Source: Kiloniellaceae bacterium
GTDB lineage: Bacteria > Pseudomonadota > Alphaproteobacteria > Kiloniellales > Kiloniellaceae
Length of the DNA stretch: 64,000 nt
Direction: 5' to 3'
Assembly: GCA_036570545.1 (NCBI GenBank)
Contig: DATCXZ010000054.1
Location: 1,558 to 65,557 of the forward strand
The position numbers and the translations under genes are program-made. Below are positions 1 to 64,000 of the stretch, piece after piece. Under the pieces are notes generated by a model, which saw only the letters and a list, made by a program, of their open reading frames with translations, was not told the origin of the DNA and made no database searches. How positions within the stretch are numbered: the first letter of the stretch is position 1; the number at the start of each line of letters is the position of its first letter.

Positions 1-66
1 CACAACCGCCGTCGGAACGCGGAGTCGGGCAAGGCCGATTCGGACGAAGTCGGTCGCCTGCCCTGA
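1..66 (+). CDS. 3' end of an upstream CDS (partial; HNRRRNAESGKADSDEVGRLP*)
   Basis: Open frame from base 1 to TGA at 64-66 with GC-rich codons, followed by a more AT-rich intergenic region. Too short to identify. Confidence 0.35.
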   Translation, partial: HNRRRNAESGKADSDEVGRLP

Positions 67-576
67 CTACTTCCGGGCCAGAGTAGTTGAATGCTAGGGG
101 CCAGTTACTACCAGACGTCTCCCCTTGTCTTTTCCGGCCTTGGTTTTGCTGACAAATCTGCCGGCGTCCCCAGAATATCCCCAGAAGAACCCGCAAAAGA
201 TCACAAAGGGGGTAGGCCCGGGCGGGCTATCTTTGGTTAACGTTTTCACATCCAGCTTACCGCGTTTCGTACAGCCTCTTTAGTCGCTTGCAGAGCCTGA
301 GGGGAACAGTGCTCGCATCTACCCGACCCCACACCCATCCTAGGAAGGCCTTGAATAGCAAGGGCTATTTGCTGTGGTTGCGCGGTCGATCCGGTTCCTC
401 ACGCAGCCTTCAGGAGACTCTAATCCTATGCACGGACACGTTGTGTCAATTCCGGGACCATTGCTCTCCGGACGTTTTGGGGCCGTTTTCGTTAACCTTT
501 TCTTTCTCCCGCCTTGCGAGGCTCACTCGCGTTCGCCAAGCACAATCATCAACGACTCCTAGAAGAATGGGAAACA

Positions 577-1449
577 ATGGGCAGCCAACCATCTCCTCGC
601 CTCATAACCTCCTCGCTTGCCGCGCCGCAGCAGCCACTGAGCAGTGGCGACGACGAGGTGGCATGCTCCGCCACCAAAGAACGGGCCGCCAAAGAACGGA
701 CCGATGCGCTGCGTCACTTCGATGCCGCCTTTAGCGAGGGCCCTGCGGTGAGCGCCGAGGATCTCAAGGAAGCGTTCCGCCTGCGGTACCTCGTGTATTG
801 CCTGGACCGCGGCTTCGAGGATGCGGGGAGCTGCCCCTCCGGCCTGGAGTACGACGACTACGACAGCCAGGCCTCGCACTGCCTTCTCAGGGATCGCTGC
901 GGCAAGCGCGCACTCGGCACGGTGCGGGTCGTCATGACGACGGGGGCGGACACCGGAGTCGACAGCCTCCCGCTGGCCGAATACGCCTCGGAAGAGAGCA
1001 TGGAGATCCTGCGCAGCCTGCCCGGCGCATCGACAGCCGAGGTGTCCCGCTTCGCCATCACGCGCTCGGCGCGCGACATTCTTCGCCATTCCGCAAAAAC
1101 CGCGGAAGATCGCTTCGGGACACCCGGCGACACGTTGCGGCGCTTCGAGAAGTTGCTGCCCTACATGGCCCTCGGCCTGTTCCGCGGCATCATCCGTCTC
1201 AGCATCCGCCGCGAAGTGAGCCATTGGTGCCTGGCGGCAGAACCCAGCCTGCTGCGGCGCTTACGCGGCCTGGGCCTGCACTTCGAGCCGGCCGGCCCGC
1301 TGGTCGAGCACCGCGGGCTGCGGCAGATCTGCTATGCCGAGGTCACCGAGTTGCTGGCACGAGTCGAAGCCGAACGCCCCGAGATCTGGGATGTCATGAC
1401 CCTGGGCGGTCTCCTGCTGTCGGACGAGCCCGCACGAACCGTCGCCTGA
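577..1449 (+). CDS. PEP-CTERM/exosortase-associated acyltransferase (FeeM-like N-acyl amino acid synthase, GNAT fold), copy 1
   Basis: Motifs AFRLRYLVYC, GLEYDDYD..ASHCLL, AEVSRFAI, LGLFRGI, EPSLLRRLRGLG, GPLVEHRGLRQ. Start placed at ATG 577 inside the 514 ORF. Confidence 0.85.
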   Translation: MGSQPSPRLITSSLAAPQQPLSSGDDEVACSATKERAAKERTDALRHFDAAFSEGPAVSAEDLKEAFRLRYLVYCLDRGFEDAGSCPSGLEYDDYDSQASHCLLRDRCGKRALGTVRVVMTTGADTGVDSLPLAEYASEESMEILRSLPGASTAEVSRFAITRSARDILRHSAKTAEDRFGTPGDTLRRFEKLLPYMALGLFRGIIRLSIRREVSHWCLAAEPSLLRRLRGLGLHFEPAGPLVEHRGLRQICYAEVTELLARVEAERPEIWDVMTLGGLLLSDEPARTVA

Positions 1450-1615
1450 ACGGACGGCGACATCATCCACAACTTCGTTCTCCCGCCTCTTCAGCGGATC
1501 GCTTTTTGCAGGCGCCGACATTTTCAGCTTGCACGCGAAGCGGTTCGGCAGGATCAAGGAAAAGAAGCTTCTCACCTCTCGGGAGAAGCCTGCGACGACG
1601 CGGCGGGGGAGCGAC

Positions 1616-2377
1616 ATGGCGCCAGCGCTTCACGAGGTCTATCGCCAGTACTTCGATACCATTGCGGTGCAACAGGAAGACCGCGCGCTGCGCGATGAGG
1701 TTTTTCGCCTGCGCTACCAGGTCTATTGCGTCGAGAACCCCTTCGAGGATCCGGCAGAGCACCCGGACGGCCTGGAGCACGATGTCTACGACGAGCGGGC
1801 GACCCATTGCCTGCTGTTCCACAAGCGCACCGAGAGTTGGGCGGGCACGGCCCGCCTGATCCTGCCGAACGCGGAGGACCCGAACCACAGCTTCGCGCTG
1901 CAGGAAGTCTGCAACGATCCCGCGATCTACGACCCCCAGCGCTTTCCGGTGATGCAGATGGGAGAGATCTCCCGCTTCTGTATTTCCAAAGACTTCCGCA
2001 GGCGACAGGGCGACGGCATGTTCCCCGCGAGCGAGGACCCGGAGACTCGCAGCGACGAGCGGCGCGTCATCCCGAACATGACGCTCGGCCTCATGGAGGG
2101 CCTCATCCGGATGAGCCTCGATCATGGCCTTTTCTACCAGTGCGCGGTGATGGAAAGGCCCCTGCTCCGGCTGCTGGACCGCCTCGGCATCCGCTTCACG
2201 CACATCGGCCCGCTGGTCGAATACCACGGCCGCCGGCAGCCCTGCATGCTGAAGCTGGAGACCATGCTCCAGGAGGTGCGCGAGGAGCGCCTCGACGTCT
2301 GGGAGATCCTGACCGAGGGCGGCCGCCATTGGGAGCGGCTGCAGGAACTCAAGGCCGCGCGCCCGACGCCTGCCTAG
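1616..2377 (+). CDS. PEP-CTERM/exosortase-associated acyltransferase (FeeM-like), copy 2
   Basis: VFRLRYQVYCVE, GLEHDVYDERATHCLL, GEISRFCI, GPLVEYHGRRQPC. ATG 1616 preceded by GGGGGAG RBS. Confidence 0.88.
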   Translation: MAPALHEVYRQYFDTIAVQQEDRALRDEVFRLRYQVYCVENPFEDPAEHPDGLEHDVYDERATHCLLFHKRTESWAGTARLILPNAEDPNHSFALQEVCNDPAIYDPQRFPVMQMGEISRFCISKDFRRRQGDGMFPASEDPETRSDERRVIPNMTLGLMEGLIRMSLDHGLFYQCAVMERPLLRLLDRLGIRFTHIGPLVEYHGRRQPCMLKLETMLQEVREERLDVWEILTEGGRHWERLQELKAARPTPA

Positions 2378-2412
2378 CCTCTTGGCCTCTTGGCCGCCTG
2401 GCTCCCTGCCGC

Positions 2413-2429
2413 TGCAAAGTTCCCTTACA
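2413..2429 (+). promoter_or_regulatory. Candidate PrsR enhancer (PEP-CTERM box), distal copy
   Basis: TGCAAAGTTCCCTTACA: 17-bp imperfect palindrome, one mismatch from TGT-N11-ACA, upstream of a sigma54 promoter. Confidence 0.55.
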
Positions 2430-2557
2430 GTGCCAACGGGGTTCGGAGCCGCATCGGTTTTCCCTCATATTTTCAGTAAGATAGTCCCAGGCCAGCCGCG
2501 TTTGCGGGCAGGTTCCGGGCCTCTCGGCGCCGGATCGCTCTCCGGGGAGCCGAGAAC

Positions 2558-2574
2558 TGTCAAAAATCCTTACG
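2558..2574 (+). promoter_or_regulatory. Candidate PrsR enhancer (PEP-CTERM box), proximal copy
   Basis: TGTCAAAAATCCTTACG: one mismatch from TGT-N11-ACA, about 60 bp upstream of the -24 element. Confidence 0.6.
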
Positions 2575-2636
2575 GCATCCTGGCGAAGATCGCCCACACC
2601 CAGCATAACTTACTGTTTCTATGTATATTTCTTCCT

Positions 2637-2652
2637 TGGCACGCGCCTTGCT
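2637..2652 (+). promoter_or_regulatory. Sigma54 (RpoN) -24/-12 promoter of the PEP-CTERM gene
   Basis: TGGCACG-CGCC-TTGCT matches TGGCACG-N4-TTGCW exactly, 59 bp before ATG 2712. Confidence 0.9.
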
Positions 2653-2711
2653 TCTAATCGGTCGACGTTTCGTGCTGTGAATCTGCAACAGACTTCGAGA
2701 GGTTCCGGACC

Positions 2712-3713
2712 ATGTTAGGCAGCAAGACTCTCAGGCTAGCGACGGTGACGGCAGTAGCGAGCCTTCTCGCCCTGCCGGCCTTCGTTGGCGAAGCGCACGC
2801 GGCGGCCAAGGCGTTCTCGTCCCTCCATGTCGAGGACTTCATCGCCAGCGAGGGCGGCACCCAGTTCGACCAGGGCGACTTCGACAACCTCGGCATCACC
2901 AACAGTGGGCAGAACTCGGCAACGCTGACGGGCTTCGCCGGCGAGGTCTTCGGCGACGCAGGCGCGGCCGATATCGATCCCGACCATGCCTGCGTCGGCA
3001 ACGGCTGCGCGTCGATCCCGATCGGCGACAACAACTTCTCGCAGCAGGCCTTCCCGCCGCCCGACAGCTTCGCCCGCGGCGACTCGCGCCAGTTCGGCGC
3101 GATCATCACCGGCACAGCTGCCAGCCAGGACTCAGTGACCGCCGACACGGTCGCGGGGGCGCAACTCCTGACCTCCGGCGAGACGGGGCTCGGCACCAGC
3201 AACGTGGGAACCGATACGGTCGTCAGCTTCAGCCTGATCGACCCTCGGCAGGTGACCTTCACCTTCGCTGCGAGGGGTACGCTCGATGTTCGCTTGGACC
3301 CGGATTCAGCGCCGGGGTCGAGCACCGGCGCCGACTTCGAGTTCGGCATCACGATCCGCGAAGCGGACGGCGGCGCTCTCGTGTTTAGCTGGAATCCGAA
3401 CGGCACGGTCGACGGCGCGATCGTCGGCGGCACCGAGAACGCCGATGGGGCGAACCTGAACCAGGAGATCTCCCGCCTGTTGCCCGGACAGACGATTGTC
3501 GACACGGGCCTTGGTCTCTTCAGCGCGACCACCGGCCTGCTCGATGCCGGCATAAACTATACGCTGACGATCTCGCACAACTCCTTCGCCCGGGCATCCC
3601 TTGTCCTGCAAGAGGTTCCCGAGCCGGCGACCCTGGCTCTCTTCAGCCTGGGCCTGCTTGTGATCGGCGTCATGGCGATGCGCCGCCGCCGGAGCGACGA
3701 CCCGACGGCCTGA
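2712..3713 (+). CDS. PEP-CTERM sorting-domain surface protein
   Basis: N-terminal signal peptide (AHA|A); Gly/Thr/Ser/Asp-rich body; C-terminal VPEPATLALFSLGLLVIGVMAM-RRRR (PEP motif, TM helix, basic cluster). Confidence 0.95.
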   Translation: MLGSKTLRLATVTAVASLLALPAFVGEAHAAAKAFSSLHVEDFIASEGGTQFDQGDFDNLGITNSGQNSATLTGFAGEVFGDAGAADIDPDHACVGNGCASIPIGDNNFSQQAFPPPDSFARGDSRQFGAIITGTAASQDSVTADTVAGAQLLTSGETGLGTSNVGTDTVVSFSLIDPRQVTFTFAARGTLDVRLDPDSAPGSSTGADFEFGITIREADGGALVFSWNPNGTVDGAIVGGTENADGANLNQEISRLLPGQTIVDTGLGLFSATTGLLDAGINYTLTISHNSFARASLVLQEVPEPATLALFSLGLLVIGVMAMRRRRSDDPTA

Positions 3714-3746
3714 GCCTCGCACGAAGAGATTCACAGACTGCGTCAC

Positions 3747-3780
3747 GAGGGTGAGCCGTTCGGCTCACCCTCTTTTCTTT
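3747..3780 (+). terminator. Rho-independent terminator after the PEP-CTERM gene
   Basis: GAGGGTGAGCC-GTTC-GGCTCACCCTC perfect 11-bp stem followed by TTTTCTTT. Confidence 0.9.
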
Positions 3781-3789
3781 GCCTATAGG

Positions 3790-5439
3790 TCAGGGCTGCT
3801 GGGCAGTGGGCCGATAGCGACCCGGCGACAGGATGTCGTCGGGGTCCAGCAGGCGCTTCATACCGGCGACCACGTCCCAGTAGGTCTCGCTGCCCTGCGC
3901 CAGGTACGGCAGGAAGGGCGGGCTGACCCGGTAAGGCGGAAAGCCGGCACGCATCATGGTCTCGCAGAGCGCGTTGGCGCAGTCCAGCGCCGCCGCAGAC
4001 TCCGCCTCGTCCTGCAGGTCGTAGGCGATCGTCATGACGGCGCCCAGGGCACGCTCGGTCACCGAGCTGAAGGTGACGAAAAAGTCGAAGTCGTAGCGGG
4101 CGAAGATCGGCTCGGCCAGGCCGAGGAACTCCTTCACTGCCGCGCCGGTGAACGGCAGGACCGGCGGGAACCACAGCAGCCCGCAGCCGTCCTCGGCCGG
4201 GTCGGCCGTGGAGAAGTCGGCCGGCATGCCCGCTCGGTTGCGCCAATAGGCGCCGGCGAGAAAGCGGTGCGAAGGAATGCCGCGGTTCATGTCGTACACA
4301 GCGCGCAGGGAGGCGAGCTTGCTTCGGAGAGCGGCGACGCGGCGCATCCCCGAGAGCGGCCGGCTCAGGCGGTCGAGCATATCCAGCCTGCCTCGATCGA
4401 AGAAATGCAGCTTCCGACGCGGGCCGGCGAGGCGGCGGCGCACCTCGCGGCGCGCGGCGGCGACAACGCCTTTCGAGCCGTAGAGTCCGCCGGCGATCAT
4501 CCAGGCACCGATGCCACCGCTCTTTCGCAAGCCATCGCGGAACTCCTGCGGCAGTGAGCGCCGGTCCGGGAAGCGGTCGCGCGGAAAGCTCATGCCGCCC
4601 GATATCACGCGCAGGTCGTTGCCCATGTGGATGACGCTGCGAACCGTGCCGTCGAGGCGCAGAGGCCGCAGGTCGTCGACGAAGGCCGCGATGTCCTCGT
4701 CCCGCTCCAGCGAGCAGATGAAGAAGCTGTAGGCCTCGGGCTCAGGCATGAGCCAGATGCCGATAGCGGTCACGATGCCGAGGCTGGACTGCACGAAGAG
4801 TCCGTCCAGCGCCGGGCCGATGCCATAGGGAAAGAGGTGGCTGCTGCGCGCCATGTCGAAGTGGCCGAAGCCGGTGCGCAGAACGCGGCCGTCGGCCAGC
4901 ACGATCTCGAGGCCACTGATGTACTGGGCGCGGTTGCCGTAGGGCGTATGGCCGAAGCCGCGATCGAGGATGTTGCCCACGATGCTGGTGTCGGGGCCGG
5001 CCCCGGTGCAGTCCGGCCACAGCGCGATGCCCTGGGCGCGCAGATGCTCGGAGAGCTGGCCCTGGGTCACGCCCGGCTCGATGACGGCATAGGCAAGGGC
5101 GGGGTCGACCTCGCGGATGCGGTTCATCCGGCTGAGGTCGAGGATGACGTTGCCCGCCGTCACCGGGCAGGCATCGCCGTAGCCCCAGCTCTTGCCCCGG
5201 CTGATCGGATAGAGCGGGACGCAATGCTGGGCCGCGGTCTTGACCGCCGCCACCACCTCCGCCTGCGTCGCCGGCATCAGCACTGCGGCGGCGCGCACCG
5301 GCCGGCCGATGGTCGAGCGGGCGTAGCGATCGAGGACCGCCGCCGCGGTGACGACATGATCGTCACCAAGGTCGCGGCGCCACGCAGCGAGCGCGGCTTC
5401 GAGGTTCCCGCCTGCTGGCGGAGCGGCGTCCCCGCTCAT
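3790..5439 (-). CDS. FAD-binding oxidoreductase, VAO/p-cresol methylhydroxylase flavoprotein family (FeeG-like)
   Basis: PLYPISRGKSWGYG, AVIEPGVT, LEIVLADGRVLRTG, DGLFVQSSLGIVT, C-terminal DPDDILSPGRY. Confidence 0.85.
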   Translation of the reverse strand: MSGDAAPPAGGNLEAALAAWRRDLGDDHVVTAAAVLDRYARSTIGRPVRAAAVLMPATQAEVVAAVKTAAQHCVPLYPISRGKSWGYGDACPVTAGNVILDLSRMNRIREVDPALAYAVIEPGVTQGQLSEHLRAQGIALWPDCTGAGPDTSIVGNILDRGFGHTPYGNRAQYISGLEIVLADGRVLRTGFGHFDMARSSHLFPYGIGPALDGLFVQSSLGIVTAIGIWLMPEPEAYSFFICSLERDEDIAAFVDDLRPLRLDGTVRSVIHMGNDLRVISGGMSFPRDRFPDRRSLPQEFRDGLRKSGGIGAWMIAGGLYGSKGVVAAARREVRRRLAGPRRKLHFFDRGRLDMLDRLSRPLSGMRRVAALRSKLASLRAVYDMNRGIPSHRFLAGAYWRNRAGMPADFSTADPAEDGCGLLWFPPVLPFTGAAVKEFLGLAEPIFARYDFDFFVTFSSVTERALGAVMTIAYDLQDEAESAAALDCANALCETMMRAGFPPYRVSPPFLPYLAQGSETYWDVVAGMKRLLDPDDILSPGRYRPTAQQP

Positions 5440-5504
5440 CGCCTGCGGTCCTGGATCTCGAGCCGCGACGACCCGCTTGGGAACGACATGCTCATGCGAG
5501 TCTT

Positions 5505-8453
5505 CTAGCGCCCGGTCAGCTCGGCCAGCAACGCTTCGGCCTTCGGACGCTCGTCGAACGCCTTCTCCTGGTCCAGCAGCGCGCGCAGCTCGACGACGGC
5601 GCCGTCGGTCTCGCCGTTGGCCGCCAAGGCCTGCGCGAAGTGGAAATGGATGGCCGGATTGTCCGCCGCGCCCTGGCGTGCCTTTCGCAGCAGATCGAGC
5701 GCCTCGCGCTTGTCGCCGACCTCGAGCAGGATCATGCCGAGGGTGTCGGCGATCTCCGGCGCGCCGGGGGCGATTTCTGCCGCCTTGCGCGCCGGGCGCA
5801 CCGCTTCTTCAGCCTTGCCCAGCGACATCCGCAGCCAGGCGAGATTGTTCAGCGTCCAGGCGTTGTCGGGCGCGACCTCCAATGCTGCCTGGTATTCCCG
5901 CTCGGCCGCCGGGAGGCGTCCCAGCGCCATGTAGGTTTCGGCGAGGCTGGTGCGCACCAGAAGATCCTGGGGATACTCCATCAGCCAGGCATCCATGGCT
6001 TCCAGCCCTTCGTCCACCTCGCGGGTGGCGAAGAGGGCCTGCACCAGCTCGATCAGCGTGAAGTTGGTCCGGCGCAGCTCGAAGGCCTTGCGGTAGCTCG
6101 CCACGGCGTCATCGCCGCGCTTCTCGGCGAGCGCGATGCGTCCCTCGATCAGCAGCAGCTCGACCTGCTCGGGAAAGTCCGCCTTCAAGGACGTCAACTT
6201 GGCTTTCGCTTCATCCAGGCGCTCGAGCTGGGCCAGGTAGCGAACCTGCCCGAAACGGGCGCGCGTGTTGTTCGGGTCGAGCGCGAGGGTGCGTTCCGCG
6301 GCGTCCAGGGCGTCCTCGAACTGCCCGTTCTCCTCCAGCGCCCACATCAGGTACTCCTGGGCCTGCGCGCTGCCTGACGCCAAGCTCGCCAGGTTCTGGA
6401 AAGCACGCAGCGCGCCGACGCGGTCGCCGCTGCGCAGGCGGGCCTGCCCTACCGTCTCGAGCAGGCCGAGGTGGTCCGGATTGGCGACAAGGGCGGGCTC
6501 TGCCACCTTCAGCGCCTCCGCCGGTCGATCGCTGGTGATGTAGTGATTGCCCAGCATGACCCGCGGCTGCAACGCGTCGGGATGATGCTCGATCGCCTGG
6601 TTCCAAAGCGCTTCCGCCCGCGCGTTGTCGCCGGCCCGTTCGGCGAGGCCGGCCGCGGTCAGCAGCGAGTTCAGGTGGGCCGGATCGGCTTCGAGCACAC
6701 GGTCGAGGACCGCTCGCGCCTCCTCCGTCTTGCCCTCGATGACCAGGATGTTCACCAGGTTGCCTGCTGCCGCCGGATCTTCCGGCTCCCTCTCCACCGC
6801 GCGCGCAAAGGCCTCGTGAGCCTTGTCGATGTCGCGCGTGCTCAGGTAGGCGATGCCGAGCAGCGTGTCGCCGGATATTCGGTCGGGAAACTGCGTCTTC
6901 ATGCGCTCCGCGACCGCCAGAGCCAGGTCGGGCCGCTTCTGCTGCATCCGCGCGGTGAAGAGCTGGGTATAGGCGGTGTGGCGATCCGGCTCCAGCGCGA
7001 TTGCCCGCTCCAGGGCCTCGGCGGCGCCCTCGGGATCGTTCATCCCCTGGCGCGCAATACCAAGGCGTTCCTGGACCTCCACGTCGTTCGGCTTCCGGGC
7101 CGCAAGCTGCTCGAGGTACTTCAGGCCGGCTTCTCGGTCGCCGACGCTGAAGGCTGCGGCGGTGAGCACGTCGAGATAGCTGGTGTGATCCGGGATCTCG
7201 CCGCCCTCAGGCGCGCGGAGGGTGCCATAGGCCTCCTTCGGATAGCCCAGATTGATCATGGTCAGACCGAGGGCGAGGCGGGCCTGATGGTCCTGCGGAT
7301 TGTGGACGAGGTAGCTGCCGAGATGCACGCGCGCCTTCTCGAACTGCTCCAACTGGAACGCGCTGTGCCCGGCAACCAGGAGCGCCTGAGGAAGGTTCGG
7401 AGCCACCGTGAGAACCTGCTCCGCGACGTTCTGTGCCTGCTGGAAATTGCCGAGCAGGAACTCGACGATCGCGTCCTGCAGCATCACCGCGACAACGTTG
7501 GGGTTGGTTCTTTTCAGCTCGTCGACGATACGAGCCGCCTCTTTCAGCTCGCCGAGCGCCAGCAGCGACTGGATGTGACCGATGTGGTTCGCCAGCCGCG
7601 TCGGATCGAGCTGCCTGGCCAGCGCGAAGCGGTCGCGGGCTTCGGCAAAACGCCGCTCCCGGTAGTACCAGCTCCCGTCAACCTCGAGCAGTCTCGGGTC
7701 TTGCGGGTCAATCGCCGCGGCCCGGTCCAGCAGGTCGCGGGCCGCCTGGCGGTCGCTGAGGGCAAGGGCGATGCGTGCTTTGTTCACCAGGGCCTGAACA
7801 TGCGGCCCGTCCTGCAACACGCGGTCGAAGATGGCTTCCGCCTCGTCAAACCGGCCCAGTCCCAGCAGCGCCTCGCCGCGCGCCACAAAGAGATCCCGCT
7901 CCAGCGCGCTGTCGGCCTTGAGCTCCTCGTCGATGCCGGACACCACGGCGTCGAACTCCTGCTGGCCGAGCTGCGAATAGGCCAGCAGCAGATCGAGCTC
8001 AGGATCGCTGAGGCCGAGCTCTCGGGCGCGCAGGAGCTCCTTCTCGGCGGAGCGGGCATCGCCCAGCTTCAGATGAATCCTGCCGAGCAGGAAGCGGGCC
8101 TCGGCATCGTTGGGATCGCGTTGCAGAGCATTTTTCAGCTCGACCCCGGCAGCCGGCAGGTCGCCCTCCTCGAAAAGCTGCTGCGCGCGCTCGAGAAAGC
8201 TGGCGGCGTGAACGGCGGGCGCGGCCCCAAGCGCAAGCCATGCCAGCGCCAAAAGGGCAAGAAAACCGGGCAGCCAGCGCCGCAAGGAGGCCTTGCCCCC
8301 TGCTGTGCCGTTGCCGGCGCCGGGCCGCGTCGTTCCAAGATCTCTACGGATCACCGGGCAGATCACCAGCCGCTCTCCCTTCGTCGGCGAATATGGCCAA
8401 TGACAAACCACGCACTGGCGACCTACAGAGTATAGACAGGGCAATGGCGGCAT
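5505..8453 (-). CDS. prsT: XrtA/PEP-CTERM system TPR-repeat protein PrsT (true start probably downstream of 8453)
   Basis: Signal peptide, then VELKNALQRDPNDAEARFLLGRIHL and TPR repeats over about 900 aa; divergent from prsK/prsR. Confidence 0.9.
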   Translation of the reverse strand: MPPLPCLYSVGRQCVVCHWPYSPTKGERLVICPVIRRDLGTTRPGAGNGTAGGKASLRRWLPGFLALLALAWLALGAAPAVHAASFLERAQQLFEEGDLPAAGVELKNALQRDPNDAEARFLLGRIHLKLGDARSAEKELLRARELGLSDPELDLLLAYSQLGQQEFDAVVSGIDEELKADSALERDLFVARGEALLGLGRFDEAEAIFDRVLQDGPHVQALVNKARIALALSDRQAARDLLDRAAAIDPQDPRLLEVDGSWYYRERRFAEARDRFALARQLDPTRLANHIGHIQSLLALGELKEAARIVDELKRTNPNVVAVMLQDAIVEFLLGNFQQAQNVAEQVLTVAPNLPQALLVAGHSAFQLEQFEKARVHLGSYLVHNPQDHQARLALGLTMINLGYPKEAYGTLRAPEGGEIPDHTSYLDVLTAAAFSVGDREAGLKYLEQLAARKPNDVEVQERLGIARQGMNDPEGAAEALERAIALEPDRHTAYTQLFTARMQQKRPDLALAVAERMKTQFPDRISGDTLLGIAYLSTRDIDKAHEAFARAVEREPEDPAAAGNLVNILVIEGKTEEARAVLDRVLEADPAHLNSLLTAAGLAERAGDNARAEALWNQAIEHHPDALQPRVMLGNHYITSDRPAEALKVAEPALVANPDHLGLLETVGQARLRSGDRVGALRAFQNLASLASGSAQAQEYLMWALEENGQFEDALDAAERTLALDPNNTRARFGQVRYLAQLERLDEAKAKLTSLKADFPEQVELLLIEGRIALAEKRGDDAVASYRKAFELRRTNFTLIELVQALFATREVDEGLEAMDAWLMEYPQDLLVRTSLAETYMALGRLPAAEREYQAALEVAPDNAWTLNNLAWLRMSLGKAEEAVRPARKAAEIAPGAPEIADTLGMILLEVGDKREALDLLRKARQGAADNPAIHFHFAQALAANGETDGAVVELRALLDQEKAFDERPKAEALLAELTGR

Positions 8454-8569
8454 TGAAGCTGTCCAGGCTCGTAGCGGCGCTTTGATTCAGTGCACAATCG
8501 CTCTCAATCTCCAGCGATGGTTTTGCATTGTTTTCATAAAATGACGCCATCCGTTTTGATAACCGGGCC

Positions 8570-10621
8570 ATGGGACTGATAGTCGGATACATAAGCTACG
8601 CGGCTGCGGCCCTCGCCTACCTGGGGCTTGCGCTCTTCTATCTCTGGCGCGGCGGGTGGGGCGGCCATGGCTTCTATCTGCTCGCCGCGGCCCTGCTGAC
8701 GACGGCCTGGGCCGGTCTGTCGTTCTTCGGCCACGATATCATTCCCGACTATGCCGAAGCAGCCCGGCTGTTGCGACACCTGGCGATGCTCGCCTGGGTC
8801 TGGCTCCTGTGGCACATCGTCGCCTCGCTGGAGCCGCACCAGACGAACTTTCCGCGCCGTCTGCTGCTCGGCTGGGTTGTCATCGTCGGCTCGACGACAG
8901 CGGCGCTCGGCCTCCTCGCGGCGCACAGCCTGATCGGGATCGGCTCGCCGCGGCTGTCCGCCGCCCTGGGACTGGTGATCGCGCTGCTGGGGCTCTCGCT
9001 CACCGAGACGCTCTACCGCAGCTATCAGGCCATCGATCGCTGGGGGATCAAATTCCTCTGCCTCGCAACCGGCGGGCTCTTTGCCTACGACATCTTTCTC
9101 TATGGCGACGGCCTCCTGTTCGGGGCGCTCGATCCGGTGTTCCTCGAGGTGCGCGGCCTCGCCCAGGCAGTGGTGGTTCCCTGCTTCGTCATCAACATCC
9201 AGCGCAGCGAGGCGCGTCACTTCGCTCTTGGCCTGTCGCAGCGCCTGGTGTTCGGCTCGACGGTAATCCTCGGCGCCGGCCTCTACCTGGCGCTCATGGC
9301 GGCGGCCGCCTACTACGTGCGCAGCATCGGCGGCACCTGGGGCAGCGCGGTGCAGACCGTGTTCCTGTTCGCCAGCATCCTGCTGCTCATCGCCTTCCTG
9401 CTCTCGGGCACTTTTCGCTCCTACGTCAAGCATTTCCTGGCGGAGCACCTGCAACAGCAGAAGTTCGACTATCGCCAGGAGTGGCGACGCCTGCTGCAAC
9501 GGATCTCGGCCGGCGACCGGGACGAGCCGCTCGATCTCAGAGTGGTGAAGGCCCTGGCCGACCTGCTGGATAGCCCCGCCGGCGCGCTCTGGTACGTGGA
9601 AGAGAGCAGCCTTGCCCTCGCGACGACCTGGAACCTGCCGGTCTTCAGTCTCGCCGGCAGCGATGCAGCGGCGCTCGCCGACTTCTTCCATGCGCACGAA
9701 GAGGTGGTCGACCTGCGCAACGGCAGCCCAGCCACGGAGCCGACCACCGCCGCGCCGCTCTCCGCCGCCTTGGCCGGCATCGACCAGGCGCGCTTCCTGC
9801 TGCCACTGTTCCACCACGACAGGCTCATGGGCCTGGCGCTCCTCGCCGAGCCTCGGGCGCCGCGGGACGTGGACCGCGAGGATCGCGAGCTGGTGACGAT
9901 GGCGAGCCGGCAGGCCGCAGGCTATCTCTCGGAGCAGCGCGCCGCCCACGCGTTGGCCGAGGCACGGGAGTTCGAAAAGTTCAACCAACGCTATGCTTTC
10001 GTGACTCACGACATGAAGAACCTGGTGAGCCAGCTCTCCCTCATCGTGCGCAACTTCGAGAAGCACGGCGACAGTCCCGACTTCCAACGCGACATGCTGG
10101 CGACGGTCCAGTCCGTCGTGGAGCGCATGAACAATCTGATGGCGCGCCTGTCGGGCGAGCCCGACACCGCCAAGATCGAGAGCGTTGCGATCCGGCCGCT
10201 GATCGAGGCCATCATCGGGGAGAAATGCCTGGCAAACGCCGCCATCATGCTTGACTGCCCGCCCGACCTCAGCGATCTGCGGGTCCGCGCCGACACGCGG
10301 CGGGTCGACGCAATCCTGCGCCACCTCTTCCAAAATGCGATCGAATGCTGCGGCCACGACGGCACAATCGTCGTCGGGCTGCGCCGGGACCACAACGCGG
10401 CGGTCATCGAAGTGCGCGATTCGGGCAAGGGGATGGACCTGGAATTCATCCGCAGCGAGCTGTTCCAACCATTCCGCTCGACCAAGCACGGCGGCATGGG
10501 CATCGGCGCCTTCCAGTGCCGCACCTACGCCCGCGAGCTGGGTGGCGACCTGGAAGCGATCAGCAGCATCGGCGCTGGCACCACCATGCGTGTCACCCTG
10601 CCCGTGTTGCGCGAGGCCTGA
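8570..10621 (+). CDS. prsK: XrtA/PEP-CTERM system histidine kinase PrsK
   Basis: Multi-TM N-terminus, GAF-like middle, H-box THDMKNLVSQL, HATPase motifs (DSGKGM, GMGIGAFQCR). Confidence 0.93.
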   Translation: MGLIVGYISYAAAALAYLGLALFYLWRGGWGGHGFYLLAAALLTTAWAGLSFFGHDIIPDYAEAARLLRHLAMLAWVWLLWHIVASLEPHQTNFPRRLLLGWVVIVGSTTAALGLLAAHSLIGIGSPRLSAALGLVIALLGLSLTETLYRSYQAIDRWGIKFLCLATGGLFAYDIFLYGDGLLFGALDPVFLEVRGLAQAVVVPCFVINIQRSEARHFALGLSQRLVFGSTVILGAGLYLALMAAAAYYVRSIGGTWGSAVQTVFLFASILLLIAFLLSGTFRSYVKHFLAEHLQQQKFDYRQEWRRLLQRISAGDRDEPLDLRVVKALADLLDSPAGALWYVEESSLALATTWNLPVFSLAGSDAAALADFFHAHEEVVDLRNGSPATEPTTAAPLSAALAGIDQARFLLPLFHHDRLMGLALLAEPRAPRDVDREDRELVTMASRQAAGYLSEQRAAHALAEAREFEKFNQRYAFVTHDMKNLVSQLSLIVRNFEKHGDSPDFQRDMLATVQSVVERMNNLMARLSGEPDTAKIESVAIRPLIEAIIGEKCLANAAIMLDCPPDLSDLRVRADTRRVDAILRHLFQNAIECCGHDGTIVVGLRRDHNAAVIEVRDSGKGMDLEFIRSELFQPFRSTKHGGMGIGAFQCRTYARELGGDLEAISSIGAGTTMRVTLPVLREA

Positions 10622-10641
10622 AACTATGCTGATTGAACAGG

Positions 10642-12003
10642 ATGGCTGAGCGAAATCCGCCAAAGCTCCTGCTCGTCGAAGACGACCTCGGCCTCCAGCG
10701 CCAACTGGCCTGGGCTTTCGACGATTTCGAGGTATTCCGAGCCAGCGACCGAGCGAGCGCAGAAGCGGTGCTGAGTCGCGAGCGACCATCGGTCGTCCTG
10801 CTCGATCTCGGCCTGCCGCCGGACGCCGACGGGCCGAGCGAAGGCCTCGCCACCTTGCAGTCCGTGCTGCGCGGCTCGCCCGAAAGCAAGGTCATCATGA
10901 TGAGCGGCCAGACCGAGCGGGATTTCGCGCTAAAGGCGGTGGCCCTCGGCGCCTATGACTTCTACCAGAAGCCCATCGCGCTGGACGAGATTCAGCTCAT
11001 CGTCGGCCGCGCCCAGCGCCTCTTCGAGCTCGAGCAGGAGAACCGCAAGCTGGCGCAGCGTCAGGCCGAGGCACCCCTGCCCGGCGTGGTGACCTCGAAT
11101 CCCGATATGCTGCAGACCTGCCGCGACATCGCCGGCCTGGCGACGACCAACGTCTCGGTCCTCATCGTCGGCGAAAGCGGAACTGGAAAGGAGCTGCTCG
11201 CCCGCGCGCTGCACCAGTTCAGCCCGCGCGCCAAGGGTCCCTTCATCGCGGTCAACTGCGCGGCCATCCCGGAAAACCTGCTGGAGAGCGAGTTCTTCGG
11301 CCATGAGAAGGGGGCCTTCACCGGGGCCATCAAGACCACCGTCGGCAAGGTCGAGCTGGCCAACAAGGGCACCCTCTTCCTCGACGAGATCGGCGACATG
11401 CCGCCGGCGTTGCAGGCCAAGCTATTGCGCTTTCTGCAGGAACGCACCATCGAGCGCGTCGGCGGCCATAAGCCGATTCCGGTCGATATCCGCGTCGTCT
11501 CCGCGACCAACCAGAACCTGCAGGAGCTGATCGAGCATGGCCGCTTCCGGCAGGACCTCTACTACCGCATCAGCGAAGGGGTGGTGGATATCCCACCGCT
11601 GCGGGACCGGCTCGAGGATGCCGCGCTGATCGCCAACAAGCTCGCCCGCGACTATGCCAAGGAACTCAACCGCCCGGTCCGCGGCATAAGCCCGGCAGCG
11701 ATGGCGGCCATCCTCGCCCACACCTGGCCGGGCAACGTGCGCGAGCTGCAGAACTGCATCAAGCGCGCGGTCGCATCGGCGGCGGAGTCGACCATCTTGG
11801 CGCGCGACCTGCGGCTGGGGTCCGATCCGGACACCGTCGATGGGCCGCTGACGCTGAAGCAAGCGCGCTTCCTGGCGGAGAGCAAGGCGCTACGGCAGGC
11901 GCTGGCCATCGCGGCCGGCAATCTTTCCGAGGCGGCACGGGTGCTCGACACCAGCCGCCCGACGCTCTACCACCTCCTCAAGCAGCACGACATCGAGCTG
12001 TGA
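10642..12003 (+). CDS. prsR: PEP-CTERM-box sigma54-dependent response regulator PrsR
   Basis: Receiver ([14 protein letters not shown]), AAA+ ([14 protein letters not shown]), C-terminal Fis-type HTH; follows prsK. Confidence 0.95.
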
Positions 12004-12016
12004 GCGCGCGGCCGAG

Positions 12017-13228
12017 TCAGGCGAGGCGCTGCTCGGCGCTGCCGCGGCGTTGCAGGCAGTCATCGATGAGACGATCGAGCCTCGCCATCGAGCGCGCCCA
12101 GCTGTGGTTCGTCTCGACCCGCGCCCGGCCGGCGTTCGCCAGCGCCCGCCGCGCGGCACCGTCGTCCATCAACCTGAGCAGCTTTTCCGCATAGTCCTCG
12201 GCGGAGCGGGCAACCAGGATGTGCTCGCCGGGCACCGCGTCGACGCCGCCCGCCGCCTGCCAGCTCGCCACCACCGGCACGCCCATCGCCATGCATTCGA
12301 GGATCTTGTTCTGGGTACCGCGCGCGATGGCGAGCGGCGCGACGCTGGCGGCTGCGCGCCTGACAGGGTCGCGCACGTCGGGAACCGTGCCGGTCACGGT
12401 AATGCCAGGGCGCTGGCCGAGGCGCCGGATCGCGCGGGAGGGTTCGGCGCCGATGATGGCGAAGCGCGCCGTCGGCCGGCGTTGGTGGATCAGCGGGAAG
12501 ACTTCGTCGCAGAAGAAGGTCGCCGCCTGCTGGTTGGGGAAGTAGTCCATGCGCCCGACGAAGCAGAGGGAATCCGGATCGTAAGGCTCGTTGCCCGGCG
12601 TGAAGTAGTCGCAGTCGACGCCGTTGGGGAACCAGTCGGAGGGGGTCGGCACCTGGTACTTCCTCAGCGTCTCCAGCTCGGCCCTGGTCGTGCAGGTGCA
12701 GAGGTCGAACTGCCGTGCGAGCGCCTTTTCGGCCGCCTCCATCTTGCTGCCTTCGAGCCAATAGCCGAGCGATAGCGGGAACGGCTTGAAGCGCCGGTAG
12801 ACCAGCCATTTCTGCGAATCCATGTCGCCGAAGTCGAGGATCTTCGGAATGCCCCTGACCCCGGCAACGTAGGGCGCCACCGAGGAGCAGTGCGCCAGGA
12901 TGAGGTCGAAGCTCTCCTGCCGCAGGCGCTCGCGCAGGCGCCGCGCGAGCTCGGGGGCGTAGAAGTATCCCATGGAAGAGGGTCCCGGCGTCGGCAGCCG
13001 CGCGATCATCCGCCCCCAGGCACCCGCCGCATTCACCCGGCCCATCATGAAGTCGGCGCAGTGGTCGGCGATGCCGCGGCCGGCCGCGGCCTCTGCCGCC
13101 GAGCGCGCCAGCGAGGCGACCACCACCTCGTGCTTGCGGGCGAGGTGCCGGATCATGTTGAACGGCCGGATCTTGCCGCCGCGCGCGGGCGGGTAGGGAA
13201 AGCGATGGCAGACGAAGAGAATTCTCAT
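12017..13228 (-). CDS. XrtA-system GT4 glycosyltransferase (TIGR03087-like)
   Basis: MRILFVCHRFPYPPARGGKIRPFNM, DMDSQKW, GTQNKILECMAMG. ATG overlaps the asnB stop (ATGA). Confidence 0.88.
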   Translation of the reverse strand: MRILFVCHRFPYPPARGGKIRPFNMIRHLARKHEVVVASLARSAAEAAAGRGIADHCADFMMGRVNAAGAWGRMIARLPTPGPSSMGYFYAPELARRLRERLRQESFDLILAHCSSVAPYVAGVRGIPKILDFGDMDSQKWLVYRRFKPFPLSLGYWLEGSKMEAAEKALARQFDLCTCTTRAELETLRKYQVPTPSDWFPNGVDCDYFTPGNEPYDPDSLCFVGRMDYFPNQQAATFFCDEVFPLIHQRRPTARFAIIGAEPSRAIRRLGQRPGITVTGTVPDVRDPVRRAAASVAPLAIARGTQNKILECMAMGVPVVASWQAAGGVDAVPGEHILVARSAEDYAEKLLRLMDDGAARRALANAGRARVETNHSWARSMARLDRLIDDCLQRRGSAEQRLA

Positions 13229-15165
13229 CCGACCGCCGAGACCTCCTCGGTAAGCTCCGCGGCAAGGTCGGCCGGAGCCCGCCCGTCGAGATAGATCTGC
13301 GCCCAGATCTCCAGGTTCAGCAGGGCAAGGAGATGGTCGGTGTGGTCCTCGCGGCTCGCGAAATGGAGGGCCATGGTCTCCTCGATCGCCGGCCAGGAGA
13401 ACAGGCCGCGCCGCTCGACCGCCTGCTTGGACAGCAGGCGGAGCAGCATGGGCTGCAGGTCGCGCTTCAGCCAGGCGCCGATCGGCGCGCCGAAGCCGCG
13501 CTTCCTGCGCTCGAGGATCTCCGGCGGCAGAATGCCGTCGAGCGCCCGCTTCATCAGGCTCTTGAGGCTGCGCCCGTCGATGCGCAGGGCGGCCGGCACG
13601 CGCGCCGCCAGTTCGACCAGTTCGTGGTTCAGCAGCGGCACCCGGCATTCCAGGGAGCGGGCCATGGTCATCTTGTCGGTCAGCATGAGGAGGTCGTTGG
13701 GGAGCTGGGTCATCAGGTCGACCCGCATCAGCCGGTTGAGGCCGTCACCGCCGCGTGCGAGAGCGAAGGCTTCCTGCAGGCCGTCGATGCGGCCGGCGCG
13801 GGCCTCCTTCAGGAGCCGATCGAGGCTCTCCTGGCCAAAGACCTGCACGTAGCTGCGATAGCGCTCCTCGAACGGCAGGTCGTTCGAAGCCACGAAGGTG
13901 CGCGCATAGCGGGCGACGCTGGAGAGGCGGCCGTGCCGGTCGCTCGGCATCGCCTGCACCAGCGGCGCGATGACGGCGCTGCGCATCCAGGCCGGCAGGC
14001 GCTGATATTGCGCGGTGTAGTAGTCGCCCAGGTAGCGGCTGTAGCCGCCGAACAGCTCGTCTCCACCAACGCCGGAGAGGATGACCGTGACGTCCCGGCG
14101 GGCGAACTCTGCCACCAGGTAGGTCGTCACCAGGGCGGAGTCGGCGACCGGCTCGTCGAGGTGCCAGGCGAGCTTCGGCAACAGGCCGGCGGCCTCCGGG
14201 CGGACGACGATCTCGTGGTGGTCGGTGGCGAAGCGTTCGGCGACGGTCCGCGCAAAGGGCAGCTCGTTGTAGACCTCGCTGGCCGCGTCGCCCTTGAAGC
14301 CGATGGAATAGGTCTTTACCGGCCGGTCGCTGTGACGCGCCATAAAGGCCACGATGGCGCTGGAATCGATGCCACCGCTGAGAAAGCTGCCGAGCGGCAC
14401 GTCGCTGACCATCTCGGACACCACCGCGGATTCCATGGCCGCGCGCAGCCGCTCCGCCCAGTCCGCCTCGCTCGGCGCGTCGTCGGCTTCCGCAGGGATC
14501 TCCCAGTAGCGCTCGATCCTGTAGCTGCCGTTCTCACAGACCAGCAGGCTTGCCGGCGGCAGCTTGCGGATGCCGGCGAACAGCGTCTGGTCGTTGCCGC
14601 TATAGCCGAAGGCCAGATAGTCCTGCAGCGCGCCGGCGTCGATGCCGCGGGCAACGCCGGGCACGGTCAGGAGCGCCTTGATCTCCGAGGCGAAGATCAG
14701 CCGGCCCTCGTGCTCCAGGTAGTAGAGCGGCTTGATGCCGAGCCGGTCGCGGCCCAACACCAGGCGCCGCCGCGGCGCATCCCAGATCGCAAAACCGAAC
14801 ATGCCGAGCAGCCGCCCGACGAAGGAAGGGCCCAGGCGCTGGTAGAGGTGAACCAGCACCTCGGTGTCGCTGCCGGTCCGGAAGCGCGCACCCGCGGCCG
14901 CTAGATCTCGCCTGATCTCACGGAAATTGTAGATCTCGCCGTTGCAGACGGTCCAGATGGTGCCTTCGGCGTCGGAAATCGGCTGATGGCCGGTATCGAG
15001 ATCGATGATCGAGAGCCGGCGCATGCCCATTGCCAGGCCGCGGTCTGCATGGAAGCCTTCGTCGTCCGGCCCGCGGTGGGCGATGACCGCGCCCATGGAC
15101 TCGAGCAGCGACGGGTCGCAGTTGGCGCCATCCCGCAACGCCACCAAGCCGTAGATTCCGCACAT
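13225..15165 (-). CDS. asnB: Asparagine synthase (glutamine-hydrolysing)-like amidotransferase
   Basis: N-terminal MCGI, HRGPD, RRLSIIDL, NGEIYNF, RDRLGIKPLYY, FLSGGIDSS, SGVGGDELFGGY. Confidence 0.93.
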   Translation of the reverse strand: MCGIYGLVALRDGANCDPSLLESMGAVIAHRGPDDEGFHADRGLAMGMRRLSIIDLDTGHQPISDAEGTIWTVCNGEIYNFREIRRDLAAAGARFRTGSDTEVLVHLYQRLGPSFVGRLLGMFGFAIWDAPRRRLVLGRDRLGIKPLYYLEHEGRLIFASEIKALLTVPGVARGIDAGALQDYLAFGYSGNDQTLFAGIRKLPPASLLVCENGSYRIERYWEIPAEADDAPSEADWAERLRAAMESAVVSEMVSDVPLGSFLSGGIDSSAIVAFMARHSDRPVKTYSIGFKGDAASEVYNELPFARTVAERFATDHHEIVVRPEAAGLLPKLAWHLDEPVADSALVTTYLVAEFARRDVTVILSGVGGDELFGGYSRYLGDYYTAQYQRLPAWMRSAVIAPLVQAMPSDRHGRLSSVARYARTFVASNDLPFEERYRSYVQVFGQESLDRLLKEARAGRIDGLQEAFALARGGDGLNRLMRVDLMTQLPNDLLMLTDKMTMARSLECRVPLLNHELVELAARVPAALRIDGRSLKSLMKRALDGILPPEILERRKRGFGAPIGAWLKRDLQPMLLRLLSKQAVERRGLFSWPAIEETMALHFASREDHTDHLLALLNLEIWAQIYLDGRAPADLAAELTEEVSAVG

Positions 15166-15171
15166 CGTCGC

Positions 15172-16389
15172 TCAGCCTCCGCGGTTGGTGCCCGGCAGCC
15201 GCTCATAGACGGCGGCATAGCGCGCCACGACGGCATCCCAAGTGCGCTCGGTCTCCACGTAGCGCCGCCCCGCCTCGCGCATGGCCGGCCAGTCTTCCTG
15301 CCGGTCGATAACCTCCGCCAGCTTGCCAGCCAGCGCGCCGGCATCGTCCGCTTTGAAAAGATAGCCGCGCTGCCCGTCCACCAGGAGTTCCCGATGGCCG
15401 CCGACGTCCGAAGCCACCACGATAGAACCTTGCGCCATCGCCTCCAGCGGCTTCAAGGGGGTAACCAGGTCGGTGAGCCGCATGCGGTGGCGTGGATAGA
15501 CGAAGAACGTCACCAGGTCGTAGTAGCGGCGCACCTGCTCGTGCGGCACCCGCCCGGTGAAGACGACCTGATCGCCGATACCCAGCCGGTCGACCTGGGC
15601 AACCAGGCGCTCCTTCTCCGGCCCTCCGCCGACCACCAGAAGCTTCACTCCCTGCCGTTCGCGAAAGAGGCGCACCATCGCCTCCATCAGGAGCTTCAGC
15701 CCCTCGTAAGCGTAGAAGGAGCCGATGAAGCCGAGCACGATGCAGCCTTCCAGGCCCAGCGAACGTTGCAAGGCGGCGTCGACGCGCCGCTCGGTGGTGA
15801 AGCGTTCGGTGTCCACGGCATTGGGCACCACGGTCACCTTGCCCGCCTCGATGCCGCGGCCGAGGATGTCGTTCTTCAGGCCCTCGCAGATGGTGACGAT
15901 GGCATCCGCATGGCGCAGGACGTAGGTTTCCAGGAACCGCGTGGAGCGGTAGCGCAGATCGCCCTGGCGCGCGGTGCCCCAGTCCACGGCGGCGTCTTCC
16001 CACAGGGAACGCACCTCGTAGACCAGCGGCAGGCCGTGGCGCCGCGCCGTGCGCAGTGCCGGAATACCGTTCAGCACCGGCGAATGGGCATGGAGGACGT
16101 CGGGCCGTGTTTCTTCGATGACCTCATCGAGGCGGGCGCGGGTACGCTCCATCTGGGCCAGCTCACGCAGCACCGGCAGCCTCTGCGTCGCGGCGGCGGG
16201 CTGCGGCGTGCGGTAGAAGGTCCATCCTCCTGCTTCGTCGACGAGGCCATCGAAGCGATACTGCTTGGGCGTCGTCATCTGCACCGTGTCCCAACCGCGC
16301 TTGCGCTGCGCCGCGAGGATGCCCACCGTGCGAAAGCTGTAGCCGCTCTGCAACGGCAGCGAGTGGTCCAGCAGATGAAGGATTCGCAC
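15172..16389 (-). CDS. XrtA-system GT4 glycosyltransferase (TIGR04063-like)
   Basis: VRILHLLDHSLPLQSGYSFRT, HAHSPVLNG, TDLVTPLKPLEAMAQG. GTG start at 16389. Confidence 0.88.
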   Translation of the reverse strand: MRILHLLDHSLPLQSGYSFRTVGILAAQRKRGWDTVQMTTPKQYRFDGLVDEAGGWTFYRTPQPAAATQRLPVLRELAQMERTRARLDEVIEETRPDVLHAHSPVLNGIPALRTARRHGLPLVYEVRSLWEDAAVDWGTARQGDLRYRSTRFLETYVLRHADAIVTICEGLKNDILGRGIEAGKVTVVPNAVDTERFTTERRVDAALQRSLGLEGCIVLGFIGSFYAYEGLKLLMEAMVRLFRERQGVKLLVVGGGPEKERLVAQVDRLGIGDQVVFTGRVPHEQVRRYYDLVTFFVYPRHRMRLTDLVTPLKPLEAMAQGSIVVASDVGGHRELLVDGQRGYLFKADDAGALAGKLAEVIDRQEDWPAMREAGRRYVETERTWDAVVARYAAVYERLPGTNRGG

Positions 16390-16423
16390 CGCCCGCCTCT
16401 CCGCTGTGCCGAGCGGCCGCCGC

Positions 16424-17740
16424 CTACCAGCAGATGCCTTCGTAGTCGACACCTTCCCGGTTCTGCAGGGCAGCCACACCCTGCAGATCGATGACGCAGC
16501 GGCCCGGAGCGGCTGCGGCAATGGCCGGCACGGCATCGGCCGGAACGTGACCGACCACGATGGTTCCGGCACCGGCCAAGGTGTCCTCGATCGAATTGCT
16601 GATCAGCCGGTCGAGGTGCGGGATCTCGCGCTCGATGTACTCGAGATTCGCGCCGGTCAGCCGCGCGAGGTCGACGGAGCGGTCGAAGATCGCCACATCG
16701 AAGCCTTTGCCGATCAGACGTTCCGCAAGCGATACGAAGGGAGACTCGCGCAGATCGTCGGTGCCCGGCTTGAAGGCGAGGCCGAAGAGCGCGACCTTGC
16801 GCCGCCCCCGCCGCTGAACCATCTCGAAGGCCCGGTCGATGTGGCTGTCGTTGCTCGTGAGGATGGAGGTCATCATTGGCAGCTGCAGGTTCTGCGATTT
16901 CGCCAACTCGGCGACGGCGCGCAGCTCCTTCGGCAGGCAGGAGCCGCCGAAGGCGAAGCCAGGCCGCAGGTAGGCCGGAGAAATGTTGAGGTCGCGATCC
17001 TCGCAGAAGATGCGCATGGTGTCGCGAGCATCGATGCCGAGCGCCTTCATCAGCGCGCCGAGCTCGTTGGCGAACGCAATCTTGATCGCATGATAGGTGT
17101 TGCAGGCGTACTTCAGCGATTCGGCAACGCCCGCCGACGTCACGTAGAGCGGCGCGTCGATGCCGGCATAGAGGGCCTCGACTGCCGCGCAGTTACCGGG
17201 CCCCACCTTGCCGACGATGGTGAAGGGCGGCGCGAAGAAATCCCTTACAGCGGCGCCTTCACGAAGAAATTCGGGATTGAAACAGAGCCCGAGGCCGTTG
17301 CCGATCTCCCGCCCGACAATGGCCTCCAGTTTGGGGGCCACCCGTTCCTCGGTGGTCCTCGGGGCCACGGTCGAGCGTACCACCACGCTGTGCGCCTCGT
17401 TCTTGTGGCGGATGGCCTGTCCGATCGAGGACACCACCGCGTCGAGCGCCGCCAGGGACTGGCCGCCGCCGGCGCCGGATGGCGTTCCCACCGAAATCAG
17501 CGAGATCTCGCTTTCCATAACGGCCTCGGTGGCATCGTCGGTTGCCGAGATGCGGCCGGCGGCGCTCGCCTCGGCCATCAGCTTGGTGAGGCTCTGCTCC
17601 ACCACCGGGGCAGTGCCGGCATTGATCATGTCGACCTTGGCGCGGTTGACGTCGACGCCAATGACCTGGTGCCCGAGGCGCGCCAGGCAGGCGCCGGAAA
17701 CCGCGCCCACGTAGCCCATGCCAAATATGGAAACCTTCAT
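16424..17740 (-). CDS. UDP-glucose/GDP-mannose dehydrogenase family protein, AlgD-like
   Basis: GMGYVG, FNPEFLREG, GFAFGGSCLPK, FKPGTDDLRESP, C-terminal EGICW as in AlgD. Confidence 0.9.
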   Translation of the reverse strand: MKVSIFGMGYVGAVSGACLARLGHQVIGVDVNRAKVDMINAGTAPVVEQSLTKLMAEASAAGRISATDDATEAVMESEISLISVGTPSGAGGGQSLAALDAVVSSIGQAIRHKNEAHSVVVRSTVAPRTTEERVAPKLEAIVGREIGNGLGLCFNPEFLREGAAVRDFFAPPFTIVGKVGPGNCAAVEALYAGIDAPLYVTSAGVAESLKYACNTYHAIKIAFANELGALMKALGIDARDTMRIFCEDRDLNISPAYLRPGFAFGGSCLPKELRAVAELAKSQNLQLPMMTSILTSNDSHIDRAFEMVQRRGRRKVALFGLAFKPGTDDLRESPFVSLAERLIGKGFDVAIFDRSVDLARLTGANLEYIEREIPHLDRLISNSIEDTLAGAGTIVVGHVPADAVPAIAAAAPGRCVIDLQGVAALQNREGVDYEGICW

Positions 17741-17843
17741 GCGACCTCAATTTTCATAATGGCGCAGTGAAATCTGACAATGAAAATCGCCCGCCCCGAC
17801 AGATCGTGCCACGAGTGTACGCCGAGGGGAGCCCCCTGCCAGA

Positions 17844-18980
17844 TCAATTGAAGGTCGGGCGCAGCTTTCCCCTGTCCGCTCCACCAATGCTCTTCAGCCG
17901 CTCCGCGACGCGGCCCATCCTGGCTTTCTGCGATCCCTTGACCAAAATGCAGTCGCCATCCCCGACCAGTTGTCCAATGGCGTCCGCGCAGGCTTTGCTG
18001 GTCGGGTACCAGCGATCGGGCTCGTAGTGCCGGGCCAGTTCGCCGACCGCCACAATCATATCGGCGTGGCGACGTGCGACGATCCCGATATCGCGATGAA
18101 ACTGCAGCGCCCGCTCGCCGAGCTCGCCCATCTCTCCCAGCACGGCGAGGCGACGCTTTGCCTGTGCGGCCGGCGCCAGCTCGCCCAGCGTTTCCAGGCC
18201 GAGCCTCATGGACAGCGGATTCGCATTGAAGCTGTCGTCGATCAGCGTGAACCGCTCCAACCACATGGTCCGGAGCCGGCCCTTCGGGGGCTCGAAGGAG
18301 GCCAAGGCTGCGTTCACCGCCAGGTCCGGGATCTCAAGGCGCCGGGCGATAACCCGGGCGATTGCCACAGCCAGGTCAATGCCCCTGCCCGGCACTCGGA
18401 CAACCGGAGCTCGCGCCATGGCTTGCAGCCGGTCGACGAGGGGGTGGTTGTCGCCAAGAATCACCAAACCGCCCGGCGGCACCGCCCTGATCAGGGCCCC
18501 TTTGTGCTCAGCTACGGCCTCCACCGTCTTCAAATATTGCAGATGCGCCGGCCCTATGGTGGTGACCACCGCGATATCGGGACGGGCAAGCCTCGCCAGT
18601 GTCTCGATATGCGCGTCTCCTCCCAGTGCGTACTCAAGAACCAGAATGTTCGGATAGCCGGCACCGGCCATCAGCTTCAAGGCCCTCAGAGGAACCGTCG
18701 CGTAGAGCCAAAGCCGCGCCAGGTTGGTACTCCTGGTCCAGCCGTCATAGCGCAGAATGGTCTGCGGGAAGCCTCTGTCACAGTTCATGTTGTGCTGCGT
18801 GGAACCGACGCTGCCGACCACGGACCTGGCCACTGGCTGGGTCAGCACCGCTGCAATCATCGCCACCGTCGTGGTCTTGCCGGCCGATCCCGTGACGCCG
18901 ATCACGAACGGCCTGCGAGACTTCACCACGCAAGACGACCAGAATGACAAGTAAGGGACGACGACACGCTGTATCGGCAT
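17844..18980 (-). CDS. Compact MurF-like Mur ligase lacking the N-terminal domain (start uncertain, 18980-19106)
   Basis: P-loop VIGVTGSAGKTTT, PDIAVVTTIGPAHL, LIDDSFNANP, LGEMGELG, ILVKGS. Confidence 0.8.
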   Translation of the reverse strand: MPIQRVVVPYLSFWSSCVVKSRRPFVIGVTGSAGKTTTVAMIAAVLTQPVARSVVGSVGSTQHNMNCDRGFPQTILRYDGWTRSTNLARLWLYATVPLRALKLMAGAGYPNILVLEYALGGDAHIETLARLARPDIAVVTTIGPAHLQYLKTVEAVAEHKGALIRAVPPGGLVILGDNHPLVDRLQAMARAPVVRVPGRGIDLAVAIARVIARRLEIPDLAVNAALASFEPPKGRLRTMWLERFTLIDDSFNANPLSMRLGLETLGELAPAAQAKRRLAVLGEMGELGERALQFHRDIGIVARRHADMIVAVGELARHYEPDRWYPTSKACADAIGQLVGDGDCILVKGSQKARMGRVAERLKSIGGADRGKLRPTFN

Positions 18981-19180
18981 CTGCTTGGCCACCGGTGATA
19001 GAAGGCGGCGTCGCGCCACCACCTTCGCGGCCCAATCTGGCGGTATCGTGGGCGTCGGAAGGCTCCGCCGCCAGTCCCCTTTTAGGGACACCAGCGCGTC
19101 CTGCAAAAAAGGCTGGCATCCGGCAGCGGCTTGGCGGCTACAATCGCCTAGGGACGGGTTGCAGCGGGAGCGCTGAAGCC

Positions 19181-20278
19181 TTGCAAACCTTAAACCGCTA
19201 CGTAGATCAGCTTTCGCAGATGTGGCAGGCGCTGAGGGCCGAAGGGCGCTCCGCCCGCGCCGATGCCGGTGTATCCCGGCCGCACCAGCTTTGCGAGCTT
19301 GTGGCCCTGCGGCTCGGCGAGGGAAAGCTGGAGCCCGCCGACTACTACAAGCTGCGCCTCTACCGTCGCGGTCTCAGCTTCGAGGAAAAGCGCAAGTACT
19401 TTTCCAATCAGGCCATTCCGCCGAGCCTGCTGGGCAACTGGGCCGTCGTCGCCCAGGACAAGCTTCTCACCTACTGTGTGTTGAACAGCCTCGGCATCGC
19501 GACCCCGACCATCCATGCCATCTGTCATTCCGTGCGCGAGTACGGCAGGGCTGTCGGCTTGAAGAGCGCCAGTGCGGTCGCCGAGTATCTGCGCAAGGAG
19601 GCCCCCTACCCCCTTATCGCCAAGCCGATCCGCGGCATCTTCAGCCAGGACGTCTGGCTGCTGGAAGGCTACGACCCGGCGGCCGACAGGCTGGTGACGA
19701 CCGGCAGTTCCTTCACGCCGGAGGAGTTCGCGGCCCACTGCTGCCAGCGGAAGACAGGCTATCTCTTTCAGGAACTGCTGCGGCCGCAGGAGGCGATCCG
19801 CGCGGCAATTAGCGACAGGCTCTGCACTCTGCGGGTGATGCTGCGGGTCGAAGACGGCGGGCCGCGCCTGACCCTGACGACCTGGAAAATCTCAGCCGGC
19901 GGAAACGTGGCCGACAACTACTGGCGCGAAGGCAACCTCCTGGCCAAGCTCGACCAGAAAACCGGCCGCATCCTGCACTGCACGACGGGCCTCGGACCGC
20001 GGTATCGCACGGTCGAGCACCATCCGAGGACGGGCATGCCGCTTGCCGGCTTCCAGGTTCCCTACTACCGCGAAGCCGTCGACCTGGCGTTGCACGCCTC
20101 CACGGCCTTCGCCGACATTCGCCTGCAAGCCTGGGATATCGCCATCACGGATTCCGGTCCCGTGCCGCTGGAGGTGAATGTCGTCGGCAGCCTGTTCATT
20201 CCGCAGCTCCTCAACCAGAAAGGCCTCTGGGCCGGCGATTTCCGCGATCTCGTGCTGACCTACCGCCGCAGCGCATAG
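19181..20278 (+). CDS. Sugar-transfer-associated ATP-grasp protein 1 (start TTG 19181 or ATG 19220)
   Basis: QDKLLTY, IAKPIRG, YLFQELLRPQ, LCTLRV, VADNYW..G, AWDIAITDSGPVPLEVN. Confidence 0.8.
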   Translation: MQTLNRYVDQLSQMWQALRAEGRSARADAGVSRPHQLCELVALRLGEGKLEPADYYKLRLYRRGLSFEEKRKYFSNQAIPPSLLGNWAVVAQDKLLTYCVLNSLGIATPTIHAICHSVREYGRAVGLKSASAVAEYLRKEAPYPLIAKPIRGIFSQDVWLLEGYDPAADRLVTTGSSFTPEEFAAHCCQRKTGYLFQELLRPQEAIRAAISDRLCTLRVMLRVEDGGPRLTLTTWKISAGGNVADNYWREGNLLAKLDQKTGRILHCTTGLGPRYRTVEHHPRTGMPLAGFQVPYYREAVDLALHASTAFADIRLQAWDIAITDSGPVPLEVNVVGSLFIPQLLNQKGLWAGDFRDLVLTYRRSA

Positions 20279-20296
20279 CGCAGGCGGCATGGCCAG

Positions 20297-21472
20297 TCAC
20301 ACTCTGGGGCGGTTCGCGAAGCCGAGCCCCAGGAAGCGCCAGGCGTCGTCGCGGTTGAAGACCTCCACCCACGGCGTGTCGAGAATACCTCGGCGATGGG
20401 CGAGCTGGTTCACCGTGAGGTCGTAATGCCAGTTTCCTTCCAAGAGGAGCGGCCCACTGTCGGTAAGCGCGACGTCCCAGCCGAGGCTCTTCTGCACCGC
20501 GAAGACCCGGGCCGCCGCCTGAACCAGATCCCGCACCTGATCCCAATCCGGCAGCGCCATCCCGGTCATGCGCGTGCCGGTCAGCGGATGATCATCCACG
20601 TACTGCGGTAGGTTGTTCACCAGGATTGTCCCGCGTCCGCAGAGGCCGGTCTCGACGTCGACCGGCACCACGATGCCGCCCTGCGCCAGGTTGTCGGCCG
20701 GCCCCTTGCCGCCGCCGACCCTGAGGGCAGCCCCCACGACCACCGGCTCCGGCCGCAGGTGCGTGACGACGCGCACCGTGTGAAGCACGTCGGGCATGAC
20801 GGCGGCGAGGATCGGATGCGACCGCAGCCGCGGTTCGATGAGCACGCCGCCGTTGTGGAAATAGCGCCCACAGTGCCGCCAGATGGCGGCCAGATCGATC
20901 TCCTCCCCTCCCGGCAACGTCCGCCAAGCGAGCCCCTGGGGCGCCCGGCTGCCCAGGCTCAGCACGCCCCAGCCCTTGGTTCCGGCAACCGGCTTCAGCA
21001 CGACATCGGCGATCTCGTTCGCTTCCATCCAGCTTCGCAGCGCCCCTTCCGAGCGGATCGTGAGGAACGGGCCCGCAGACTGGTCCTGCGTGACGACGGC
21101 CAGGGTCTTCGACACCGGCAAGCCCGCCTTCGTGGCCACCTCGTTGAACTCGAGCTTGCGATCGACGAGGTGGTGATGCTCAGCCGGATTGAACGCGCAG
21201 AAGACGCGCCAGCTCTGAAAACGGCCTATGTAGGAGCGCTTCATCTCCATCGGCAGCCGAGGGTCAGACAGCCCGAGGTTATAGTAGTCCACCCCCCCGA
21301 TCCGGTTGCTCCAGAGCAGGCGCTGCTGCTCGATAAAGCGCCGCAGGACGGACGTCGGCATTTCGCGATGGCGCCTGTGGCAGCGGAAGTCTTCGACAGC
21401 CTGGGCAGGAATCGCCCGTAATCGCCAAACGACCTTCGCGAGATCTTTCGCGGACACCTTGCCTCCCTGCAT
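20297..21472 (-). CDS. Sugar-transfer-associated ATP-grasp protein 2
   Basis: VDRKLEF, VLKPVAGTKGWGV, LIEPRL..HP, LHTVRVVT, ADNLAQGGI, GWDVALTDSGPLLLEGN. Confidence 0.82.
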   Translation of the reverse strand: MQGGKVSAKDLAKVVWRLRAIPAQAVEDFRCHRRHREMPTSVLRRFIEQQRLLWSNRIGGVDYYNLGLSDPRLPMEMKRSYIGRFQSWRVFCAFNPAEHHHLVDRKLEFNEVATKAGLPVSKTLAVVTQDQSAGPFLTIRSEGALRSWMEANEIADVVLKPVAGTKGWGVLSLGSRAPQGLAWRTLPGGEEIDLAAIWRHCGRYFHNGGVLIEPRLRSHPILAAVMPDVLHTVRVVTHLRPEPVVVGAALRVGGGKGPADNLAQGGIVVPVDVETGLCGRGTILVNNLPQYVDDHPLTGTRMTGMALPDWDQVRDLVQAAARVFAVQKSLGWDVALTDSGPLLLEGNWHYDLTVNQLAHRRGILDTPWVEVFNRDDAWRFLGLGFANRPRV

Positions 21473-21723
21473 TCAGCTTGTTGTGGGGCTTATCGAAGAT
21501 TTCCGCTTCATTTTCCAGCTATGGCGCGGGCGCGCTAGAGTGTCCTTTTCGGCATGCGACCATCATGCCCGATGCTCGGTATTATGATAATTTCGATAGC
21601 CTGTGCCTTTGGGCTCACCCGCAAAGGCGGCTGATCTCTCGCAGCAAGTTCTCGTAAGTCAGCACAGGCAGGCGATCCGCCTTGAGGACCTCTAGCGCCG
21701 GGAGACGGGGCCGAGGCGAGGCA

Positions 21724-24321
21724 TCAGGCGGGGTTGGGTATCAACTGCTCCGATATGACCAGGTTGCGATACCACACGAAGAAAGGCGGATGCTCCTCGC
21801 GCGGGTTCTTTTCATAAAGATGCGGCATGAGCCATATCTTGCCGACCCTGTTCTCGGGGCTTACCGGCGAGGAGGCGTAGAAATCGTTGTCGATCACGAG
21901 CCTCTGCCGGCCGCCGTGCTCGCCTTCGATGGCGCCCCAGATGCTCACATGGCTGAGCCGGGGATCGCCCTTTTTCGCGTCCGCCTGCCAGGGCCCGAAG
22001 CGCAGCCGGATCTGGATCGTGATCCACTTGTCGTCGATCAGGCGGAAGCAGTTCTCCGCCAGATTGTTCCAGTCTCTCCTGCTTCCGTTCGCGAGTATCC
22101 TCGGGCAAGCGTACAGACCATTGGGCTGGCTGTTGCTATGAAGCTGACCACCAATGCGCCCGATGCGCTTGCCGAAGCCCATCGGCCGTGGGCAGCGGTG
22201 ATAGGCGTGAAGCGCATGATTCGCACTATGATTGATGGCGGTTTCCAGGCGCATGCAGGAGTCGGCGCGGACGCCGCGGCGGTCGCCGGTCGAGATCAGC
22301 GCAATCTTGGAGCCGGTGCAGCCTCCCTTGCCGTTGGTATCCTTGAAGCAGCGCCGCTCCTTGCGATAGTTCGGGCTGTTGGGATCGCAATCGGTCCAGA
22401 TGAAGGTGCAGGAATAGCGCACCTGGAACTGGATGTAGACCTCCTGCGCCGCCGCGTCCGGGCCGACCTGGAAGGCATAGTCGGGGCTGAAGTTGGTTTT
22501 GAAGTTGCCGGCCGCTCCTGACCCGGTATTGGAGGGGAAAGTGAAGCGCAGGCCGCCGATCTCGGGATCCGCCTGCGCCAGCTTCGCCTGGGGATGGTTG
22601 AACTTCTGGCTGACGTTGCGCCAACTCCCGTCGCGCTGGGGCGGCCCGCTCGCGACCACCTTGGCATGGTAGAGCACCTCGCCTTCGCCCATCGGATCGC
22701 AGAGCACTGCGGTCGCGCAAACGCGCCGCCAGTCGGCGCTCTCGGCGATCTCGAGGGGAATGACCTTCTCGCCGTCGTGCGGCGCGCGCGCCTTGGGTGC
22801 GCCAGCCGGCGCCGGCGCCGGCGGCTGTTGCGGACTGTCGGCCGCCACGGTGTGCAAGACGGCCGGGGCCGGCGCGGCGGCGGAGCGGTCCAGACGGTAG
22901 AGCACGAAGCCGAGATCGACATTGGTAATGCCGAAGAAGGCATCGACCTCAGGCACATAGCGCCACTTGGAATAGACCTTTCCCGGGCGCTTCGCGTCGC
23001 GCATAGCCCGCGCCGCTTCCCCTTTCGGCTCGGCTTCCCGGATGGCGCCGGTCGCCGGATCGACGATGAGGACGCGCGCATGGCCATCCCAGAGCACCAG
23101 CAGCCCCGAGGCATGCTGGGCCAGCCCCCAGGCCTTCATTCCCGCCTTCGGCCACTCGGCGACGAGCCGCGCGTCGAAGCCCTCGGTCTGGCCCGGAAGC
23201 GGCCAGGTGTAGGCGACCAGGCGGTCCTTGGCGCCTCCCCCGATGATCGTGTAGAGGATGCCCGCTCGCTGATCGAAGACGGCAGGGCCGTCGATGAACC
23301 TGCCATAGGGATCGCGGTCAAAGGAGCGGACCACGGAGCGGGTCTGCGGATCGATCTCGTGCCAGCCCTGCTCTCGCCCGACGTGGAGGATCACGTTGCC
23401 GCTGCGCCGGTCGACCACGGCGCGCGTGAAGCGCGCGTAGCCATCGAGCGCCGGCATGGGCTGCCAAGTTCTGCTGTGGGCGTCGTACTCCCAGGCCGAG
23501 GAGCCACCCATGCCGGCGCTGCAGTACTCGACGGTGCCGAACAGCCAGTAGCGATCGATCTTCGGCACGTAGAGGAAGCCCTGGTAGGTGTGGGTTGCCG
23601 GCGGCCCCACGGCGGGGGCCGGACAGGCATCCTTCTCGCCGTCGCCGTCGCTGTCGTCCAGATAGGGCCCCGTCAGCGGCTGGGGATCGGTCTCGCGCGT
23701 CCAGGTCAGCGTCTCGAAATCGAAGGCGTAGACCTCGTTGCCGCCGTAGTCGGCATGGCCGCCGCCATGCACACGGAATTCGCCTCGCGCGTGGTCGAAA
23801 GCGCCTCCATTCCAGGCGCCGATCACGTTCGGCGCACGGTGGCACTTGATCTCGCGGCAAAAGTCAAACTCGCCCTCGCGCACCAGGTGCGGCCGCAGGG
23901 CGCTCCCTGGCAGGACGGCGAACTCGCCCGGCTGCGGGAGCAGCGCCGCGAGACGCTTCCACACCGCGTTCTGGGTGCGCACGGACTGCGACGGAGCGGC
24001 GGCAGGCGCCGTCGGCCGTTCGTTTGATAGAGCCTGCGAATTATGAAAACTATCGGCCCGAACCGGCTGTGCTGCAGCAGGGACGGCCCCGCCGCCGGCG
24101 TCGCCGGCCGGCGTGATCCTGGTGCCCGGGATATAGCTCGGTGCCGGCGGCAGCCCAAGGAATTCGCGCGGACCCTCCGCCTGCGCCCGCGTTGCCCCGA
24201 TCAGGCTCAGCACCGATAGCGCCGCGGCAAGCAGCGCCACAGAGAGTGCGATCGCGCGCCTCGGCTCCGCTATGGGCGGCAGCGCCGCCCCGCGCCTGTC
24301 AGTGTCGACATTCAGGATCAT
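21724..24321 (-). CDS. Large secreted protein (865 aa): Kelch-like propeller plus Cys-rich, possibly lyase-like beta-sandwich C-terminal domain
   Basis: ATG 24321; signal peptide ending RAQA|E; AWNGGAFD..GGGHADYGGNEVYAFD..W repeats; Pro/Ala linkers; C-terminal VYIQFQVRY..KWITIQI..GKIWL..WYRNLVIS. The 5' extension of the called ORF lies antisense to the sulfotransferase and is treated as spurious. Confidence 0.7.
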   Translation of the reverse strand: MILNVDTDRRGAALPPIAEPRRAIALSVALLAAALSVLSLIGATRAQAEGPREFLGLPPAPSYIPGTRITPAGDAGGGAVPAAAQPVRADSFHNSQALSNERPTAPAAAPSQSVRTQNAVWKRLAALLPQPGEFAVLPGSALRPHLVREGEFDFCREIKCHRAPNVIGAWNGGAFDHARGEFRVHGGGHADYGGNEVYAFDFETLTWTRETDPQPLTGPYLDDSDGDGEKDACPAPAVGPPATHTYQGFLYVPKIDRYWLFGTVEYCSAGMGGSSAWEYDAHSRTWQPMPALDGYARFTRAVVDRRSGNVILHVGREQGWHEIDPQTRSVVRSFDRDPYGRFIDGPAVFDQRAGILYTIIGGGAKDRLVAYTWPLPGQTEGFDARLVAEWPKAGMKAWGLAQHASGLLVLWDGHARVLIVDPATGAIREAEPKGEAARAMRDAKRPGKVYSKWRYVPEVDAFFGITNVDLGFVLYRLDRSAAAPAPAVLHTVAADSPQQPPAPAPAGAPKARAPHDGEKVIPLEIAESADWRRVCATAVLCDPMGEGEVLYHAKVVASGPPQRDGSWRNVSQKFNHPQAKLAQADPEIGGLRFTFPSNTGSGAAGNFKTNFSPDYAFQVGPDAAAQEVYIQFQVRYSCTFIWTDCDPNSPNYRKERRCFKDTNGKGGCTGSKIALISTGDRRGVRADSCMRLETAINHSANHALHAYHRCPRPMGFGKRIGRIGGQLHSNSQPNGLYACPRILANGSRRDWNNLAENCFRLIDDKWITIQIRLRFGPWQADAKKGDPRLSHVSIWGAIEGEHGGRQRLVIDNDFYASSPVSPENRVGKIWLMPHLYEKNPREEHPPFFVWYRNLVISEQLIPNPA

Positions 24322-24453
24322 ACCATGCCAAGCTGGCCGTTCCTCCAGAGGAGACCAGATACCACGGTGGCTTGCAACTGCGTCCCCTGTAACTTCGGTG
24401 AGCATGCCGCAGAGGCTTCCTTGCGCCGTAGCGGGCGGGCCTCGGGCTAGTCT

Positions 24454-25422
24454 ATGGCGGCACTGCACGCCGTGCGCAGCGCGTTGCGGGATGCCGTCCG
24501 CGCCGGCCTGGCTCCCGTCGAGCGGCTGGCGTTGCGCCTGGGCGACCCGCTCCCCTACGCCCCCATCTTCATCGTCTCGCCGCCGCGTTCCGGGTCGACG
24601 CTGCTCTACCTGCTCGCCGTCCAAAAATATCGTCTCAGCTACTTCTCCAACTTCGCGATGGCCTGCCCGGCGAGCCCGGCGCTCCTGACCCTGCTCGGCG
24701 CCCCTTTCGGCGCTTGCGCCGGGGGCGCCTCCCTCGACAACAGCTTTGGCGAGACGCCAGGCTGGAACGGGCCGAACCAGGGCTATCGCGCCTGGAACCG
24801 ATGGTTTCCCACCGACCGGGACTTCGTCCCTCCCGGCGAGCTGTCGGCGCGCGCGCGCGACGCGCTGCGGCGGACCATCGGCCTGTTGGAAAAAGCAGGC
24901 GGCGCGCCCTTCATCAACAAGTGGCAACGGAACGCCACACGCGCGCAGGCCCTGCACGACATCTTGCCTGAAGCGGTGTTTCTGCACCTGCGGCGCAACG
25001 GTCTGCTGACGACGCAGTCCGTCCTGCTGGCACGGCGGAAGCTGCTGACCGACCCAGACGACTGGTTCTCCGCCAAGCCACGGCGCTACGTGCCGGAGCG
25101 CGGCAAGAGCCAGCTCCAGTTCGCCGCCGAGCAGGTCGCCCTGCTGGAACGGGACCTCGAGGAGGACAAGGCCGCGATCGGAAGGGAGCGCTTCTTCGAG
25201 CTCGACTACGAGGATCTGTGCCGCGATGCCGATGGCGCCCTCGAGGCTTTCGCGGACTGGTACGCCGCCCGCACCTCGACCCGGCTGCGCGAACGGAAGA
25301 AGCTGAACCTCCGCCTGGCGGAAAGCCAGGAGATCCGCATCACAGCGGGAGAGATCGCGCAGATCGAGGTGATCCGTAGCGCCCTTGCGGAGCCACGCCT
25401 TCGCTCCTCATCGCAGGCCTAG
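24454..25422 (+). CDS. Sulfotransferase family protein 1
   Basis: 5'-PSB loop PIFIVSPPRSGSTLL, FINKW, FLHLRR, LDYEDLC. Confidence 0.85.
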   Translation: MAALHAVRSALRDAVRAGLAPVERLALRLGDPLPYAPIFIVSPPRSGSTLLYLLAVQKYRLSYFSNFAMACPASPALLTLLGAPFGACAGGASLDNSFGETPGWNGPNQGYRAWNRWFPTDRDFVPPGELSARARDALRRTIGLLEKAGGAPFINKWQRNATRAQALHDILPEAVFLHLRRNGLLTTQSVLLARRKLLTDPDDWFSAKPRRYVPERGKSQLQFAAEQVALLERDLEEDKAAIGRERFFELDYEDLCRDADGALEAFADWYAARTSTRLRERKKLNLRLAESQEIRITAGEIAQIEVIRSALAEPRLRSSSQA

Positions 25423-25550
25423 AACCGCGCGCTCGCAGGCGCGCTTCAGCCCGATGCCGACTCCGAGCCGGTCCAGGAAGCCATGGTGATAGGGGCATTC
25501 CCCAGCGGCGTGGCAAGCAGGCCTTCGTCGTTGACCACCGGGGCCTCGTC

Positions 25551-25583
25551 GGCCAGCACCCGCATGGGGCCAGCACCCGCATG
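25551..25583. repeat. 16-bp direct repeat (GGCCAGCACCCGCATG x2, 1-nt spacer)
   Basis: Copies at 25551-25566 and 25568-25583, intergenic. Confidence 0.85.
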
Positions 25584-25701
25584 AGGATTGAATTCCAGAA
25601 GCCTTACGGCCTAACTAGTGGAATCGCGCGCCATTGCCGGCTTTGGCCAGCGGATGCCACCGCTGCGGACGATCGCATCCGGCACTTGTAGGGTTGGAGA
25701 C

Positions 25702-26796
25702 ATGTGGACTGATCGGCTTTACAGGCGGCGCGAAGCCTTCCGGCTGCTTAGGACCGCGGGGGCGGAGGTGAAGGCTGACATCGGCAAGAGCCAGTTCCGG
25801 CAACTCCTGGAAATCGGCGTTCTCGGCCTGAAAGGCTACCGGGCAGCGGACTACTACCAGCTCGAGCTGTACAAGGATGTCGCTCGCGCCAAGAAATTCA
25901 TGACCAACGGGGAGTACAACAGGATCCGCAGCAGGCTGAACGAGCCCGCCTGCGGCATCATCGAGTTCAACAAGTGGATCTTTGCAAAGTATTGCGAATC
26001 GCTTGGCATTCCCACGCCGCACTGCTATGGCGTTTTTCATAGGGAGTACGGCTTCGACGAGAGCGAGAAGCCTCTGCGCGACCTGCCGAGTCTCTCCGGC
26101 CTCCTCGACTCCGTCGGCGGCGCCATCGTGGTAAAGCCCCTGGCGGGCGATCGCGGGGACAATGTCCGGGTGTTCGACGGTATCGACCCCGCCCGCCAGG
26201 TCGTGGTCGCGCCCGACGGCACCGCCTGCAGCTATCGGCAGCTCCATGATTTTTTCCTGACCAGAAAGACACCCTGGCTGTTGCAGGAGAAGGTCAAGCA
26301 GCACGGCGTTCTCGCCGATCTGCATCAATCGTCAGTGAACACGGCCCGCGTCATCACCCTGCGGGGCGACAGCGGCGATATCGCGATCCTGTCCGCTGCG
26401 CTGCGGATCGGCGTCGGATCCGCGGAGATCGACAACACCACCCTTGGCGGCCTCGCCGCGGAGATCGACCTGGAAACCGGAGTCTGCCGAGCCGCGACGT
26501 CGCGCTTCAGCATCCGGACGACCGTGGCGCACCCGGACAGCGGCTGTCGTATCGAAGGCCTCGCGCTTCCCTACTGGGATCTCGTGAAGGCGAGCGCTGT
26601 GAAGGCGCATCGCTTCCTGCCCTTCGCGCGCAGCCTCGGATGGGATATCGCGTTCGGCATCGAAGGACCGATCATCCTGGAGGTCAACGGCTCCTGGTAC
26701 TACAACCGGGTGCAGATGACCGGCCGCAGCCTCTGGGAAACCGAGTTCGGAAGCTCCCTCGCCGGTCAGGGCGGGCAGCGCAAGCGCAGGCTCTGA
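25702..26796 (+). CDS. Sugar-transfer-associated ATP-grasp protein 3
   Basis: NKWIF, VVKPLAGDRG, LLQEKVKQH, SVNTARVIT, IDNTTLGGL, GWDIAFGIEGPIILEVN. ATG 25702 with GGAG RBS. Confidence 0.85.
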   Translation: MWTDRLYRRREAFRLLRTAGAEVKADIGKSQFRQLLEIGVLGLKGYRAADYYQLELYKDVARAKKFMTNGEYNRIRSRLNEPACGIIEFNKWIFAKYCESLGIPTPHCYGVFHREYGFDESEKPLRDLPSLSGLLDSVGGAIVVKPLAGDRGDNVRVFDGIDPARQVVVAPDGTACSYRQLHDFFLTRKTPWLLQEKVKQHGVLADLHQSSVNTARVITLRGDSGDIAILSAALRIGVGSAEIDNTTLGGLAAEIDLETGVCRAATSRFSIRTTVAHPDSGCRIEGLALPYWDLVKASAVKAHRFLPFARSLGWDIAFGIEGPIILEVNGSWYYNRVQMTGRSLWETEFGSSLAGQGGQRKRRL

Positions 26797-26834
26797 GCAG
26801 AGATGGAAACGTTGTCGGCACGCCGGAGGCCTTC

Positions 26835-28163
26835 GTGAAGATCCTGTTCATTGCCTGGTACTTTCCACCTTCCAACACCATTGCGGCCGTCCGGTTGGGC
26901 AAGCTGGCGAAGTTCCTCACCCGGTTCGGCCATGACGTCCGCGTGCTGACCGCCGACGGCGTTCCCTACGCCGCGACCCTGCCGGTCGAGATCCCGCAGG
27001 AACGGGTCTATGGGACGCACTGGACGGACATCAACGCATATCCTTCGCGCGCCAAGCGGGCCATCCGTCGCCTGCTCGGGCGCAGCGGGACCGGCGCGCG
27101 CGCCGGTTCGGCAGCAGTGAATCCGCGGGAGCGGCCGCGCGGGACCGCCTACCATGGAAGCTTCCTCTCCAAGACCTATGAGCTGCTGTTCAATTTTCCC
27201 GACAAGCGCGTCGGCTGGCTGCCCGCGGCGCGGCAGCGCGCGCTCCACCTCTTCGAGGAGTGGCGACCGGATGCGATCTTCGCCACCGCGCCGCCTTTCA
27301 CTGCCCTGCTCATCGGCTACCTTCTTGCCAAGCGCGCCCGCATTCCCCTGATCGTCGAATTTCGCGACCGCTGGTCCGACGACCCCTACTATCCGCCACC
27401 CTGGTGGCGCCGGCGGCTCGAGCATTGGACCGAGGCCAGGATCGTCCGCCATGCGGCCGGGCTGACCACGGTGTCGGAGCCCTGGGCCGAGACCTATCGC
27501 GCCCGCTATGGCAAGCCGGTCGCCGTCATCTACAACGGCTATGATCCCGCCGACCAGGCCGGCGACTGCATCGCGCAGGGCGGCTGGCCGGAGCGCGACG
27601 TGCTGCGTATCATTCATACTGGCGGCATCTATCGCGGGCGCCGCGATCCCAGTCCGCTGTTCGACGCCATCAGCCGCTATCCCGACCTCAAGCGTCGAGT
27701 GCGCGTGGTGTTCTACGGCCTTGCCACCGACTACGTCCCGGCGATCGCCAGGGATTTCGAGGTAGAGGACAGCATCGAGGTGCACCCGCGCGTCGAGCAC
27801 ACGGAAGCGCTCCGCCAGCAGCGTCTGTCCGACGTCCTGCTGCTCATGCAGATGGACAGCCCGCTGGAGCAGGGCAACGTGCCGGGAAAATTCCTGGAGT
27901 ACCTCGGCGCGCGGCGCCCGATCCTCGTCCTCGGCTGGGACCAGGGCGTGCCGGCGACCATCGTGAAGCAGCGCAGCGCCGGTGCCGCCACCACCGATCC
28001 CGAGGCAATCGCCCGGCAACTGCGCGCCTGGCTCGAGGTTAAGGAGCGGGAAGGCTGCCTTCCGGATTTGTCCGCCGAGGTCTGCGCAGGCTTCACACAC
28101 GAGGAGCAGGCGGCCCGCCTCGCCGCCTTCCTCCGCAATGTCGTGGACGGCAAGCCAGCGTGA
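26835..28163 (+). CDS. GT4-family glycosyltransferase
   Basis: VKILFIAWYFPP, ATAPPF, EFRDRWSD, IYNGYD, PGKFLEYLGARRPIL. GTG with GGAGG RBS. Confidence 0.87.
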   Translation: MKILFIAWYFPPSNTIAAVRLGKLAKFLTRFGHDVRVLTADGVPYAATLPVEIPQERVYGTHWTDINAYPSRAKRAIRRLLGRSGTGARAGSAAVNPRERPRGTAYHGSFLSKTYELLFNFPDKRVGWLPAARQRALHLFEEWRPDAIFATAPPFTALLIGYLLAKRARIPLIVEFRDRWSDDPYYPPPWWRRRLEHWTEARIVRHAAGLTTVSEPWAETYRARYGKPVAVIYNGYDPADQAGDCIAQGGWPERDVLRIIHTGGIYRGRRDPSPLFDAISRYPDLKRRVRVVFYGLATDYVPAIARDFEVEDSIEVHPRVEHTEALRQQRLSDVLLLMQMDSPLEQGNVPGKFLEYLGARRPILVLGWDQGVPATIVKQRSAGAATTDPEAIARQLRAWLEVKEREGCLPDLSAEVCAGFTHEEQAARLAAFLRNVVDGKPA

Positions 28164-28176
28164 TCGTGGGCCGTCG

Positions 28177-29208
28177 TCAGATGGCGTAGCCGCAGCGGCG
28201 GATGAGCTCGAAGAACCCGCTCATCTCGGCCTCGAACTCCAGCGACGAGACCTGCTCGCTGTCGAGGAAGCGGCGCAGTTCATAGGGCGAGTCGCCTGCC
28301 CGCGTGAACCCGCGCTTCGTCGTGGTCGCGCTGGCGATGCCGAGCGGCGCCAGCCAAGGGAGCTGGTGCTGCTCGTACTCCCCGCTGGGGTAGCAGAAAT
28401 GGCGCAGCGGCGCGTTGCCCACCAGCGCGAGGGCGCGCCGGTTGTCCTCGATCTCCGCCTGCGCGGCCGCGTAGCTCTCGGCCGGAAAGCGATGGCGATG
28501 GCTGTGCAGCCCGATCTCGATGCCGGATGCCTGCAGCTCGCGTGCCTCCTCCAGAGTCATGAAGGCGCAGAGGCGCTCCGCTTCTATCGTCGTGGCATCG
28601 ATGTCGAGGGCCGCGCAGAGACGGCGAAACAGCGCCTGGCGCGCCTCGGCGCTCTCCAAGGTTTCGGCGTGTTCATCAAGGCGATGCCACGCCGTCGCCC
28701 GCTGCGTCTCGTCAGCCAGGTCGTAGCGCCCGCTGATCCCGTCAGCGACCTCGGCAAGGTCAAGCAGCCGGCCGCCAGCCCGCCACAGCACATAGCTGGC
28801 GGCCACGTTGAACACCTGGGTTTGCTTGTCGAGATAGTAGCTGGCGATGTAGAGGAGTGCCGGGAAGCCGTGCGCGCGCAGCACCGGCGCCATCTGCCGG
28901 TAGGTGCCGAACCAGCCGTCGTCGATGGTCACGATGGTGGCACCTCTGGGCCACTGGCCGGTCGGCAGCGCAGCGACGGCGATGTCCAGCGCGATGACCG
29001 GATAGCCTTGCCGCGCGAGCAGGGCCATGCGCGCAGCAAAGGTTTCCTTGCCCATGAAGAGGCCCGGCCTAAAGTGATGCTCGTCGCGCAACGCCGCGCC
29101 GTGGTAGCACAGGATGCGGAGGTCGCCAGCCGTCAGCAGGCGCGCCAGCGCAAAGAGGCCAGTCAGCTTGGCGACCCGGAGGATGACGAGCAGCACAGTC
29201 CGCTTCAT
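28177..29208 (-). CDS. Polysaccharide deacetylase (NodB/CE4) family protein
   Basis: ILCYHG, VTIDDGW, IGLHSHRH, FCYPSG, LRRF. Confidence 0.88.
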   Translation of the reverse strand: MKRTVLLVILRVAKLTGLFALARLLTAGDLRILCYHGAALRDEHHFRPGLFMGKETFAARMALLARQGYPVIALDIAVAALPTGQWPRGATIVTIDDGWFGTYRQMAPVLRAHGFPALLYIASYYLDKQTQVFNVAASYVLWRAGGRLLDLAEVADGISGRYDLADETQRATAWHRLDEHAETLESAEARQALFRRLCAALDIDATTIEAERLCAFMTLEEARELQASGIEIGLHSHRHRFPAESYAAAQAEIEDNRRALALVGNAPLRHFCYPSGEYEQHQLPWLAPLGIASATTTKRGFTRAGDSPYELRRFLDSEQVSSLEFEAEMSGFFELIRRCGYAI

Positions 29209-29339
29209 CGCCTATCCCCGGCCGACGGGGATGGCAGGCTTTCCAGGTCGCAACCGCCCATGACCCGATCTCTCCCAGCTTCAGCCACTAAAGCGCATCA
29301 TCCCTGTCGAGCGGATCTTACAGGCTAGGAGTATCGACG

Positions 29340-30617
29340 GTGCAGCGCCTGCCACCAAAGGATTTCCGGCCTCCTGAAGGTTTCCCGAAAGCGGAACTCT
29401 CGCGCAAGTCGTCCGAAGCCAAGCTGCGCTCGGTGCTCGTGCCCGAAGCCCATGCGCTCGGGATGCTGGCGGCGATCCGCTCCCTGGGCCGGGCCGGCTA
29501 CCGCGTCCATGCCGCCTCGCCGCGACCCGACGCCATCGGCTTTGCCTCCCGCTATTGCACGACACGCGCCCGCTGTCCGGCCTACGACGATCCGGCCTAT
29601 GCGGCGTGGGCGCGCGGCTATGTCGCCGACCACGGCATCGCCGCGGTGGTGCCGGGCGGCGCCTTCCTGCTTGCGGTCGAGCCGTGCTTCGACGAGTTCC
29701 GCCACCTCCTGCCGCTGGTGCAGGATCGCCGCATCGTCTACCGCGCCCTCAGCAAGTCGGAGGTCTTCGAAGCCTTCGCAAGCGCGCCGCAGGATCTGAG
29801 GCTGCTCGATCATCATCCACCGGCGCGGGTGCTCGACCGCGACACGCCATCACTCTCCACAGCGGATGCGGCCTGCCTGGGAGCAACCCTCTATCTGAAG
29901 GCCGACGCCCGCCACGGGCCGCCCGGCGGCGACGATCTTCTCTGCGGTCCGCTGCGATCCGCAGAGGCCGCCCCGGCCGTGCGCGAGGCGCTCGGCCGTT
30001 ACCGTAAGGTTCTGCTGCAGGGCGCGGTGACCGGGCGCCAGGCCGGCGTCTCCCTGCTGATGGGCGCGCGCGGCGAGGTTCTTGCCAGCAACTGCTTTGT
30101 CGACTGTCACCTCGAGCCGACGCGCCGCGGCACCATGAGCCTCAGGCGAACCTGGCACAATCCAGGCCTGGTGGAGGACGCCGTGCGACGCCTGCGCCAC
30201 CTGGGATGGCAGGGCGCAGCCATGCTCGAATACCGCGTGCGGGACGGTGACGGCGGCTTCGACTTCATCGAGCTCAATCCGCGCAACTGGCAGTCGCTGC
30301 ACCTCGATCTTCTGGCCGGCGTTGATTTCCCGCGCCTGCAGATGGCGTGGTTCGAGGGACAGCCGCGGACCTCCCCGCCGATATACCGGACCGTGACCTG
30401 CGGCGACCTCTGGCCGGGAGAACTGAGTCGCATGCTGGAAATCTGGCGCTCGCCGCGCTTTGCAATGAAGGCGCGGCTGCGGGAGACCGCCGCCTTCCTG
30501 GCGCGGCTGCTCAATCCGACCATCAAGTCGGATTATGCCTTTCCCGGCGATCGAACCCTGTACTGGCGCCGGGTGGGCCAAGTGATCCGCGGCTGGCTGC
30601 GCGCTGCAGATCGATAG
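29340..30617 (+). CDS. ATP-grasp carboxylate-amine ligase (fourth ATP-grasp, different subfamily)
   Basis: LAAIRSLGRAG..V, YLKAD, LLQGAVTG, AMLEYR, FIELNPRNW. Confidence 0.75.
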   Translation: MQRLPPKDFRPPEGFPKAELSRKSSEAKLRSVLVPEAHALGMLAAIRSLGRAGYRVHAASPRPDAIGFASRYCTTRARCPAYDDPAYAAWARGYVADHGIAAVVPGGAFLLAVEPCFDEFRHLLPLVQDRRIVYRALSKSEVFEAFASAPQDLRLLDHHPPARVLDRDTPSLSTADAACLGATLYLKADARHGPPGGDDLLCGPLRSAEAAPAVREALGRYRKVLLQGAVTGRQAGVSLLMGARGEVLASNCFVDCHLEPTRRGTMSLRRTWHNPGLVEDAVRRLRHLGWQGAAMLEYRVRDGDGGFDFIELNPRNWQSLHLDLLAGVDFPRLQMAWFEGQPRTSPPIYRTVTCGDLWPGELSRMLEIWRSPRFAMKARLRETAAFLARLLNPTIKSDYAFPGDRTLYWRRVGQVIRGWLRAADR

Positions 30618-30634
30618 CGGATCGACGCTCGCGC

Positions 30635-30766
30635 TCAGGCGGTCCGGCCCAGGTCGAGCCAGAGAGCGAGCAGGAAAAGCACCAGGATCATCGGCACGAC
30701 AACGCGCTTGAAGCGCCCCCATGTGCTCCTGCCCTTCGTGACCGCGCCGCAATGATAAATTATCAT
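30635..30766 (-). CDS. Putative 43-aa single-TM small protein
   Basis: MIIYHCGAVTKGRSTWGRFKRVVVPMILVLFLLALWLDLGRTA*: basic residues then a hydrophobic stretch, GC3-rich codons in the 3' half. Not in the ORF track. Confidence 0.35.
   Translation of the reverse strand: MIIYHCGAVTKGRSTWGRFKRVVVPMILVLFLLALWLDLGRTA
30752..30766. promoter_or_regulatory. Perfect 7-1-7 AT-rich inverted repeat (possible operator or divergent -10 pair)
   Basis: ATGATAA-A-TTATCAT upstream of the O-ligase gene. Confidence 0.45.
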
Positions 30767-30934
30767 AGCAGCCCAGCCCGCCCGAGCAGGCGCGGGGGCC
30801 CGACTTCAGAACCTTCGGCTGAAGCGCGTCGCTTGGTCAACCGGCAGGGGCGTTGCTACGCTTTCCATCGGGAAATCCTGCGGCCAAGGCAGACAGCGCC
30901 GCTGCCGCCGAAAACCGCTCGTGGAAGATCGCCG

Positions 30935-32272
30935 ATGCGTGACGTCCTCATCCTCCTGCTGGCCTTCTCGGTGGTCCCGCTGACCTTCCTGCGACCGCAC
31001 GTCGGCATTCTCGCCTGGTGCTGGATCTCCTACATGAACCCGCACCGGCTGAGCTGGGGCTTCGCGTACGAATTTCCCGTCGCGATGATGATTGGCCTGT
31101 CGACGCTGGCGGCCTGGGTTCTATCCAAGGAGCCCAAGAAGCTGCCGATCAACGCCGTCAGCGCCCTGATGCTCGCCTTCGTCGTCTGGATGTCCTTCGC
31201 CAACCTCTTCGCCATGGTTCCCGACCTTGCGTTCGAGAAGTGGACGCAGTCGGTCAAGATCCTTCTGATGACCTTCGTCACCATGGCGCTGATGTACAAG
31301 CGAGAGCGCCTGCAGGCGTTGATCTGGATTATTGTGGTCTCGCTGGGATACTTCGGCGCGAAGGGTGGGCTTTTCACCATTGTCGGCGGCGGCACCTCCC
31401 ATGTCTGGGGGCCTCCCGGAAGCTTCATCGCCGACAACAACGCACTCGCGATGGCCCTGGTGATGGTGCTGCCGCTGGTGCGCTACTTGCAGATCCAGAC
31501 TGAATCCAAGCTGATTCGCTTGGGCCTCTACGGGCTGATGATCCTCATTGGCTTCTCCATCATCGGAAGCCAGTCGCGCGGCGCCTTCCTCGGTGGCTGC
31601 ACGATAGCCGCATTCCTGATCTGGAAATCGCGCCAGCGCTTGCTGCTGTCGCTGCTCGTGGTCGCCTTCCTGGCGGTCGGCGCCTTCTTCGTACCGCAGA
31701 GCTGGATCGATCGCATGCAGACGATCGAAACCTATCAGGAGGACGGCTCCGCCCTTTCGCGGCTCGAGGTCTGGGGTTTCGCGCTGAAGCTCACCAAGGA
31801 CAGGCCGATCGTGGGCGGCGGCTTTCGGGTCTCCTATAACGACGCCATCTATCTGAAATACGTCCCCGACGCACGAACGGGGCGCGGGCGCAACTATCAC
31901 AGCGTCTACTTCGAGATCCTCGGCGAACTGGGCTACGTCGGGCTGGCCATCTACCTCGCTCTACTGTTCGCGGTGTGGCGCATGGGCAGCCGCACCATCA
32001 CTCTGACCGCACAGCGCCCCGATCTGCACTGGGCCGGCGACCTGGCGCGCATGTGCCAGGTTTCCCTGATCGGCTTTGCCGTTGCCGGCGCCTTCCAGAA
32101 TCTCGCGTTCTTCGATCTCTACTTCCATCTCATCGCGATCGTGTTCCTGGCGCACCAAGCTGTCATCACGGTGCTCACCGAGGAGGGCTCTATCCCTCAC
32201 CCCTCTGGCGCCAGGCGCCGCTCACCGGCCTTGCCGGGCGCCCCCGTCCCCACGCGCGCCGCCGGCCCCTGA
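30935..32272 (+). CDS. Putative O-glycosylation ligase, exosortase A system-associated (TIGR03097-like)
   Basis: MRD..LLL, WISYMNPHRLSWGFA, GPPGSFIADNN, SQSRGAFL, RNYHSVYFEILGELGYVG, GAFQNLAFFDLY. Confidence 0.9.
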   Translation: MRDVLILLLAFSVVPLTFLRPHVGILAWCWISYMNPHRLSWGFAYEFPVAMMIGLSTLAAWVLSKEPKKLPINAVSALMLAFVVWMSFANLFAMVPDLAFEKWTQSVKILLMTFVTMALMYKRERLQALIWIIVVSLGYFGAKGGLFTIVGGGTSHVWGPPGSFIADNNALAMALVMVLPLVRYLQIQTESKLIRLGLYGLMILIGFSIIGSQSRGAFLGGCTIAAFLIWKSRQRLLLSLLVVAFLAVGAFFVPQSWIDRMQTIETYQEDGSALSRLEVWGFALKLTKDRPIVGGGFRVSYNDAIYLKYVPDARTGRGRNYHSVYFEILGELGYVGLAIYLALLFAVWRMGSRTITLTAQRPDLHWAGDLARMCQVSLIGFAVAGAFQNLAFFDLYFHLIAIVFLAHQAVITVLTEEGSIPHPSGARRRSPALPGAPVPTRAAGP

Positions 32273-33454
32273 TCGGCCTCCACCGGCCAATGCGAGTTCC
32301 TTCCTGTTGGCATCGATGGTGAACTTTGCCGCCCAGTTCAGGTACTCGAAGGCGCCGTAGTCGCCGTCGACGGGAAAGGCGCCCTTGACCCCACCGCTCG
32401 TATCGGGCGCCCCGCCGATATGGATCGTGCAGCGGACGTAAGCATTGGCCTTGCGGCCGGCCTCCAGGTAGCTCCTCTCGCCGGTCACCTCGAAGAGATA
32501 GAACCAGCTCTCGGCGATCTGCGAGAGACCGGTCAGGCAGACCCAGCCAACGGCCGGCGTCCAGTCGGCGGAGAGGCGCCCGGGCAGCGAACCGTCGGCG
32601 CGCTGGACGGCGAGCAAGCCATCGGCGGTTCGCTTGGCTGCCGCCAGAAGGCGCGGCGCGCCGGACAGGCGGTGCGCCTCCACCACGCCACGCAGGAAAT
32701 AGCCGAGGGTGTGCGTCAGCGGCCGGGAGGCGTCGCTGAGGCAGCAGTCGGCGACCCAGCCGTTCGCCCGCTGCCTGCCGAGCGCCCAGTCGACCTGGCG
32801 CAACCCCGCCTCGCCGTAGCCCTCGCCCGGCGCCAGGCGTTCCGCCTCGAAGAGGCCCCAGGACACATGGGTCTCGTAGGCCTTCTCGCCGGCCACGGCA
32901 AAGGGCGTCGGGTGACGCCGCCAGCAGCCATCGGCATCCAGCGAATCGCGCAGAAAACGCGCTGCCGCGTGCAGGTTCTCGTGGTAGTCGCCGAACGCCC
33001 GCGCGCCGGCGCAGAAGCCGAGCAGAACCTGTCCGGTGTTGAAGGTGACCGGCACTTTCACGGTGGCATCGATCTTGCCGCCCTGAATGCCACCATCGCT
33101 GAACTGGATCGCCGCGAGCCAGTCCAGCATCCGGCGCGTCCGCGCGAGGAGGTCGCGCTCAGGATGGTCGGCCGCTGCCGCAATGAAGGTCGGGACGATG
33201 TAGCCGGTGGTCTCCGGATAGGAAGTAGCCCAGCCGCGCAGCAGACTGAAGTCGCGCGCGACGCCGCCGTCGCCGCTGGCCGAGCAGTCCTGCGCGCGGG
33301 CGAGCCACTGCAGGCAGGCATCGACTACCGCTGCAGGCCCGGGATCGCGCTGCGGCAGCCCTTGGCGGTCGCGCGCGCGCTCCTCGACGGCCGCCCTCGG
33401 CAGGCGGCGGGCAGCAACGGCGTTCTTCAGGGCCCTCAACACCGACATGGACAA
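32222..33454 (-). CDS. (alpha/alpha)-barrel protein of EPS loci, function unknown
   Basis: WATSYPETTGYI, LDWL..IQ..DGG, FNTGQV, THTLGYFLRG, YLNWAAKF; repeated W/Q..DG helical-hairpin signature. The 3' end overlaps the O-ligase gene by 51 bp. Confidence 0.7.
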   Translation of the reverse strand: MSMSVLRALKNAVAARRLPRAAVEERARDRQGLPQRDPGPAAVVDACLQWLARAQDCSASGDGGVARDFSLLRGWATSYPETTGYIVPTFIAAAADHPERDLLARTRRMLDWLAAIQFSDGGIQGGKIDATVKVPVTFNTGQVLLGFCAGARAFGDYHENLHAAARFLRDSLDADGCWRRHPTPFAVAGEKAYETHVSWGLFEAERLAPGEGYGEAGLRQVDWALGRQRANGWVADCCLSDASRPLTHTLGYFLRGVVEAHRLSGAPRLLAAAKRTADGLLAVQRADGSLPGRLSADWTPAVGWVCLTGLSQIAESWFYLFEVTGERSYLEAGRKANAYVRCTIHIGGAPDTSGGVKGAFPVDGDYGAFEYLNWAAKFTIDANRKELALAGGGRSGAGGARGDGGARQGR

Positions 33455-33472
33455 TTCCCTACGACGACCCAG

Positions 33473-34375
33473 TCAGTTCCGCCGAAGCAGAGTGTAGTAG
33501 ACCTTGAGGGCGCGGCTCGACAGGTTTGGCATCAGGTTCTCCCGTTCATAGCCGAAGAGTTCCAGCGTCTCTCCCGCCAGTTGCTCGAAGAGGATGCGCT
33601 CGGCCTTGGAGAGTTTCGTGCGCCACTTCCCCAGCTGCGCCGGGTCCGGCGGCCGGACCGAGTTGCGGTGCCACTTCAGGCTTTCTGTCGGCACCACGTC
33701 CTTTGCGTCCTCCGAATAGTCCAGCATGCCGGAATCGTAGGGCTCGTCGATGAAGGCGCAGATCTGGCGCAGAATCGCCTCAGGACGGCAGACAAGATCT
33801 TCGTAGCGCACTTCGAGGAAATCGTCGCCGAGCACCGCGCCCACTTTGTGGGCGATGGTGGTCTTCCACTGCCAATCCAACACCAGCTTCGGCAGGTTCC
33901 CAGACATCCACTCGATCGACCTCTGCGACAGGACGACATCGCGGCCGTCTCGCACCAGGTGGACGATCTTTGCGTCTGGAAAGACGCGACGGATAATGTC
34001 GATGTCGGGCGTGTAGAAGGGGGTCTTGTCGCCCCAGCGCGGCTTGCCCTGCGCATCCGCGTAGCAGCGGAAGATGGCATCCACGAAGTCCCGATAGTCG
34101 CGGATCGGTCGGGCAAGAATCGCGTCGGGATCGGCGACCAGCTTGCCGCGCTGGACAAGCGGGTGCCGCATGACGTCGGCAAGCAGCTTGCGGGCGTTGT
34201 CCTTCTGGCCGAGATCGCCGTACTGCGACAGCCTCCGGAAGCAGATCGTGATGAAGGCGCTCTCGTGCGGGATCGAAAGACTGGGGTGGTTGTTCAGCAT
34301 CAGCCGCAACATGGTCGTGCCCGACCGCTGCGAGCCGAGCAGGAAAACCGGCGGCTTCGCTGTCTGCTCGCTCAT
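33473..34375 (-). CDS. Sulfotransferase family protein 2
   Basis: FLLGSQRSGTTML, WGDKTP, HLVRDGRDV, VRYEDLV. Confidence 0.9.
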   Translation of the reverse strand: MSEQTAKPPVFLLGSQRSGTTMLRLMLNNHPSLSIPHESAFITICFRRLSQYGDLGQKDNARKLLADVMRHPLVQRGKLVADPDAILARPIRDYRDFVDAIFRCYADAQGKPRWGDKTPFYTPDIDIIRRVFPDAKIVHLVRDGRDVVLSQRSIEWMSGNLPKLVLDWQWKTTIAHKVGAVLGDDFLEVRYEDLVCRPEAILRQICAFIDEPYDSGMLDYSEDAKDVVPTESLKWHRNSVRPPDPAQLGKWRTKLSKAERILFEQLAGETLELFGYERENLMPNLSSRALKVYYTLLRRN

Positions 34376-35139
34376 GGAGCGCCTTGCTCCGCCGCATCAC
34401 GCGCCGGCGCCGGTCCGGCATCGCGCAGGCATTGCACAACCAGCGCCCTCTTGACGCCATCGGGCCGGATGACGATCTCGCTCACCATCATCGCCGACTC
34501 GGCGATCTGCTTTTGGATGCGCGCCAGCGGCGGATAGGCTGCGTTGCAGTAGTAGCGCGGCACCAGCGGCAGCCCGCTATAACGAGTCACGAGCTTGCGC
34601 AGGGCCATGCGGCGGCCGAAGCGGCTGTCGGCCTCGTTATCGAAGATCACGGCGACGCCGCCGGGCGCCAGCGCTGCCACCATCCGCCGGCAGGTCGCCG
34701 CCTGCGCGGCACGCGGAAGCTGCTGCACGACATCGTAGGTGAAGACGAGGTCGAAGCCACCGCTGAGGCCTTCGAAGCTGTAGCTCTTGCGCTCGAGCAG
34801 ATTGCCCGGCCTGAGGTCCGCCGGTGCAGCGCGGTCACGCAGTTTCTCTCGTGCCACCTCGACCATGCGGGGCGAGAGATCGAAGCCACAGAGTCGAGCA
34901 TCTGTCAGCCCGTGCGTGACCAACTGCGCCTGCAGGAAGGCAAGCCAGGCCCCCGTTCCGCAGCCGCAGTCGAGCACTGCCGGCCGCGGCTTGCGACGCA
35001 GCCGGGGGAGAACGCCGCCGAGCACCTCGGCCACGAAGCGCTTCGCCCCCGGGGCATGATCGAAGCCGACATCGTAAACGCCGCTGTCGACTAGGCTGTC
35101 GAAGCTCTTCCTCTGGCGTTCGAGCAGGCGATGGCTCAC
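34372..35139 (-). CDS. Class I SAM-dependent methyltransferase
   Basis: VLDCGCGTG, GFDLSPRMVEVA, FDLV. GTG 35139 overlaps the upstream stop. Confidence 0.85.
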   Translation of the reverse strand: MSHRLLERQRKSFDSLVDSGVYDVGFDHAPGAKRFVAEVLGGVLPRLRRKPRPAVLDCGCGTGAWLAFLQAQLVTHGLTDARLCGFDLSPRMVEVAREKLRDRAAPADLRPGNLLERKSYSFEGLSGGFDLVFTYDVVQQLPRAAQAATCRRMVAALAPGGVAVIFDNEADSRFGRRMALRKLVTRYSGLPLVPRYYCNAAYPPLARIQKQIAESAMMVSEIVIRPDGVKRALVVQCLRDAGPAPARDAAEQGAP

Positions 35140-36215
35140 GAGCTCCCCTCCCGCGAGCGGCCGGCCTGCCGCTCGAGCAGGGAGCGCTGCCGCAATCCCA
35201 GGCGCCTGCGAAGTCGGCGGGACCGCCCCCCTTGATCGAGGTGATACCACAGATCGAGAGCATAGGCCGATGCGGTCTTCGGAACCCTGTCGTAAGCCTC
35301 GTAGCCCCAGTCCTTCAGCGTCTGGCCCGCGATCCCCTCGAACACGATGCGCTGGCTGCCGGTCATGCGCCGGCGCCACTGGCCGACTTTGGACTCCTGC
35401 GGCGGGCGCGAGATCGCCGGCCACAGCCAGCGCCGGTTGTCCGGTATCTTCTCTTCCACCATCTCCCCGTAGCACAGCATGCGGTCGTCGTAAGGCAGGC
35501 TGAGGAAGGCGCAGAGCCGCTCCAGCGTCGCGCCGGTACCGAGGACGAGGTCCTCGAAGCGCACGGTCATGTAGCGCGCAGCGCCAAGGATCCGCCCCAT
35601 CTTGGCGTTGGTGGTCGTGCGGTTGACCCAGGCGCGGGCGCATTCCGCGATGTTCCCCGCGCCGTAGGGCATGGTCTGATGCGACAGCGCCACATCGCGG
35701 CCGTCGCGAATGATGTGGAGAAAGCGGGCCTGCGGGAACCAGCTATTCACCAGGTCCATGTGGTCGAGCGTTGCGATGTCGACGTTGGCCCAGCACGGCT
35801 TGCCCTTGGCCTCGGCATAGGCCGCATGGAAGCGCGCGACCACTGCGCCGTAGTCGCCGACCGGCAGGCCGGCCAGCAGCTCCATACGGTCGAGCGCGGC
35901 ATCCCACAACCGGATGCGCTCGTGCGCGAGGATGGCATCGACCAGGCGGACGACATCGTCTCCGGTGGCGAGGCCGTTGAAGTCCCGAGGCAGGCGCCGG
36001 GCGAAGTCGGTCCACATGCCGGTGGTCGCCAGCGGCACGGCCACCAGCGGATGGGCACCGATGATCATCGACAGCAGGGTCGTGCCGCTACGCTCCATCC
36101 CGAAGAGGAAGGTGGGCGTCGCCGTCGCTGCGACGCCGGGCGCCACACGCCCTGGCGCCGGCTGCGGCGGCGGCGGAGTGTCGGCGGATCGACCGGGGAA
36201 AGCTGCAGCGGTCAT
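35136..36215 (-). CDS. Sulfotransferase family protein 3
   Basis: FLFGMERSGTTLL, HIIRDGRDV, VRFEDLV. ATG 36215 overlaps the heparinase-like gene stop. Confidence 0.88.
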   Translation of the reverse strand: MTAAAFPGRSADTPPPPQPAPGRVAPGVAATATPTFLFGMERSGTTLLSMIIGAHPLVAVPLATTGMWTDFARRLPRDFNGLATGDDVVRLVDAILAHERIRLWDAALDRMELLAGLPVGDYGAVVARFHAAYAEAKGKPCWANVDIATLDHMDLVNSWFPQARFLHIIRDGRDVALSHQTMPYGAGNIAECARAWVNRTTTNAKMGRILGAARYMTVRFEDLVLGTGATLERLCAFLSLPYDDRMLCYGEMVEEKIPDNRRWLWPAISRPPQESKVGQWRRRMTGSQRIVFEGIAGQTLKDWGYEAYDRVPKTASAYALDLWYHLDQGGRSRRLRRRLGLRQRSLLERQAGRSREGSS

Positions 36216-38563
36216 GTCGGGCGCTGTCCCTGCCCGGGCGGTTCCCAAAGCCCGCAGAGGCCGTCCTCGTCGGCATAGCCCGCCACCTGCCGCCAGCCGG
36301 CCGCCGGCCGCAGCGGCTCCGCTGCCGAGAGGGCGACGTCGAGGTTCACGCAGGCCAGGCTCCGCAGCCCGAGAGCGCCGATCCGGCGGCAATGGTCGCC
36401 GGAGAACTCGAGCCACAGGGCGTCGCCGTCGAACTCCAGATCCAGCACACGGGACGGCAGGGCACCGGAAAAGCCACCGAAGACGGCGACGATGTCGATG
36501 CCTTGGTGGCGGACCACCACGGCGGTGCCTTCGGCTACCGCCTCTGCCGCCACCTTCGGAAGATTATCATCCTCGGCGAGACCGATGGCGAAGGCCAGGG
36601 CGCGCGCTTCGGGCTGCAGCCGGCAGATGATCTGCGGCGCCGCCTCCAGTTCTCCGTAGCGGCGGGAGAGCCAGCCTGCGCCGGGAGACGGCGAGCCTGA
36701 GGCACAGTCCATCGCGGCGACGCCCTCGGAAGCACAGAGATAGGCCGAGACCCCGCCGAGATCTGCCGTCACCTGCCGCGCCGCGCGCCGCGCCACCACA
36801 GCTTCCGGCGCGAGCTGCCAATGGCACGCCACCTCCGCGTCGCACGGCAAGCCGGGCGGGCGATCGTAGACGAGCGTCGGCCATCCCGCGACCCGCAGCA
36901 CCCCGCGCCGCCAGCCATTCAGGCCGCCGGCCTCCTCCAACCGGCCTTCGGCCCAGATGGCCGTTCCCTCGAAGCTGCGCCAGCGGGTGGTCACGCGCGC
37001 ACCGGCCTCGCTGCCGCGAAAGCGTCCCAGCGCCACGCCGAGAGGGTCGTGCCCGCGCAACACCGGGCCGTTGTGGGCGGCGGGGCTGCGGAAATAGCGC
37101 CGCGGGCTGTCCGGGCCACCGCGCGGCGGCGGCGCGATGGCCGCATAGGAGTAGGTGCCGGCAGGCTCCAGCACGCGCCGCCCCTGCGCGGTCCAATAGA
37201 CCGACAGCAGATCGGACATGGTGTGGCCCGGATGCACCGCGGAGCCCGGTGCCGGGCCGCCGCGGAACAGGAGGCAGTCGTCCCTGTCGTCGTCGCGGAA
37301 GGCGACGTAGCCGCCGAGGGGAAAGGCGGCGACATTCCCGACCGGCTCCAGCGCGCGCGGCAGCCGCAGTGGAAGGCTTATCGAGCGCAGCGCAGCCAGT
37401 AGCCAATACGCCCGTTCCGCGCCGGCTGCCGTCGCCGCCGTCTCTGGGAACGCAGGTTCGAACAGCGCGCTATAGAGGATCCGCCAGCCGCCCGCGCCGC
37501 CGGCGTCGAGCGGCAGCAGGGGATCGTCGGTGCTGTCACCCAGCGCAAAGCCGGAGCCGTTCCGCGTCGCCAGGGTCGCCTGAAACCGCAGGGCGCAGCC
37601 GATCCGCGTCAGCGCCTCGGCGTCCGGGGACTCGCCGCGCCGCAGTGCTATAACGACGTAGGCGAGAGCCAGCTCGCAGCCCAGTTCATGATAATGCAGG
37701 GACTGCTCGAAGTTCGTGCCGTCGGCCTGGAACTGCCGGGCGAACTCCGCAAGCCACGCCCGCTCCGCCGCCGCGAGGTCGCCCGCCTCCGGGACCAGCT
37801 CAGGATAGCAGGCGGCGAGGAACCAGGCGGCGAAGCGGTCGGCGAGCAGGTGATTGTTGCCGACGGACCGGCCGAGCCGCGGCAGCAGGTAGCGACAGTC
37901 GGCCGCGACGATGCGAAAGAGTTGAAGGCAGACTTCGGCCGCCGTCCTGTCGCCCTGCTCCGCCTTGGCGACAAGGAAGGGCATCGCCCAGGCGATCGCG
38001 ACCTGCCGATGGATCATGACCAGGTTCGAGAAATAGGCATCTTCGGCGAGACCTGCCGTCTCGACCTGGCGGATCCAGCGCGCGAGCGCCCGCTGCAGCG
38101 CCGGCAGGCACTCGGCACCGAGGCAGGACGCCATCGCCAGGCGCGGCAGGAAGCCGAAACGGTGAGGGCGCAGACGATAGAGCCGGTCATCGTGGACGTC
38201 CATCGGCAGGACCGACCAGTCGAGGTCGCCAAGCGGCGGCGCCATCCCCGCATAGACCGGGAGCCCCTGCGTGCAAACGCACGCGGCCTCCTCGAGCAGA
38301 GCCCGGCGCCATCCCGGCCTGTTGTCGTCATAATCCGCAACCGCCGCCTGCGCCTCATCAGCCGTCAGGAAGCCCGCCCCCGCAGGGCGCGCGCGAAAGA
38401 ACTGCACGGCCAGCGCCGCATCGGAGGTGGCGGCGCTTGCGCGCAGGGCCGCCCGCAGCAGATCCAGCCGACCGAGACCCGGTGGCGGAGTAGCGGGCGG
38501 ACGCGGCATCGAGCGTCTCATAGAGCGCCCAAATCCACTTAGATAATCCAGCGCGAGTTTCAT
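36212..38563 (-). CDS. Heparinase II/III-family protein
   Basis: GNNHLLAD, DGTNFEQSLHYH, GHTMSDLLS, EPAGTYSY, RSPAAHN. ATG 38563. Confidence 0.8.
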   Translation of the reverse strand: MKLALDYLSGFGRSMRRSMPRPPATPPPGLGRLDLLRAALRASAATSDAALAVQFFRARPAGAGFLTADEAQAAVADYDDNRPGWRRALLEEAACVCTQGLPVYAGMAPPLGDLDWSVLPMDVHDDRLYRLRPHRFGFLPRLAMASCLGAECLPALQRALARWIRQVETAGLAEDAYFSNLVMIHRQVAIAWAMPFLVAKAEQGDRTAAEVCLQLFRIVAADCRYLLPRLGRSVGNNHLLADRFAAWFLAACYPELVPEAGDLAAAERAWLAEFARQFQADGTNFEQSLHYHELGCELALAYVVIALRRGESPDAEALTRIGCALRFQATLATRNGSGFALGDSTDDPLLPLDAGGAGGWRILYSALFEPAFPETAATAAGAERAYWLLAALRSISLPLRLPRALEPVGNVAAFPLGGYVAFRDDDRDDCLLFRGGPAPGSAVHPGHTMSDLLSVYWTAQGRRVLEPAGTYSYAAIAPPPRGGPDSPRRYFRSPAAHNGPVLRGHDPLGVALGRFRGSEAGARVTTRWRSFEGTAIWAEGRLEEAGGLNGWRRGVLRVAGWPTLVYDRPPGLPCDAEVACHWQLAPEAVVARRAARQVTADLGGVSAYLCASEGVAAMDCASGSPSPGAGWLSRRYGELEAAPQIICRLQPEARALAFAIGLAEDDNLPKVAAEAVAEGTAVVVRHQGIDIVAVFGGFSGALPSRVLDLEFDGDALWLEFSGDHCRRIGALGLRSLACVNLDVALSAAEPLRPAAGWRQVAGYADEDGLCGLWEPPGQGQRPT

Positions 38564-38716
38564 AATTCGACGGGCCAAGCCATAGCCCCTGACAGTGAAC
38601 CCCTTCCGTCCGTCAGCGCAACATGGGACGCAGGTCCCACGCAATGCCGCAAGGATTCCAAGGGCCCGAGACGGCGGTTTGCCGCGAAAGGCAGGCTGTG
38701 CTATGCGGTATTGACT

Positions 38717-39274
38717 ATGATCCGCTGCAGCATTGGATTGATTATCATCTGCATGCTGTTCGGCAGGCCGTCGCTGGCTGCCGATCTGCCGCTGCCGCGC
38801 ACACCGATCTACGATTCGCACTCCCAGAGCTATTTCCAGCTCTTTGGCGACAATGTGCATCCGGGCAACTGGGAAGCCGCGCGCATCAGGGCGGCCCAGA
38901 AGTTCTACAAGGGGGTGCAGGGCCGCCTGGCCGTCGTCGACAGTGCGGAGACTCACGCCTTTCTGCTGCGGGCCTTCAAGCTCAACCGCCGCCACATCAG
39001 CGTGTGGATCGGCCTGCGGTACTGGTGCTCGGCGCGGTTGCTGCAGTGGGAAGACGGCCTGCCCTTTGCGCCGTCGGAGCCGGATCACTTCCGGCATTGG
39101 CATGCGAACTGGTCGCGCACGGACCAAGATGCCTGCTCCTTCTCCAAGTCCTCGAAAGTCGGCTTCGCGCCGGTCTACTACCGCACCATAGCGGGCCAGG
39201 CGCGCTGGCAGGCAGTCGGCGCGGCGAAGTATTTCGACTACTATCTCGTCGAATTTCCGACCGGCGGAGAGTGA
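38717..39274 (+). CDS. Secreted C-type lectin-like domain protein
   Basis: Signal peptide (PSLA|A), SYFQLF, WEAA, GRLAVVDS..H.FL, VWIGL, W.DG, YLVEF: the CTLD pattern. Confidence 0.7.
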   Translation: MIRCSIGLIIICMLFGRPSLAADLPLPRTPIYDSHSQSYFQLFGDNVHPGNWEAARIRAAQKFYKGVQGRLAVVDSAETHAFLLRAFKLNRRHISVWIGLRYWCSARLLQWEDGLPFAPSEPDHFRHWHANWSRTDQDACSFSKSSKVGFAPVYYRTIAGQARWQAVGAAKYFDYYLVEFPTGGE

Positions 39275-39401
39275 CGCCGGCACCGCCGTTGCAAAGCGAA
39301 GAAAAGCTTTGACCCCTCAAGGAGATCCTGCAACCTAGTTCCTCCTGGCCGCGCTGGCTGTTGATGAGCCATTGCAGGCACATTCGGGGAGACTGGGCCT
39401 G

Positions 39402-40523
39402 ATGACGCGTCAGAAGATTCACCTTGTCGCCGCGGCCCGGCCCAACTTCATGAAGGTTGCGCCTCTCTACCACGTGCTGAAGCGGCAGGACTGGTGCGTG
39501 CCGGCACTGATCCATACCGGACAGCACTATGACGTCAACATGTCGGACAGCTTCTTTGCCGACCTCGGCCTGCCGGCGCCGGACCATCATCTCGGCGTCG
39601 GCAGCGGCTCGCATGCCGAGCAGACCGCCGCCGTCATGGTCGCCTACGAAAAGATCTGCCAGCAGCAGCGCCCGGACTGGACCGTCGTCGTCGGCGACGT
39701 GAATTCGACGCTGGCCTGCGCCCTGGTGGCGGCCAAGCTGTGCATTCCCCTGGCCCACCTCGAGGCTGGCCTGCGCAGCAACGACCGCGGCATGCCGGAG
39801 GAGATCAACCGCATCGTGACCGACCGGCTGGCCGACCTGCTGTGGACGCCCTCGCCGGACGGCGATGATAACCTCATCGCCGAAGGCGTTCCGCCGGAAC
39901 GCATCGAATTCGTCGGCAACATTATGATCGACGCCTTCGAGCTGCAGCGCCCGCAGATAGAAGCGCTACAGATGACCCGGCGGTTCGACGTCGAGCCCGG
40001 CCACTATGGCATCGTCACACTGCACCGCCCGTCCAACGTCGACGATCGGACGAGCCTGACGCGAATCGTCGATGTTCTAGCTTCGGTATCGCGACGCCTG
40101 CCCCTCGTCTTCGCGGTGCATCCGCGCACCCGCGCCCGCCTGCGCGAGTTCGGACTGGCCACCTCCCTGGAGCGCCAGGAGCGCATCCGCCTTTCCGAGC
40201 CGCTGCGCTACAACGAGTTCATGAACCTGGTCTGCCACGCCAGGCTCGCGATCACCGATTCCGGCGGCATTCAGGAGGAGACCACCTACCTGAACATTCC
40301 CTGCCTGACGCTGCGCCCCAACACGGAGCGGCCGATCACGGTGACACAAGGCACCAACCGCCTGGTGCGGCCGGAGACCCTGGGCGAGATGGTCGACCGC
40401 GCCTTGAACGGCGAGCTGAAGCCGGTGCATCGGCCGGCGCTGTGGGACGGCCGGACCGCCGAGCGGGTGGTGCAGAGCCTCTACCGACACTCGGTGCGCG
40501 AGCTGGCCGAGACCGTCGCATGA
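39402..40523 (+). CDS. wecB: UDP-N-acetylglucosamine 2-epimerase (non-hydrolysing)
   Basis: AARPNFMKVAP, HTGQHYD, HLEAGLRS, PEEINR, TDSGGIQEETT, NTERP. Confidence 0.95.
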   Translation: MTRQKIHLVAAARPNFMKVAPLYHVLKRQDWCVPALIHTGQHYDVNMSDSFFADLGLPAPDHHLGVGSGSHAEQTAAVMVAYEKICQQQRPDWTVVVGDVNSTLACALVAAKLCIPLAHLEAGLRSNDRGMPEEINRIVTDRLADLLWTPSPDGDDNLIAEGVPPERIEFVGNIMIDAFELQRPQIEALQMTRRFDVEPGHYGIVTLHRPSNVDDRTSLTRIVDVLASVSRRLPLVFAVHPRTRARLREFGLATSLERQERIRLSEPLRYNEFMNLVCHARLAITDSGGIQEETTYLNIPCLTLRPNTERPITVTQGTNRLVRPETLGEMVDRALNGELKPVHRPALWDGRTAERVVQSLYRHSVRELAETVA

Positions 40524-40529
40524 CCGGCC

Positions 40530-40577
40530 ACGGGTCGAGCGCCGGTTACGAGTCGAGCGCCGGTTACGGGTCGAGCG
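40530..40577 (+). repeat. 18-bp tandem repeat x2.7 (ACG[G/A]GTCGAGCGCCGGTT)
   Basis: Units start at 40530, 40548 and 40566, in the wecB-flippase spacer. Confidence 0.9.
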
Positions 40578-42125
40578 ATGGACTCTGACGGTCTTCCGAC
40601 GTCGGGCGGCAGTCTCAACAGACGCATTGCCCGGGGTGCAGCCTGGATGGTCGGCCTGCACTTCGTCGACCGCTGCATCGGTTTCGTCAGCACCATCATC
40701 CTCGCCCGCCTGCTGGTGCCGGCGGATTTCGGTCTGGTGGCCATCGCCATGGCGTTGGTGGCAGCGGTCAGCGTGTTCGGCGAGTTCGGCCTTGAGCTGG
40801 CGCTGATCCAGAACCAGAAAGCGCAGCGCAGTCACTATGATACCGCCTGGACCCTCGGTCTGCTGCGCGGGCTGTGCGCCGCCGCGATTATCGCACTGCT
40901 GGCAGAGCCGCTGGCGGCGTTCTTCGATGACCCTCGCCTGGAAACAGTCGTCCTCGTCCTCGCCCTCGCACCACTGCTGGAGGGCTTCTACAACATCGGC
41001 ACCGTCGCCTTCCGAAAGAATCTTACCCTCGACAAGGAGTTCATCTTCCAGCTCGTGCCGCGCCTGGCGGGCGTGATCGGCACCATCACTTTCGCCCTCA
41101 TCTGGCGCGACTACTGGGCTCTCATCGTCGGCATGCTCGCCGGCAAGGCGATTCGGATGGCGATGAGCTACGTCATGCACAGCTTCCGCCCCCGGCTGTC
41201 GCTCGCCGCGGGGCGGGAGATCATGCACTTCTCGAAATGGATCCTGGTGACCGGCCTTGTGACCTTAGTCAATCGCCGGGGCGGCACCCTGCTGATCGCA
41301 AAGTTCCTCGATGCCTCGTCCGTGGGAACCTTTGCAATTGCCAGCCAGATCTCCAACATGGCGGCGGCGGAGCTCATCGCGCCGATCAAGCAGGTTCTGT
41401 TCCCCGGCTACGCGAGGATCGCGCATGATATCGCCCTGCTGCGCAAGGCGTTCCTCGACGCTTACGGCATTCTGGTGCTGGTGGCGCTGCCGGTCGCCAT
41501 CGGTATCGGCCTCACGGCGCGGTACTTCGTGCCGCTGCTGCTCGGGCCGAAGTGGGTCCAGGCCGTTCCGGTGATCGAGATCCTCGTCATCAGCGGTGGC
41601 CTGCTCTCGCTCGCGAGTCATGTGAGGCCGATCTATCTCGCCCTGAACCGCCCCAAGCTGGGCGCCTATGCCTCGATCGGCCATGCTCTTGTCTACCTGC
41701 CGGCGCTCTACGTCGGACTGAGCGAGTACGGGCTTCTCGGCGCGGCCGTCGCCCACGCGATCGGCCAAGTCGTTGTGTTGATGGGCAGCCTGTACTTCAT
41801 GCGCAGGCTGCTGTCAGTTACGTTCGGTGAGTTCATGCGGGCGACCTGGCGGGCACTCACCGCCTGCCTGCTGATGATCGCCGCCGTTCTGGCATTGCGG
41901 TTCAATCCGCCGGTCCAGGGTGAGGGCGCGATCGTCGACGCCGTCCTGCTTGCCTGCTCGGTCGGCACCGGCGTCCTGGTGTATGTGGGCACCACCCTGC
42001 TGCTGTGGTGGACCTGCGGCCGCCCCCAGGACAGCGCCGAAGCCCACGTCATCACCATCGTCCGCGAGGCGCTGCGGCACCGCCGGCTGCCGGCCGGCAC
42101 GCCCGCCGCAGGCAAGGGTGCCTGA
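40578..42125 (+). CDS. Wzx/PST-family polysaccharide flippase
   Basis: ARLLVPADFGLVA, multi-TM, LFPGYARI, LLLGPKW. Confidence 0.9.
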   Translation: MDSDGLPTSGGSLNRRIARGAAWMVGLHFVDRCIGFVSTIILARLLVPADFGLVAIAMALVAAVSVFGEFGLELALIQNQKAQRSHYDTAWTLGLLRGLCAAAIIALLAEPLAAFFDDPRLETVVLVLALAPLLEGFYNIGTVAFRKNLTLDKEFIFQLVPRLAGVIGTITFALIWRDYWALIVGMLAGKAIRMAMSYVMHSFRPRLSLAAGREIMHFSKWILVTGLVTLVNRRGGTLLIAKFLDASSVGTFAIASQISNMAAAELIAPIKQVLFPGYARIAHDIALLRKAFLDAYGILVLVALPVAIGIGLTARYFVPLLLGPKWVQAVPVIEILVISGGLLSLASHVRPIYLALNRPKLGAYASIGHALVYLPALYVGLSEYGLLGAAVAHAIGQVVVLMGSLYFMRRLLSVTFGEFMRATWRALTACLLMIAAVLALRFNPPVQGEGAIVDAVLLACSVGTGVLVYVGTTLLLWWTCGRPQDSAEAHVITIVREALRHRRLPAGTPAAGKGA

Positions 42126-42126
42126 C

Positions 42127-43331
42127 ATGCAGGCGCGCCTGCCGCAGATCTTTGCCTTCGCCTCGAACGAGTGGCACACGCCGTGGTGGATGGCGCGTCA
42201 GCACCTCTACACGCGCCTCGCCCGGCGCGGCTGGCCCGTCGTCTACAGCACCGGCCCGCAGTCGCTCTGGGAGCGCCACAGCGAGAAGTGGCGGCGCGGC
42301 GGCTTGCTTCCCACTTTCGACAGGGTGGAAGCCGGCGACGGCGCCGTCGTCATGGTCGATCGGCCGGGCAAGGGCCTGCCCCTGCGCAACCACGAAGGGG
42401 CGTGGAACTTCCTCGCCACCGGGCGCCACGCCCGTCACCTGCTGAAGGGCGCGGCAGACCGCACGCGGCGGCGCCTCGTCCACCTCTGGCACCCGCGCTT
42501 CTGGCCCTACGCGAGGCTGCTCGACGCCGACTACGTGGTGTTCCACATCCACGACGCCTGGGACGCCAAGGCCTGGCCGGCCCATCTCCAGCGGCATCAC
42601 AGGGAACTGGTCGAACGGGCGGACCTCATCATAACCACCGCCGACAATATGTCGCGAGAGTTGCCGGGCATCGGTCCGGGCGGCGCGCTCGTCCTGCCCA
42701 TGGGGTCGATTTCGACGCCGTCGAGGCCGGTGCGCGGCAACCCTGTCCGCCCGACCTCGCGGCAATTCCGCACCCGCGCATCGGCTACACCGGACGGGTG
42801 AACCTGAAGCTGGATTTCCGCCTCATCGCGGCGGCCGCGGCACGGCGGCCGGCGCTGCAATGGGTCTTTATCGGCGCCACCGGGATCGGCACCACCTACA
42901 GCTTCGATGCGCGCCCCGACGTCAATGCCGAATGGGAGCAGTTGAACAGCCTCGGCAACGTGCACTTCCTGGGCGTGAAGGACCGCAGCGAGATCCCCGT
43001 CTATCTGAATGGCTGCGATGTCCTCAGCCTGCCCCTCAGCACGTCTTTCGTCGGGTTTCCGACGAAGCTCTACGAGTATCTCGCATCCGGCAAACCGGTC
43101 ATCAGCTGGAACGGTGAGAACATCCGCCCGCTGGCGCACCTCATCGCGCCGGCCGACGGCGTGGACGCTTGGCTCGAGGCACTCGACCGGGCGCTCGACG
43201 GTCGCGGGCCGGGGTCACCCGAGGCGAGAAAAGCGGTCGCCCGTGCCCAGGATTGGGATGCGCGCACGGATCAGTTCGAGGGCTGGCTTCGCGAGATGAT
43301 GGCCAGCGCCAGGAGCCCGAAGAGAAGATAG
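42127..43331 (+). pseudogene. GT4-like glycosyltransferase split by a 1-bp deletion at about 42697-42700 (pseudogene or sequencing error)
   Basis: N-half (WMARQHL..ADLIITTA..LVLP) is in the 41920 frame; C-half (HGVDF..IGYTGRVN..PTKLYEYLASGKPVI) is in the 42171 frame. Adding one C restores LVLPHGVDF. Confidence 0.8.
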
Positions 43332-43356
43332 TTTTGCACGTCGCGGTCCCTTCCGG

Positions 43357-44442
43357 TCACTCGGCCGCACGGTCGGTACTCTCCTGCTCCCCGTAGCCGT
43401 AATAGTACGCTCCATAGTAGGAGCCGAACTCCGTATTGCCGAAGCCGCCCCTGGCGCGATTGAGCACGAGGCCGAGGTGCTGCCGCTCGCCGATCAGATC
43501 GAGTGCGCTGTCCACCGATTCCCGCTTGGTCCGGTCGGCCTGCACGACGAACACGATCTGTCCCATGAGGGATGTAAGCACCACCGACTCGCTCGTCGCC
43601 AGAATCGGCGGCGAATCAAAGATCAGGATGCGGTCCTGGTAACGGCCGGCGAGGTCGCTGATCAACTCGCTCATCCGCGTGCTGGCGAGGAGTTCGGTGC
43701 AGCGGTCATGGAGCTGGCCGGCCGGCACCAGTGACAGCTTTTCGATATTGGTCCTCAGCATAACGTCGGCGATGTCCATCTGCGGATCCTGCAGCACGTC
43801 GATGAGCCCCTTGCTGGCGCTCACGCCAAGCTGGCGCAGGGCATCCGGCTTGACGAAGTCGGCGTCGACCAGAAGAACGCGCAGATCCTCCTCGGCGGCG
43901 ATCGACATCGCGAGATTGATGGCCGTGGTTGTCTTGCCTTCCGCCGGCAGAGCGCTGGTCACCAGAATGGTGTTGCCGAGCGCGTCCCTGATATCCCAGC
44001 GCTGGCTCAGCACCATGCGCTTGATCAGGCGGAACTCCTCGACCGTGCGCGTCCTCTTGGTCGCCGGCGTGATGATATTGCGGGCCTCGAGCCCGGTCGT
44101 ATCGATATTGACGATGCGCGATCTGCGTTGGCTATGCCGCACCGGCGCCCTTCCCGAAATTGCGGCGCTGGCGCCCAACACTGCCACGGGCGGAGGATCG
44201 CCGCCCGGCCCTGATGCGGCCTCCGGCGCACCGGCCGCACCCGCCGCCAGGGCCTCTTCCAGCCCTTCTTCCACAAGGCCGGGGCCCGCCGGTTCCGCGA
44301 CCGGAAACGGCGGCGCAGCCGGTGCCGAGGCATCTGCCGGCGGGCCGCCCTTTGCGCCCATCAGCTTCTCTGCGGCCCGCTCGACCAGCGAACTCCGCGC
44401 GGCCGGCAGGCCCGCCTGCTTGTCTTCGGATCGATCGTCCAT
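43357..44442 (-). CDS. XrtA-associated tyrosine autokinase (Wzc C-terminal domain)
   Basis: EEFRLIKR, Walker A SALPAEGKTT, LVDAD, IFDSPP, Tyr-rich tail GSYYGAYYYGY. Confidence 0.92.
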   Translation of the reverse strand: MDDRSEDKQAGLPAARSSLVERAAEKLMGAKGGPPADASAPAAPPFPVAEPAGPGLVEEGLEEALAAGAAGAPEAASGPGGDPPPVAVLGASAAISGRAPVRHSQRRSRIVNIDTTGLEARNIITPATKRTRTVEEFRLIKRMVLSQRWDIRDALGNTILVTSALPAEGKTTTAINLAMSIAAEEDLRVLLVDADFVKPDALRQLGVSASKGLIDVLQDPQMDIADVMLRTNIEKLSLVPAGQLHDRCTELLASTRMSELISDLAGRYQDRILIFDSPPILATSESVVLTSLMGQIVFVVQADRTKRESVDSALDLIGERQHLGLVLNRARGGFGNTEFGSYYGAYYYGYGEQESTDRAAE

Positions 44443-44459
44443 GGTGCGGGCAAATCTCC

Positions 44460-46109
44460 CTATGACAGCGCGCTGTCACGCAAAGCGGTAAGGACTTCCC
44501 GGGAGGCCTGAGCTACCGCGTCTGCCCCGTTGCCGAGAGACCCCCGGGTGAAGTCGGCGGCGAGGACGGTATCGAGGCCGTACTGACGCTCGATGAGCAG
44601 CAGCATGACCAGGATGCCGGCCAGTCCGGCGAAGCCGACCACCAGCATCGCGGCCTCGGCGAGGCGTCTTCCCGCCCGCGACCGCGCATCCGAGATGGCG
44701 CCTAGAACGCGCAGCCCCGTGTAGTCGCGAAGCTCCGTCAGCGACGAGAAGCTGGTATCCAGCAGGACCAGGATCATGCCGCCGCCGAGGCCGGCGACGA
44801 TCGAGAGGACGAGAACGGCGCTGAGGAACAGTGCGCGGTCGGGGCCGACAGGGCGGTTGGCAACCACCGGCGGCTCGATCATGCGATAGCGCACATCTTG
44901 CCCGACCGCCTCCCGGCTTTGCGACATCCGGGCCGACTCGCGCCGGGACAGCAACTCGTCGTGCCGGGCCTTGATGATGCCATAGTCGCGGTTGAGTCTC
45001 TGGAACTCCGCCTCGACCCTGGGCACGTCCTCCGCCTTGGCTGCCAGCGCCTCTGCCTCAGTGCGCGCCGCTGCCGCGCGGCGGCGCAGTTCCTCGATCT
45101 GGGTGTCGATCTCGATCTGGCGCAACTTGACCTGAGCATAGATCGGGTTCGGCTCGCCGAAAGCGGCCTCCTCGGGCATCACCCCGCCGTTCACCTCCGC
45201 GATCTCCTTGCGCGCCGCTTCCTGCTTGGCGAGCAAAGATGCCATCTGTCGTCGGAGGGTGACGACATCTGGGTGCTTCTCGGTGTACTGCGACAGAAGC
45301 TCGCGAAGCGAAGCCTCGATCTCGACGATGCGGCGCTCGGTGTCGTCAGGAGGACCGGCATTGAAAAGGTCGGCAGGAATCGTCTCAGGGATGTTGGCCA
45401 GCTCGCCGGCCAGGTGGTTACGTTGTGCTTCGGCCACCGCCAGGGCCTGCTCGAGCTGCTCCATGCGGTTGTTGGCGGCGGTCGCACGCGACAGGTAGCT
45501 GCCCTCGCCGAGCACGACGTCGATGTTCTCCTGCTTGAAGCGGGCGAGACGATTCTCCGCTTCGAGGAGGCGCGCCTCGTACTCCTCGATCTGCCGGTCG
45601 ATGAACTGTTCTGCGGTGTCGAAGTCCTGGCGGCTGCGGCCGAGGTTGCCCTCGACAAAGATCGTCAGCAACGCCTGGACCACCCCATAGGCGCGCTCCG
45701 GATCGGTGTCCTGGTAGGTGATCGTAAAGATGTTCTGGCGGTCGGAAGAGACGATCGTGCGACCTTCAAGCCGGGCGAGCACCCCCTCCATCTGGGTATC
45801 GCTCTTCGCCGCCAGGTCGTAATCGGTCTTGCGCGCCACCTCCATCAGGTTCGGCCTGCTCAGCAGTGTCTGCTTCATGAGCTGGACCTGGGTGTTCAGG
45901 TCGCTCTGGATCGCGATGCCGCGCAGCAGCGGCTGCAGCACACTGAAGGTGTCCACGTAGATGCGGGTGGTGGATTGATAGATGCTGGGCATGGAGGCGA
46001 CCACCAGCCAGCCCGGCAGGGCGACCAGCCAGGTCACCAGGAGCACGATCCAGCGGCGCTTCCACAGGCCGTTGAGATAGTAGAAGAAAAGTTGATAAAG
46101 CTCAGCCAC
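44460..46109 (-). CDS. XrtA-system polysaccharide chain-length determinant (Wzc N-terminal/Wzz-like)
   Basis: N-terminal TM, LLSRPNL..VAR, YTEKHPDV, LNRDY, YRMIEPP, C-terminal TMs. Confidence 0.9.
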   Translation of the reverse strand: MAELYQLFFYYLNGLWKRRWIVLLVTWLVALPGWLVVASMPSIYQSTTRIYVDTFSVLQPLLRGIAIQSDLNTQVQLMKQTLLSRPNLMEVARKTDYDLAAKSDTQMEGVLARLEGRTIVSSDRQNIFTITYQDTDPERAYGVVQALLTIFVEGNLGRSRQDFDTAEQFIDRQIEEYEARLLEAENRLARFKQENIDVVLGEGSYLSRATAANNRMEQLEQALAVAEAQRNHLAGELANIPETIPADLFNAGPPDDTERRIVEIEASLRELLSQYTEKHPDVVTLRRQMASLLAKQEAARKEIAEVNGGVMPEEAAFGEPNPIYAQVKLRQIEIDTQIEELRRRAAAARTEAEALAAKAEDVPRVEAEFQRLNRDYGIIKARHDELLSRRESARMSQSREAVGQDVRYRMIEPPVVANRPVGPDRALFLSAVLVLSIVAGLGGGMILVLLDTSFSSLTELRDYTGLRVLGAISDARSRAGRRLAEAAMLVVGFAGLAGILVMLLLIERQYGLDTVLAADFTRGSLGNGADAVAQASREVLTALRDSALS

Positions 46110-46227
46110 GCCAGTTGCTCCGGTCGTCCCTGCTATCCTGGATCAGCCTGGGCGATTCCCACAGCTACGCCAGCACCATCGACTGTCGCCGCACAAGGAA
46201 AAAGCACCTGTCGCGGCGACGCACAGA

Positions 46228-47484
46228 TTATACTCCTATATTGCGCACCGCCCCTGGCCTCCCTGTCTCCTCCGGGATCCGCCGTCCGAGGATGCTCCTG
46301 AACAGGGCGATCTGGCCGCGGGTGGTAGCTTCCCAGGTGAAGCGCAGCGCGTGGCGCCGCGTCGCCTCGCGCGGCACCGGCACCGCGAGAACCTGCCGGA
46401 TCGCCTGCGCCAGGCAGCCGGCGCTGCGCTCGGCGATCCAGGCGCCGGCGGCCGGCACGTTCACCACCTCGGCAACGTCCGAAACCCGGGTCGTCACGAC
46501 CCTGGCGCCACAGGCCATCGCCTCCAGCAGCACGTTCGGCCAGCCCTCGCGTTCGGACGCCAGCACCAGCAGATCGGCGGCGCTGTAGACCGAGGCCATG
46601 CGCTCGTGCGGCACGACGCCGAGGAAGCGGACGCGGTCGGCGACGCCCATCTCGCCCGCCAGCCGCTCCAGGCGCCCGCGCTCGGGACCGCCGCCGACGA
46701 TCCACAGCGTCAGCCCAGGCAGCTCGGCAAGGGCGGCTATGACCAGATCGTGCCCCTTGAGCGGCACCAGGTTGCCGACCGAGACCGCCAGCGGGCGCGG
46801 CGGCGGCACTCCTCCGCTCCCCTCGGAATCGCTTCCGGAAGCCTCCACCGGCCGGAAAACCGCGGGGTCGACGCCGTTGCGCAGCACCGTGATCCGGCCG
46901 CGCTCGATGCCGAGGCCCGCCAGCTTGTCCGCCAGGGCGCTGCTCACCGTGATGACACCGTCCGCCGCCTCGGCCGCCCAGCGGATCAGCCGCCGCGGCA
47001 CGGCAAACTGGGCAATGAGGTTGATGTCGCTGCCGCGCGCAGTGACGGTGACCGGCAGCCCGAAGCGCCGCCCCAGCATCACGGCAGCAACGCCGTCGGG
47101 ATAGAAATAGTGGGCATCGATGAGGCCGATGCGCTCGCCACCCTGCAGAAGCCGGCGGAGCGCAGGTCGGGCGCCGGCATAAAGCAGGTAAGGCGCGAGA
47201 CTCATGCCGCATTTGGGGATCGCGAGGTAGCGCGGGTGGTCGACCTCGATCCCGAAGCGGACCTCGCGGCGCGGCACCCTGGCAAGGGTCCCGTAGGCGC
47301 CGAAGCGCTGCGCCTGGAACGGGAAGTAGGGCACCGGTGCCAGGACCCGCGCCGTCACCTCGCCCGATCCCACCAGATGGCGCAGGCGGTTCTCGACGAA
47401 GACGCTGTACTGCGGCCTTGCCGCATCGGGATAGAGGGTGGAGAAGGTGAGGATGCGCGGTCGCCCGATGTCAAAGGGACGCAT
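46228..47484 (-). CDS. GT4-family glycosyltransferase
   Basis: ILTFSTLYP, DAHYFYPDG, TARGSDIN, EGWPNVLLEAMACG. Confidence 0.9.
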   Translation of the reverse strand: MRPFDIGRPRILTFSTLYPDAARPQYSVFVENRLRHLVGSGEVTARVLAPVPYFPFQAQRFGAYGTLARVPRREVRFGIEVDHPRYLAIPKCGMSLAPYLLYAGARPALRRLLQGGERIGLIDAHYFYPDGVAAVMLGRRFGLPVTVTARGSDINLIAQFAVPRRLIRWAAEAADGVITVSSALADKLAGLGIERGRITVLRNGVDPAVFRPVEASGSDSEGSGGVPPPRPLAVSVGNLVPLKGHDLVIAALAELPGLTLWIVGGGPERGRLERLAGEMGVADRVRFLGVVPHERMASVYSAADLLVLASEREGWPNVLLEAMACGARVVTTRVSDVAEVVNVPAAGAWIAERSAGCLAQAIRQVLAVPVPREATRRHALRFTWEATTRGQIALFRSILGRRIPEETGRPGAVRNIGV

Positions 47485-48658
47485 TGCCTGCCGCGCCTCC
47501 CCTCGCACCAAGCAAGGCCCTGTAGGCGGCGATCATCGCCTCGAGGCTGTACTCGGCCTTCACGCGTTCCTGGTTGAGACGGCCGAGCACCTGGCGCCGC
47601 GGCGCATCGCCCGCAAGGGCCGCCAGCGCCTCCGCCATCGCACCCGGCCGGTCGCGCGGCACCACCAGGGGTCGGTTCTCCGGCGCCACGATGCGGGACA
47701 GGTCGCCGACGTCCACGGCGGCGACCGGACGCGCCGCCGCCATGGCCTGCAGCAGGCTGTTGGGCATCTGCTCCGTGTCGGAAGACAGGGCGAAGATGTC
47801 GAGGGCGCGCAGCACGGCCGGAACATCCTCGACGTGGCCCAGAAAGCGAGTGCGCTCGGCAATTCCGAGTTGCGCCGCCAGGCGGCGCAGTTCGGCGCCC
47901 TCTACGCCGTCGCCGGCGACCACCAAAACGCATTCAGGCCGCTCGGGCAGGGCCGCAAAGGCGTGCAGCAGCCGGCCAACGTTCTTTTCCGGGCGCAGTG
48001 GTGCCACGGTGCCGATGACGACCGCTGCGGGATCGATGTCGCAGCCCGCAAGGGGGCTGCGCTTGCCCGCCTCGCCGCCGTAGCGGCGCAGATCGACGCC
48101 GTTGGCGATGCGAAGCAGCTTCTCCGGTGGAACCGACCACTTGCCTGCCGCGATCGCCATGAGCGTGAAGGATGGCACCACGACCTTCTGGGTCCGGCCG
48201 AGCGCGATGCGGCGGAAAAGGTTGCGGCGCCGGAGCTGGCCGCTTCCTTCCTCCACGCCGAACCCGCTCTCGAAATGGATGTGCTCGCAGCAGGCCAGCA
48301 GCCGGTTCGCCAGCGCCGGCTCTATGGCGCCCCAGTTGTAGGTCAGCAGCAAATCCGGGGCGGCATCGCGCAGCAGATCCCTCACCATTCCCATACCGCG
48401 CAGGAGATTGTAGCGCGGCAGGCTGAGCGGACGGAGCGTCACCGCCGCCTCGGGAGCGAGGCGCCGGGCGGCATCGAAGCGGCCGTCAAGGGCCACCACG
48501 GTGTGGCGGAACGCACCGCCCAGCCCATTGATCACATCGCAGATTCGGATCGGCACGCCGCCGTAGCCAAAGCTGGCGAAGATGTGCAGCAGGTGCCGGG
48601 CGGCCGCCTCCTGCTGTGCCGGCGCCCTGACCCGGCTCTCCGCCAGCACGGCGCCCAC
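47471..48658 (-). CDS. GT4-family glycosyltransferase (XrtA-associated type)
   Basis: TYNWGAIE, IANGVD, LRPEKNV, SDTEQMPNSLLQAMAA. Confidence 0.88.
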   Translation of the reverse strand: MGAVLAESRVRAPAQQEAAARHLLHIFASFGYGGVPIRICDVINGLGGAFRHTVVALDGRFDAARRLAPEAAVTLRPLSLPRYNLLRGMGMVRDLLRDAAPDLLLTYNWGAIEPALANRLLACCEHIHFESGFGVEEGSGQLRRRNLFRRIALGRTQKVVVPSFTLMAIAAGKWSVPPEKLLRIANGVDLRRYGGEAGKRSPLAGCDIDPAAVVIGTVAPLRPEKNVGRLLHAFAALPERPECVLVVAGDGVEGAELRRLAAQLGIAERTRFLGHVEDVPAVLRALDIFALSSDTEQMPNSLLQAMAAARPVAAVDVGDLSRIVAPENRPLVVPRDRPGAMAEALAALAGDAPRRQVLGRLNQERVKAEYSLEAMIAAYRALLGARGGAAGNASL

Positions 48659-48664
48659 GCCGCC

Positions 48665-50041
48665 CTACCGGGCCCCTGCGGGCCACAGGATGACACGGAC
48701 CGTCTGGATGACGATGAAGAGGTCCAGCAGCAAGCTGAAGTGGCGCACGTAATAGAGGTCGTACTGCAGCTTCGTCAGACCGCCGTCGATCGAGTCGCTG
48801 TAGATGTAGTGGAGCTGCGCCCAGCCGGTGATGCCGGGCTTCACACGATGCCGCTCGTTATAATAGCTGACGCGCTCGGATAGCTGCTCGACGAATTCCG
48901 GGCGCTCCGGGCGCGGCCCGACGAAACTCATCTCGCCCTTGATGACGTTGATGATCTGCGGCAGCTCATCGATTCGGAACTTGCGGATGATGCGACCGAC
49001 ATCGGTGATCCTGGGATCGTTGCGCGCCGCCCACACCGGCCCGTCGGTTTCCGCATCGACCGCCATGCTACGGAACTTGATGATGTCGAAGGCGCGACTG
49101 TTCAGGCCAACGCGCTTCTGGCGGTAAAATACCGGCCCCGGCGTCTCGACCCTGATGGCCAGGGCGGTTGCTCCGAGCAACGGCAGCGTCACAATGACGA
49201 GAACGATGCTGAGGGTCACATCGAGCCAGCGCTTCACGCTTTGCTGCAGCACGCCGCCGCTGAAACCCTCCGCAAAGATGAACCAGCTCGGCCGCAGCGC
49301 ATTCAGGTCGCAGCGCCCCGTTTCCCGCTCCATGAACGTCATGAAGTCGTAAATCGGAATGCCCGAAAGCTTGCAGTCCATGAGCTCGGCCGTCGGCAGC
49401 ATGCCGCGGCGTTCCTGGACGGCGACCACGATCTCGCTCACATCCTGCTTCAGGCAGAGCGCCAGCAGGCTATCCGCCGGCTTGATGATGCGCGACGGCG
49501 TCACATGCATCGAGTTCCGCTCGACGTCGAGAAAGCCGACACACTTCAGGCCACAGCTATCGTGGGACCTTTCGAGCTCCTCGATCTCCGCGGCGTGCTC
49601 ACCCGTGCCGAGGACCAGCACCCGGCGCGCGATGAGATCGCTGTCGACCAGCCTGAGGAAGGAAAAGCGCAGTAAAAATGCGCCCGCCAGGGAGGCCGGC
49701 AGGCCGACGAAAACGGCGTCGCGCCAGACGGCGAGCGACGGCCAAAGATAGAACAGCACCGAGAGCACAACGAAGGCGAGGCCGAAGCCGAGAATGGTTC
49801 GGATGAAGACGTCGCGAAAGCGTGTGGAGTTGCGCCCGTGATAGAGGCCCATCGCGAACAGCGAACCGGCACAGGCTATTGCGAAGATTACACCGTCCCA
49901 AAGGTAGTAGTTGAGCTGCTCCGGCGTGCCCCACCGGATCAAGGCGGCGAGATAGAACGCGGCGAAGAACACCGTCGCTTCGCCGATCAGCAGGAATGCG
50001 AACGGCCGTGCAAAATAGTTCTGCGGTAGTCTGAGAAACAT
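48665..50041 (-). CDS. XrtA/PEP-CTERM priming sugar transferase (TIGR03013-like)
   Basis: N-terminal TMs, KRWLD, IIKFRSM, RIDELPQ, GPRPERP, KPGITGWAQ, KLQYDLYY. Confidence 0.93.
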   Translation of the reverse strand: MFLRLPQNYFARPFAFLLIGEATVFFAAFYLAALIRWGTPEQLNYYLWDGVIFAIACAGSLFAMGLYHGRNSTRFRDVFIRTILGFGLAFVVLSVLFYLWPSLAVWRDAVFVGLPASLAGAFLLRFSFLRLVDSDLIARRVLVLGTGEHAAEIEELERSHDSCGLKCVGFLDVERNSMHVTPSRIIKPADSLLALCLKQDVSEIVVAVQERRGMLPTAELMDCKLSGIPIYDFMTFMERETGRCDLNALRPSWFIFAEGFSGGVLQQSVKRWLDVTLSIVLVIVTLPLLGATALAIRVETPGPVFYRQKRVGLNSRAFDIIKFRSMAVDAETDGPVWAARNDPRITDVGRIIRKFRIDELPQIINVIKGEMSFVGPRPERPEFVEQLSERVSYYNERHRVKPGITGWAQLHYIYSDSIDGGLTKLQYDLYYVRHFSLLLDLFIVIQTVRVILWPAGAR

Positions 50042-50190
50042 CTGCCTTCAGCCAGGACCAACCGCCAAGCGGTCGTGCAGTCGCACCATTATCAAAGCGC
50101 GCTGCTGGTAAATTGCGCGAAGCTATCATAATGGTCTCCGCGAAGATGCCGCCGAGACCTCCACCATCTTACAGAATGAGTCGGCGGAGA

Positions 50191-51222
50191 CTACGGCCAC
50201 GAAGGATGCGGCGGCGTCGCGTCCGCGCCGCGCGCACCTGCCGCGCAGGTGCGCTCCCATGCCAGTGCCGTTCGAAGGATCTCGTCGAGGCTGTCGTGCG
50301 CAGGCTTCCAGTCGAAAGCTGCACGGAGGCGCGAGACGTCCGAGATGACAGCGCGCACGTCGCCCGGCCGCCGCGGCGCGATGCGCACCGGAAATGTGGT
50401 GCCGGCTGCGCGCTGCATCGCCTCGATCACCTCGCGCACGGAATAGCCGTGGCCGTAGCCGCAATTCAGCGTCAGGCTTTCCCGCCCGCTACCGAGATGG
50501 TCGAGCGCGCTGACGTGGGCCTGCGCAAGGTCGCTGACGTGAATGAAATCGCGAACACAGGTGCCATCCGGCGTATCATAGTCGTCTCCGAAGATCTCCA
50601 TTCCCGGCCGCTGTCCGGTCGCCGCCTCGCAGGCTACCTTGATGAGGTGGGTCGCGTCGGGGGTGACCTGCCCGGTCCGGCCGAGCGGGTCGGCGCCGGC
50701 CACGTTGAAGTATCTCAAGATGACGTGGCGAAGGCCGTGCGCGCGGTCGACGTCGCGCAGCATCCATTCGACCATCAGTTTGGAGGCGCCATAGGGACTG
50801 GCCGGCCGCGTCGGTGCCGCCTCGCCCACCGGGACCTCATCCGGCTCGCCGTATACCGCCGCCGTCGACGAGAACACGAAGCGGGTGATGCCCTGGTCCA
50901 CGCAGGACTGCAGCAGCGAGCGGGTCTTGCAGGTGTTGGTCAGATAATAGGTGAGCGGCGCCGCCATGGACTCAGGCACCACGATCGCGCCGGCGAAATG
51001 CATCACCGCCCCGACGCGATGACGCGAGAAGATGTGGGCGAGCAGCTTGGAATCCCCGACGTCGCCCTCATAGAACGGTACTTCCGCCGGAACGAGGCGG
51101 CGCGCGCCCTTCGACAGATCGTCCAACACAACTAAGGGGTAGCCCGCCGCCCGGCAGGCCCAGGCCGCATGACTGCCGATGTAGCCGGCGCCGCCGGTAA
51201 TGAGAACCGCGTCTTTTGTCAT
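50191..51222 (-). CDS. galE: UDP-glucose 4-epimerase
   Basis: TGGAGYIGSH, FSSTAAVYG, YGASK, LRYFNVAGA, DGTCVRDFIHV. Confidence 0.95.
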   Translation of the reverse strand: MTKDAVLITGGAGYIGSHAAWACRAAGYPLVVLDDLSKGARRLVPAEVPFYEGDVGDSKLLAHIFSRHRVGAVMHFAGAIVVPESMAAPLTYYLTNTCKTRSLLQSCVDQGITRFVFSSTAAVYGEPDEVPVGEAAPTRPASPYGASKLMVEWMLRDVDRAHGLRHVILRYFNVAGADPLGRTGQVTPDATHLIKVACEAATGQRPGMEIFGDDYDTPDGTCVRDFIHVSDLAQAHVSALDHLGSGRESLTLNCGYGHGYSVREVIEAMQRAAGTTFPVRIAPRRPGDVRAVISDVSRLRAAFDWKPAHDSLDEILRTALAWERTCAAGARGADATPPHPSWP

Positions 51223-51678
51223 AATCGCTCCGCGCCAATGATCATTGTCATGCTTGAGAAATGCGGGAGGCGCCAGAGGGGGCGGCGGAACGGCCGATCA
51301 CGGTGCGACCGGGTCGGCCATTCCCGGCATTTCCGGGTACCGCGCGGCGGCTGCCCCACCGCCGAATTTGCTTTGGAATCCCCGTGCGACCCCGCTTCCG
51401 CTGGAACCTTTGCGCACTTGCCTGGGTGCTTAATACAACCGTACGGTAAGTTGACAGCTATCAACGGCAGGAATAGCATCTTAATTGGGAAGACGCTGAA
51501 CTACAGCGCTATTTAAGAACTCAGACATCTGTCGCTAACGATACTTTAGCATGGTTAATGGAGGCCTCTTTAGAGGGCCCTACCCATTGCATTTTTATAA
51601 GTATCGAGATCCGGGCGGCTTTTGTCCTGTGCAAGAAGATCCGTGCTTCGTCAAGAAGCCAGTCCGGGAGACGTTGTG

Positions 51679-51819
51679 ATGTCGATCAGCGAGATTTACC
51701 GCACTGCGAGCATTACTCCCCGCTCCGTGCGGCGTATTCGATCTTTCCTGGCACTCTCAACCCTGGTGTTCGGTTCCTTCTCCGGCTACTGGGTGCTGAT
51801 CGAGTATGTGCTGCCTTAG
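51679..51819 (+). CDS. Putative 46-aa small membrane protein
   Basis: GGGAG RBS 8 nt before ATG; basic stretch followed by hydrophobic FLALSTLVFGSFSGYWVLIEYVLP. Confidence 0.4.
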   Translation: MSISEIYRTASITPRSVRRIRSFLALSTLVFGSFSGYWVLIEYVLP

Positions 51820-51917
51820 CAATCGATGGTGTCGGCGCCAATCATGATCGGTGGCCGTTATGATTGCGGTGCCACCTAGGAACGCTGCGCTGGAAGGTCG
51901 ACGGGGGAGACCGCAAA

Positions 51918-52547
51918 ATGCCTAGAACAGTTCTGCACACCTTCATTCTGGCGCTTCTCGCTCTGTCGGGCGCCTTTGGTCTCAGCGCTTGCTCGACCAA
52001 GCCCGAGGTGCCGGCGGCGCAGGCGGCGGTACCGGCACTACCGCCGCTCTACCAGGTCGGAGCCGGCGACTCGCTCACCATCTTCGTCTGGCGCAATGCC
52101 GAGCTGACAACGACGGTGGTGGTGCGGCCGGACGGGCGCATTTCCGTCCCGCTGATTGAGGATCTCTATGTGGAGGGAAAGAATCCCAGCGATCTGTCGC
52201 GGGAGATCGAGACCGAGCTCGCCGTCTACATCCAGGATCCCCTCGTCACCGTCATGGTCGGCGGCTTCGTCGGCACCTTTCCGCAACAGGTGCGGATCGT
52301 CGGCGAAGCCTCGGTTCCGCAGGCGATACCCTACCGTGCCAACATGACGGTGCTCGACGTCATTATTGCGACCGGCGGGCTGACGGAGTTCGCCGACGGC
52401 AACAACACGACACTGGTGCGGCTCGACAACGGCGATCCCCAGGAATACCGCGTCAGGCTCGATGACCTTCTGGAGGACGGCGACATCTCCGCCAATGTCG
52501 CGCTGTTGCCTGGCGACATCCTGATCGTTCCGGAGACGTTCTTCTGA
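51918..52547 (+). CDS. XrtA/PEP-CTERM exopolysaccharide export lipoprotein (Wza-like, TIGR03027-like)
   Basis: Lipobox LSAC, YQVGAGD, VRPDGRISVPL, SLBB region, PGDILIVPETFF. Confidence 0.92.
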   Translation: MPRTVLHTFILALLALSGAFGLSACSTKPEVPAAQAAVPALPPLYQVGAGDSLTIFVWRNAELTTTVVVRPDGRISVPLIEDLYVEGKNPSDLSREIETELAVYIQDPLVTVMVGGFVGTFPQQVRIVGEASVPQAIPYRANMTVLDVIIATGGLTEFADGNNTTLVRLDNGDPQEYRVRLDDLLEDGDISANVALLPGDILIVPETFF

Positions 52548-52568
52548 ACGTGAGACTTCTGAACGTGA
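52541..52568. repeat. 13-bp direct repeat (CTTCTGAACGTGA x2) across the export-gene stop codon
   Basis: Copies at 52541-52553 and 52556-52568. Confidence 0.8.
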
Positions 52569-52697
52569 AGCCTGGGCTCGCTCCATGAGGTCCGGAGGAC
52601 GCCGTTCCTCCTGGAAGGTCGCGCAGACGCAACAGCGCCCATCGCAGGCTTGCGAGGTGCGTGCGCGGCAACGGCGCAGGAAGGATTGAGACTGCTG

Positions 52698-53816
52698 ATG
52701 GCAGGCTCACGGAAAATCCATCCGGTTCTCCTCGCGGGAGGCAGCGGCGTGCGCCTGTGGCCGGTGTCGACGCCCCGCCACCCCAAGCCCTTTGTGCGCC
52801 TGGCCGGGACCAAGACGCTGCTGCAGGTGACGGCGGAGCGTGTCACAGACCCCTCCCGCTTCACGCCTCCCCTGGTGGTCTGCAACAAAACGCACCGCTT
52901 TCTGGTGGCTGAGCAGCTCCAGCAGATCGGCATCCGGCCGCAGCGAATCGTGCTCGAGCCGTCTCCGCGCAACACCGCCCCGGCCGCCTGCACGGCCGCT
53001 CTCGTGCTTGCGGAGAACCGCGCCGATGCTCTGCTTATGCTCGCCCCTTCGGATCATCTGGTGCGGGATGTCCCGGGCTTCCTGACGGCGGTGGATCGCG
53101 GCGCCGAGGCAGCCGCGCGCGGCCGGATCGTGACTTTCGGCGCCAATCCCGACAGGGCGGAAACCGGCTACGGCTACGTGGAGCGCGGCGAAGCCATTGA
53201 CGGCGGCGCCGGCAGCTTCTGCCTCAAGCGCTTCGTCGAGAAGCCCGACCGCGCCACGGCGGAGTCCTACCTGGCGAGCGGACGCTACCTCTGGAACAGC
53301 GGAATGTTCCTGATGTCCGCAGAACGCCTGCTCTCCGAGATGGAGAGCTGCGCGCCCGCGGTGCTGGCGGCCTGCCGCGAGGCCTTGGCCGCCGCGACGG
53401 TCGACGAGGATTTCCTCCGTCTCCAGGAGAGCGCCTTCGCCCGACAGCCGAGCGTCTCCTTCGACATCGCCGTCATGGAGCGCACGGGCCACGGCGCCGT
53501 CGTGCCGATCGACATCGGCTGGTCCGATGTCGGCTGCTGGGATGCGCTCTACCAGGCCGCCGACAAGGACGACCGCGGCAACGTCCTCAACGGCGAAGTT
53601 CTGGCGGTCGACTGCGACAACAGCTATCTGCAGAGCGCGATCCTGCCGATCGCCGCCCTCGGCCTGGAGGGCATAGCAGTGGTCGGCACCGCCGATGCCC
53701 TGCTGATCTGTCCGCGCGCGCGCTCCCAGGACATGGGAATCGTGGTGGACCGTCTGGCCGGCGACCCACGCTTTGCCCCACTCGTCCGGCACATGGCCGA
53801 CGAGAGCGTCGAATAA
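52698..53816 (+). CDS. Mannose-1-phosphate guanylyltransferase (ManC GMP domain only)
   Basis: VLLAGGSGVRLWP, LEPSPRNTAPA, PSDH, ETGYGY, FVEKP, WNSGMF, GWSDVG. No C-terminal cupin. Confidence 0.9.
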   Translation: MAGSRKIHPVLLAGGSGVRLWPVSTPRHPKPFVRLAGTKTLLQVTAERVTDPSRFTPPLVVCNKTHRFLVAEQLQQIGIRPQRIVLEPSPRNTAPAACTAALVLAENRADALLMLAPSDHLVRDVPGFLTAVDRGAEAAARGRIVTFGANPDRAETGYGYVERGEAIDGGAGSFCLKRFVEKPDRATAESYLASGRYLWNSGMFLMSAERLLSEMESCAPAVLAACREALAAATVDEDFLRLQESAFARQPSVSFDIAVMERTGHGAVVPIDIGWSDVGCWDALYQAADKDDRGNVLNGEVLAVDCDNSYLQSAILPIAALGLEGIAVVGTADALLICPRARSQDMGIVVDRLAGDPRFAPLVRHMADESVE

Positions 53817-53837
53817 GAGCGGCAGGACGAGGGCGAG

Positions 53838-54722
53838 GTGCCGCACGAGATTCAGACAGCCGGGTTGTCCCGCTATCAGCGCCCGCTGGCGCGAGCGGCG
53901 TCCGCGGCCAGCCGGCGGGCGCGTGCCCTTGCTGCTATGCGCCGCTGGCTGGAGCAAGGCCTCTATAGCCTCTATGAGCGCCACCTGCTGGGCCAGCTCC
54001 ACGACGGCGAGCTGCCCCGGCATGTCGGCATCATCCTCGACGGCAACCGGCGGTTCGGAAGACGCCGGCAAATCGCCGATCCCCACGAGCTCTACTCGAT
54101 GGGGGCAGCCAAGCTCGACCACGTCCTGAACTGGTGCACCGCCCTTGGCATCCCAGCGGTGACGCTCTGGGTATGCTCGACCAAGAACCTGCAGCGGTCG
54201 GCGCAGGAAGTTTCGGGAATACTCGCCGCCATCCAGGACAAGCTCGCCGACCTGGCGACCGATCCCCTGGTGCACCAGCGCCAGGTGCGCGTCCGCGCCG
54301 CCGGCCGCCTCAACCTCCTGCCAGCCTCCCTGCGCGCGACGATCGAGGCCGCCGAGGAGGCGACGAAGGGTCATGATGCCCTGGTGCTGACCATCGCCGT
54401 CGCCTACGACGGCCGCGAGGAGCTGGTCGACGCCCTGCGCTCGATCCTGCGGTCGACGCTGAGCGAGACGGAGGATCCCGGCGCAGCGATCGACGAGATC
54501 TCGGCGGACACCGTTGCCCGGCACCTCTATGTGCCGGAGCTTCCCGATCCGGATCTTATCATTCGCACCAGCGGGGAGCTGCGGCTGTCCGGCTTCCTAC
54601 TGTGGCAAAGCGCCTACAGTGAATTTTATTTTACGGAGATCGACTGGCCGGATTTTCGCAAGATCGACTTCCTGCGCGCCGTGCGGGCCTATCAGAATCG
54701 CAAGCGGCGCTTCGGCCGCTGA
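53838..54722 (+). CDS. cis-Isoprenyl diphosphate synthase (UppS superfamily, Rv1086-like motifs)
   Basis: HVGIILDGNRR, STKNLQR, YDGREE, DPDLIIRTSGELRLSGFLLWQSAYSE, RRFGR. Confidence 0.9.
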   Translation: MPHEIQTAGLSRYQRPLARAASAASRRARALAAMRRWLEQGLYSLYERHLLGQLHDGELPRHVGIILDGNRRFGRRRQIADPHELYSMGAAKLDHVLNWCTALGIPAVTLWVCSTKNLQRSAQEVSGILAAIQDKLADLATDPLVHQRQVRVRAAGRLNLLPASLRATIEAAEEATKGHDALVLTIAVAYDGREELVDALRSILRSTLSETEDPGAAIDEISADTVARHLYVPELPDPDLIIRTSGELRLSGFLLWQSAYSEFYFTEIDWPDFRKIDFLRAVRAYQNRKRRFGR

Positions 54723-54864
54723 GAAGAAGAGGCCCCATTCGAGAGCTACCCATCTTCGCAGAAAGTCAGCCCTTTATGCCTTTGACCTGCCCTTCTGTTT
54801 AGGTCCAGCATGAATCCGGCGCGAGATCGAAGCGGCATGCATCAACGCCGAAGGGAAGCGGATT

Positions 54865-55251
54865 ATGGACGCCCTGGCCAAGACCACAACCGCCGTTCGC
54901 TATGATATCGGAGATCACGAGGACCGCCCGTGGGGTGCCTGGCGCGTCGTAGACGCCGCGGCCAGCTTCATCACCAAGCGCGTCGAGGTGAAGCCGGGGC
55001 ACCGGCTGTCGCTGCAGTTCCACCGCCATCGCTCGGAGCACTGGGTGATCGTCGCCGGCAATGGCGAGGCCACCGTCGACGAAACCATCGCGCAGCTCAA
55101 GCCCGGCGACCATGTAATCATTCCCTGCGGCGCCAAGCACCGCATCCGCAACACAGGCGGCGAGTTGCTGGTCTTCGTCGAGGTTCAGTTTGGCGAAATC
55201 CTGGACGAAAGCGACATCACGCGGCTGGATGACGACTACGCCCGCTGCTGA
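54865..55251 (+). CDS. Phosphomannose isomerase type II C-terminal cupin (stand-alone)
   Basis: RPWG, KRVEVKPGHRLSLQFHRHRSEHW, FVEVQFG..L.ESDI.RLDDDY.R. Confidence 0.9.
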   Translation: MDALAKTTTAVRYDIGDHEDRPWGAWRVVDAAASFITKRVEVKPGHRLSLQFHRHRSEHWVIVAGNGEATVDETIAQLKPGDHVIIPCGAKHRIRNTGGELLVFVEVQFGEILDESDITRLDDDYARC

Positions 55252-55276
55252 ATTCAGAAACCTGCGGCAGTCGGCG

Positions 55277-56605
55277 ATGCGTCTCGGCCGGCTGCTGCTG
55301 TCTGGCGCAGTTGCCGCGCTTGTCGCCTGTGCCTTGCCCGCTGCGGGACAGGCCGACGACGGCCTGCGCGCGCCACGGCTCCCCGCTCTCGACAACCTGG
55401 CCGCCGGTCCCGGCGCCTGGCGTGACGGCCTCGTCGGGCCGCGGGTCGAGGGCCTTCACAGCCCCCGTCCGCCGCCGCGCGCGACGGCGCCGGTCGCGAC
55501 CGTGGCGGAGCTGAAGGCGGCGATCAAGGCCGCGCAACCGGGAACGACGATCGAGCTTCAGCCGGGCACCTACACCTTTTCCGGTGTCAGGATCGACGTC
55601 ACCCGCCCCGGCAGCCCGAAGCTTCCGATCGTGGTGCGAGCACCTGCCTTGGGTGCGGTCCGACTGCAGTTTTCCCTGCTCGAGGGCTTTCGTGTGCTCG
55701 CGCCGTTCTGGATTTTCGAGAACCTCGTCATCGAGGGTACCTGCGAGACCGATCACCGTTGCGAGCACGCGTTCCACATCGTTGGGGACGCTGCCGGCAC
55801 GGTGATTCAGAACAACTGGGTGACGGATTTCAATGCAGCCGTGAAGGTGAACGGCAAGGACGGGCGCTATCCCGACGCAGGGATCATCCGGCGCAACCTC
55901 TTCACGAACAACCAGCCGCGAAAGACGGACCGGCCCATTACCGTCCTCGATATCGTCTCGGTGAGCCGCTGGCGCGTGCAGCGGAACATCATCGCCGACT
56001 TCGCCAAGGACGGCGGCAACTTCACCAGCTATGGCGCCTTCTTCAAAGGAGCCGGCGAGGACAACATCTTCGAACAGAACCTGGTGCGCTGCGAGCTGCG
56101 CCACAGCGGCCAGCGGCGCATCGGCTTCTCCTTCGGCGGCGGCCGCACCGGCCGCCGGTTCTGCCGTGACGGCAGTTGCAGCGCCGAGCACAGGGGCGGC
56201 ATCGCCCGCAGCAACGTCATCATGCATTGCTCCGAAGCCGGCATCCATCTCAACAAGAGCGCCGACACGCTGATCCACAACAACGCGCTGATCGCAACGC
56301 AGGGGATCGAACTGCTGCGCGCCTCGACAGACGCGATGATCGTGAACAACCTCCTCGACGGCAGCATCCGCGCGCGGGAGGGGGCGACCTACACAGCGAC
56401 GAACAACGTGGTGGGCAGCGCGCTCTACTTCGATGCAGCGGGAGGCGATCTGCGGCTCGGCAACGGCGAGGCTGTCCGCGGCCGCGGCCGATCCCTGCCG
56501 GAGGGCGGTCTGGACCTCTGCGGCCAGCCCTATGACGCAGCGGCGCCGGACATCGGGCCGATCCAGTACGACGCTCCCGGCGGCTGCGCGTCGGGGCTGC
56601 GCTGA
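55277..56605 (+). CDS. Secreted right-handed beta-helix protein (chondroitinase B/PL6-like N-terminus)
   Basis: Signal peptide; VATVAELKAAIKAAQPGTTIELQPGTY; I..N..F/N repeats; C-terminal DLCGQP..PDIGPIQY. Confidence 0.75.
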   Translation: MRLGRLLLSGAVAALVACALPAAGQADDGLRAPRLPALDNLAAGPGAWRDGLVGPRVEGLHSPRPPPRATAPVATVAELKAAIKAAQPGTTIELQPGTYTFSGVRIDVTRPGSPKLPIVVRAPALGAVRLQFSLLEGFRVLAPFWIFENLVIEGTCETDHRCEHAFHIVGDAAGTVIQNNWVTDFNAAVKVNGKDGRYPDAGIIRRNLFTNNQPRKTDRPITVLDIVSVSRWRVQRNIIADFAKDGGNFTSYGAFFKGAGEDNIFEQNLVRCELRHSGQRRIGFSFGGGRTGRRFCRDGSCSAEHRGGIARSNVIMHCSEAGIHLNKSADTLIHNNALIATQGIELLRASTDAMIVNNLLDGSIRAREGATYTATNNVVGSALYFDAAGGDLRLGNGEAVRGRGRSLPEGGLDLCGQPYDAAAPDIGPIQYDAPGGCASGLR

Positions 56606-56670
56606 GCCCCGGATTCGCTTCACCTCAGGGCCGCCTGGACAGCCCCGCCGCGCACCCCTATAGAAGCCCC

Positions 56671-57687
56671 ATGAGAGACTTCTGGCGCGACTGCGGCTAC
56701 CACCTGCTCGAGCGACGCGAGAACGGCCACCTGACGGTGACCGACGACTTCCTGCGCGCCTACCTGAACCGGCCGGAGGTCGGCCCGGTGCCGGAGTCCA
56801 ACGAGGCCGAGCGTGCCCTCCATGCCGCCCTGCTGCGCAACCCGCGCGAGGCGGTGAGCAAAGAGCGCCTCGCCGCCATCGCCGACCCCGATGCCATCGA
56901 GAACTACCGGGTGGTGCTGGGCTTTCGCGACCGCCTGCTCGATGCGGCAACGCTGGAGGACGCCTACCTCGGGCTCTTCCTCGATCCGGATGGCGTCAGG
57001 GTGCCGCCGCTCTTCGTCGACCAGCTCGCCCATGTCATCGCGCGCGCCATGCTGGAGGGCGAGAGCGACCCGCTGAGGCTGCGCGCCGCCGAGCTGCTGT
57101 TCCGGGCCCAGCAGGTCACCATCAACGACGGCGCCGTCATGGCGGCCGACGCCGAGACGGTGGAGATGTACGCCGGCTCCGGCGGCTTCGGCAGCATCGG
57201 GCGCCTCGTCGCCGAGGCACAGACGCCGCTGCGCACGGTGGAGCTCGACGTGCTGAACGAGGACAACGCGGCGCTCTACTGGGGCCGCGACAGCCGCTAC
57301 GACACCGTGCTGAACCTGAACTTCGCCGGCGCCGGGCTGGACGCGCTCTGCCGCGTGCTGGAGCGCTGGATCGCGCACTTCTACGACATTTGCGTCGCCA
57401 TTCAGCCGGTGCAGAAGATCACCGACGAGCGCTGGGTCTGGCACATCGGGCTGGACGCCGAAGGAAACGCCCTGCTGAACGATCTCTACAACGGCATCGA
57501 GGTCGGCGAAGGCCGCCTGGCGCAGCTGCTCTCGCTCTTCCGCATGGACTTCCGGGACAGCTCCGTGATGGCGCCGGAGATGGCCGGCCGCCCAGTCTAC
57601 CTTGCCATGGCGATGAGCGGGAGCAGCCAGCTCCGCTTGAAGCCGCAGAACCTGCTGGTCAACCTGCCGCTGGCCGCGCGCGCCTGA
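56671..57687 (+). CDS. Conserved hypothetical protein (DUF6352-like)
   Basis: DFW..CGYHLL, TDDFLRAYL.RPE, W.WHIGLD, LKPQNLLVNLPL. Family recognised from memory only. Confidence 0.7.
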   Translation: MRDFWRDCGYHLLERRENGHLTVTDDFLRAYLNRPEVGPVPESNEAERALHAALLRNPREAVSKERLAAIADPDAIENYRVVLGFRDRLLDAATLEDAYLGLFLDPDGVRVPPLFVDQLAHVIARAMLEGESDPLRLRAAELLFRAQQVTINDGAVMAADAETVEMYAGSGGFGSIGRLVAEAQTPLRTVELDVLNEDNAALYWGRDSRYDTVLNLNFAGAGLDALCRVLERWIAHFYDICVAIQPVQKITDERWVWHIGLDAEGNALLNDLYNGIEVGEGRLAQLLSLFRMDFRDSSVMAPEMAGRPVYLAMAMSGSSQLRLKPQNLLVNLPLAARA

Positions 57688-57717
57688 GATGCCCGGCGGG
57701 ACGGCGAGCGCCGTGCG

Positions 57718-58638
57718 ATGAGCATCGCCCCGCTGGCGCGCGACTTCTCCGGCACCGCCCGCCTCGGCCTTGCCCTGGCGGTGGCCAGCGCCATCGGCTA
57801 CGGCACGATGATCACCGCGACGCGGCTCAGCTACGACGCCGGCAGCAATCCCTTGACCCTGATCTGCGCACGGGCCGCCGTGCCGGCGGCCATCCTCGCG
57901 CTGCTGATGCTGGCGCGCGGCAGCGCCTTCGCGCTCAGGCCCGGCGCCTTGTGGCCGGTGGCCGGCATCGCCCTCGGCCAGCTCGGCATCACCATCGGCT
58001 ACCTCAGCGCCGTGGCCTACATCCCGGTCTCGCTGGCCGCGCTCGTCTTCTACGCCTATCCGGTGCTGGTCGCCGGGTTGCTGCCGCTGACCGGCCGCGG
58101 CGGCGTCGGCTGGACGACCGCCGCCGCCTTTCTCGCCGCCTTCGCCGGTCTGGCGCTGGCCCTGGCGCCCTCCTTCACGACGCTCGACCCGCTGGGCCTC
58201 ACGCTGGCGCTCGGCGCCACGCTGTCCGGCACCCTGCTGGTCCTCGCCGCCGACCGCCTGCCGCCGGAGCAGGACATGCTGCCGGTCGGGCTCTACATGA
58301 ACCTCGCCGCCCTGGCGGTGGCCGCCCCCTACGCGCTGCTCGCCGGCGGCCTCGCCGCGCCTGAAGGCGCTCTCGGCTGGGGCGCCCTCGCCTACGTCTG
58401 CCTCGGCTTCCTGGGCGCCTTCCTCGCCATGATCGGCGCGGTGCGCCACGCCGGCCCCCTGCGCACTGCCCTGGTGTTCAACGTGGAGCCGGTGGTCGCC
58501 ATCGCCAGCGCCGTGCTGCTGCTCGGCGAGACCCTCGGCGCTGGCCAGGTGCTGGGCGTGGCCCTCGTCTTCGCCGCCCTCACGCTTGCCACCCTGGCCG
58601 AGCAGCAGCACGTGCCAGTACCGCCACCCAGCGCCTGA
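57718..58638 (+). CDS. DMT/EamA family transporter
   Basis: About 10 TM helices in two repeats; FYAYPVLV, VFNVEPVVA, LLGETL. Confidence 0.88.
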   Translation: MSIAPLARDFSGTARLGLALAVASAIGYGTMITATRLSYDAGSNPLTLICARAAVPAAILALLMLARGSAFALRPGALWPVAGIALGQLGITIGYLSAVAYIPVSLAALVFYAYPVLVAGLLPLTGRGGVGWTTAAAFLAAFAGLALALAPSFTTLDPLGLTLALGATLSGTLLVLAADRLPPEQDMLPVGLYMNLAALAVAAPYALLAGGLAAPEGALGWGALAYVCLGFLGAFLAMIGAVRHAGPLRTALVFNVEPVVAIASAVLLLGETLGAGQVLGVALVFAALTLATLAEQQHVPVPPPSA

Positions 58639-58754
58639 GCCTCCCCCCGAGTCTCCCCGGGTTTTCCCCGGAAAATTTTCTTGTGCAGGACCGGCGTGCC
58701 GAAAGCCGCGGCTTCGCGCGCTTTTCCCTCCGCCTGCCCCCAAGCTGTCGCCGC

Positions 58755-58770
58755 TTAAGAAAATCTTAAC
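58755..58770 (+). promoter_or_regulatory. CtrA-type binding site upstream of nrdJ
   Basis: TTAA-GAAAATC-TTAAC matches TTAA-N7-TTAAC exactly. Confidence 0.6.
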
Positions 58771-58802
58771 CCAAAATGTGGTGACCTCTGCCATATGTTG
58801 TG
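58769..58802 (+). promoter_or_regulatory. Tandem NrdR-type boxes upstream of nrdJ
   Basis: ACCCAAAATGTGGTG (58769-58783) and CTGCCATATGTTGTG (58788-58802) both keep the core C-x-A-x-A-T-x-T-x-G of acaCwAtATaTwGtg. The 19-bp spacing is atypical. Confidence 0.65.
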
Positions 58803-58974
58803 GTTTAATTACATGGCGTCACAAGATGCAGCAAATCGTAGGATTTGCGGGGGTTTCCGGGGCAGCGGACTGTCTTGCGGCAAGGCGTCGCCCGACGCGG
58901 CGGCAGCCGGCCCGGTCCCATCATCTGCGGCGCGATGCTGGGTCAACAGACAGAGCGGGAATGGAGACTAGCGA

Positions 58975-61900
58975 ATGCGGGTTGCGCGTCGTTTCACGGA
59001 AGCTGGCACCGAAGTTTACGACAGGATCGAGTTCCGCCGGACCTCGAGCGAGATCCGTAACCCCGACGGTTCCCTGGTATTCCGCGCCGAGGACATCGAG
59101 GTGCCGAGCTCCTGGTCGCAGGTGGCCTGCGACGTCCTCGCCCAGAAGTATTTCCGCAAGCGCGGCCTGCCGCTGAAGTCCCGGCGCGTGCCGGAGGACA
59201 ACGTGCCGGCGTGGCTGTGGCGCTCAGCGCCCGACCATGAGGCCATGGCCGACATCGCCGAGGACGAGCGCTTCATCGGTGAGACTTCGGCCAAGCAGGT
59301 GTTCCACCGCATGGCCGGCACCTGGACCTATTGGGGCTGGAAGGGCGGCTATTTCGATGCCGAGGAGGACGCCCGCGCCTACTACGACGAGATGCGCTAT
59401 ATGCTGGCACGCCAGATGGGCGCGCCGAACTCGCCGCAGTGGTTCAACACCGGGCTGCACTGGGCCTACGGCATCGACGGCCCGAGTCAGGGCCACCACT
59501 ACGTCGACTTCTCGACCGGCAAGCTGACGCGCTCCGCCAGCGCCTACGAGCACCCGCAGCCGCACGCCTGCTTCATCCAGTCGGTCGGCGACGATCTGGT
59601 GAACGAGAACGGCATCATGGACCTCTGGGTGCGCGAGGCGCGCCTGTTCAAGTACGGCTCCGGCACCGGCACCAACTTCTCCGCCCTGCGCGGCGAGGGC
59701 GAGTCGCTATCGGGCGGCGGCCGATCCTCCGGCCTGATGTCGTTCCTGAAGATCGGCGACCGCGCCGCCGGCGCCATCAAGTCTGGCGGCACCACGCGGC
59801 GCGCCGCCAAGATGGTGACCGTGGACCTCGACCACCCGGACATCGAGGCCTACATCGACTGGAAGGTGGTCGAGGAGCAGAAGGTGGCAGCGCTGGTCAC
59901 CGGCTCCAAGCTGTGCGACCGCCATCTCAACACCATCATGCGCACCTGCCACGATTTCCGGGCTGCCGAGGGCTCCGAGCAGACCGACGCCTTCGATCCC
60001 AAGCGCAACTTCGCGCTGCGCGCCGCGATGAAGGCTGCGCGCGCCGCCCTGGTGCCGGAGAACTACATCGCCCGCGTGGTGCAGTTCGCCAAGCAGGGCT
60101 ACACCTCGATCGACTTCAAGACCTACGACAGCGATTGGGATTCCGACGCCTACCTCACGGTATCCGGCCAGAACTCCAACAACTCGGTGCGGGTGCCCAA
60201 CGCCTTCATCGAGGCGGTGCTGAACGACGACTCCTGGAGCCTGATCCGGCGCACCGACGGGCGCGTGCACAAGAAGGTGAAGGCGCGCGACCTGTGGGAC
60301 CGCATCTCCTACGCCGCCTGGTCCTGCGCCGATCCCGGCATGCAGTACGACACCACCATTAACGAGTGGCACACCTGCCCCGCCTCCGGGCGCATCAACG
60401 GCTCCAATCCCTGCTCGGAGTACATGTTCCTCGACGACACCGCCTGCAACCTGGCGTCGCTGAACCTCATGGCATTCCGCCGCGGCAGCGCCGGCGGCTT
60501 CGACATCGAGGCCTACGAGCATGCGGTCAGGCTGTGGACCCTGACGCTCGAGATCGCGGTGCTGATGGCGCAGTTCCCCTCTGCGGAGATCGCGCAGCGC
60601 TCCTACGACTTCCGCACCCTCGGCCTCGGCTATGCCAACATCGGGGGCCTGCTGATGGCATCCGGCGTGCCCTACGACTCCGACGAGGGCCGCGCGCTGA
60701 CGGCGGCGTTCACCGCCATCATGACCGGCGTCGCCTACGCGACCTCGGCCGAGATGGCCGAGGAGCTGGGCGCCTTCCCGCGCCACGGCGAGAACGCCGA
60801 CCTCATGCTGCGGGTCATCCGCAACCACCGCCGCGCCGCCTACGGCCAGCGCGCCAGCTACGAGGAGCTCTCCATCGCGCCGGTGCCGCTGGAGGCGCGC
60901 GACTGCCCCGACAAGGCGCTGGTCAAGGCGGCCAAGGCGGCCTGGGACAAGGCGCTGAAGCTCGGCGAGAAGCACGGCTTCCGCAATGCCCAGACCACGG
61001 TGATCGCGCCGACCGGCACCATCGGCCTGGTGATGGACTGCGACACCACCGGCATCGAGCCCGACTTCGCCATCGTGAAGTTCAAGAAGCTCGCCGGCGG
61101 CGGCTACTTCAAGATCATCAACCGCGCGGTGCCGGAGGCGCTGCGCACCCTCGGCTACGGCGAGGGCGAGATCGAGGCGATCATCCGCCACGCGGTCGGC
61201 CACGGCACTCTCGAGAACGCGCCCGGCGTGAACCATGATCGCCTCAAGGCCAAGGGCTTCACCGAGTCCGCGCTGCAGGCGCTGGAGGCCGGCCTCGCCA
61301 GCGCCTTCGACGTGAAGTTCGCCTTCAACAAGTGGACCCTTGGCGACGAGTTCTGCACCAAGGCGCTCGGCTTCTCCCGCGCCGAGATGGAGGACGTCTC
61401 CTTCGACATGCTGGCCGCCCTCGGCTTCACCAAGGAGGAGATCGACACCGCCAACGCCTACTGCTGCGGCGCCATGGCGCTGGAAGGCGCGCCGGGCCTG
61501 AAGGAGGAGCATCTGGCGGTGTTCGACTGCGCCAGCCCCTGCGGGCGGCACGGCAAGCGCTACCTCTCGGTGGACAGCCACATCCGCATGATGGCGGCGG
61601 CGCAGCCCTTCATCTCCGGCGCCATCTCCAAGACCATCAACATGCCGAACGCGGCCACGGTAGAGGACTGCAAGGACGCCTACATGCTGTCGTGGCGCCT
61701 GGGCTTGAAGGCCAATGCGCTCTACCGCGACGGCTCCAAACTGTCGCAGCCGCTGGCCTCCAGCATCCTCGACGACATCGCCGACGATGACGACGACGAG
61801 GCGGAGAGCCTTGCCGGGAAGGTCGCGGCGGCCAGCCAGCCGGAGCGCGCCCAGATCGTCGCCGAGCGCATCATCGAGCGCATCATCGAGCGCAGCCAGG

Positions 61901-62694
61901 GCCGCAAGCGCCTGCCGCAGCGCCGCAAGGGCTACACCCAGAAGGCCATCGTCGGCGGCCACAAGGTCTACCTGCGCACCGGCGAATACGAGGACGGCGC
62001 GGTCGGCGAGATCTTCATCGACATGCACAAGGAAGGCGCCGCCTTCCGCAGCCTGATGAACAACTTCGCCATCGCCATCTCGATCGGCCTGCAGTACGGC
62101 GTGCCGCTTGAAGAGTACGTCGAGGCCTACACTTTCACGCGTTTCGAACCCTCGGGCATGGTGGACGGCAACGACGCCATCAAGATGGCGACATCCGTGC
62201 TCGACTACATCTTCCGGGAGCTTGCGATCTCCTACCTCGGCCGCAACGACCTGGCCCACGTGGAGCCGGCGGACATCACGCCGGACAGCCTGGGCACCGG
62301 CGACGGCCAGGGCGACCTGCCGGGCTCGGCGGTCGCGGAGACGATGCGCCGCTTCGCCTCCAAGGGCTACGTGCGCAACCAGCTTCTGGTCGTGAACGGC
62401 GGCGCCGCCAACGGGACCACGGGCATGAGTGTGGGGACTGTCACGCAGTCCAGCACCACCGTGACCGCCAGCGGCGTCTCCCAAGAGCTCGCCGGCTCCA
62501 CAGGCTCCGCCGAAGCCTATGCCGTCGAGGCCACAGTCGTCCGCCAGGTCGACTCCCGCCTGGAGCGCGTGCGCGAAGCACGCATGAAGGGCTACGAAGG
62601 CGACTCTTGCGGCGAGTGCGGTAACTTTACACTGGTCCGCAACGGCACATGCCTGAAATGCGCCACCTGCGGCGGCACCAGTGGCTGCTCATGA
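58975..62694 (+). CDS. nrdJ: Vitamin B12-dependent (class II) ribonucleotide reductase
   Basis: [42 protein letters not shown]-type C-domain and terminal Zn ribbon (CGEC..CATC). No intein-like insertion seen. Confidence 0.97.
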
Positions 62695-62791
62695 AGAGTA
62701 GCAGGACAGTAGCTCACGTAGAGTAGGTAAAGGTATCAGTATCAGTACTCCTACCTGTTTGACTCACGTCTGAGTTCTCCCTGTGAACTTC

Positions 62792-62827
62792 AAGGGGTGC
62801 CCGCGGCGGCGGCACCCCCTTCTTTTT
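62792..62827 (+). terminator. Rho-independent terminator after nrdJ
   Basis: GGGGTGCC/GGCACCCC stem followed by TCTTTTT. Confidence 0.8.
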
Positions 62828-62844
62828 GGCACCGAGGGAAACCG

Positions 62845-63870
62845 CTACACCAGCGGCCAGAAGATCGGGATGACCAGGGTGGCGACACCCCATAGCAGGA
62901 TGTTCAGCGGCAGGCCGACCTTGATGAAGTCGGTGAAGCGGTAGCCGATCGCGTGGCCGCCGGGACCGCCGAAGGCGACATCGCCGGCCTCGCGCAGGCC
63001 GAGCATGTCGCCCACGTTGCTGCGCACGACCACGCGGTCGCCGGGCTGCAGTTCCACCTCGTGCAGTTCCCGCGACAGCGAGCGGTCGCGGCGGACGAGG
63101 TCGACGACGCGCAGCCCGCGTGCCTCGGTGAAACCGGCGTCGCCCAGGCGCTTTCCGACCAGCGGCGAGCCGAGCGGCACGAGCACATCGGCCATGAAGT
63201 GTCTGTCCTGCGAACGCGGCAGGATGCCGGAGAGAACCTGGCGGTCGGGCAGCAGCCAGCGGCCGACTATCAGCAGGCAGGCGATGCCCGCAACAGCCAT
63301 GATCACGCCGGCGCCGGTGATCTCGAACATGCCGAAGGGCGCCAGCCCACGGTCCTGTGCCACCCCATCAACCAGGATGTTCGTAGAGGTTCCGATCAGC
63401 GTCGTGGTGCCGCCCAAGATGCTGGCGAAGGAAAGCGGGATCAGCAGCTTGGATGGCGCCATGTCGAGCGTGCGCGCGAGGCTGATCACCACCGGAGTCA
63501 GGATCACCACCACCGGCGTGTTGTTGATGAAAGCGGAGAGGAAGGTCGCGCCGCTCATCATGGTGACGAGCGACAGCAACAGCCGGCCGCCGCCGGCCTT
63601 GGCCGCCAATCGGCCCAGGGTGTCGATGACGCCGGTCCGCTCGAGCGCGGCGCTCAGCACAAACATCGCTGCCACGGTAATGGGCGCCGAGTTGCTGAAC
63701 ACGCTGAGCATCTCGTCGGTGCCGAGGATGCCGGTCACCAGCAGCAGCCCCACGGCAACGAGCGCGACGATGTCCGGCGGCATCGTCTCGCGCACGAAGC
63801 CGACGAAGACCACGATGACCAAGACGAGAACGATGACGGTCTGCAGGGTAGGCCAGTCGAGGTAGAGCAT
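62845..63870 (-). pseudogene. SLC13/CitMHS-family permease with one TrkA-C domain and a large in-frame internal deletion
   Basis: FSNSAP, SAFINNTPVV, GGTTTLIGTSTN and one TrkA-C, then an abrupt jump (GGHAI|GYRFTDFIKVG) to the terminal helix; 341 aa against about 590 aa for typical homologues. Confidence 0.7.
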
Positions 63871-64000
63871 AGGGTTCCACCTTCGCAGGGTCCGGTCCGT
63901 GCAACCGACGCGGCACAACTATCGTCTGGCGGCGCAGAGGCGTCCACAGCCGCCCGCGGCGCGCGCGGGGGCAAAAAGATGGCGCACCCGGCCTTTCAGT

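What the first reader, a model, noticed from the sequence alone, without database searches (positions are those of the whole stretch)
3790..5439. FeeG-like flavoprotein next to FeeM-like synthases: possible N-acyl enamide lipid pathway inside a protein-sorting locus
Seen: a VAO/PCMH-family flavoprotein directly downstream of prsT on the same strand (65-bp gap), 1.4 kb from two FeeM-like genes. Known: in the eDNA fee cluster, FeeM makes N-acyl-tyrosine and the VAO/PCMH-family FeeG oxidatively decarboxylates it to an enamide. Inference: this locus makes N-acyl-tyrosine-derived enamides, and possible co-transcription with prsT ties them to PEP-CTERM processing.
Basis: partly seen in the sequence, partly recalled or inferred. 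Interest (0 to 1): 0.7.

Follow-up and report, generated by a model that had tools for sequence, protein, structure and literature searches.

The report
Tyrosine-lipid oxidase in exopolysaccharide locus
A flavin enzyme built to oxidise tyrosine-like phenols sits beside lipid-amino-acid synthases in a soil bacterium's slime and protein-sorting locus, and the same pairing recurs in hundreds of species, so it most likely modifies an N-acyl-tyrosine lipid whose role in that system is still unknown.

Summary
Window 3790-5439 (-) encodes a 549-aa VAO/PCMH flavoprotein, 65 nt downstream of prsT on the same strand. [quoted passage not shown] Those NAS genes are on the opposite strand, behind an EDSAP-1 PEP-CTERM gene and a terminator.

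The protein belongs to the 4-phenol-oxidising subgroup but is not a catabolic PchF. It keeps the phenolate-binding Tyr/Tyr/Arg triad. It lacks both covalent-FAD residues and carries an invariant Gly-Ala pair at the flavin N5 site. No cytochrome subunit gene is adjacent. At least 150 sequence clusters are closer to it than PchF is.

In 81 related loci, 77 have a FeeM-like gene within 10 kb and 70 have it directly upstream, often overlapping. PrsT is nearby in 51 and EDSAP-1 in 50. More distant relatives are fused to FeeM or to an NRPS C-A-T-TE module.

This strongly supports an NAS-to-flavoprotein pathway acting on N-acyl-tyrosine, as with FeeM/FeeG. Not shown: orthology to FeeG (no sequence obtainable), the enamide product, and co-transcription with prsT (PrsT is convergent in most genomes).

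Verdict: a new, widespread, uncurated member of a known enzyme kind, in an informative context.

The parts
3790..5439 (-). 549-aa flavoprotein of the 4-phenol-oxidising VAO/PCMH subgroup; candidate N-acyl-tyrosine oxidase or oxidative decarboxylase
   Evidence: PF01565 at 108 bits. PDB sequence hits PchF, VAD, EUGO and VAO at E 5e-75 to 1e-57. AF2 model pLDDT 84; the Foldseek top 47 are all 4-phenol oxidoreductases, TM 0.75-0.83. Invariant Y87/Y503/R504 and G146/A147; L or M at 421.
5440..5504 (-). 65-nt prsT-flavoprotein intergenic gap, with AGGA 9 nt before the ATG
   Evidence: Sequence read. No terminator-like or sigma-70-like site there. The same tandem arrangement has 21-65 nt gaps in L001, L002, L055, L061, L075 and L084.
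5505..8453 (-). [quoted passage not shown]
   Evidence: TIGR02917 at 617 bits, cutoff 312.
3747..3772 (.). GC-rich hairpin terminator between the convergent EDSAP-1 and flavoprotein genes
   Evidence: 11-bp stem with 8 GC pairs, followed by a T run on the + strand (sequence).
2712..3713 (+). EDSAP-1 family PEP-CTERM protein (secreted exosortase substrate)
   Evidence: NF041538 at 230 bits, cutoff 100; PEP-CTERM domain at residues 302-327.
2637..2651 (+). Perfect sigma-54 -24/-12 promoter element TGGCACGCGCCTTGC, 60 nt upstream of the EDSAP-1 gene
   Evidence: Exact match, the only one in the window. Fits the sigma-54/PrsR control of PEP-CTERM genes described in PMC1569441 and PMC9850573.
1529..2377 (+). 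N-acyl amino acid synthase 2 (PEP-CTERM/exosortase-associated acyltransferase); the true start is probably the ATG at 1616
   Evidence: TIGR03694 at 259 bits; PF13444 65 bits, PF21926 FeeM 36 bits, Autoind_synth 27 bits.
514..1449 (+). N-acyl amino acid synthase 1 (paralogue, 35-36% identical to synthase 2); the true start is probably near 577
   Evidence: TIGR03694 at 189 bits; PF21926 32 bits.
8570..10621 (+). PrsK sensor histidine kinase
   Evidence: TIGR02916 at 573 bits, cutoff 300.
10633..12003 (+). PrsR sigma-54-dependent response regulator
   Evidence: TIGR02915 at 612 bits, cutoff 503.

Best explanation
The gene encodes a cytoplasmic flavoenzyme of the 4-phenol-oxidising VAO/PCMH subgroup, probably with non-covalently bound FAD. 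It is the dedicated partner of the PEP-CTERM-associated FeeM-family N-acyl amino acid synthases.

Proposed mechanism:
1. The synthase(s) condense an acyl-ACP with L-tyrosine to give N-acyl-tyrosine.
2. The flavoprotein binds the phenolate through Tyr87, Tyr503 and Arg504.
3. It abstracts a hydride from the benzylic carbon to FAD N5, giving a p-quinone methide.
4. Loss of CO2 from the alpha-carboxylate re-aromatises the ring and yields the N-acyl-4-hydroxystyrylamine (enamide). FeeG, CndG and HyeB are reported or proposed to do this.
5. O2 probably re-oxidises the flavin.

The product is a lipid or signal belonging to the XrtA/PEP-CTERM exopolysaccharide system, encoded next to PrsT and the EDSAP-1 surface protein.

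Shown: the fold and subgroup, the active-site signature, the conserved linkage, and the fusions. Inferred: tyrosine as the amino acid, decarboxylation as the outcome, oxidase rather than dehydrogenase, and the role in the PEP-CTERM system.
For: Subgroup membership:
- Best solved relatives by sequence and by fold are exclusively 4-phenol oxidoreductases.
- The phenolate triad Y87/Y503/R504 aligns with PchF Y95/Y473/R474 and is invariant in the family.

Distinct from the hydroxylases and oxidases:
- G146/A147 replace the N5 pairs D-L, A-P or D-P listed in Table 1 of PMC7617285.
- Position 421 (VAD His387) is Leu or Met. Position 413, extrapolated from PchF Tyr384, is Asp or Asn.
- The same pattern holds over 150 cluster representatives: Gly in 118 of 150, and never His at 421. 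Each of them scores above PchF (at least 303 bits against 256).

Genetic coupling to the synthase:
- A FeeM-like ORF lies within 10 kb in 77 of 81 loci.
- In 70 of 81 it is directly upstream on the same strand, with a median 4-nt overlap.
- The Massilia-type partner is a strong PF21926 FeeM match (175-186 bits). It hits the FeeM crystal structure directly at E 8e-11.

Gene fusions (Rosetta-stone evidence):
- FeeM fused to the flavoprotein (P0165, 822 aa; P0294).
- NRPS C-A-T-TE fused to the flavoprotein (P0223).

Literature precedent:
- FeeG and CndG are 4-phenol-subgroup VAO/PCMH oxidative decarboxylases of N-acylated tyrosine (PMC11350588 section 5.2.1; PMC11959600; 'OxD' clade in PMC7617285).
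- Massilia species, including M. umbonata (locus L026 has the module), make N-acyl tyrosines (PMC12479983).

System context:
- True PrsT and EDSAP-1 flank the gene in beta-, gamma- and alpha-proteobacteria in two different arrangements.
Against: - No FeeG, CndG or HyeB sequence could be obtained, so clade membership with the characterised decarboxylases is unproven.
- FeeM's own closest relatives are Patescibacteria clusters. None of the six loci examined has a VAO-type gene within 10 kb.
- The window's two synthases are TIGR03694-type, only weakly FeeM-like, on the other strand and not operonic with the flavoprotein.
- Amino-acid specificity of these synthases cannot be read from sequence.
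- The 81 loci are dominated by one family (Oxalobacteraceae), so the counts overstate independent events.
- Four loci lack a detectable synthase nearby. Two of them are cut by contig ends and a third has only 4 kb of upstream flank.
- No transcript data were usable.
Confidence: 0.6

Rival explanations
1. Same substrate, different chemistry. The enzyme forms the quinone methide of N-acyl-tyrosine but resolves it without decarboxylation. Water addition would give beta-hydroxy-N-acyl-tyrosine, and tautomerisation would give N-acyl-2,3-dehydrotyrosine. Alternatively it acts on an N-acyl-tyramine or on a 4-hydroxyphenylglycine-type headgroup.
For: 4-phenol oxidoreductases are known to give alcohols, ketones, aldehydes or alkenes from one intermediate (PMC7617285, PMC12909556). 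N-acyl dehydrotyrosines exist in Massilia, Thalassotalea and Stieleria (PMC12479983). Nothing in the sequence proves loss of CO2.
Against: Dehydrotyrosine formation is attributed to a different pair of enzymes, the ThiF-like TyzB and the nitroreductase TyzC. This pair tracks the double bond across producers (PMC12479983). I also saw it in the FeeM clusters of Patescibacteria. The Asp/Glu at the flavin N5 site of the oxidases in Table 1 of PMC7617285 (from my own knowledge, the base that activates water in VAO) is replaced here by an invariant Gly, which argues against hydration. The only characterised VAO-type enzymes acting on N-acyl-tyrosine are decarboxylases (PMC11350588).
Confidence: 0.2
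2. The enzyme oxidises some other phenolic substrate of the exopolysaccharide/PEP-CTERM system rather than the synthase product. Candidates are a tyrosine-derived substituent of the polysaccharide, a C-terminal tyrosine of a peptide, or a tyrosine of the EDSAP-1 protein.
For: EDSAP-1 and PrsT are neighbours in about 50 of 81 loci. The locus is full of polysaccharide-modifying enzymes. An NRPS fusion shows that the clade can take peptide-type acyl-tyrosines.
Against: The protein's N-terminus shows no obvious hydrophobic signal-peptide or membrane stretch on inspection (no predictor was run), whereas EDSAP-1 and PrsT are exported. The tightest and most frequent partner is the synthase: overlapping genes in 70 of 81 loci, and direct fusions. 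In 24 loci the pair occurs without PrsT or EDSAP-1 nearby.
Confidence: 0.12
3. It is an ordinary catabolic p-cresol/4-alkylphenol methylhydroxylase (PchF), as automatic pipelines label its relatives, and lies in this locus by chance.
For: PchF is the top PDB sequence hit (E 5e-75). JGI names many relatives '4-cresol dehydrogenase (hydroxylating)'.
Against: Identity to PchF is only about 28% over the whole fold, equal to its identity to every other solved clade. There is no Tyr384-type or His covalent site and no Ala-Pro N5 pair. No cytochrome c subunit gene or aromatic-catabolic genes are adjacent. The context is conserved in XrtA loci across three proteobacterial classes. At least 150 clusters are closer to it than PchF is.
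Confidence: 0.03

Closest known systems
FeeG (eDNA fee cluster), CndG (chondrochloren, Chondromyces crocatus) and HyeB (hyellamide): the 'OxD' oxidative decarboxylases of the 4-phenol VAO/PCMH subgroup
   Same: Same flavoprotein subgroup. Genetically paired with an enzyme that N-acylates tyrosine (a FeeM-type synthase or an NRPS). No solved structure for this class. The expected quinone-methide mechanism fits the conserved phenolate triad.
   Different: Direct sequence relationship is untested. The gene sits in an XrtA/PEP-CTERM exopolysaccharide and regulatory locus next to PrsT and a PEP-CTERM protein, not in an antibiotic-type biosynthetic cluster. The window's partner synthases are TIGR03694-type rather than close FeeM relatives.
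p-Cresol methylhydroxylase flavoprotein PchF (PDB 1dii/1wve)
   Same: Best single sequence hit. Same two-domain fold. Same Tyr/Tyr/Arg phenolate site.
   Different: Lacks the 8-alpha-O-tyrosyl FAD link, the Ala154/Pro155 N5 pair and a cytochrome subunit partner. Carries a basic segment (326-416) about 35 residues longer. The context is biosynthetic rather than catabolic.
PEP-CTERM/exosortase-associated N-acyl amino acid synthases (TIGR03694; Craig, Cherry and Brady 2011, as cited in PMC7293339 and PMC11072679)
   Same: The window carries two of them. Their link to PEP-CTERM systems is already known, and a knockout in Methylomonas LW13 loses the polysaccharide band (PMC11072679).
   Different: In the literature I could search, that link concerns the synthase alone. 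The flavoprotein partner and its adjacency to PrsT and EDSAP-1 are not mentioned in any held paper I read. No NCBIfam model covers it.
TyzB/TyzC-type (ThiF-like plus nitroreductase) N-acyl-tyrosine desaturation pathway (PMC12479983)
   Same: Also tailors N-acyl-tyrosine made by an NAS, and also occurs in Massilia.
   Different: Unrelated enzyme families. It gives 2,3-dehydrotyrosine or oxazolones without loss of CO2. This pair is what accompanies FeeM's closest relatives in Patescibacteria.

Membership tests
VAO/PCMH flavoprotein superfamily | PF01565 FAD-binding domain plus a cap domain with the two-domain VAO fold | tested here: met
   PF01565 at 108 bits, residues 51-190. AF2 model TM 0.75-0.83 to VAD, EUGO, PCMH and VAO.
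4-phenol-oxidising subgroup of VAO/PCMH | Phenolate-binding Tyr, Tyr and Arg (VAO Y108/Y503/R504; PchF Y95/Y473/R474) | tested here: met
   Y87, Y503 and R504 align to PchF Y95, Y473 and R474. They are invariant in 24 family members. R504 is kept in 148 of 150 representatives and Y503 in 127 of 150.
PCMH / PchF catabolic hydroxylase | 8-alpha-O-tyrosyl-FAD (Tyr384) and the Ala154/Pro155 N5 pair | tested here: not met
   The N5 pair is G146/A147, invariant. The position extrapolated from Tyr384 is Asp or Asn, never Tyr; that stretch is not confidently aligned.
PCMH / PchF catabolic hydroxylase | Adjacent cytochrome c subunit gene (pchC) and aromatic-catabolic context | tested here: not met
   The neighbours are PrsT and the EDSAP-1 PEP-CTERM protein, and the whole region is an EPS locus.
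VAO / EUGO / 4EPO oxidases | 8-alpha-N3-histidyl-FAD and the acidic-Leu N5 pair | tested here: not met
   VAD His387 aligns to L421, which is L or M in the family and never His in 150 representatives. The N5 pair is Gly-Ala.
FeeG/CndG-type oxidative decarboxylases (OxD clade) | Genetic coupling to an enzyme that N-acylates tyrosine (NAS or NRPS) | tested here: met
   A FeeM-like gene lies within 10 kb in 77 of 81 loci and directly upstream in 70 of 81. FeeM and NRPS C-A-T-TE fusions occur in the wider clade.
FeeG/CndG-type oxidative decarboxylases (OxD clade) | Groups with FeeG, CndG and HyeB in a phylogeny | not testable with these tools
   None of the three sequences could be retrieved. The attempt through FeeM relatives found no VAO-type neighbour, and cluster names gave no match.
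FeeG/CndG-type oxidative decarboxylases (OxD clade) | Converts N-acyl-L-tyrosine to the enamide with loss of CO2 and 2H | not testable with these tools
   This needs an enzyme assay or co-expression with LC-MS.
XrtA/PEP-CTERM system accessory genes | Recurrent neighbourhood with curated XrtA-system markers | tested here: met
   PrsT in 51 of 81 loci and EDSAP-1 in 50 of 81, both verified with curated models. The PrsT-less loci examined still carry exosortase-A-associated hydrolases 1 and 2 and a sub-cutoff match to the exosortase-A ligase model.
XrtA/PEP-CTERM system accessory genes | Covered by a curated family model | tested here: not met
   The best NCBIfam hit is glcD at 70 bits against a cutoff of 568. 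No PEP-CTERM-specific model matches.

The most novel reading that the evidence does not exclude
The synthase-flavoprotein pair makes a tyrosine-derived enamide lipid that is the missing small-molecule component of the XrtA/PEP-CTERM system. Two roles are conceivable. It could be an autoinducer-like signal read by the PrsT/PrsK/PrsR circuit, which switches on sigma-54-dependent PEP-CTERM genes such as EDSAP-1; the synthases share the LuxI-type fold. Or it could be a membrane lipid needed for exosortase-dependent anchoring of surface proteins to the polysaccharide matrix. Either would explain why PrsT, EDSAP-1, the synthase and the flavoprotein stay together across three proteobacterial classes in two different gene orders.
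Probability: 0.15. Interest if true: 0.85.

Novelty: new member of a known kind. Interest (0 to 1): 0.5.

Why it matters
[quoted passage not shown] What they make there, and why, is still open. One knockout shows a polysaccharide phenotype (PMC11072679).

A conserved, dedicated phenol-oxidising partner narrows the chemistry. The headgroup should carry a 4-hydroxyphenyl group, most simply tyrosine, and it is oxidatively tailored. This gives a simple two-gene experiment to identify the molecule.

The work also defines a large clade of 4-phenol flavoenzymes: at least 150 clusters at 50% identity and at least 363 species for the close family. The clade has a distinctive flavin site (Gly-Ala/Ser, with no covalent link). 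Pipelines currently label it '4-cresol dehydrogenase' or a generic oxidoreductase, and no structure exists for the decarboxylase class (PMC11350588).

Tried and rejected
1. Direct comparison with FeeG, CndG or HyeB was not possible.
   - The CndG paper (PMC2857064) and Craig 2011 (PMC3187218) are not held.
   - No supplement is held for the hyellamide paper, and the supplement of PMC7617285 has no OxD data.

2. I tried to reach a FeeG proxy through FeeM.
   - I rebuilt a 167-aa FeeM fragment from the PDB alignment and searched with it.
   - Its relatives are in Patescibacteria. Their clusters hold GDSL lipases, MacAB-like efflux, a nitroreductase-like protein, ThiF, an acyltransferase, a PPTase, an ACP and FeeM.
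   - None of the six loci examined has a VAO-type gene within 10 kb.

3. Naming distant representatives through cluster look-ups returned only generic or PchF-type names.

4. Transcript evidence for co-transcription with prsT could not be obtained. The runs holding the sequence are low-coverage soil metagenomes of unknown library type, with 200-600-nt contigs.

5. My first tblastn survey missed the Massilia-type synthases, which are too divergent from TIGR03694. It was corrected with an HMM and Pfam.

6. My first neighbour-distance script mis-handled overlapping stop-to-stop ORFs and was redone.

7. I considered that the Stieleria 'putative oxidoreductase' next to a PEP-CTERM gene might be a homologue. 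I rejected this: it is a nitroreductase-family protein (PMC12479983).

8. I looked for an exosortase gene among the large window ORFs and found none.
Full report
**What is there**

Window 3790..5439 on the minus strand is a 549-codon ORF. It starts at the first possible in-frame start codon and has the high third-position G+C of real genes in this 66% G+C window. It carries a PF01565 FAD_binding_4 domain (108 bits).

The gene upstream on the same strand (5505..8453) is PrsT (TIGR02917, 617 bits against a cutoff of 312). The gap between the two is exactly 65 nt, with an AGGA 9 nt before the ATG. The consensus scan found no terminator-like or sigma-70-like site in the gap.

Downstream, a strong hairpin (3747-3772) separates the gene from a convergent gene for an EDSAP-1 family PEP-CTERM protein (2712..3713 +, NF041538 at 230 bits). 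That gene is preceded by the only perfect sigma-54 -24/-12 element in the window (2637-2651).

Further left, also on the plus strand, are two paralogous N-acyl amino acid synthase genes. Both match TIGR03694 (189 and 259 bits) and both pass the Pfam FeeM model weakly. PrsK and PrsR follow on the other side of PrsT.

The rest of the window, up to about 52.5 kb, is an XrtA-type exopolysaccharide locus. It contains:
- the stp1 and stp3 glycosyltransferases;
- the XrtA-associated tyrosine autokinase;
- the chain-length determinant;
- the EpsB_2 priming transferase;
- the export protein;
- a flippase, a Wzy-like polymerase and two sulfotransferases.

I found no exosortase gene among the ORFs scanned. 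The correction is that the synthase genes are convergent with the flavoprotein gene, not co-oriented.

**What kind of flavoprotein**

By sequence, the best solved relatives are PchF (E 5e-75), vanillyl-alcohol dehydrogenase (VAD), the Novosphingobium VAO, EUGO and VAO. There is then a large drop to D-lactate dehydrogenases.

An AlphaFold model built on 24 family sequences has pLDDT 84 and pTM 0.85. It matches 47 PDB chains, all of them 4-phenol oxidoreductases, at TM 0.75-0.83. Identity is 25-30% to every one of them. The protein is thus in the 4-phenol-oxidising subgroup but roughly equidistant from all structurally known clades.

From the printed alignments:
- Y87, Y503 and R504 correspond to the phenolate-binding PchF Y95, Y473 and R474.
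- The flavin-N5 pair is G146/A147. Table 1 of PMC7617285 gives D170/L171 for VAO, A154/P155 for PCMH and D150/P151 for VAD.
- VAD His387, the covalent link, aligns with L421.

In the 24-sequence family alignment the triad and G146/A147 are invariant. Position 421 is Leu or Met. The position extrapolated from PchF Tyr384 is Asp or Asn. Covalent flavinylation of either known type is therefore unlikely.

The acidic residue that sits at the flavin N5 site of the oxidases (Table 1 of PMC7617285) is missing; from my own knowledge, that residue activates water in VAO. Segment 326-416 is about 35 residues longer than in PchF, helical in the model, and consistently basic (15-21 Lys+Arg against 2-9 Asp+Glu). 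The N-terminus shows no hydrophobic signal-peptide-like stretch on inspection (no predictor was run), so the enzyme is probably cytoplasmic.

**Comparative genomics**

Homologues are plentiful. They are 82-50% identical over the full length, are mostly unnamed, and are often called '4-cresol dehydrogenase' by JGI. A pattern scan of one genome per species found 363 encoding stretches, and 80 loci were kept.

In Nitrosococcus watsonii the order is the same as in the window: PrsT, a 65-nt gap, the flavoprotein, a convergent EDSAP-1 gene, then two TIGR03694 genes. The closest metagenomic relative has full synteny with the window.

In Massilia and Telluria a gene with a strong Pfam FeeM match (175-186 bits) lies immediately upstream on the same strand. 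It abuts the flavoprotein gene or overlaps it by 4 nt. PrsT is convergent just downstream and EDSAP-1 is divergent just upstream. That FeeM-type protein hits the FeeM crystal structure directly (E 8e-11).

Counts over 81 loci:

| Feature | Loci |
|---|---|
| FeeM-like ORF within 10 kb | 77 |
| FeeM-like ORF directly upstream, same strand | 70 |
| PrsT nearby | 51 |
| PrsT convergent | 45 |
| PrsT tandem, as in the window | 5 |
| EDSAP-1 nearby | 50 |

Of the four loci without a detectable synthase, two are cut at the contig edge and one has only 4 kb of upstream flank. In 24 loci the pair lacks PrsT and EDSAP-1. In the example examined it still lies among exosortase-A-associated hydrolases, a ligase-like gene scoring below that family's cutoff, an asparagine-synthase-like amidotransferase gene and glycosyltransferases.

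Most loci are Oxalobacteraceae, so the counts are not independent events. The linkage does recur in gamma-, beta- and alpha-proteobacteria with different gene orders, which is the stronger argument.

In the seven tandem-type loci (the window, L084 and five of the 81) the PrsT-flavoprotein gap is 21-65 nt. Co-transcription in the window is therefore plausible, but it is not the conserved feature.

**The wider clade**

Searching 1.84 billion cluster representatives gave 1393 proteins at E below 1e-30. The whole close family collapses into one representative. The next 149 are 31-49% identical over the full length and score 528-303 bits, all above PchF's 256 bits. At least 150 clusters are therefore closer to the window protein than any solved enzyme.

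Across these representatives:
- position 146 is Gly in 118;
- position 147 is Ala, Ser or Gly, apart from one Thr, and never Pro or Leu;
- position 421 is hydrophobic and never His;
- Arg504 is kept in 148.

Several are fusions:
- FeeM plus flavoprotein (P0165, 822 aa, a Planctomycetota MAG; P0294);
- an NRPS Condensation-Adenylation-PCP-Thioesterase module plus flavoprotein (P0223);
- a 7TM region plus methyltransferase plus flavoprotein (P0166, P0173).

Fusion to the enzyme that makes an N-acyl amino acid, and to a terminal NRPS module, is independent evidence that the clade works on N-acylated amino acids with a free C-terminal carboxylate. That is exactly the FeeG/CndG situation.

**Literature**

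FeeG is proposed, and CndG shown, to convert N-acylated tyrosine to the enamide or styryl product by decarboxylative oxidation. HyeB was found with FeeG as the query (PMC11959600; PMC8762209). Both FeeG and CndG are assigned to the 4-phenol subgroup of VAO/PCMH. The proposed mechanism is a quinone methide that acts as the electron sink for decarboxylation, and no structure exists for this class (PMC11350588). A recent family tree shows a separate 'OxD' clade (PMC7617285).

The link between N-acyl amino acid synthases and PEP-CTERM systems is known (Craig et al. 2011, as cited in PMC7293339 and PMC11072679). [quoted passage not shown]

A 2025 comparative study of N-acyl-tyrosine producers, including Massilia, attributes the 2,3-double bond to a ThiF-like plus nitroreductase pair. 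It does not mention a VAO-type enzyme, FeeG or PEP-CTERM (PMC12479983). No NCBIfam model covers the flavoprotein. I could not read Craig 2011 itself, so I cannot exclude that it mentions FeeG homologues.

**Interpretation**

The most likely function is a dedicated tailoring oxidase for the N-acyl-tyrosine made by the neighbouring synthases. Oxidative decarboxylation to the enamide is the best-precedented outcome.

Confidence that the enzyme acts on the synthase product is about 0.7. Confidence that the outcome is the decarboxylated enamide specifically is about 0.45.

The alternatives, with their approximate confidence, are:
- the same substrate with different chemistry (0.2);
- another phenolic substrate of the system (0.12);
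- a catabolic PchF (0.03).

What the product does in the PEP-CTERM system is unknown. The persistent company of PrsT and EDSAP-1 invites the idea of a signal for the PrsK/PrsR circuit or of a lipid needed for protein anchoring, but nothing here tests that.

**Limits**

- No FeeG, CndG or HyeB sequence was available.
- There is no biochemistry and no transcript data.
- Residue mapping around Tyr384 rests on an unaligned stretch.
- The locus counts are taxonomically skewed.

Noticed in passing
L085-L090 (Patescibacteria contigs carrying FeeM relatives): The crystallised FeeM (PDB 2g0b) has its closest relatives (58-70% identity) in Candidatus Kaiserbacteria, Paceibacterota and other Patescibacteria MAGs. 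They sit in a conserved cluster of two GDSL lipases, MacAB-like efflux, a nitroreductase-like protein, ThiF, a PlsC-type acyltransferase, a PPTase, an ACP and FeeM. None has a VAO-type gene within 10 kb. The original fee clone may therefore come from a CPR bacterium, and these clusters look like TyzB/TyzC-type desaturation pathways.
   Followed up: partly
P0165, P0294, P0223, P0166, P0173 (distant representatives): Natural fusions of this flavoprotein clade occur. One type is FeeM plus flavoprotein. A second is NRPS C-A-T-TE plus flavoprotein. A third is a histidine-kinase-type 7TM region plus a methyltransferase plus the flavoprotein, which is membrane-embedded and unexplained.
   Followed up: partly
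window 3790-5439 relatives: Many relatives are named '4-cresol dehydrogenase (hydroxylating)' by JGI, or just 'FAD-binding oxidoreductase' by NCBI. The PchF label is very probably a systematic mis-annotation of this clade.
   Followed up: yes
window 4191-4463 (residues 326-416 of the flavoprotein): This family-specific segment is about 35 residues longer than in PchF, helical in the model and strongly basic in all 24 aligned members. It could be a membrane-surface or ACP-docking element; this was not tested.
   Followed up: partly
window 52569-55251 (+): A mannose-1-phosphate guanylyltransferase/isomerase profile is split between two ORFs. Profile positions 1-351 match 52569-53816 and positions 339-466 match 54814-55251. 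An isoprenyl (undecaprenyl-type) diphosphate synthase gene (53817-54722) lies between them.
   Followed up: no
window 21724-24987 (-) and 36212-39283 (-): Two very long ORFs (1087 and 1023 aa) have no NCBIfam match, and the first also has no Pfam match. The first overlaps a sulfotransferase gene on the other strand (24451-25422). They may be spurious high-G+C ORFs or large unknown proteins.
   Followed up: no
window 18896-20278 (+), 20297-21472 (-), 25615-26796 (+), 24451-25422 (+), 35136-36563 (-): The polysaccharide locus carries three ATP-grasp/RimK-like ligase genes and two sulfotransferase genes. This hints at an amino-acid-decorated and sulfated polymer.
   Followed up: no
window 1-64000: No exosortase (XrtA/EpsH) gene was found among the ORFs scanned, although PrsK, PrsR, PrsT and many XrtA-associated markers are present. 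In the syntenic contig L084 the exosortase-A-associated hydrolase 1 gene lies just beyond the synthases, which corresponds to just off the window's left edge.
   Followed up: partly
L026 (Pseudoduganella/Massilia umbonata): This species is reported to make saturated N-acyl tyrosines (PMC12479983). It carries the FeeM-flavoprotein-PrsT-EDSAP-1 module, so it is a ready test organism. Enamide products may have been overlooked there.
   Followed up: no

Follow-up and report, generated by a model that had tools for sequence, protein, structure and literature searches.

A 64-kb stretch of DNA from a soil bacterium (the window) carries an XrtA/PEP-CTERM-type exopolysaccharide (EPS) locus whose scaffold encloses a tailoring block of ~21 kb (~17.8-39.3 kb). 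We favor, with a probability of about 0.6, a reading in which the whole would form one PrsK/PrsR/PrsT- and sigma-54-controlled Wzx/Wzy pathway, with a repeat unit that is heavily tailored in the cytoplasm prior to export. That this is a single EPS locus is supported by the presence of one priming transferase, one flippase, one Wzy-like protein, one PCP/kinase pair and one OPX protein. The product is probably a sulfated, amino-acid-bearing mannuronate polymer, none of which has yet been isolated; we infer the sulfate, methyl and amino-acid substituents from gene content. Such a set of tailoring enzymes in an exosortase-type EPS cluster is rare yet conserved. We found no description of a locus of this kind in the literature searched, and within that scope its designation as undescribed in the earlier note holds.

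An XrtA/PEP-CTERM-type scaffold

Genes were called from third-position GC across the 64-kb window, and starts were refined using start codons, Shine-Dalgarno-like upstream motifs and, in some cases, homologue lengths. Throughout, we treat gene identities, intact motifs, the predicted absence of signal or transmembrane (TM) segments, operon coupling and conserved synteny as observations, and all substrates and the product as deductions. Gene-by-gene inspection of positions 12017-56605 revealed an XrtA/PEP-CTERM-type Wzx/Wzy scaffold, recognized through eight curated marker families as well as PrsK, PrsR and PrsT just upstream. Curated cut-offs are exceeded in the scaffold for TIGR03087, TIGR04063, TIGR03097, TIGR03018, TIGR03007, TIGR03013 and TIGR03027, and left of 12017 for PrsK/PrsR/PrsT, TIGR03694 (twice) and an EDSAP-1 PEP-CTERM protein. 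There are exceptions to the XrtA pattern: no exosortase (XrtA) gene was seen within the 64-kb window, and both AsnB and an stp2-like glycosyltransferase (192 bits, cut-off 409) fall below their XrtA-specific thresholds.

The left border of the system, earlier placed at 12017, lies nearer 500. A tandem pair of PEP-CTERM/exosortase-associated acyltransferases (514-1449 and 1529-2377, plus strand; TIGR03694 189 and 259 bits, cut-off 112) belongs to the same system though it sits outside 12017-56605. It is followed by a sigma-54 -24/-12 box (2637-2652, plus strand; a perfect match to TGGCACN5TTGCW) and by the EDSAP-1 family protein (2712-3713, plus strand; NF041538 230 bits, cut-off 100), whose sequence starts with a signal peptide and ends in a VPEP motif, a TM segment and an RRRR tail. 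PrsT (5505-8453, minus strand; TIGR02917 617 bits), PrsK (8570-10621, plus strand; TIGR02916 573 bits) and PrsR (10633-12003, plus strand; TIGR02915 612 bits) all score above their cut-offs.

Just upstream of the block lie the XrtA-system GT4 glycosyltransferases stp1 (12017-13231, minus strand; TIGR03087 448 bits, cut-off 317; start MRILFV) and stp3 (15172-16389, minus strand; TIGR04063 595 bits, cut-off 442). Between them is AsnB, a glutamine-hydrolysing, asparagine-synthase-type amidotransferase (13225-15165, minus strand; TIGR01536 482 bits and Pfam) with Cys2 at its N-terminus (MCG), a TIGR03108 score of 544 bits against the XrtA-specific cut-off of 817, and a predicted role in carboxylate amidation. 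The adjacent dehydrogenase (16424-17740, minus strand) matches AlgD over its full length (PDB 1mfz, E 3e-128) and scores 432 bits to AlgD versus 229 to the best UDP-glucose dehydrogenase, which narrows the earlier choice between GDP-mannose and UDP-sugar dehydrogenases to the GDP-mannose type. Its predicted product is GDP-mannuronate, and since the enzyme is AlgD-like the uronate is probably mannuronate; ManC and PMI are encoded in the same locus.

To the right of the block are WecB UDP-GlcNAc 2-epimerase (39372-40523), the Wzx flippase (40578-42125) and a TuaH-like GT1 with a frameshift near 42695 (42127-43331), all on the plus strand. A minus-strand group (43357-51222) then encodes a tyrosine autokinase, a chain-length determinant, two GT4s, the priming transferase EpsB_2 and GalE (TIGR03018 250 bits, TIGR03007 467 bits, TIGR03013 537 bits, TIGR01179 423 bits), and a plus-strand group (51864-55251) encodes the OPX export protein, GDP-mannose pyrophosphorylase, a UppS paralogue and a PMI cupin (TIGR03027 225 bits; TIGR01479; TIGR00055; PF01050). 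Inside the block itself sits a Wzy_C/DUF5935 membrane protein with eight TM-like segments (30932-32272, plus strand; TIGR03097 495 bits, cut-off 188; Pfam), a member of the "exosortase-A-associated O-glycosylation ligase" family. The idea that this "O-ligase" transfers the glycan onto PEP-CTERM proteins found no support: as the sole polymerase candidate in a Wzx/Wzy pathway, the protein is more simply read as the polymerase.

Contents of the tailoring block

Every item in the block's previous inventory was found, including five amide-ligase-type genes besides AsnB: a MurF-like ligase truncated at its N-terminus, three members of ATPgrasp_ST and a divergent fourth ATP-grasp. The MurF-like protein (17844-18980, minus strand; Mur_ligase_M and C domains) lacks the MurF N-terminal domain, carries a P-loop GSAGKT at residue 32, has MurF as its nearest solved structures and scores 207 bits to TIGR01143, below the cut-off of 289. 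The ATPgrasp_ST amidoligases are AG1 (orthologue group 1 by clustering; 19181-20278, plus strand; PF14397 E 3e-32, E-x-N motif kept), AG2 (group 4; 20297-21472, minus strand; E 4e-43; orthologues of 50-63% in L088, L090 and L093) and AG3 (group 2; 25702-26796, plus strand; E 1e-40; orthologues of 51-67% in L088, L090, L093 and L095). A WD..GP..E.N motif is conserved in all three, each of which falls into a defined orthologue group. The ATPgrasp_ST family takes its name from gene context, and our literature and structure searches found no characterized member or solved structure. The fourth ATP-grasp, G20 (29340-30617, plus strand), has only a weak Pfam match (ATPgrasp_Ter), an ELNPR motif within a stretch that weakly matches biotin-carboxylase ATP-grasp domains, and orthologues of ~70% identity.

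All three sulfotransferases belong to Sulfotransfer_3 (PF13469) and are intact: ST1 (24454-25422, plus strand; E 9e-15) has PPRSGST at the position expected for PAPS binding (5'-PSB), while ST2 (33473-34375, minus strand; E 1e-37; orthologues of 70-79% in L091 and L092) and ST3 (35136-36215, minus strand; E 2e-26) carry RDGRD. The SAM-dependent methyltransferase (34372-35139, minus strand; Methyltransf_25/12/11) has the motif VLDCGCGTG, and the CE4 polysaccharide deacetylase (28177-29208, minus strand; PF01522, PgaB N-terminal match) has TIDDG, HSHRH and R..CYP. Catalytic or cofactor motifs are thus kept in the tailoring enzymes examined by motif (sulfotransferase RDGRD and RSG[ST]T, CE4 and methyltransferase). 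No signal or TM segment is predicted in the ligases, the sulfotransferases or the methyltransferase, whereas the deacetylase begins with a hydrophobic segment, which leaves its compartment ambiguous. A block-specific GT4 (26835-28163, plus strand; Glyco_transf_4) has orthologues of 58-76% in all sister loci.

Three lyase-like proteins had been counted: two are HepIII and a beta-helix protein, and the third is either G22 or G15. HepIII (36212-38563, minus strand; PF07940, Hepar_II_III_C) is a heparinase-II/III-fold protein without a signal peptide, chained to ST3, the methyltransferase and ST2 by 4-nt start/stop overlaps; its AF2 model (pLDDT 89.5) retrieves with Foldseek PL12 heparinase III, PL15/17 alginate lyases and human dermatan-sulfate epimerase 1, which makes it a candidate lyase or uronate C5-epimerase. 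The secreted right-handed beta-helix protein lies outside the block (55277-56605, plus strand); it resembles PL6/chondroitinase B (PF14592 28.7 bits, cut-off 24; weak PL6 matches in the PDB), has a signal peptide and is a candidate lyase or AlgG-type epimerase. G22 (32222-33448, minus strand), a cytoplasmic (alpha/alpha)6 six-hairpin protein, matches squalene-hopene-cyclase repeats (E 6e-12) and, weakly, carbohydrate six-hairpin enzymes in a PDB profile search; with homologues fused to tailoring transferases, it is a candidate epimerase or glycan-handling module. G15 (21724-24405, minus strand; alternative start 24321) serves as the block's signature gene: an exported protein of ~890 residues with a beta-propeller and a C-terminal jelly roll, it has no Pfam or NCBIfam match and 31 relatives among 5.8e9 proteins, and in its AF2 model (pLDDT 63) the jelly roll appears by Foldseek to resemble PL14/PL36 alginate lyases. 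G15 and HepIII homologues share a contig in seven cases, including Pelagibius marinus. The block ends with a secreted C-type-lectin-like protein (38717-39274, plus strand; Lectin_C, PF00059 29.5 bits, cut-off 22.6) that has a signal peptide and a 72% orthologue in L092; like G15 and the beta-helix protein, it has a hydrophobic N-terminus.

Sister loci and alternative explanations

The window sequence itself was matched only in DNA runs from soil metagenomes. The block recurs with the same gene order in at least six independent metagenomic loci that share a common backbone at 55-87% protein identity, and is therefore not a chance juxtaposition. Block-bearing sister loci are L088, L089/L092, L090/L091, L093 and L095. 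In three of them stp3, AsnB and stp1 flank the block, two of these reaching PrsR (with PrsK in L088), which bears out the expectation that it accompanies XrtA loci elsewhere. The proposed combination of MurF-like ligase, ATPgrasp_ST and sulfotransferase is likewise embedded and conserved, except that the MurF-like gene is a variable member: among the loci compared it occurs only in the window and in L005 and L006, which share the ligase-dehydrogenase edge and in which its orthologues (56-69%) adjoin an AG1-type ATP-grasp and the dehydrogenase. The ligase set differs from locus to locus on the constant backbone (L089 has zero ATPgrasp_ST genes), which probably makes the amide-linked substituent the feature that varies between strains.

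The MurF-like ligase may act on a peptide substrate unrelated to the glycan, given that its relatives at ~50% identity are paired with S11 peptidases (Peptidase_S11) outside any EPS context and that one, P0058, is fused to VanY. These relatives also lend some weight to a broader alternative, in which the glycan is sulfated and methylated while the ligases build a separate peptide product (a poly-amino acid or small peptide), or modify PEP-CTERM proteins or a peptide derived from peptidoglycan, sharing only their regulation with the EPS; so do the weak matches of AG2 and AG3 to RimK-related glutamate ligases and the 21%-identical Mur-type ligase that fills the MurF-like slot in L093, fused to a peptidyl-tRNA hydrolase. 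We nonetheless consider this unlikely: in at least six loci the ligases are interspersed among genes for glycosyltransferases, sulfotransferases and CE4 enzymes, neither a peptide exporter nor a gene for a precursor peptide is apparent, ATPgrasp_ST was defined in Pfam via its association with sugar transferases, and experiments have documented an ATP-grasp that acts on the uronate of a capsule (PMC11800379).

Frequent strand switches within the block, a ligase content as variable as O-antigen hypervariable regions and a Wzx gene that adjoins the block rather than the PCP/OPX genes would fit a capsule- or O-antigen-type cassette at 17.8-39.3 kb, making a different glycan within the XrtA EPS locus. 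The chances of this are small, as the 64 kb hold a single priming transferase, Wzx, Wzy_C protein, PCP/kinase pair and OPX, GC is uniform across the window (0.62-0.72), the block itself contains the XrtA-marker Wzy_C gene (TIGR03097), and the same XrtA-system genes bracket it in every locus of sufficient length. Smaller still are those of a degradation module in which the lyase-like, lectin-like and deacetylase genes scavenge alginate- or GAG-like polymers, despite the resemblances of the HepIII fold to PL12/15/17 lyases, of the G15 C-terminal domain to PL14/PL36 alginate lyases and of the beta-helix protein to PL6. Sulfatases, TonB/SusCD, sugar-uptake and uronate catabolism genes are missing, and translational coupling ties HepIII, which has no signal peptide, to two sulfotransferases and a methyltransferase. 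Lyases and epimerases are, moreover, regular members of EPS biosynthesis loci, as with AlgL and AlgG of alginate.

Proposed pathway and known systems

In the favored biosynthetic reading, ManC/PMI and the AlgD-like dehydrogenase would supply GDP-mannose and GDP-mannuronate, WecB and GalE would supply UDP-ManNAc and UDP-Gal(NAc), and the UppS paralogue the lipid carrier. EpsB_2 would prime the unit and six GT4/GT1 enzymes assemble it, after which enzymes devoid of signal peptide or TM segment would tailor it while lipid-linked. Sulfate would come from the three sulfotransferases (a PAPS-using enzyme family) and methyl from the SAM methyltransferase; the CE4 enzyme would remove N-acetyl groups and AsnB convert carboxylate to amide. 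The four ATP-grasps and the MurF-like ligase without domain 1 would form amide bonds, joining amino acids to the uronate carboxyl or onto freed sugar amines, and may lengthen these substituents into short peptides. The HepIII/DS-epimerase-fold and six-hairpin proteins could epimerize or trim. Wzx would flip the unit, the TIGR03097 Wzy_C protein polymerize it, and the PCP/tyrosine-kinase pair and OPX export the polymer, to be edited or bound outside the cytoplasm by the propeller/jelly-roll, PL6-like beta-helix and lectin-like proteins.

Known XrtA/PEP-CTERM EPS loci (Haft 2006, PMC1569441; the Zoogloea "zooglan" and Aquincola floc-formation clusters, PMC9850573; epsSMASH preprint, 10.64898/2025.12.21.693542) share with the window PrsK/PrsR/PrsT and a sigma-54 promoter upstream of a PEP-CTERM gene, the TIGR03013 priming transferase, the TIGR03007/03018 chain-length pair and the TIGR03027 exporter, as well as stp1, stp3, the TIGR03097 Wzy_C protein, an AsnB-type amidotransferase and TIGR03694 acyltransferases. 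The window differs in lacking an exosortase gene and in adding the ~21-kb block, of which we found no mention in the XrtA/PEP-CTERM EPS literature searched.

The best experimental precedent for what AG1-3 and G20 are proposed to do is Cj1438C of the Campylobacter jejuni HS:2 capsule, a TupA-like ATP-grasp that amidates the C6 carboxylate of GlcA (PMC11800379, citing PMC9619395). The likeness lies in an ATP-grasp within a surface-polysaccharide locus and, on the side of Cj1438C, an amide at a uronic acid C6 carboxylate. The window enzymes are in contrast ATPgrasp_ST rather than TupA-like, stand-alone rather than GT2-fused, and present as four paralogues plus a Mur-type ligase with putative substrates, while the nucleophile of Cj1438C is ethanolamine or serinol phosphate and not an amino acid. 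A glycan backbone with short peptides has a natural example in the "thiopeptidoglycan" sheath polymer of Sphaerotilus/Leptothrix (Kondo 2011, cited in PMC11412304). The Mur-family ligase adjoining an ATP-grasp also recalls MurF and Ddl of the peptidoglycan stem-peptide machinery, from which the window departs in its MurF-like protein without N-terminal domain and the absence of UDP-MurNAc genes. To our knowledge, the peptide-attachment genes of thiopeptidoglycan have not been defined.

Full-length AlgD similarity and ManC/PMI supply are shared with the alginate pathway (AlgD, AlgG, AlgL) of Pseudomonas and Azotobacter, and the beta-helix and lyase-fold proteins could epimerize or trim mannuronate. 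However, the window pathway is Wzx/Wzy-dependent rather than synthase-dependent, with Alg8 and Alg44 absent, and its many glycosyltransferases indicate a heteropolymer. For alginate we know of no sulfation or amide ligation. A deacetylase, several sulfotransferases and a protein with the DS-epimerase-1 fold (a similarity at the fold level only) parallel the logic by which animals modify the uronate/amino-sugar polymers heparan and dermatan sulfate with N-deacetylase/N-sulfotransferase, C5-epimerases and O-sulfotransferases. Here the donor would be GDP-ManA rather than UDP-GlcA, amino-acid ligases are added, and modification is predicted to be cytoplasmic, on a lipid-linked unit, with no Golgi.

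Sulfated bacterial EPS such as synechan (xss) of Synechocystis (PMC8205485) and the GAG-like EPS of Pontiella and granular sludge (PMC7356697, PMC10483923) are comparable in that a bacterial Wzx/Wzy-type pathway comes with dedicated sulfotransferases. The window locus differs in organism and regulation (XrtA/PrsKRT) and in its added amide ligases and AlgD-like dehydrogenase, and is a candidate for the genes behind the sulfated glycoconjugates that chemical measurements have revealed in environmental biofilms.

The XrtA/PEP-CTERM scaffold and its sugar precursors

The window carries an XrtA/PEP-CTERM-type exopolysaccharide (EPS) system that spans at least 514-56605. Since G+C content ranges from 62 to 72% and raw open reading frame lists were crowded with shadow frames, genes were called via third-position GC, with starts refined by start codons, upstream Shine-Dalgarno-like motifs and, in some cases, homologue lengths, and every called gene was scanned against NCBIfam and/or Pfam (the over-extended forms 36212-39283, 21724-24987, 30347-32272 and 34372-35643 were discarded). 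The histidine kinase PrsK (TIGR02916, 573 bits; cut-off 300), the sigma-54 activator PrsR (TIGR02915, 612 bits; cut-off 503) and the TPR lipoprotein PrsT (TIGR02917, 617 bits; cut-off 312) were all recovered. The EPS machinery likewise passes its curated cut-offs, comprising a priming transferase (TIGR03013), a chain-length determinant (TIGR03007), a tyrosine kinase (TIGR03018), an exporter (TIGR03027), glycosyltransferases (TIGR03087 and TIGR04063) and a Wzy_C protein (TIGR03097; 30932-32272, +), as do two TIGR03694 acyltransferases. A PEP-CTERM substrate is also present, namely an EDSAP-1 protein (NF041538, 230 bits) that ends in a VPEP-TM-RRRR tail; its gene is flanked by the two TIGR03694 genes, which are exosortase-associated and lie in tandem, and by an FAD_binding_4 oxidase (3790-5439, -; region 514-5439). 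No called gene of the 64-kb window matched exosortase A (XrtA/EpsH), which probably lies beyond the left end (position 1), adjoining the TIGR03694 genes. The scaffold belongs with the XrtA/PEP-CTERM EPS systems, its exosortase itself being unseen. The AsnB amidotransferase and an stp2-like glycosyltransferase fall below the XrtA-specific cut-offs (TIGR03108, 544 vs 817 bits, and TIGR03088, 192 vs 409 bits, respectively), and by these scores are related paralogues, not equivalogs.

All parts of a Wzx/Wzy pathway were found: a TIGR03013/03025 transferase, an MOP flippase (NF007773, 203 bits, under its 273-bit cut-off), the Wzy_C protein, the PCP protein TIGR03007 and the OPX protein TIGR03027. 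The earlier note had suggested that the TIGR03097 protein transfers the glycan onto PEP-CTERM proteins as an O-ligase; this role is neither needed nor supported, the protein being the sole Wzy candidate in the pathway, from which we infer that it acts as the polymerase.

A perfect sigma-54 -24/-12 box (TGGCACGCGCCTTGCT, 2637-2652, +) lies 60 nt upstream of the EDSAP-1 gene, and a one-mismatch box (39278-39293, +) about 80 nt upstream of wecB. The overall count of such patterns is not above chance (2 found vs 1.7 expected), so that position alone is meaningful, that of the perfect site, and the placement of the wecB box is at most suggestive. An RpoN-dependent PEP-CTERM gene is known from Aquincola (PMC9850573), with which the perfect site is consistent. 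Scans of the window for RNA detected no Rfam family or tRNA, and no cobalamin riboswitch; the region downstream of the system encodes a class II (B12-dependent) ribonucleotide reductase carrying a TSCPD domain (58975-62694, +). The sequence was found solely in DNA runs of soil metagenomes, and no RNA runs contain it.

The nature of the carboxylated sugar is indicated by the precursor genes. The dehydrogenase matches Pseudomonas aeruginosa AlgD over its full length with 432 bits, vs 229 bits to the best UDP-glucose dehydrogenase, and is accordingly predicted to be a GDP-mannose 6-dehydrogenase; assignments as a UDP-glucose or UDP-ManNAc dehydrogenase were dropped because of the AlgD match. As ManC and a PMI cupin are encoded in the same locus, the sugar is most likely mannuronate. 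ManC, usually bifunctional, is split here into a guanylyltransferase (52650-53816, +) and the PMI cupin (54865-55251, +), between which sits a UppS paralogue (53838-54722, +), an extra isoprenyl-diphosphate synthase that is perhaps a dedicated lipid-carrier supply.

Conservation of the tailoring block and its amide ligases

The earlier note had listed amide ligases, sulfotransferases, a methyltransferase, a deacetylase, lyase-like proteins and a lectin, and every item of that inventory was found in the window by family matches and motifs. The arrangement is shared by the loci L088, L089+L092, L090+L091, L093 and L095, whose proteins are 55-87% identical to those of the window. It runs from PrsK, PrsR, stp1, AsnB, stp3 and the GDP-mannose dehydrogenase into the ligase cassette. 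Next come G15 (a propeller and jelly-roll protein), a sulfotransferase, an ATP-grasp gene, a GT4, the CE4 deacetylase, the divergent ATP-grasp gene G20, two extra genes in some loci, Wzy_C, the six-hairpin protein G22, the sulfotransferase ST2, the methyltransferase, the sulfotransferase ST3 and the heparinase-like protein HepIII; the order then closes with the lectin, WecB, Wzx and a glycosyltransferase. A block that failed to accompany XrtA loci elsewhere would have counted against the reading of the earlier note; in the sister loci the two do co-occur. The two extra genes, missing from the window, lie between G20 and the Wzy_C gene (L089 695-3467, L091 4951-7725) and encode a Transglut_core protein of 345 aa and a protein of ~570 aa without a family match. 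A TuaH-like GT1 after Wzx (42127-43331, +) occupies two reading frames with a break near 42695, the N-terminal half running to a stop at 42801 and the C-terminal half, with its HGVDFD motif, lying in a different frame; in L092 (5383-6591) the orthologous gene codes for 402 aa and is intact, and the break is either a true inactivating frameshift or a sequencing error.

The tailoring block is rare. A metagenome scan with a G15 profile yielded one new long locus, L095, the other matches being distant propeller-domain relatives, and a scan of genome contigs with the MurF-like protein returned distant relatives only (<=34% identity) and no named genome with the block. These matches, scattered over Nocardia and other Actinomycetota, Verrucomicrobiota and other phyla, are taken to be ordinary MurF. 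In 7 cases, homologues of G15 and HepIII were on contigs of equal length and were accordingly read as sharing a contig; one is the cultured alphaproteobacterium Pelagibius marinus, with a length of 371 kb.

The MurF-like ligase (17844-18980) retains the Mur central and C-terminal domains, with a P-loop at residue 32, and lacks the N-terminal domain of MurF (about 75 residues). Its closest solved relatives are MurF enzymes, and it reaches 207 bits vs the 289 cut-off of TIGR01143; judged from its sequence, it belongs to the Mur-ligase superfamily and is not MurF. Three ATPgrasp_ST (PF14397) genes (19181-20278, +; 20297-21472, -; 25702-26796, +) score 112-148 bits vs a cut-off of 31.4 and carry the E-x-N motif and a conserved WD..GP..E.N. 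G20 (29340-30617, +) falls outside PF14397 and can be assigned to ATP-grasp proteins in general only: Pfam barely detects it, and its ELNPR motif sits within a stretch that matches biotin-carboxylase ATP-grasp domains. A PDB sequence search gave nothing usable for the second ATPgrasp_ST protein (20297-21472), and the family appears to be without a solved member. Together, the four ATP-grasp ligases and the Mur-type ligase, which have no characterised relatives, are candidates for attaching amino acids to bacterial uronates through amide bonds.

The composition of this cassette varies. The ATPgrasp_ST genes split into four orthologue groups, all of which keep WD..GP..E.N: the window carries groups 1, 2 and 4, L088 and L093 groups 2, 3 and 4, and L090 six genes (1, 2, 3, 3, 4, 4), and L089 has a RimK/CPSase-like ATP-grasp in their stead. 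A PF13480 GNAT gene adjoins G15 in L088-L090 and L093 and is missing in the window and L095; its products did not match the PEP-CTERM-associated FemAB family and are therefore called GNAT/Acetyltransf_6 only. Since the backbone stays the same while the ligase set changes, the locus amounts to a natural experiment in how side chains diversify. The MurF-like gene was also considered as a fixed component of the block, which was ruled out because it is absent from L088-L090 and because the same slot of L093 is occupied by another Mur-type ligase, likewise truncated at the N terminus and 21% identical to that of the window. In the L093 gene (15603-17534, +), a complete peptidyl-tRNA hydrolase domain (TIGR00447, 142 bits) is joined to this MurF-type ligase, a fusion that to our knowledge has not been described.

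Sulfotransferases, methyltransferase and putative glycan-editing proteins

Three Sulfotransfer_3 genes (ST1, 24454-25422, +; ST2, 33473-34375, -; ST3, 35136-36215, -) score above the Pfam cut-off and contain PAPS-binding-type motifs (5'-PSB and 3'-PB): RSG[ST]T in all three, RDGRD in ST2 and ST3, and RNGLL in ST1. PAPS is the sulfate donor for this class. The block also encodes a SAM methyltransferase (34372-35139, -) and a CE4 deacetylase (28177-29208, -), whose metal-binding motifs are present. Stop and start codons overlap by 4 nt at HepIII/ST3 (36212-36215), ST3/methyltransferase (35136-35139) and methyltransferase/ST2 (34372-34375), which indicates that these genes (33473-38563, -) form one translationally coupled operon. 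The ligases, sulfotransferases and methyltransferase have no predicted transmembrane or signal segments, which fits a cytoplasmic supply of ATP, SAM and PAPS.

HepIII (36212-38563, -) is a Hepar_II_III_C protein whose predicted structure (pLDDT 89.5) combines an (alpha/alpha)n toroid with a beta-sandwich and an invariant H290-Y291 pair. Foldseek aligned it with PL12 heparinase III (E 6e-19), PL15/17 alginate lyases and human dermatan-sulfate epimerase 1; PDB sequence searches returned nothing usable for HepIII or G15. Given this fold match, the lack of a signal peptide and the 4-nt coupling to ST3, the model makes a cytoplasmic epimerase role as likely as a lyase role. A chondroitinase-B-like beta-helix protein and a C-type-lectin-like protein are secreted, and their N-terminal hydrophobic segments, like that of G15, look like export signals. 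G15 (21724-24405, -), an exported protein of ~890 residues previously without annotation, has only 31 relatives among 5.8 billion proteins. Its model contains a confident beta-propeller and a weaker C-terminal jelly roll that Foldseek tentatively aligned, in this medium-confidence region, with PL14 and PL36 alginate lyases. G22 (32222-33448, -), also conserved and previously without annotation, forms an (alpha/alpha)6 toroid, and its family profile matches squalene-hopene-cyclase repeats (E 6e-12) and, weakly, carbohydrate six-hairpin enzymes. The family counts ~2,000 cluster representatives and has no specific Pfam model. In other organisms, fusions among its relatives (P0228-P0297) join the domain to SAM methyltransferase, Sulfotransfer_3, aminoglycoside-3-N-acetyltransferase-like, formyltransferase, FemAB/GNAT, GT4 and Wzx domains, which marks G22 as a companion of polysaccharide tailoring.

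Proposed pathway, alternatives and known systems

The evidence best fits one Wzx/Wzy pathway. Its lipid-linked repeat unit would be assembled from GDP-Man, GDP-ManA, UDP-ManNAc and UDP-Gal(NAc), after which it would lose acetyl groups and gain sulfate and methyl groups; AsnB would amidate it, the ATP-grasp and Mur-type ligases would attach amino acids to it, and it may also be epimerised prior to flipping. The flipped unit would be polymerised, exported and edited outside the cell. The carboxylate partner in the ligation could be the uronate C6, as for Cj1438C, or an amino acid joined to a freed sugar amine.

The only serious rival holds that the ligases act on a peptide that is not part of a glycan. 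Relatives of the MurF-like ligase at ~50% identity (~380 aa, also without the N-terminal domain) occur outside EPS loci, where a Peptidase_S11/beta-lactamase-type gene accompanies them in a conserved gene pair (L001-L004, 10001-12200; Steroidobacteraceae and soil contigs); one relative (P0058) is fused to a VanY D-Ala-D-Ala carboxypeptidase domain. The pair is apparently an uncharacterised module of a peptide ligase and a peptidase, with no relation to EPS. These associations hint at D-Ala-type peptide substrates, and the family's presence outside EPS loci weakens the claim that the gene is intrinsically glycan-directed. Its closer orthologues (56-69%) were found only in L005 and L006, again adjoining group-1 ATP-grasp genes and the dehydrogenase. 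That two separate loci happen to be juxtaposed is not a serious alternative, and neither is a catabolic module.

A further reading, which we regard as improbable, concerns the exosortase. The long-sought nucleophile of exosortase A would be the amino-acid or peptide side chains added to the polysaccharide by the variable ligases, or else the amines freed by CE4. XrtA would thereby link cleaved PEP-CTERM proteins covalently to the EPS, much as sortase attaches LPXTG proteins to the cross-bridge of lipid II, and the parts of MurF, Ddl and FemX would fall to the ligases of Mur and ATP-grasp type and to the PF13480 GNAT (FemAB-clan) enzymes of the sister loci. Were the side chains the acceptor, it would be settled what PEP-CTERM proteins attach to.

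Functional analogues of the block are found in several known systems: the Campylobacter jejuni amidoligase Cj1438C, which acts at the uronate C6 carboxylate (PMC11800379), Mur/Ddl peptide assembly and the peptide-bearing thiopeptidoglycan sheath polymer for the ligases; the synechan sulfotransferases; heparan and dermatan sulfate modification; and AlgD, AlgG and AlgL of the alginate pathway. Of the alginate machinery (AlgD, the Alg8/Alg44 synthase and the AlgK/E/X/G/L scaffold), however, the window contains only the AlgD-like dehydrogenase; it has no synthase, and its pathway is of the Wzx/Wzy type. Full-text searches found no paper that treats ATP-grasp or sulfotransferase genes in connection with PEP-CTERM/exosortase loci and no mention of ATPgrasp_ST or PF14397, and genes of this kind are absent from the Aquincola, Haft and epsSMASH texts; as far as these searches reach, no described system combines the block's analogues.

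Sulfated EPS has been stated to be, among bacteria, unique to cyanobacteria (PMC8205485), and chemical measurements show sulfated, glycosaminoglycan-like glycoconjugates in sludge granules as well as other environmental biofilms, which one study could not link to genes (PMC10483923). The locus provides a concrete, conserved gene set for a predicted mannuronate polymer of Pseudomonadota that would carry sulfate, methyl and probably aminoacyl groups, and with it a testable gene basis both for sulfated, glycosaminoglycan-like environmental EPS and for bacterial uronates that bear amide-linked amino acids. Since Pelagibius marinus is cultured and carries at least the two signature genes, the chemistry of the product can be tested.

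Follow-up and report, generated by a model that had tools for sequence, protein, structure and literature searches.

A short MurF-like ligase without an N-terminal domain, encoded in an XrtA/PEP-CTERM exopolysaccharide locus

Genes of the locus

The window, i.e., the whole 64-kb stretch of DNA analysed, is an XrtA/PEP-CTERM exopolysaccharide (EPS) locus. It encodes PrsK, PrsR, PrsT, stp1, stp3, and an EpsB_2 priming transferase, together with a chain-length determinant, a tyrosine kinase, a flippase, an export protein, and a PEP-CTERM protein. Scores above the curated cut-offs were obtained with the models TIGR02916, TIGR02915, TIGR02917, TIGR03087, TIGR04063, and TIGR03013, and likewise with TIGR03007, TIGR03018, TIGR03027, TIGR03097, TIGR03694, and NF041538. 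No gene for the exosortase XrtA was seen among the scanned ORFs of the window, and no DD-peptidase or Ddl genes were found among them. The statement of an earlier, sequence-only reading that dcw genes are lacking nearby holds for the entire 64 kb, in which all sizeable ORFs but three were scanned.

A gene for a MurF-like ligase is the first in a co-directional run on the minus strand, where it is followed by a UDP-sugar 6-dehydrogenase, the stp3 glycosyltransferase, an AsnB-type amidotransferase, and the stp1 glycosyltransferase (Table 1). The amidotransferase is closest to TIGR03108, the model for the amidotransferase of the XrtA/PEP-CTERM system, but remains below its cut-off. Three genes code for ATP-grasp ligases that all score above the PF14397 cut-off of 31.4 and thus are members of ATPgrasp_ST, and one weak ATP-grasp match also lies near the MurF-like gene. 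The first ATP-grasp gene is indeed divergent from the MurF-like gene, as had been read from the sequence. It probably starts at TTG 19181, which would leave about 200 bp between the two genes and no overlap. The divergent intergenic region contains no sigma-54 consensus.

Table 1. Positions in the window of the MurF-like gene, its sequence features, and the neighbouring genes discussed in the text.
Feature	Position	Strand	Basis or remark
AsnB-type amidotransferase	13225..15165	minus	TIGR03108 closest, 544.3 bits (cut-off 816.9)
Nucleotide-sugar 6-dehydrogenase (UDP-glucose dehydrogenase-like), immediately following the MurF-like gene	16424..17740	minus	domain and profile scans
Short MurF-like ligase gene	17844..18980	minus	378 aa from ATG 18980 (most likely start); longest ORF extends to 19106; possible alternative GTG 19019/19022
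MurF-type C-terminal domain with DDSFNANP, LGEMGELG, and VKGS	17895..18278	minus	Pfam, alignment
Deletion junction between VVR and VPGRG; beta segment of about 40–45 residues of ordinary MurF missing	18357..18401	minus	alignments
Central-domain catalytic core: Glu in VLEY, His in TTIGPAHL, Lys in EHKGAL	18492..18641	minus	motif positions, alignment
Insertion of about 30 residues (predicted helix), located between the NMN motif and the Mg-binding Glu	18651..18746	minus	alignments, AF2 model
P-loop GSAGKT, ATP binding	18873..18890	minus	invariant in the family
Divergent intergenic region, MurF-like gene and ATP-grasp gene 1	18981..19180	.	between the gene starts
ATPgrasp_ST ligase 1	19181..20278	plus	365 aa from TTG 19181 (probable start); PF14397 112.5 bits
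ATPgrasp_ST ligase 2	20297..21472	minus	PF14397 148 bits; rimK_rel_E_lig 62.9 bits
ATPgrasp_ST ligase 3	25618..26796	plus	PF14397 139.8 bits

The MurF-like ORF initially noted at 17844..19106 is real, and all four motifs reported for it are present: GSAGKT (aa 73–78), DDSFNANP (18216–18239), LGEMGELG (18117–18140), and VKGS (17931–17942). Its TTG start at 19106 probably lies too far upstream. The true start most likely is the ATG at 18980, because the closest homolog begins at the same position, and the two GTG codons may serve as alternative starts. Further catalytic positions are kept, namely the Glu in VLEY (18630–18641), the His in TTIGPAHL (18540–18563), and the Lys in EHKGAL (18492–18509). 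These residues are catalytic in Mur ligases, and the Lys corresponds to the one that is carbamylated in MurD/E/F. None of the catalytic positions varies among 22 homologs (41–68% identity), and T72, G73, G76, K77, E158, H188, and K202 are fixed in the family alignment.

A decaying or truncated murF pseudogene might be suspected, because the protein is shorter than MurF and the third-position GC of the gene (0.78) is slightly lower than that of its neighbours (0.84–0.90). However, the frame is uninterrupted, the catalytic residues are all retained, and the same architecture exists in more than 100 homologs of 355–410 aa that are 41–69% identical to the window protein. The AF2 model is confident as well (pLDDT 94.5). 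No decay is apparent, and the pseudogene explanation has next to no likelihood. A soil metatranscriptome contained an internal fragment of the gene, 152 nt long, which is a weak hint of transcription, and a near-identical sequence occurs in the soil metagenome run X1. A tblastn search of plasmids gave no match.

Domain architecture and relationship to MurF

Pfam detected Mur_ligase_M (PF08245, 75.1 bits; cut-off 24) and Mur_ligase_C (PF02875, 52.7 bits; cut-off 28.4) in the ORF, both above the gathering thresholds, which places the protein in the Mur ligase superfamily. An N-terminal Mur ligase domain was not matched by Pfam in this ORF. That MurF domain 1 is absent had been proposed before and is borne out here: with the ATG or either of the GTG starts, only about 25–40 residues, one helix, precede the P-loop, and the same is true of all homologs, whereas ordinary MurFs have about 109 residues in this place (median). 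The protein thus deviates from the three-domain architecture of MurF with its N-terminal domain of about 80–100 residues. In ordinary Mur ligases, this domain binds the UDP-MurNAc-peptide precursor, and the C-terminal domain binds the incoming amino acid or acids (PMC10214165). The central domain, which the sequence-only reading described as shortened with a junction between GRG and IDLAVAIA, does lack about 40–45 residues, but the gap precedes VPGRG. Measured against P. aeruginosa MurF, query residue 231 aligns with residue 237 and query residue 240 with residue 286, and the alignment gap comprises 40 columns. Overlooked in that reading was a compensating, family-specific insertion of about 30 residues after the NMN motif, which is modelled as a helix (residues 86–105). 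Ordinary MurF has no such insertion, and it recurs in the short MurF of Patescibacteria. The C-terminal domain is the most MurF-like part (57 bits to residues 286–450 of the P. aeruginosa enzyme) and carries the MurF-type motifs DDxYNANPxSM, LGxMxELG, and KGS. Loss of a 'GxHN' motif was considered as a mark of the family and dropped, since this motif is not general in MurF.

Judged by sequence and predicted fold, the nearest known relative is MurF. The best NCBIfam model was the murF subfamily TIGR01143 (206.6 bits), with the other Mur ligase models far lower, and the ten best PDB matches of the AF2 model were all MurF (E down to 7.7e-21, TM 0.75). The likeness to MurF (EC 6.3.2.10; PDB 4QF5, 4CVM, 1GG4, 3ZL8) resides in the central ATP-binding residues and the C-terminal domain, and identity in structure-based alignments is 21–24%. 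This best match would be expected if the protein were a genuine peptidoglycan MurF, either a housekeeping or an alternative form that adds D-Ala-D-Ala or D-Ala-D-X to UDP-MurNAc-tripeptide and lies in an EPS locus by chance. However, the TIGR01143 match is split into three separate stretches and does not reach the subfamily cut-off of 288.6, and the MurF equivalog models PRK14093, PRK10773, and PRK11930 yielded 130, 91, and 47 bits versus cut-offs of 544, 551, and 804. These scores, like the missing domain 1, the loss of about 45 central residues, and the insertion, set the protein apart from MurF; genomic context, discussed below, bears on the same question.

Mur ligase relatives that act outside peptidoglycan offer other comparisons. 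The poly-gamma-glutamate synthase PgsB/CapB and the Mur-like domain of cyanophycin synthetase belong to the same superfamily and have been recruited to form amide bonds in surface or storage polymers other than peptidoglycan, and PgsB likewise lacks the nucleotide-binding N-terminal domain. A polymerising ligase of this kind might build a chain of amino acids on the polysaccharide, resulting in a teichuronopeptide-like polymer, and the presence of several ATP-grasp and Mur-type ligases per cluster suggests that more than one residue is added. Yet identity with PgsB/CapB was rejected (TIGR04012, 15.5 bits; cut-off 222.7), as was identity with cyanophycin synthetase, which scored 32.7 bits and appeared only at rank 24 in the fold search, against the 206.6 bits of the murF model. 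The MurF-type C-terminal motifs are conserved, and unlike those enzymes the MurF-like ligase shows no sign of polymerising. We therefore regard a polymerising function as quite unlikely. MurT, which forms a lipid II amidation complex with GatD (PDB 6H5E), also has a Mur ligase fold without the nucleotide-binding N-terminal domain, and its substrate is lipid-linked rather than a UDP derivative. It was rejected as an identity on scores (6h5e_D at rank 40, TM 0.42). The C-terminal domain found here is PF02875 and not the MurT-specific one; domain scans of the neighbours revealed no GatD-type glutaminase adjoining the gene. FolC-like and Mpl-like readings were discarded on profile and fold scores.

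A conserved family and its gene neighbourhoods

With a family HMM, members scored 525–567 bits and other MurFs 148–254 bits, and the short MurF-like family was monophyletic in 30 of 30 NJ bootstraps. The contrast set consisted of ordinary and Patescibacteria-type MurFs (24–32% identity) obtained by a pattern scan of genome contigs. On these sequence comparisons, the short MurF-like proteins form a distinct and conserved clade, and we found no paper on this family in the literature. The literature searches also retrieved nothing that joins a Mur ligase or murF with PEP-CTERM, or a Mur ligase with amide-linked uronic acids. As a whole, the data are best explained by a gene that probably encodes a functional member of this clade of MurF-type ligases.

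Gene neighbourhoods were compared in 12 non-redundant loci including the window, a small sample selected by the length of the contigs. None of them is a dcw context (0/12), nine are polysaccharide clusters, and ATPgrasp_ST genes lie nearby in four. The closest relative (69% identity) retains the divergent ATPgrasp_ST gene (74%) and, in the same position behind the ligase, the dehydrogenase (82%). The pairing of ligase and ATP-grasp gene recurs in more distant relatives too, and AsnB-type genes recur beside family members. A single Wzx/Wzy cluster can contain as many as two copies of the family in addition to three other Mur ligases. The family is also recurrently linked to DD-peptidases and Ddl. 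A DD-peptidase adjoins the ligase or is fused to it in 5 of the 12 contexts; the neighbours are S11 or beta-lactamase-fold genes and, in some contexts, Ddl, and one member of this sample is fused to VanY. In four further, long representatives, the ligase is in each case joined to an S11 or Beta-lactamase2 domain whose SxxK, SxN, and KTG motifs are intact. The fused DD-peptidase folds have no evident signal peptides. The relatives on which a link to D-Ala-D-Ala rests are only 41–50% identical to the window protein.

Two observations could reconcile the family with a role in peptidoglycan synthesis. The first concerns the short MurFs of Patescibacteria (CPR; e.g., loci L012 and L009), which resemble the family in having 28–34 residues before the P-loop and an insertion after the NxNN motif. 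These enzymes group with the family apart from ordinary MurF in 25 of 30 NJ bootstraps, and the Kimura distances to the family are about equal (1.42 for the Patescibacteria type versus 1.47 for ordinary MurF). Their genes directly follow mraW-ftsI and thus hold a dcw position. Hence, the loss of domain 1 alone does not exclude a peptidoglycan substrate. Second, the association with DD-peptidase, VanY, and Ddl would fit cell-wall metabolism too. However, the Patescibacteria type keeps the beta segment of about 45 residues that the family has lost, and in the 12 sampled loci the family occurs mostly in polysaccharide clusters and never in a dcw context. The conserved synteny with ATPgrasp_ST and sugar dehydrogenase genes and the multiple Mur ligases per Wzx/Wzy cluster also argue against a peptidoglycan MurF, as does the fact that proteobacteria normally possess a full-length murF in the dcw cluster. 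In view of these contexts and the low profile scores, a peptidoglycan MurF is very unlikely.

The peptidase linkage is open to a further interpretation. The ligase could serve the synthesis or recycling of soluble D-amino acid peptides, or turn over cell-wall peptides with a cytoplasmic DD-peptidase, its location in EPS loci being incidental or regulatory. Two-gene modules of ligase and S11 peptidase that lack polysaccharide genes do exist, some members (Steroidobacteraceae type, locus L002) lie outside polysaccharide clusters, and the fusions without evident signal peptides point to a two-step reaction in the cytoplasm. We consider this role unlikely, because most of the sampled contexts are polysaccharide clusters and because the MurF-like enzyme is accompanied by ATP-grasp ligases and a sugar dehydrogenase instead of a peptidase in the window and in the closest relative.

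Partner enzymes and proposed function

The sequence-only reading envisaged a Ddl/MurF-style pair that builds a peptide on a nucleotide sugar outside peptidoglycan. What remains of this proposal is a MurF-derived ligase outside dcw that is paired with an ATP-grasp enzyme in a polysaccharide locus. The partner, a member of PF14397 (ATPgrasp_ST) that in profile searches is closest to RimK-type ligases, is not a dipeptide synthetase of the Ddl type. The AF2 model of ATP-grasp ligase 1 (pLDDT 95.1) has a RimK/Ddl-like fold, with similar distances to RimK, Ddl, VanA, and LysX (E ~1e-8, TM ~0.4). RimK-type ligases join amino acids to a carboxylate on some larger molecule. Aminoacylation of a sugar acid is the more likely task of the partner than supply of a dipeptide, and the three ATPgrasp_ST paralogs in the window favour this assignment. 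A precedent for such a step is Cj1438 of the Campylobacter jejuni capsule, whose C-terminal amidoligase, a TupA-like ATP-grasp domain, acts downstream of UDP-glucose dehydrogenase and amidates the C6 carboxylate of glucuronate (PMC11800379). The Cj1438 domain belongs to an ATP-grasp family other than PF14397, however, adds serinol or ethanolamine phosphate instead of amino acids, and works without a Mur ligase. A nucleotide sugar as the acceptor is not supported as proposed; because the domain that binds UDP-MurNAc-peptide is missing, the acceptor could equally be lipid-linked.

We favour, with reasonable confidence, a MurF-type ligase dedicated to EPS whose task is to cap an aminoacylated uronic acid, the cap probably being D-Ala-D-Ala. 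In this pathway, whose acceptor, step order, and added group (D-Ala-D-Ala) we infer, the dehydrogenase would generate the carboxylate of a uronic acid, and one or more ATP-grasp ligases would amidate it with one or several amino acids. The MurF-like enzyme would then convert the terminal carboxylate so obtained, or the uronate itself, to an acyl-phosphate at the expense of ATP and couple it to an incoming amine, most likely D-Ala-D-Ala. The peptide-decorated repeat unit would subsequently be flipped and polymerised. The assignment of D-Ala-D-Ala is based on the C-terminal domain being the most MurF-like part and on the DD-peptidase, VanY, and Ddl neighbours and fusions in relatives.

Mur ligases are textbook enzymes of peptidoglycan synthesis and targets of antibiotics, and their known repurposed relatives are few (FolC, PgsB, MurT, cyanophycin synthetase, CfbE, and the pseudomurein ligases). 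If the proposed function is correct, the family would constitute a further, MurF-derived branch whose role is the peptide decoration of secreted polysaccharides. The amide linkage of amino acids to uronic acids is a well-established chemical feature of O-antigens, capsules, and EPS; to our knowledge, the genes responsible are mostly unassigned, and the enzymes described here would fill this role. The recurrence of fusions between the ligase and cytoplasmic DD-peptidase folds suggests that D-Ala-D-Ala chemistry exists outside peptidoglycan, which would bear on how beta-lactam- or vancomycin-like molecules meet biofilm matrices. A more far-reaching and rather improbable extension is that ATP-grasp ligases assemble a peptidoglycan-like peptide stem on a uronic acid of the EPS repeat unit and that the MurF-like enzyme caps this stem with D-Ala-D-Ala. 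Such a stem might be an energy-rich donor for extracellular DD-transpeptidation that cross-links polysaccharide chains with one another or with the cell wall. Alternatively, it might provide the acceptor onto which exosortase transfers PEP-CTERM proteins; if so, the attachment site of exosortase substrates would be explained.

Almost all homologs in the family are annotated as "MurF" (UDP-N-acetylmuramoyl-tripeptide--D-alanyl-D-alanine ligase). Owing to this mislabelling, counts of murF are too high, and models of essentiality and metabolism can be misled.

Relationship of the ligase to MurF

The ORF of the MurF-like ligase (17844-19106, minus strand) translates as an uninterrupted frame, and the motifs that the sequence-only reading had listed as intact (GSAGKT, DDSFNANP, LGEMGELG, and VKGS) were all found in it, as were further catalytic positions of Mur ligases (the Glu in VLEY, the His in TTIGPAHL, and the Lys in EHKGAL). 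The TTG start of this ORF is probably too far upstream; ATG 18980, which would yield 378 amino acids, is preferred because the closest homolog begins there in an alignment with 21 homologs, and GTG 19019 or 19022 are possible alternatives. Whichever start is chosen, one helix precedes the P-loop, and the median number of residues before the P-loop is 47 in the family proteins as called versus 109 in ordinary MurFs. Pfam matches were confined to the middle and C-terminal domains of Mur ligases, the N-terminal one being absent, as had been proposed. The suggested shortening of the central domain also held, with approximately 40-45 residues absent compared to P. aeruginosa MurF (PaMurF), but the junction lies just before VPGRG, slightly upstream of the proposed site, and an insertion of approximately 30 residues after the NMN motif had been missed. 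AlphaFold2 gave a confident model from 51 sequences (pLDDT 94.5, pTM 0.92). MurF structures fill the first ten places among its PDB matches (E down to 7.7e-21, TM 0.75, 21-24% identity), ahead of MurC, MurD, MurE, pseudomurein ligases, cyanophycin synthetase, FolC, and MurT. The C-terminal domain is strongly MurF-like (57 bits to PaMurF 286-450). The best-scoring NCBIfam model is murF (TIGR01143), which matches in three pieces with 206.6 bits against a curated cut-off of 288.6; the protein also scores far below the cut-off of every MurF equivalog model. The ligase differs from MurF in three testable respects, namely curated score, three-domain architecture, and dcw position, whereas its predicted chemistry is alike. 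Identities as MurT or PgsB were rejected on the membership criteria for these enzymes.

A protein search retrieved 3339 relatives. The best 120 share 41-69% identity, nearly all have 350-410 amino acids and the same two-domain architecture, and those that carry a name are almost always called MurF; named carriers include Bryobacterales, Steroidobacteraceae, Rubrivirga, Quisquiliibacterium transsilvanicum, and Chromatiales. Catalytic residues and the family-specific W366, S370, and C373 are invariant across the alignment with 21 homologs. Against a family HMM, members scored 525-567 bits and other MurFs 148-254 bits. A search of a library with 1.84 billion representatives yielded 12,680 proteins at E<=1e-30, of which only roughly the first 75-100 were single-stretch matches of 355-400 amino acids, and matches under approximately 285 bits split exactly at the site of the family deletion. 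The short MurF-like homologs were monophyletic in 30/30 bootstraps of a neighbour-joining tree. A decaying pseudogene is therefore excluded by this conserved, separate family, besides the open frame and the kept residues. We regard these proteins as a ligase family that derives from MurF, is associated with polysaccharides, and is systematically mislabelled as MurF in annotations.

The loss of domain 1 alone is no proof of a role outside peptidoglycan synthesis, because Patescibacteria-type MurF-like ligases of 431-438 amino acids also lack this domain and are encoded directly after mraW and ftsI at both loci compared (Table). They came from a genome scan, carry an insertion after an NxNN motif at the insertion site of the short family, keep the beta segment that the short family lacks, and group with that family in 25/30 bootstraps. 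The dcw cluster of these Patescibacteria seems as a rule to contain a MurF without domain 1.

The exopolysaccharide locus

According to profile searches of its ORFs, the window up to ~54.7 kb is essentially all an XrtA/PEP-CTERM exopolysaccharide locus. It encodes regulation and sorting proteins (PrsK, PrsR, PrsT, two exosortase-associated acyltransferases, and an EDSAP-1 PEP-CTERM protein), glycosyltransferases and sugar enzymes (stp1, stp3, stp2-like, an EpsB_2 priming transferase, WecB, GalE, a GDP-mannose enzyme, and UppS), assembly and export functions (a chain-length determinant, a tyrosine kinase, a MOP flippase, a Wzy-like ligase, and an export protein), and modifying enzymes (an AsnB-type amidotransferase, a deacetylase, two sulfotransferases, and a heparinase II/III-like protein). 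The sulfotransferases, the heparinase-like protein, and a 1087-amino-acid protein suggest that the polysaccharide is sulfated and heavily modified. No exosortase (XrtA) was matched among the ORFs scanned, a set without 12050-12775, 12890-13294, 34384-35094, and 54865-55251 (all plus strand), though the signature genes of the system are otherwise nearly complete; 41920-42801 had no profile match. The ORFs scanned in the window contained no DD-peptidase or Ddl gene and, in agreement with the sequence-only reading, no dcw gene.

A perfect sigma-54 promoter consensus (TGGCACGCGCCTTGCT, 2637-2652, plus strand) lies ~60 nt upstream of the EDSAP-1 PEP-CTERM gene (2712-3713), which is consistent with regulation by PrsK/PrsR, a sigma-54 activator pair encoded at 8570-12003. 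Across the window, sites with up to two mismatches were not above chance (24 vs 26.75 expected). A site with one mismatch (CGGCACCGCCGTTGCA, 39278-39293, plus strand) precedes wecB (39372) and the flippase gene at a short distance.

The MurF-like gene is the first of a co-directional minus-strand run that continues with a nucleotide-sugar 6-dehydrogenase, stp3, the amidotransferase, and stp1. Divergent from it is an ATPgrasp_ST gene, whose start is probably TTG 19181, leaving a 200-bp intergenic region; two more ATPgrasp_ST genes are close by. By profile, the ATPgrasp_ST proteins resemble RimK (E 0.006), and their fold is equidistant from RimK, Ddl, VanA, and LysX, which fits ligases that join amino acids to the carboxylate of a larger molecule.

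Features in the window and in the compared loci
Feature	Location	Coordinates	Strand	Remarks
ATPgrasp_ST gene 2	window	20297-21472		close to MurF-like gene
1087-aa protein	window	21724-24987	-	no family match
ATPgrasp_ST gene 3	window	25618-26796		close to MurF-like gene
Possible fourth ATP-grasp protein	window	29340-30617	+	weak ATPgrasp_Ter match, 21.3 bits, under cut-off
Sulfotransferase	window	33473-34375	-
Sulfotransferase	window	35136-36416	-
Heparinase II/III-like protein	window	36212-39283	-	1023 aa
NrdJ, B12-dependent ribonucleotide reductase	window	58975-62694		beyond locus end near 54.7 kb
Mur ligase-PF01195 fusion	L003	2875-4815
Mur ligase-PF01195 fusion	L003	4845-6737
Mur ligase-PF01195 fusion	L003	12787-14760
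Mur ligase-PF01195 fusion	L088	4818-6731
Mur ligase-PF01195 fusion	L088	12744-14558
Patescibacteria-type MurF-like ligase	L012	9989-11305
Patescibacteria-type MurF-like ligase	L009	9938-11233

Recurrent partners and predicted reaction

Among 12 non-redundant family contexts, the window included, none was a dcw cluster and nine were polysaccharide clusters, with genes for Wzx, Wzy, GT4/GT2, deacetylases, UDP-glucose dehydrogenase, NeuB, dTDP-sugar synthesis, or pyruvyl transferases. In the closest relative (69% identity), the contig keeps the triad of an ATPgrasp_ST gene (74%) divergent from the ligase, which is followed by the dehydrogenase (82%). ATPgrasp_ST genes occur in 4/12 contexts, with five on one Rubrivirga chromosome, and AsnB-type enzymes in several. 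Two related Wzx/Wzy clusters (L003 and L088) each contain two short MurF-like members plus Ddl and AsnB-type genes. They also encode Mur ligases (middle and C-terminal domains) fused to a peptidyl-tRNA hydrolase domain (PF01195), three in L003 and two in L088, an unusual architecture whose ligases are more distant from the short family. Among the recurrent partners, DD-peptidases are the most informative. The ligase has an S11 or beta-lactamase-fold gene next to it in four context types, one member is fused to VanY, and all four long family representatives from an exhaustive search are fused to a Peptidase_S11 or a Beta-lactamase2 domain in which the SxxK, SxN, and KTG motifs are intact. No signal peptide was evident on the DD-peptidase-type partners. 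Some members lie outside polysaccharide clusters, including a recurrent two-gene module of ligase and S11.

Mur ligases divide the binding of their substrates among three domains: the N-terminal one holds the UDP-MurNAc-peptide, the central one ATP, and the C-terminal one the amino acid(s) to be added (PMC10214165). The MurF-like ligase has kept the ATP-binding machinery and a MurF-like C-terminal domain, and its acceptor-binding parts have been removed or remodelled. The kept domains, together with the links to Ddl, VanY, and S11, argue for a family that continues to attach D-Ala-D-Ala, or something closely analogous, though to a different carboxylate. In the window, this carboxylate would come from the uronic acid that the neighbouring dehydrogenase would produce; the uronate would be aminoacylated by one or more ATP-grasp ligases and then capped by the MurF-like ligase, and the AsnB-type enzyme may amidate a remaining carboxylate. 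We infer the order of these steps, the nature of the acceptor, which may be linked to a nucleotide or a lipid, and the group that is added. In the C. jejuni capsule, glucuronate C6 has been proven to be amidated by an enzyme from another ATP-grasp family (PMC11800379). No paper linking Mur ligases with PEP-CTERM loci or amide-linked uronic acids was found in the openly searchable literature. That the exopolysaccharide carries a peptidoglycan-like stem ending in D-Ala-D-Ala, for extracellular cross-linking or as exosortase acceptor, is a speculative extension that we consider improbable.

Environmental occurrence

The source is a soil organism, and the sequence is present in several soil metagenomes. 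A 2016 soil metagenome run (X1) contains the region 15000-22000 of the window in near-identical form (93% of sampled words), and several further metagenomes from soil, landfill, and waste have it at 95-99% identity. Two short pieces, 16378-16718 and 17920-18071, were present in a soil metatranscriptome (X24); the latter, 152 nt inside the MurF-like gene, is a weak hint of its expression.
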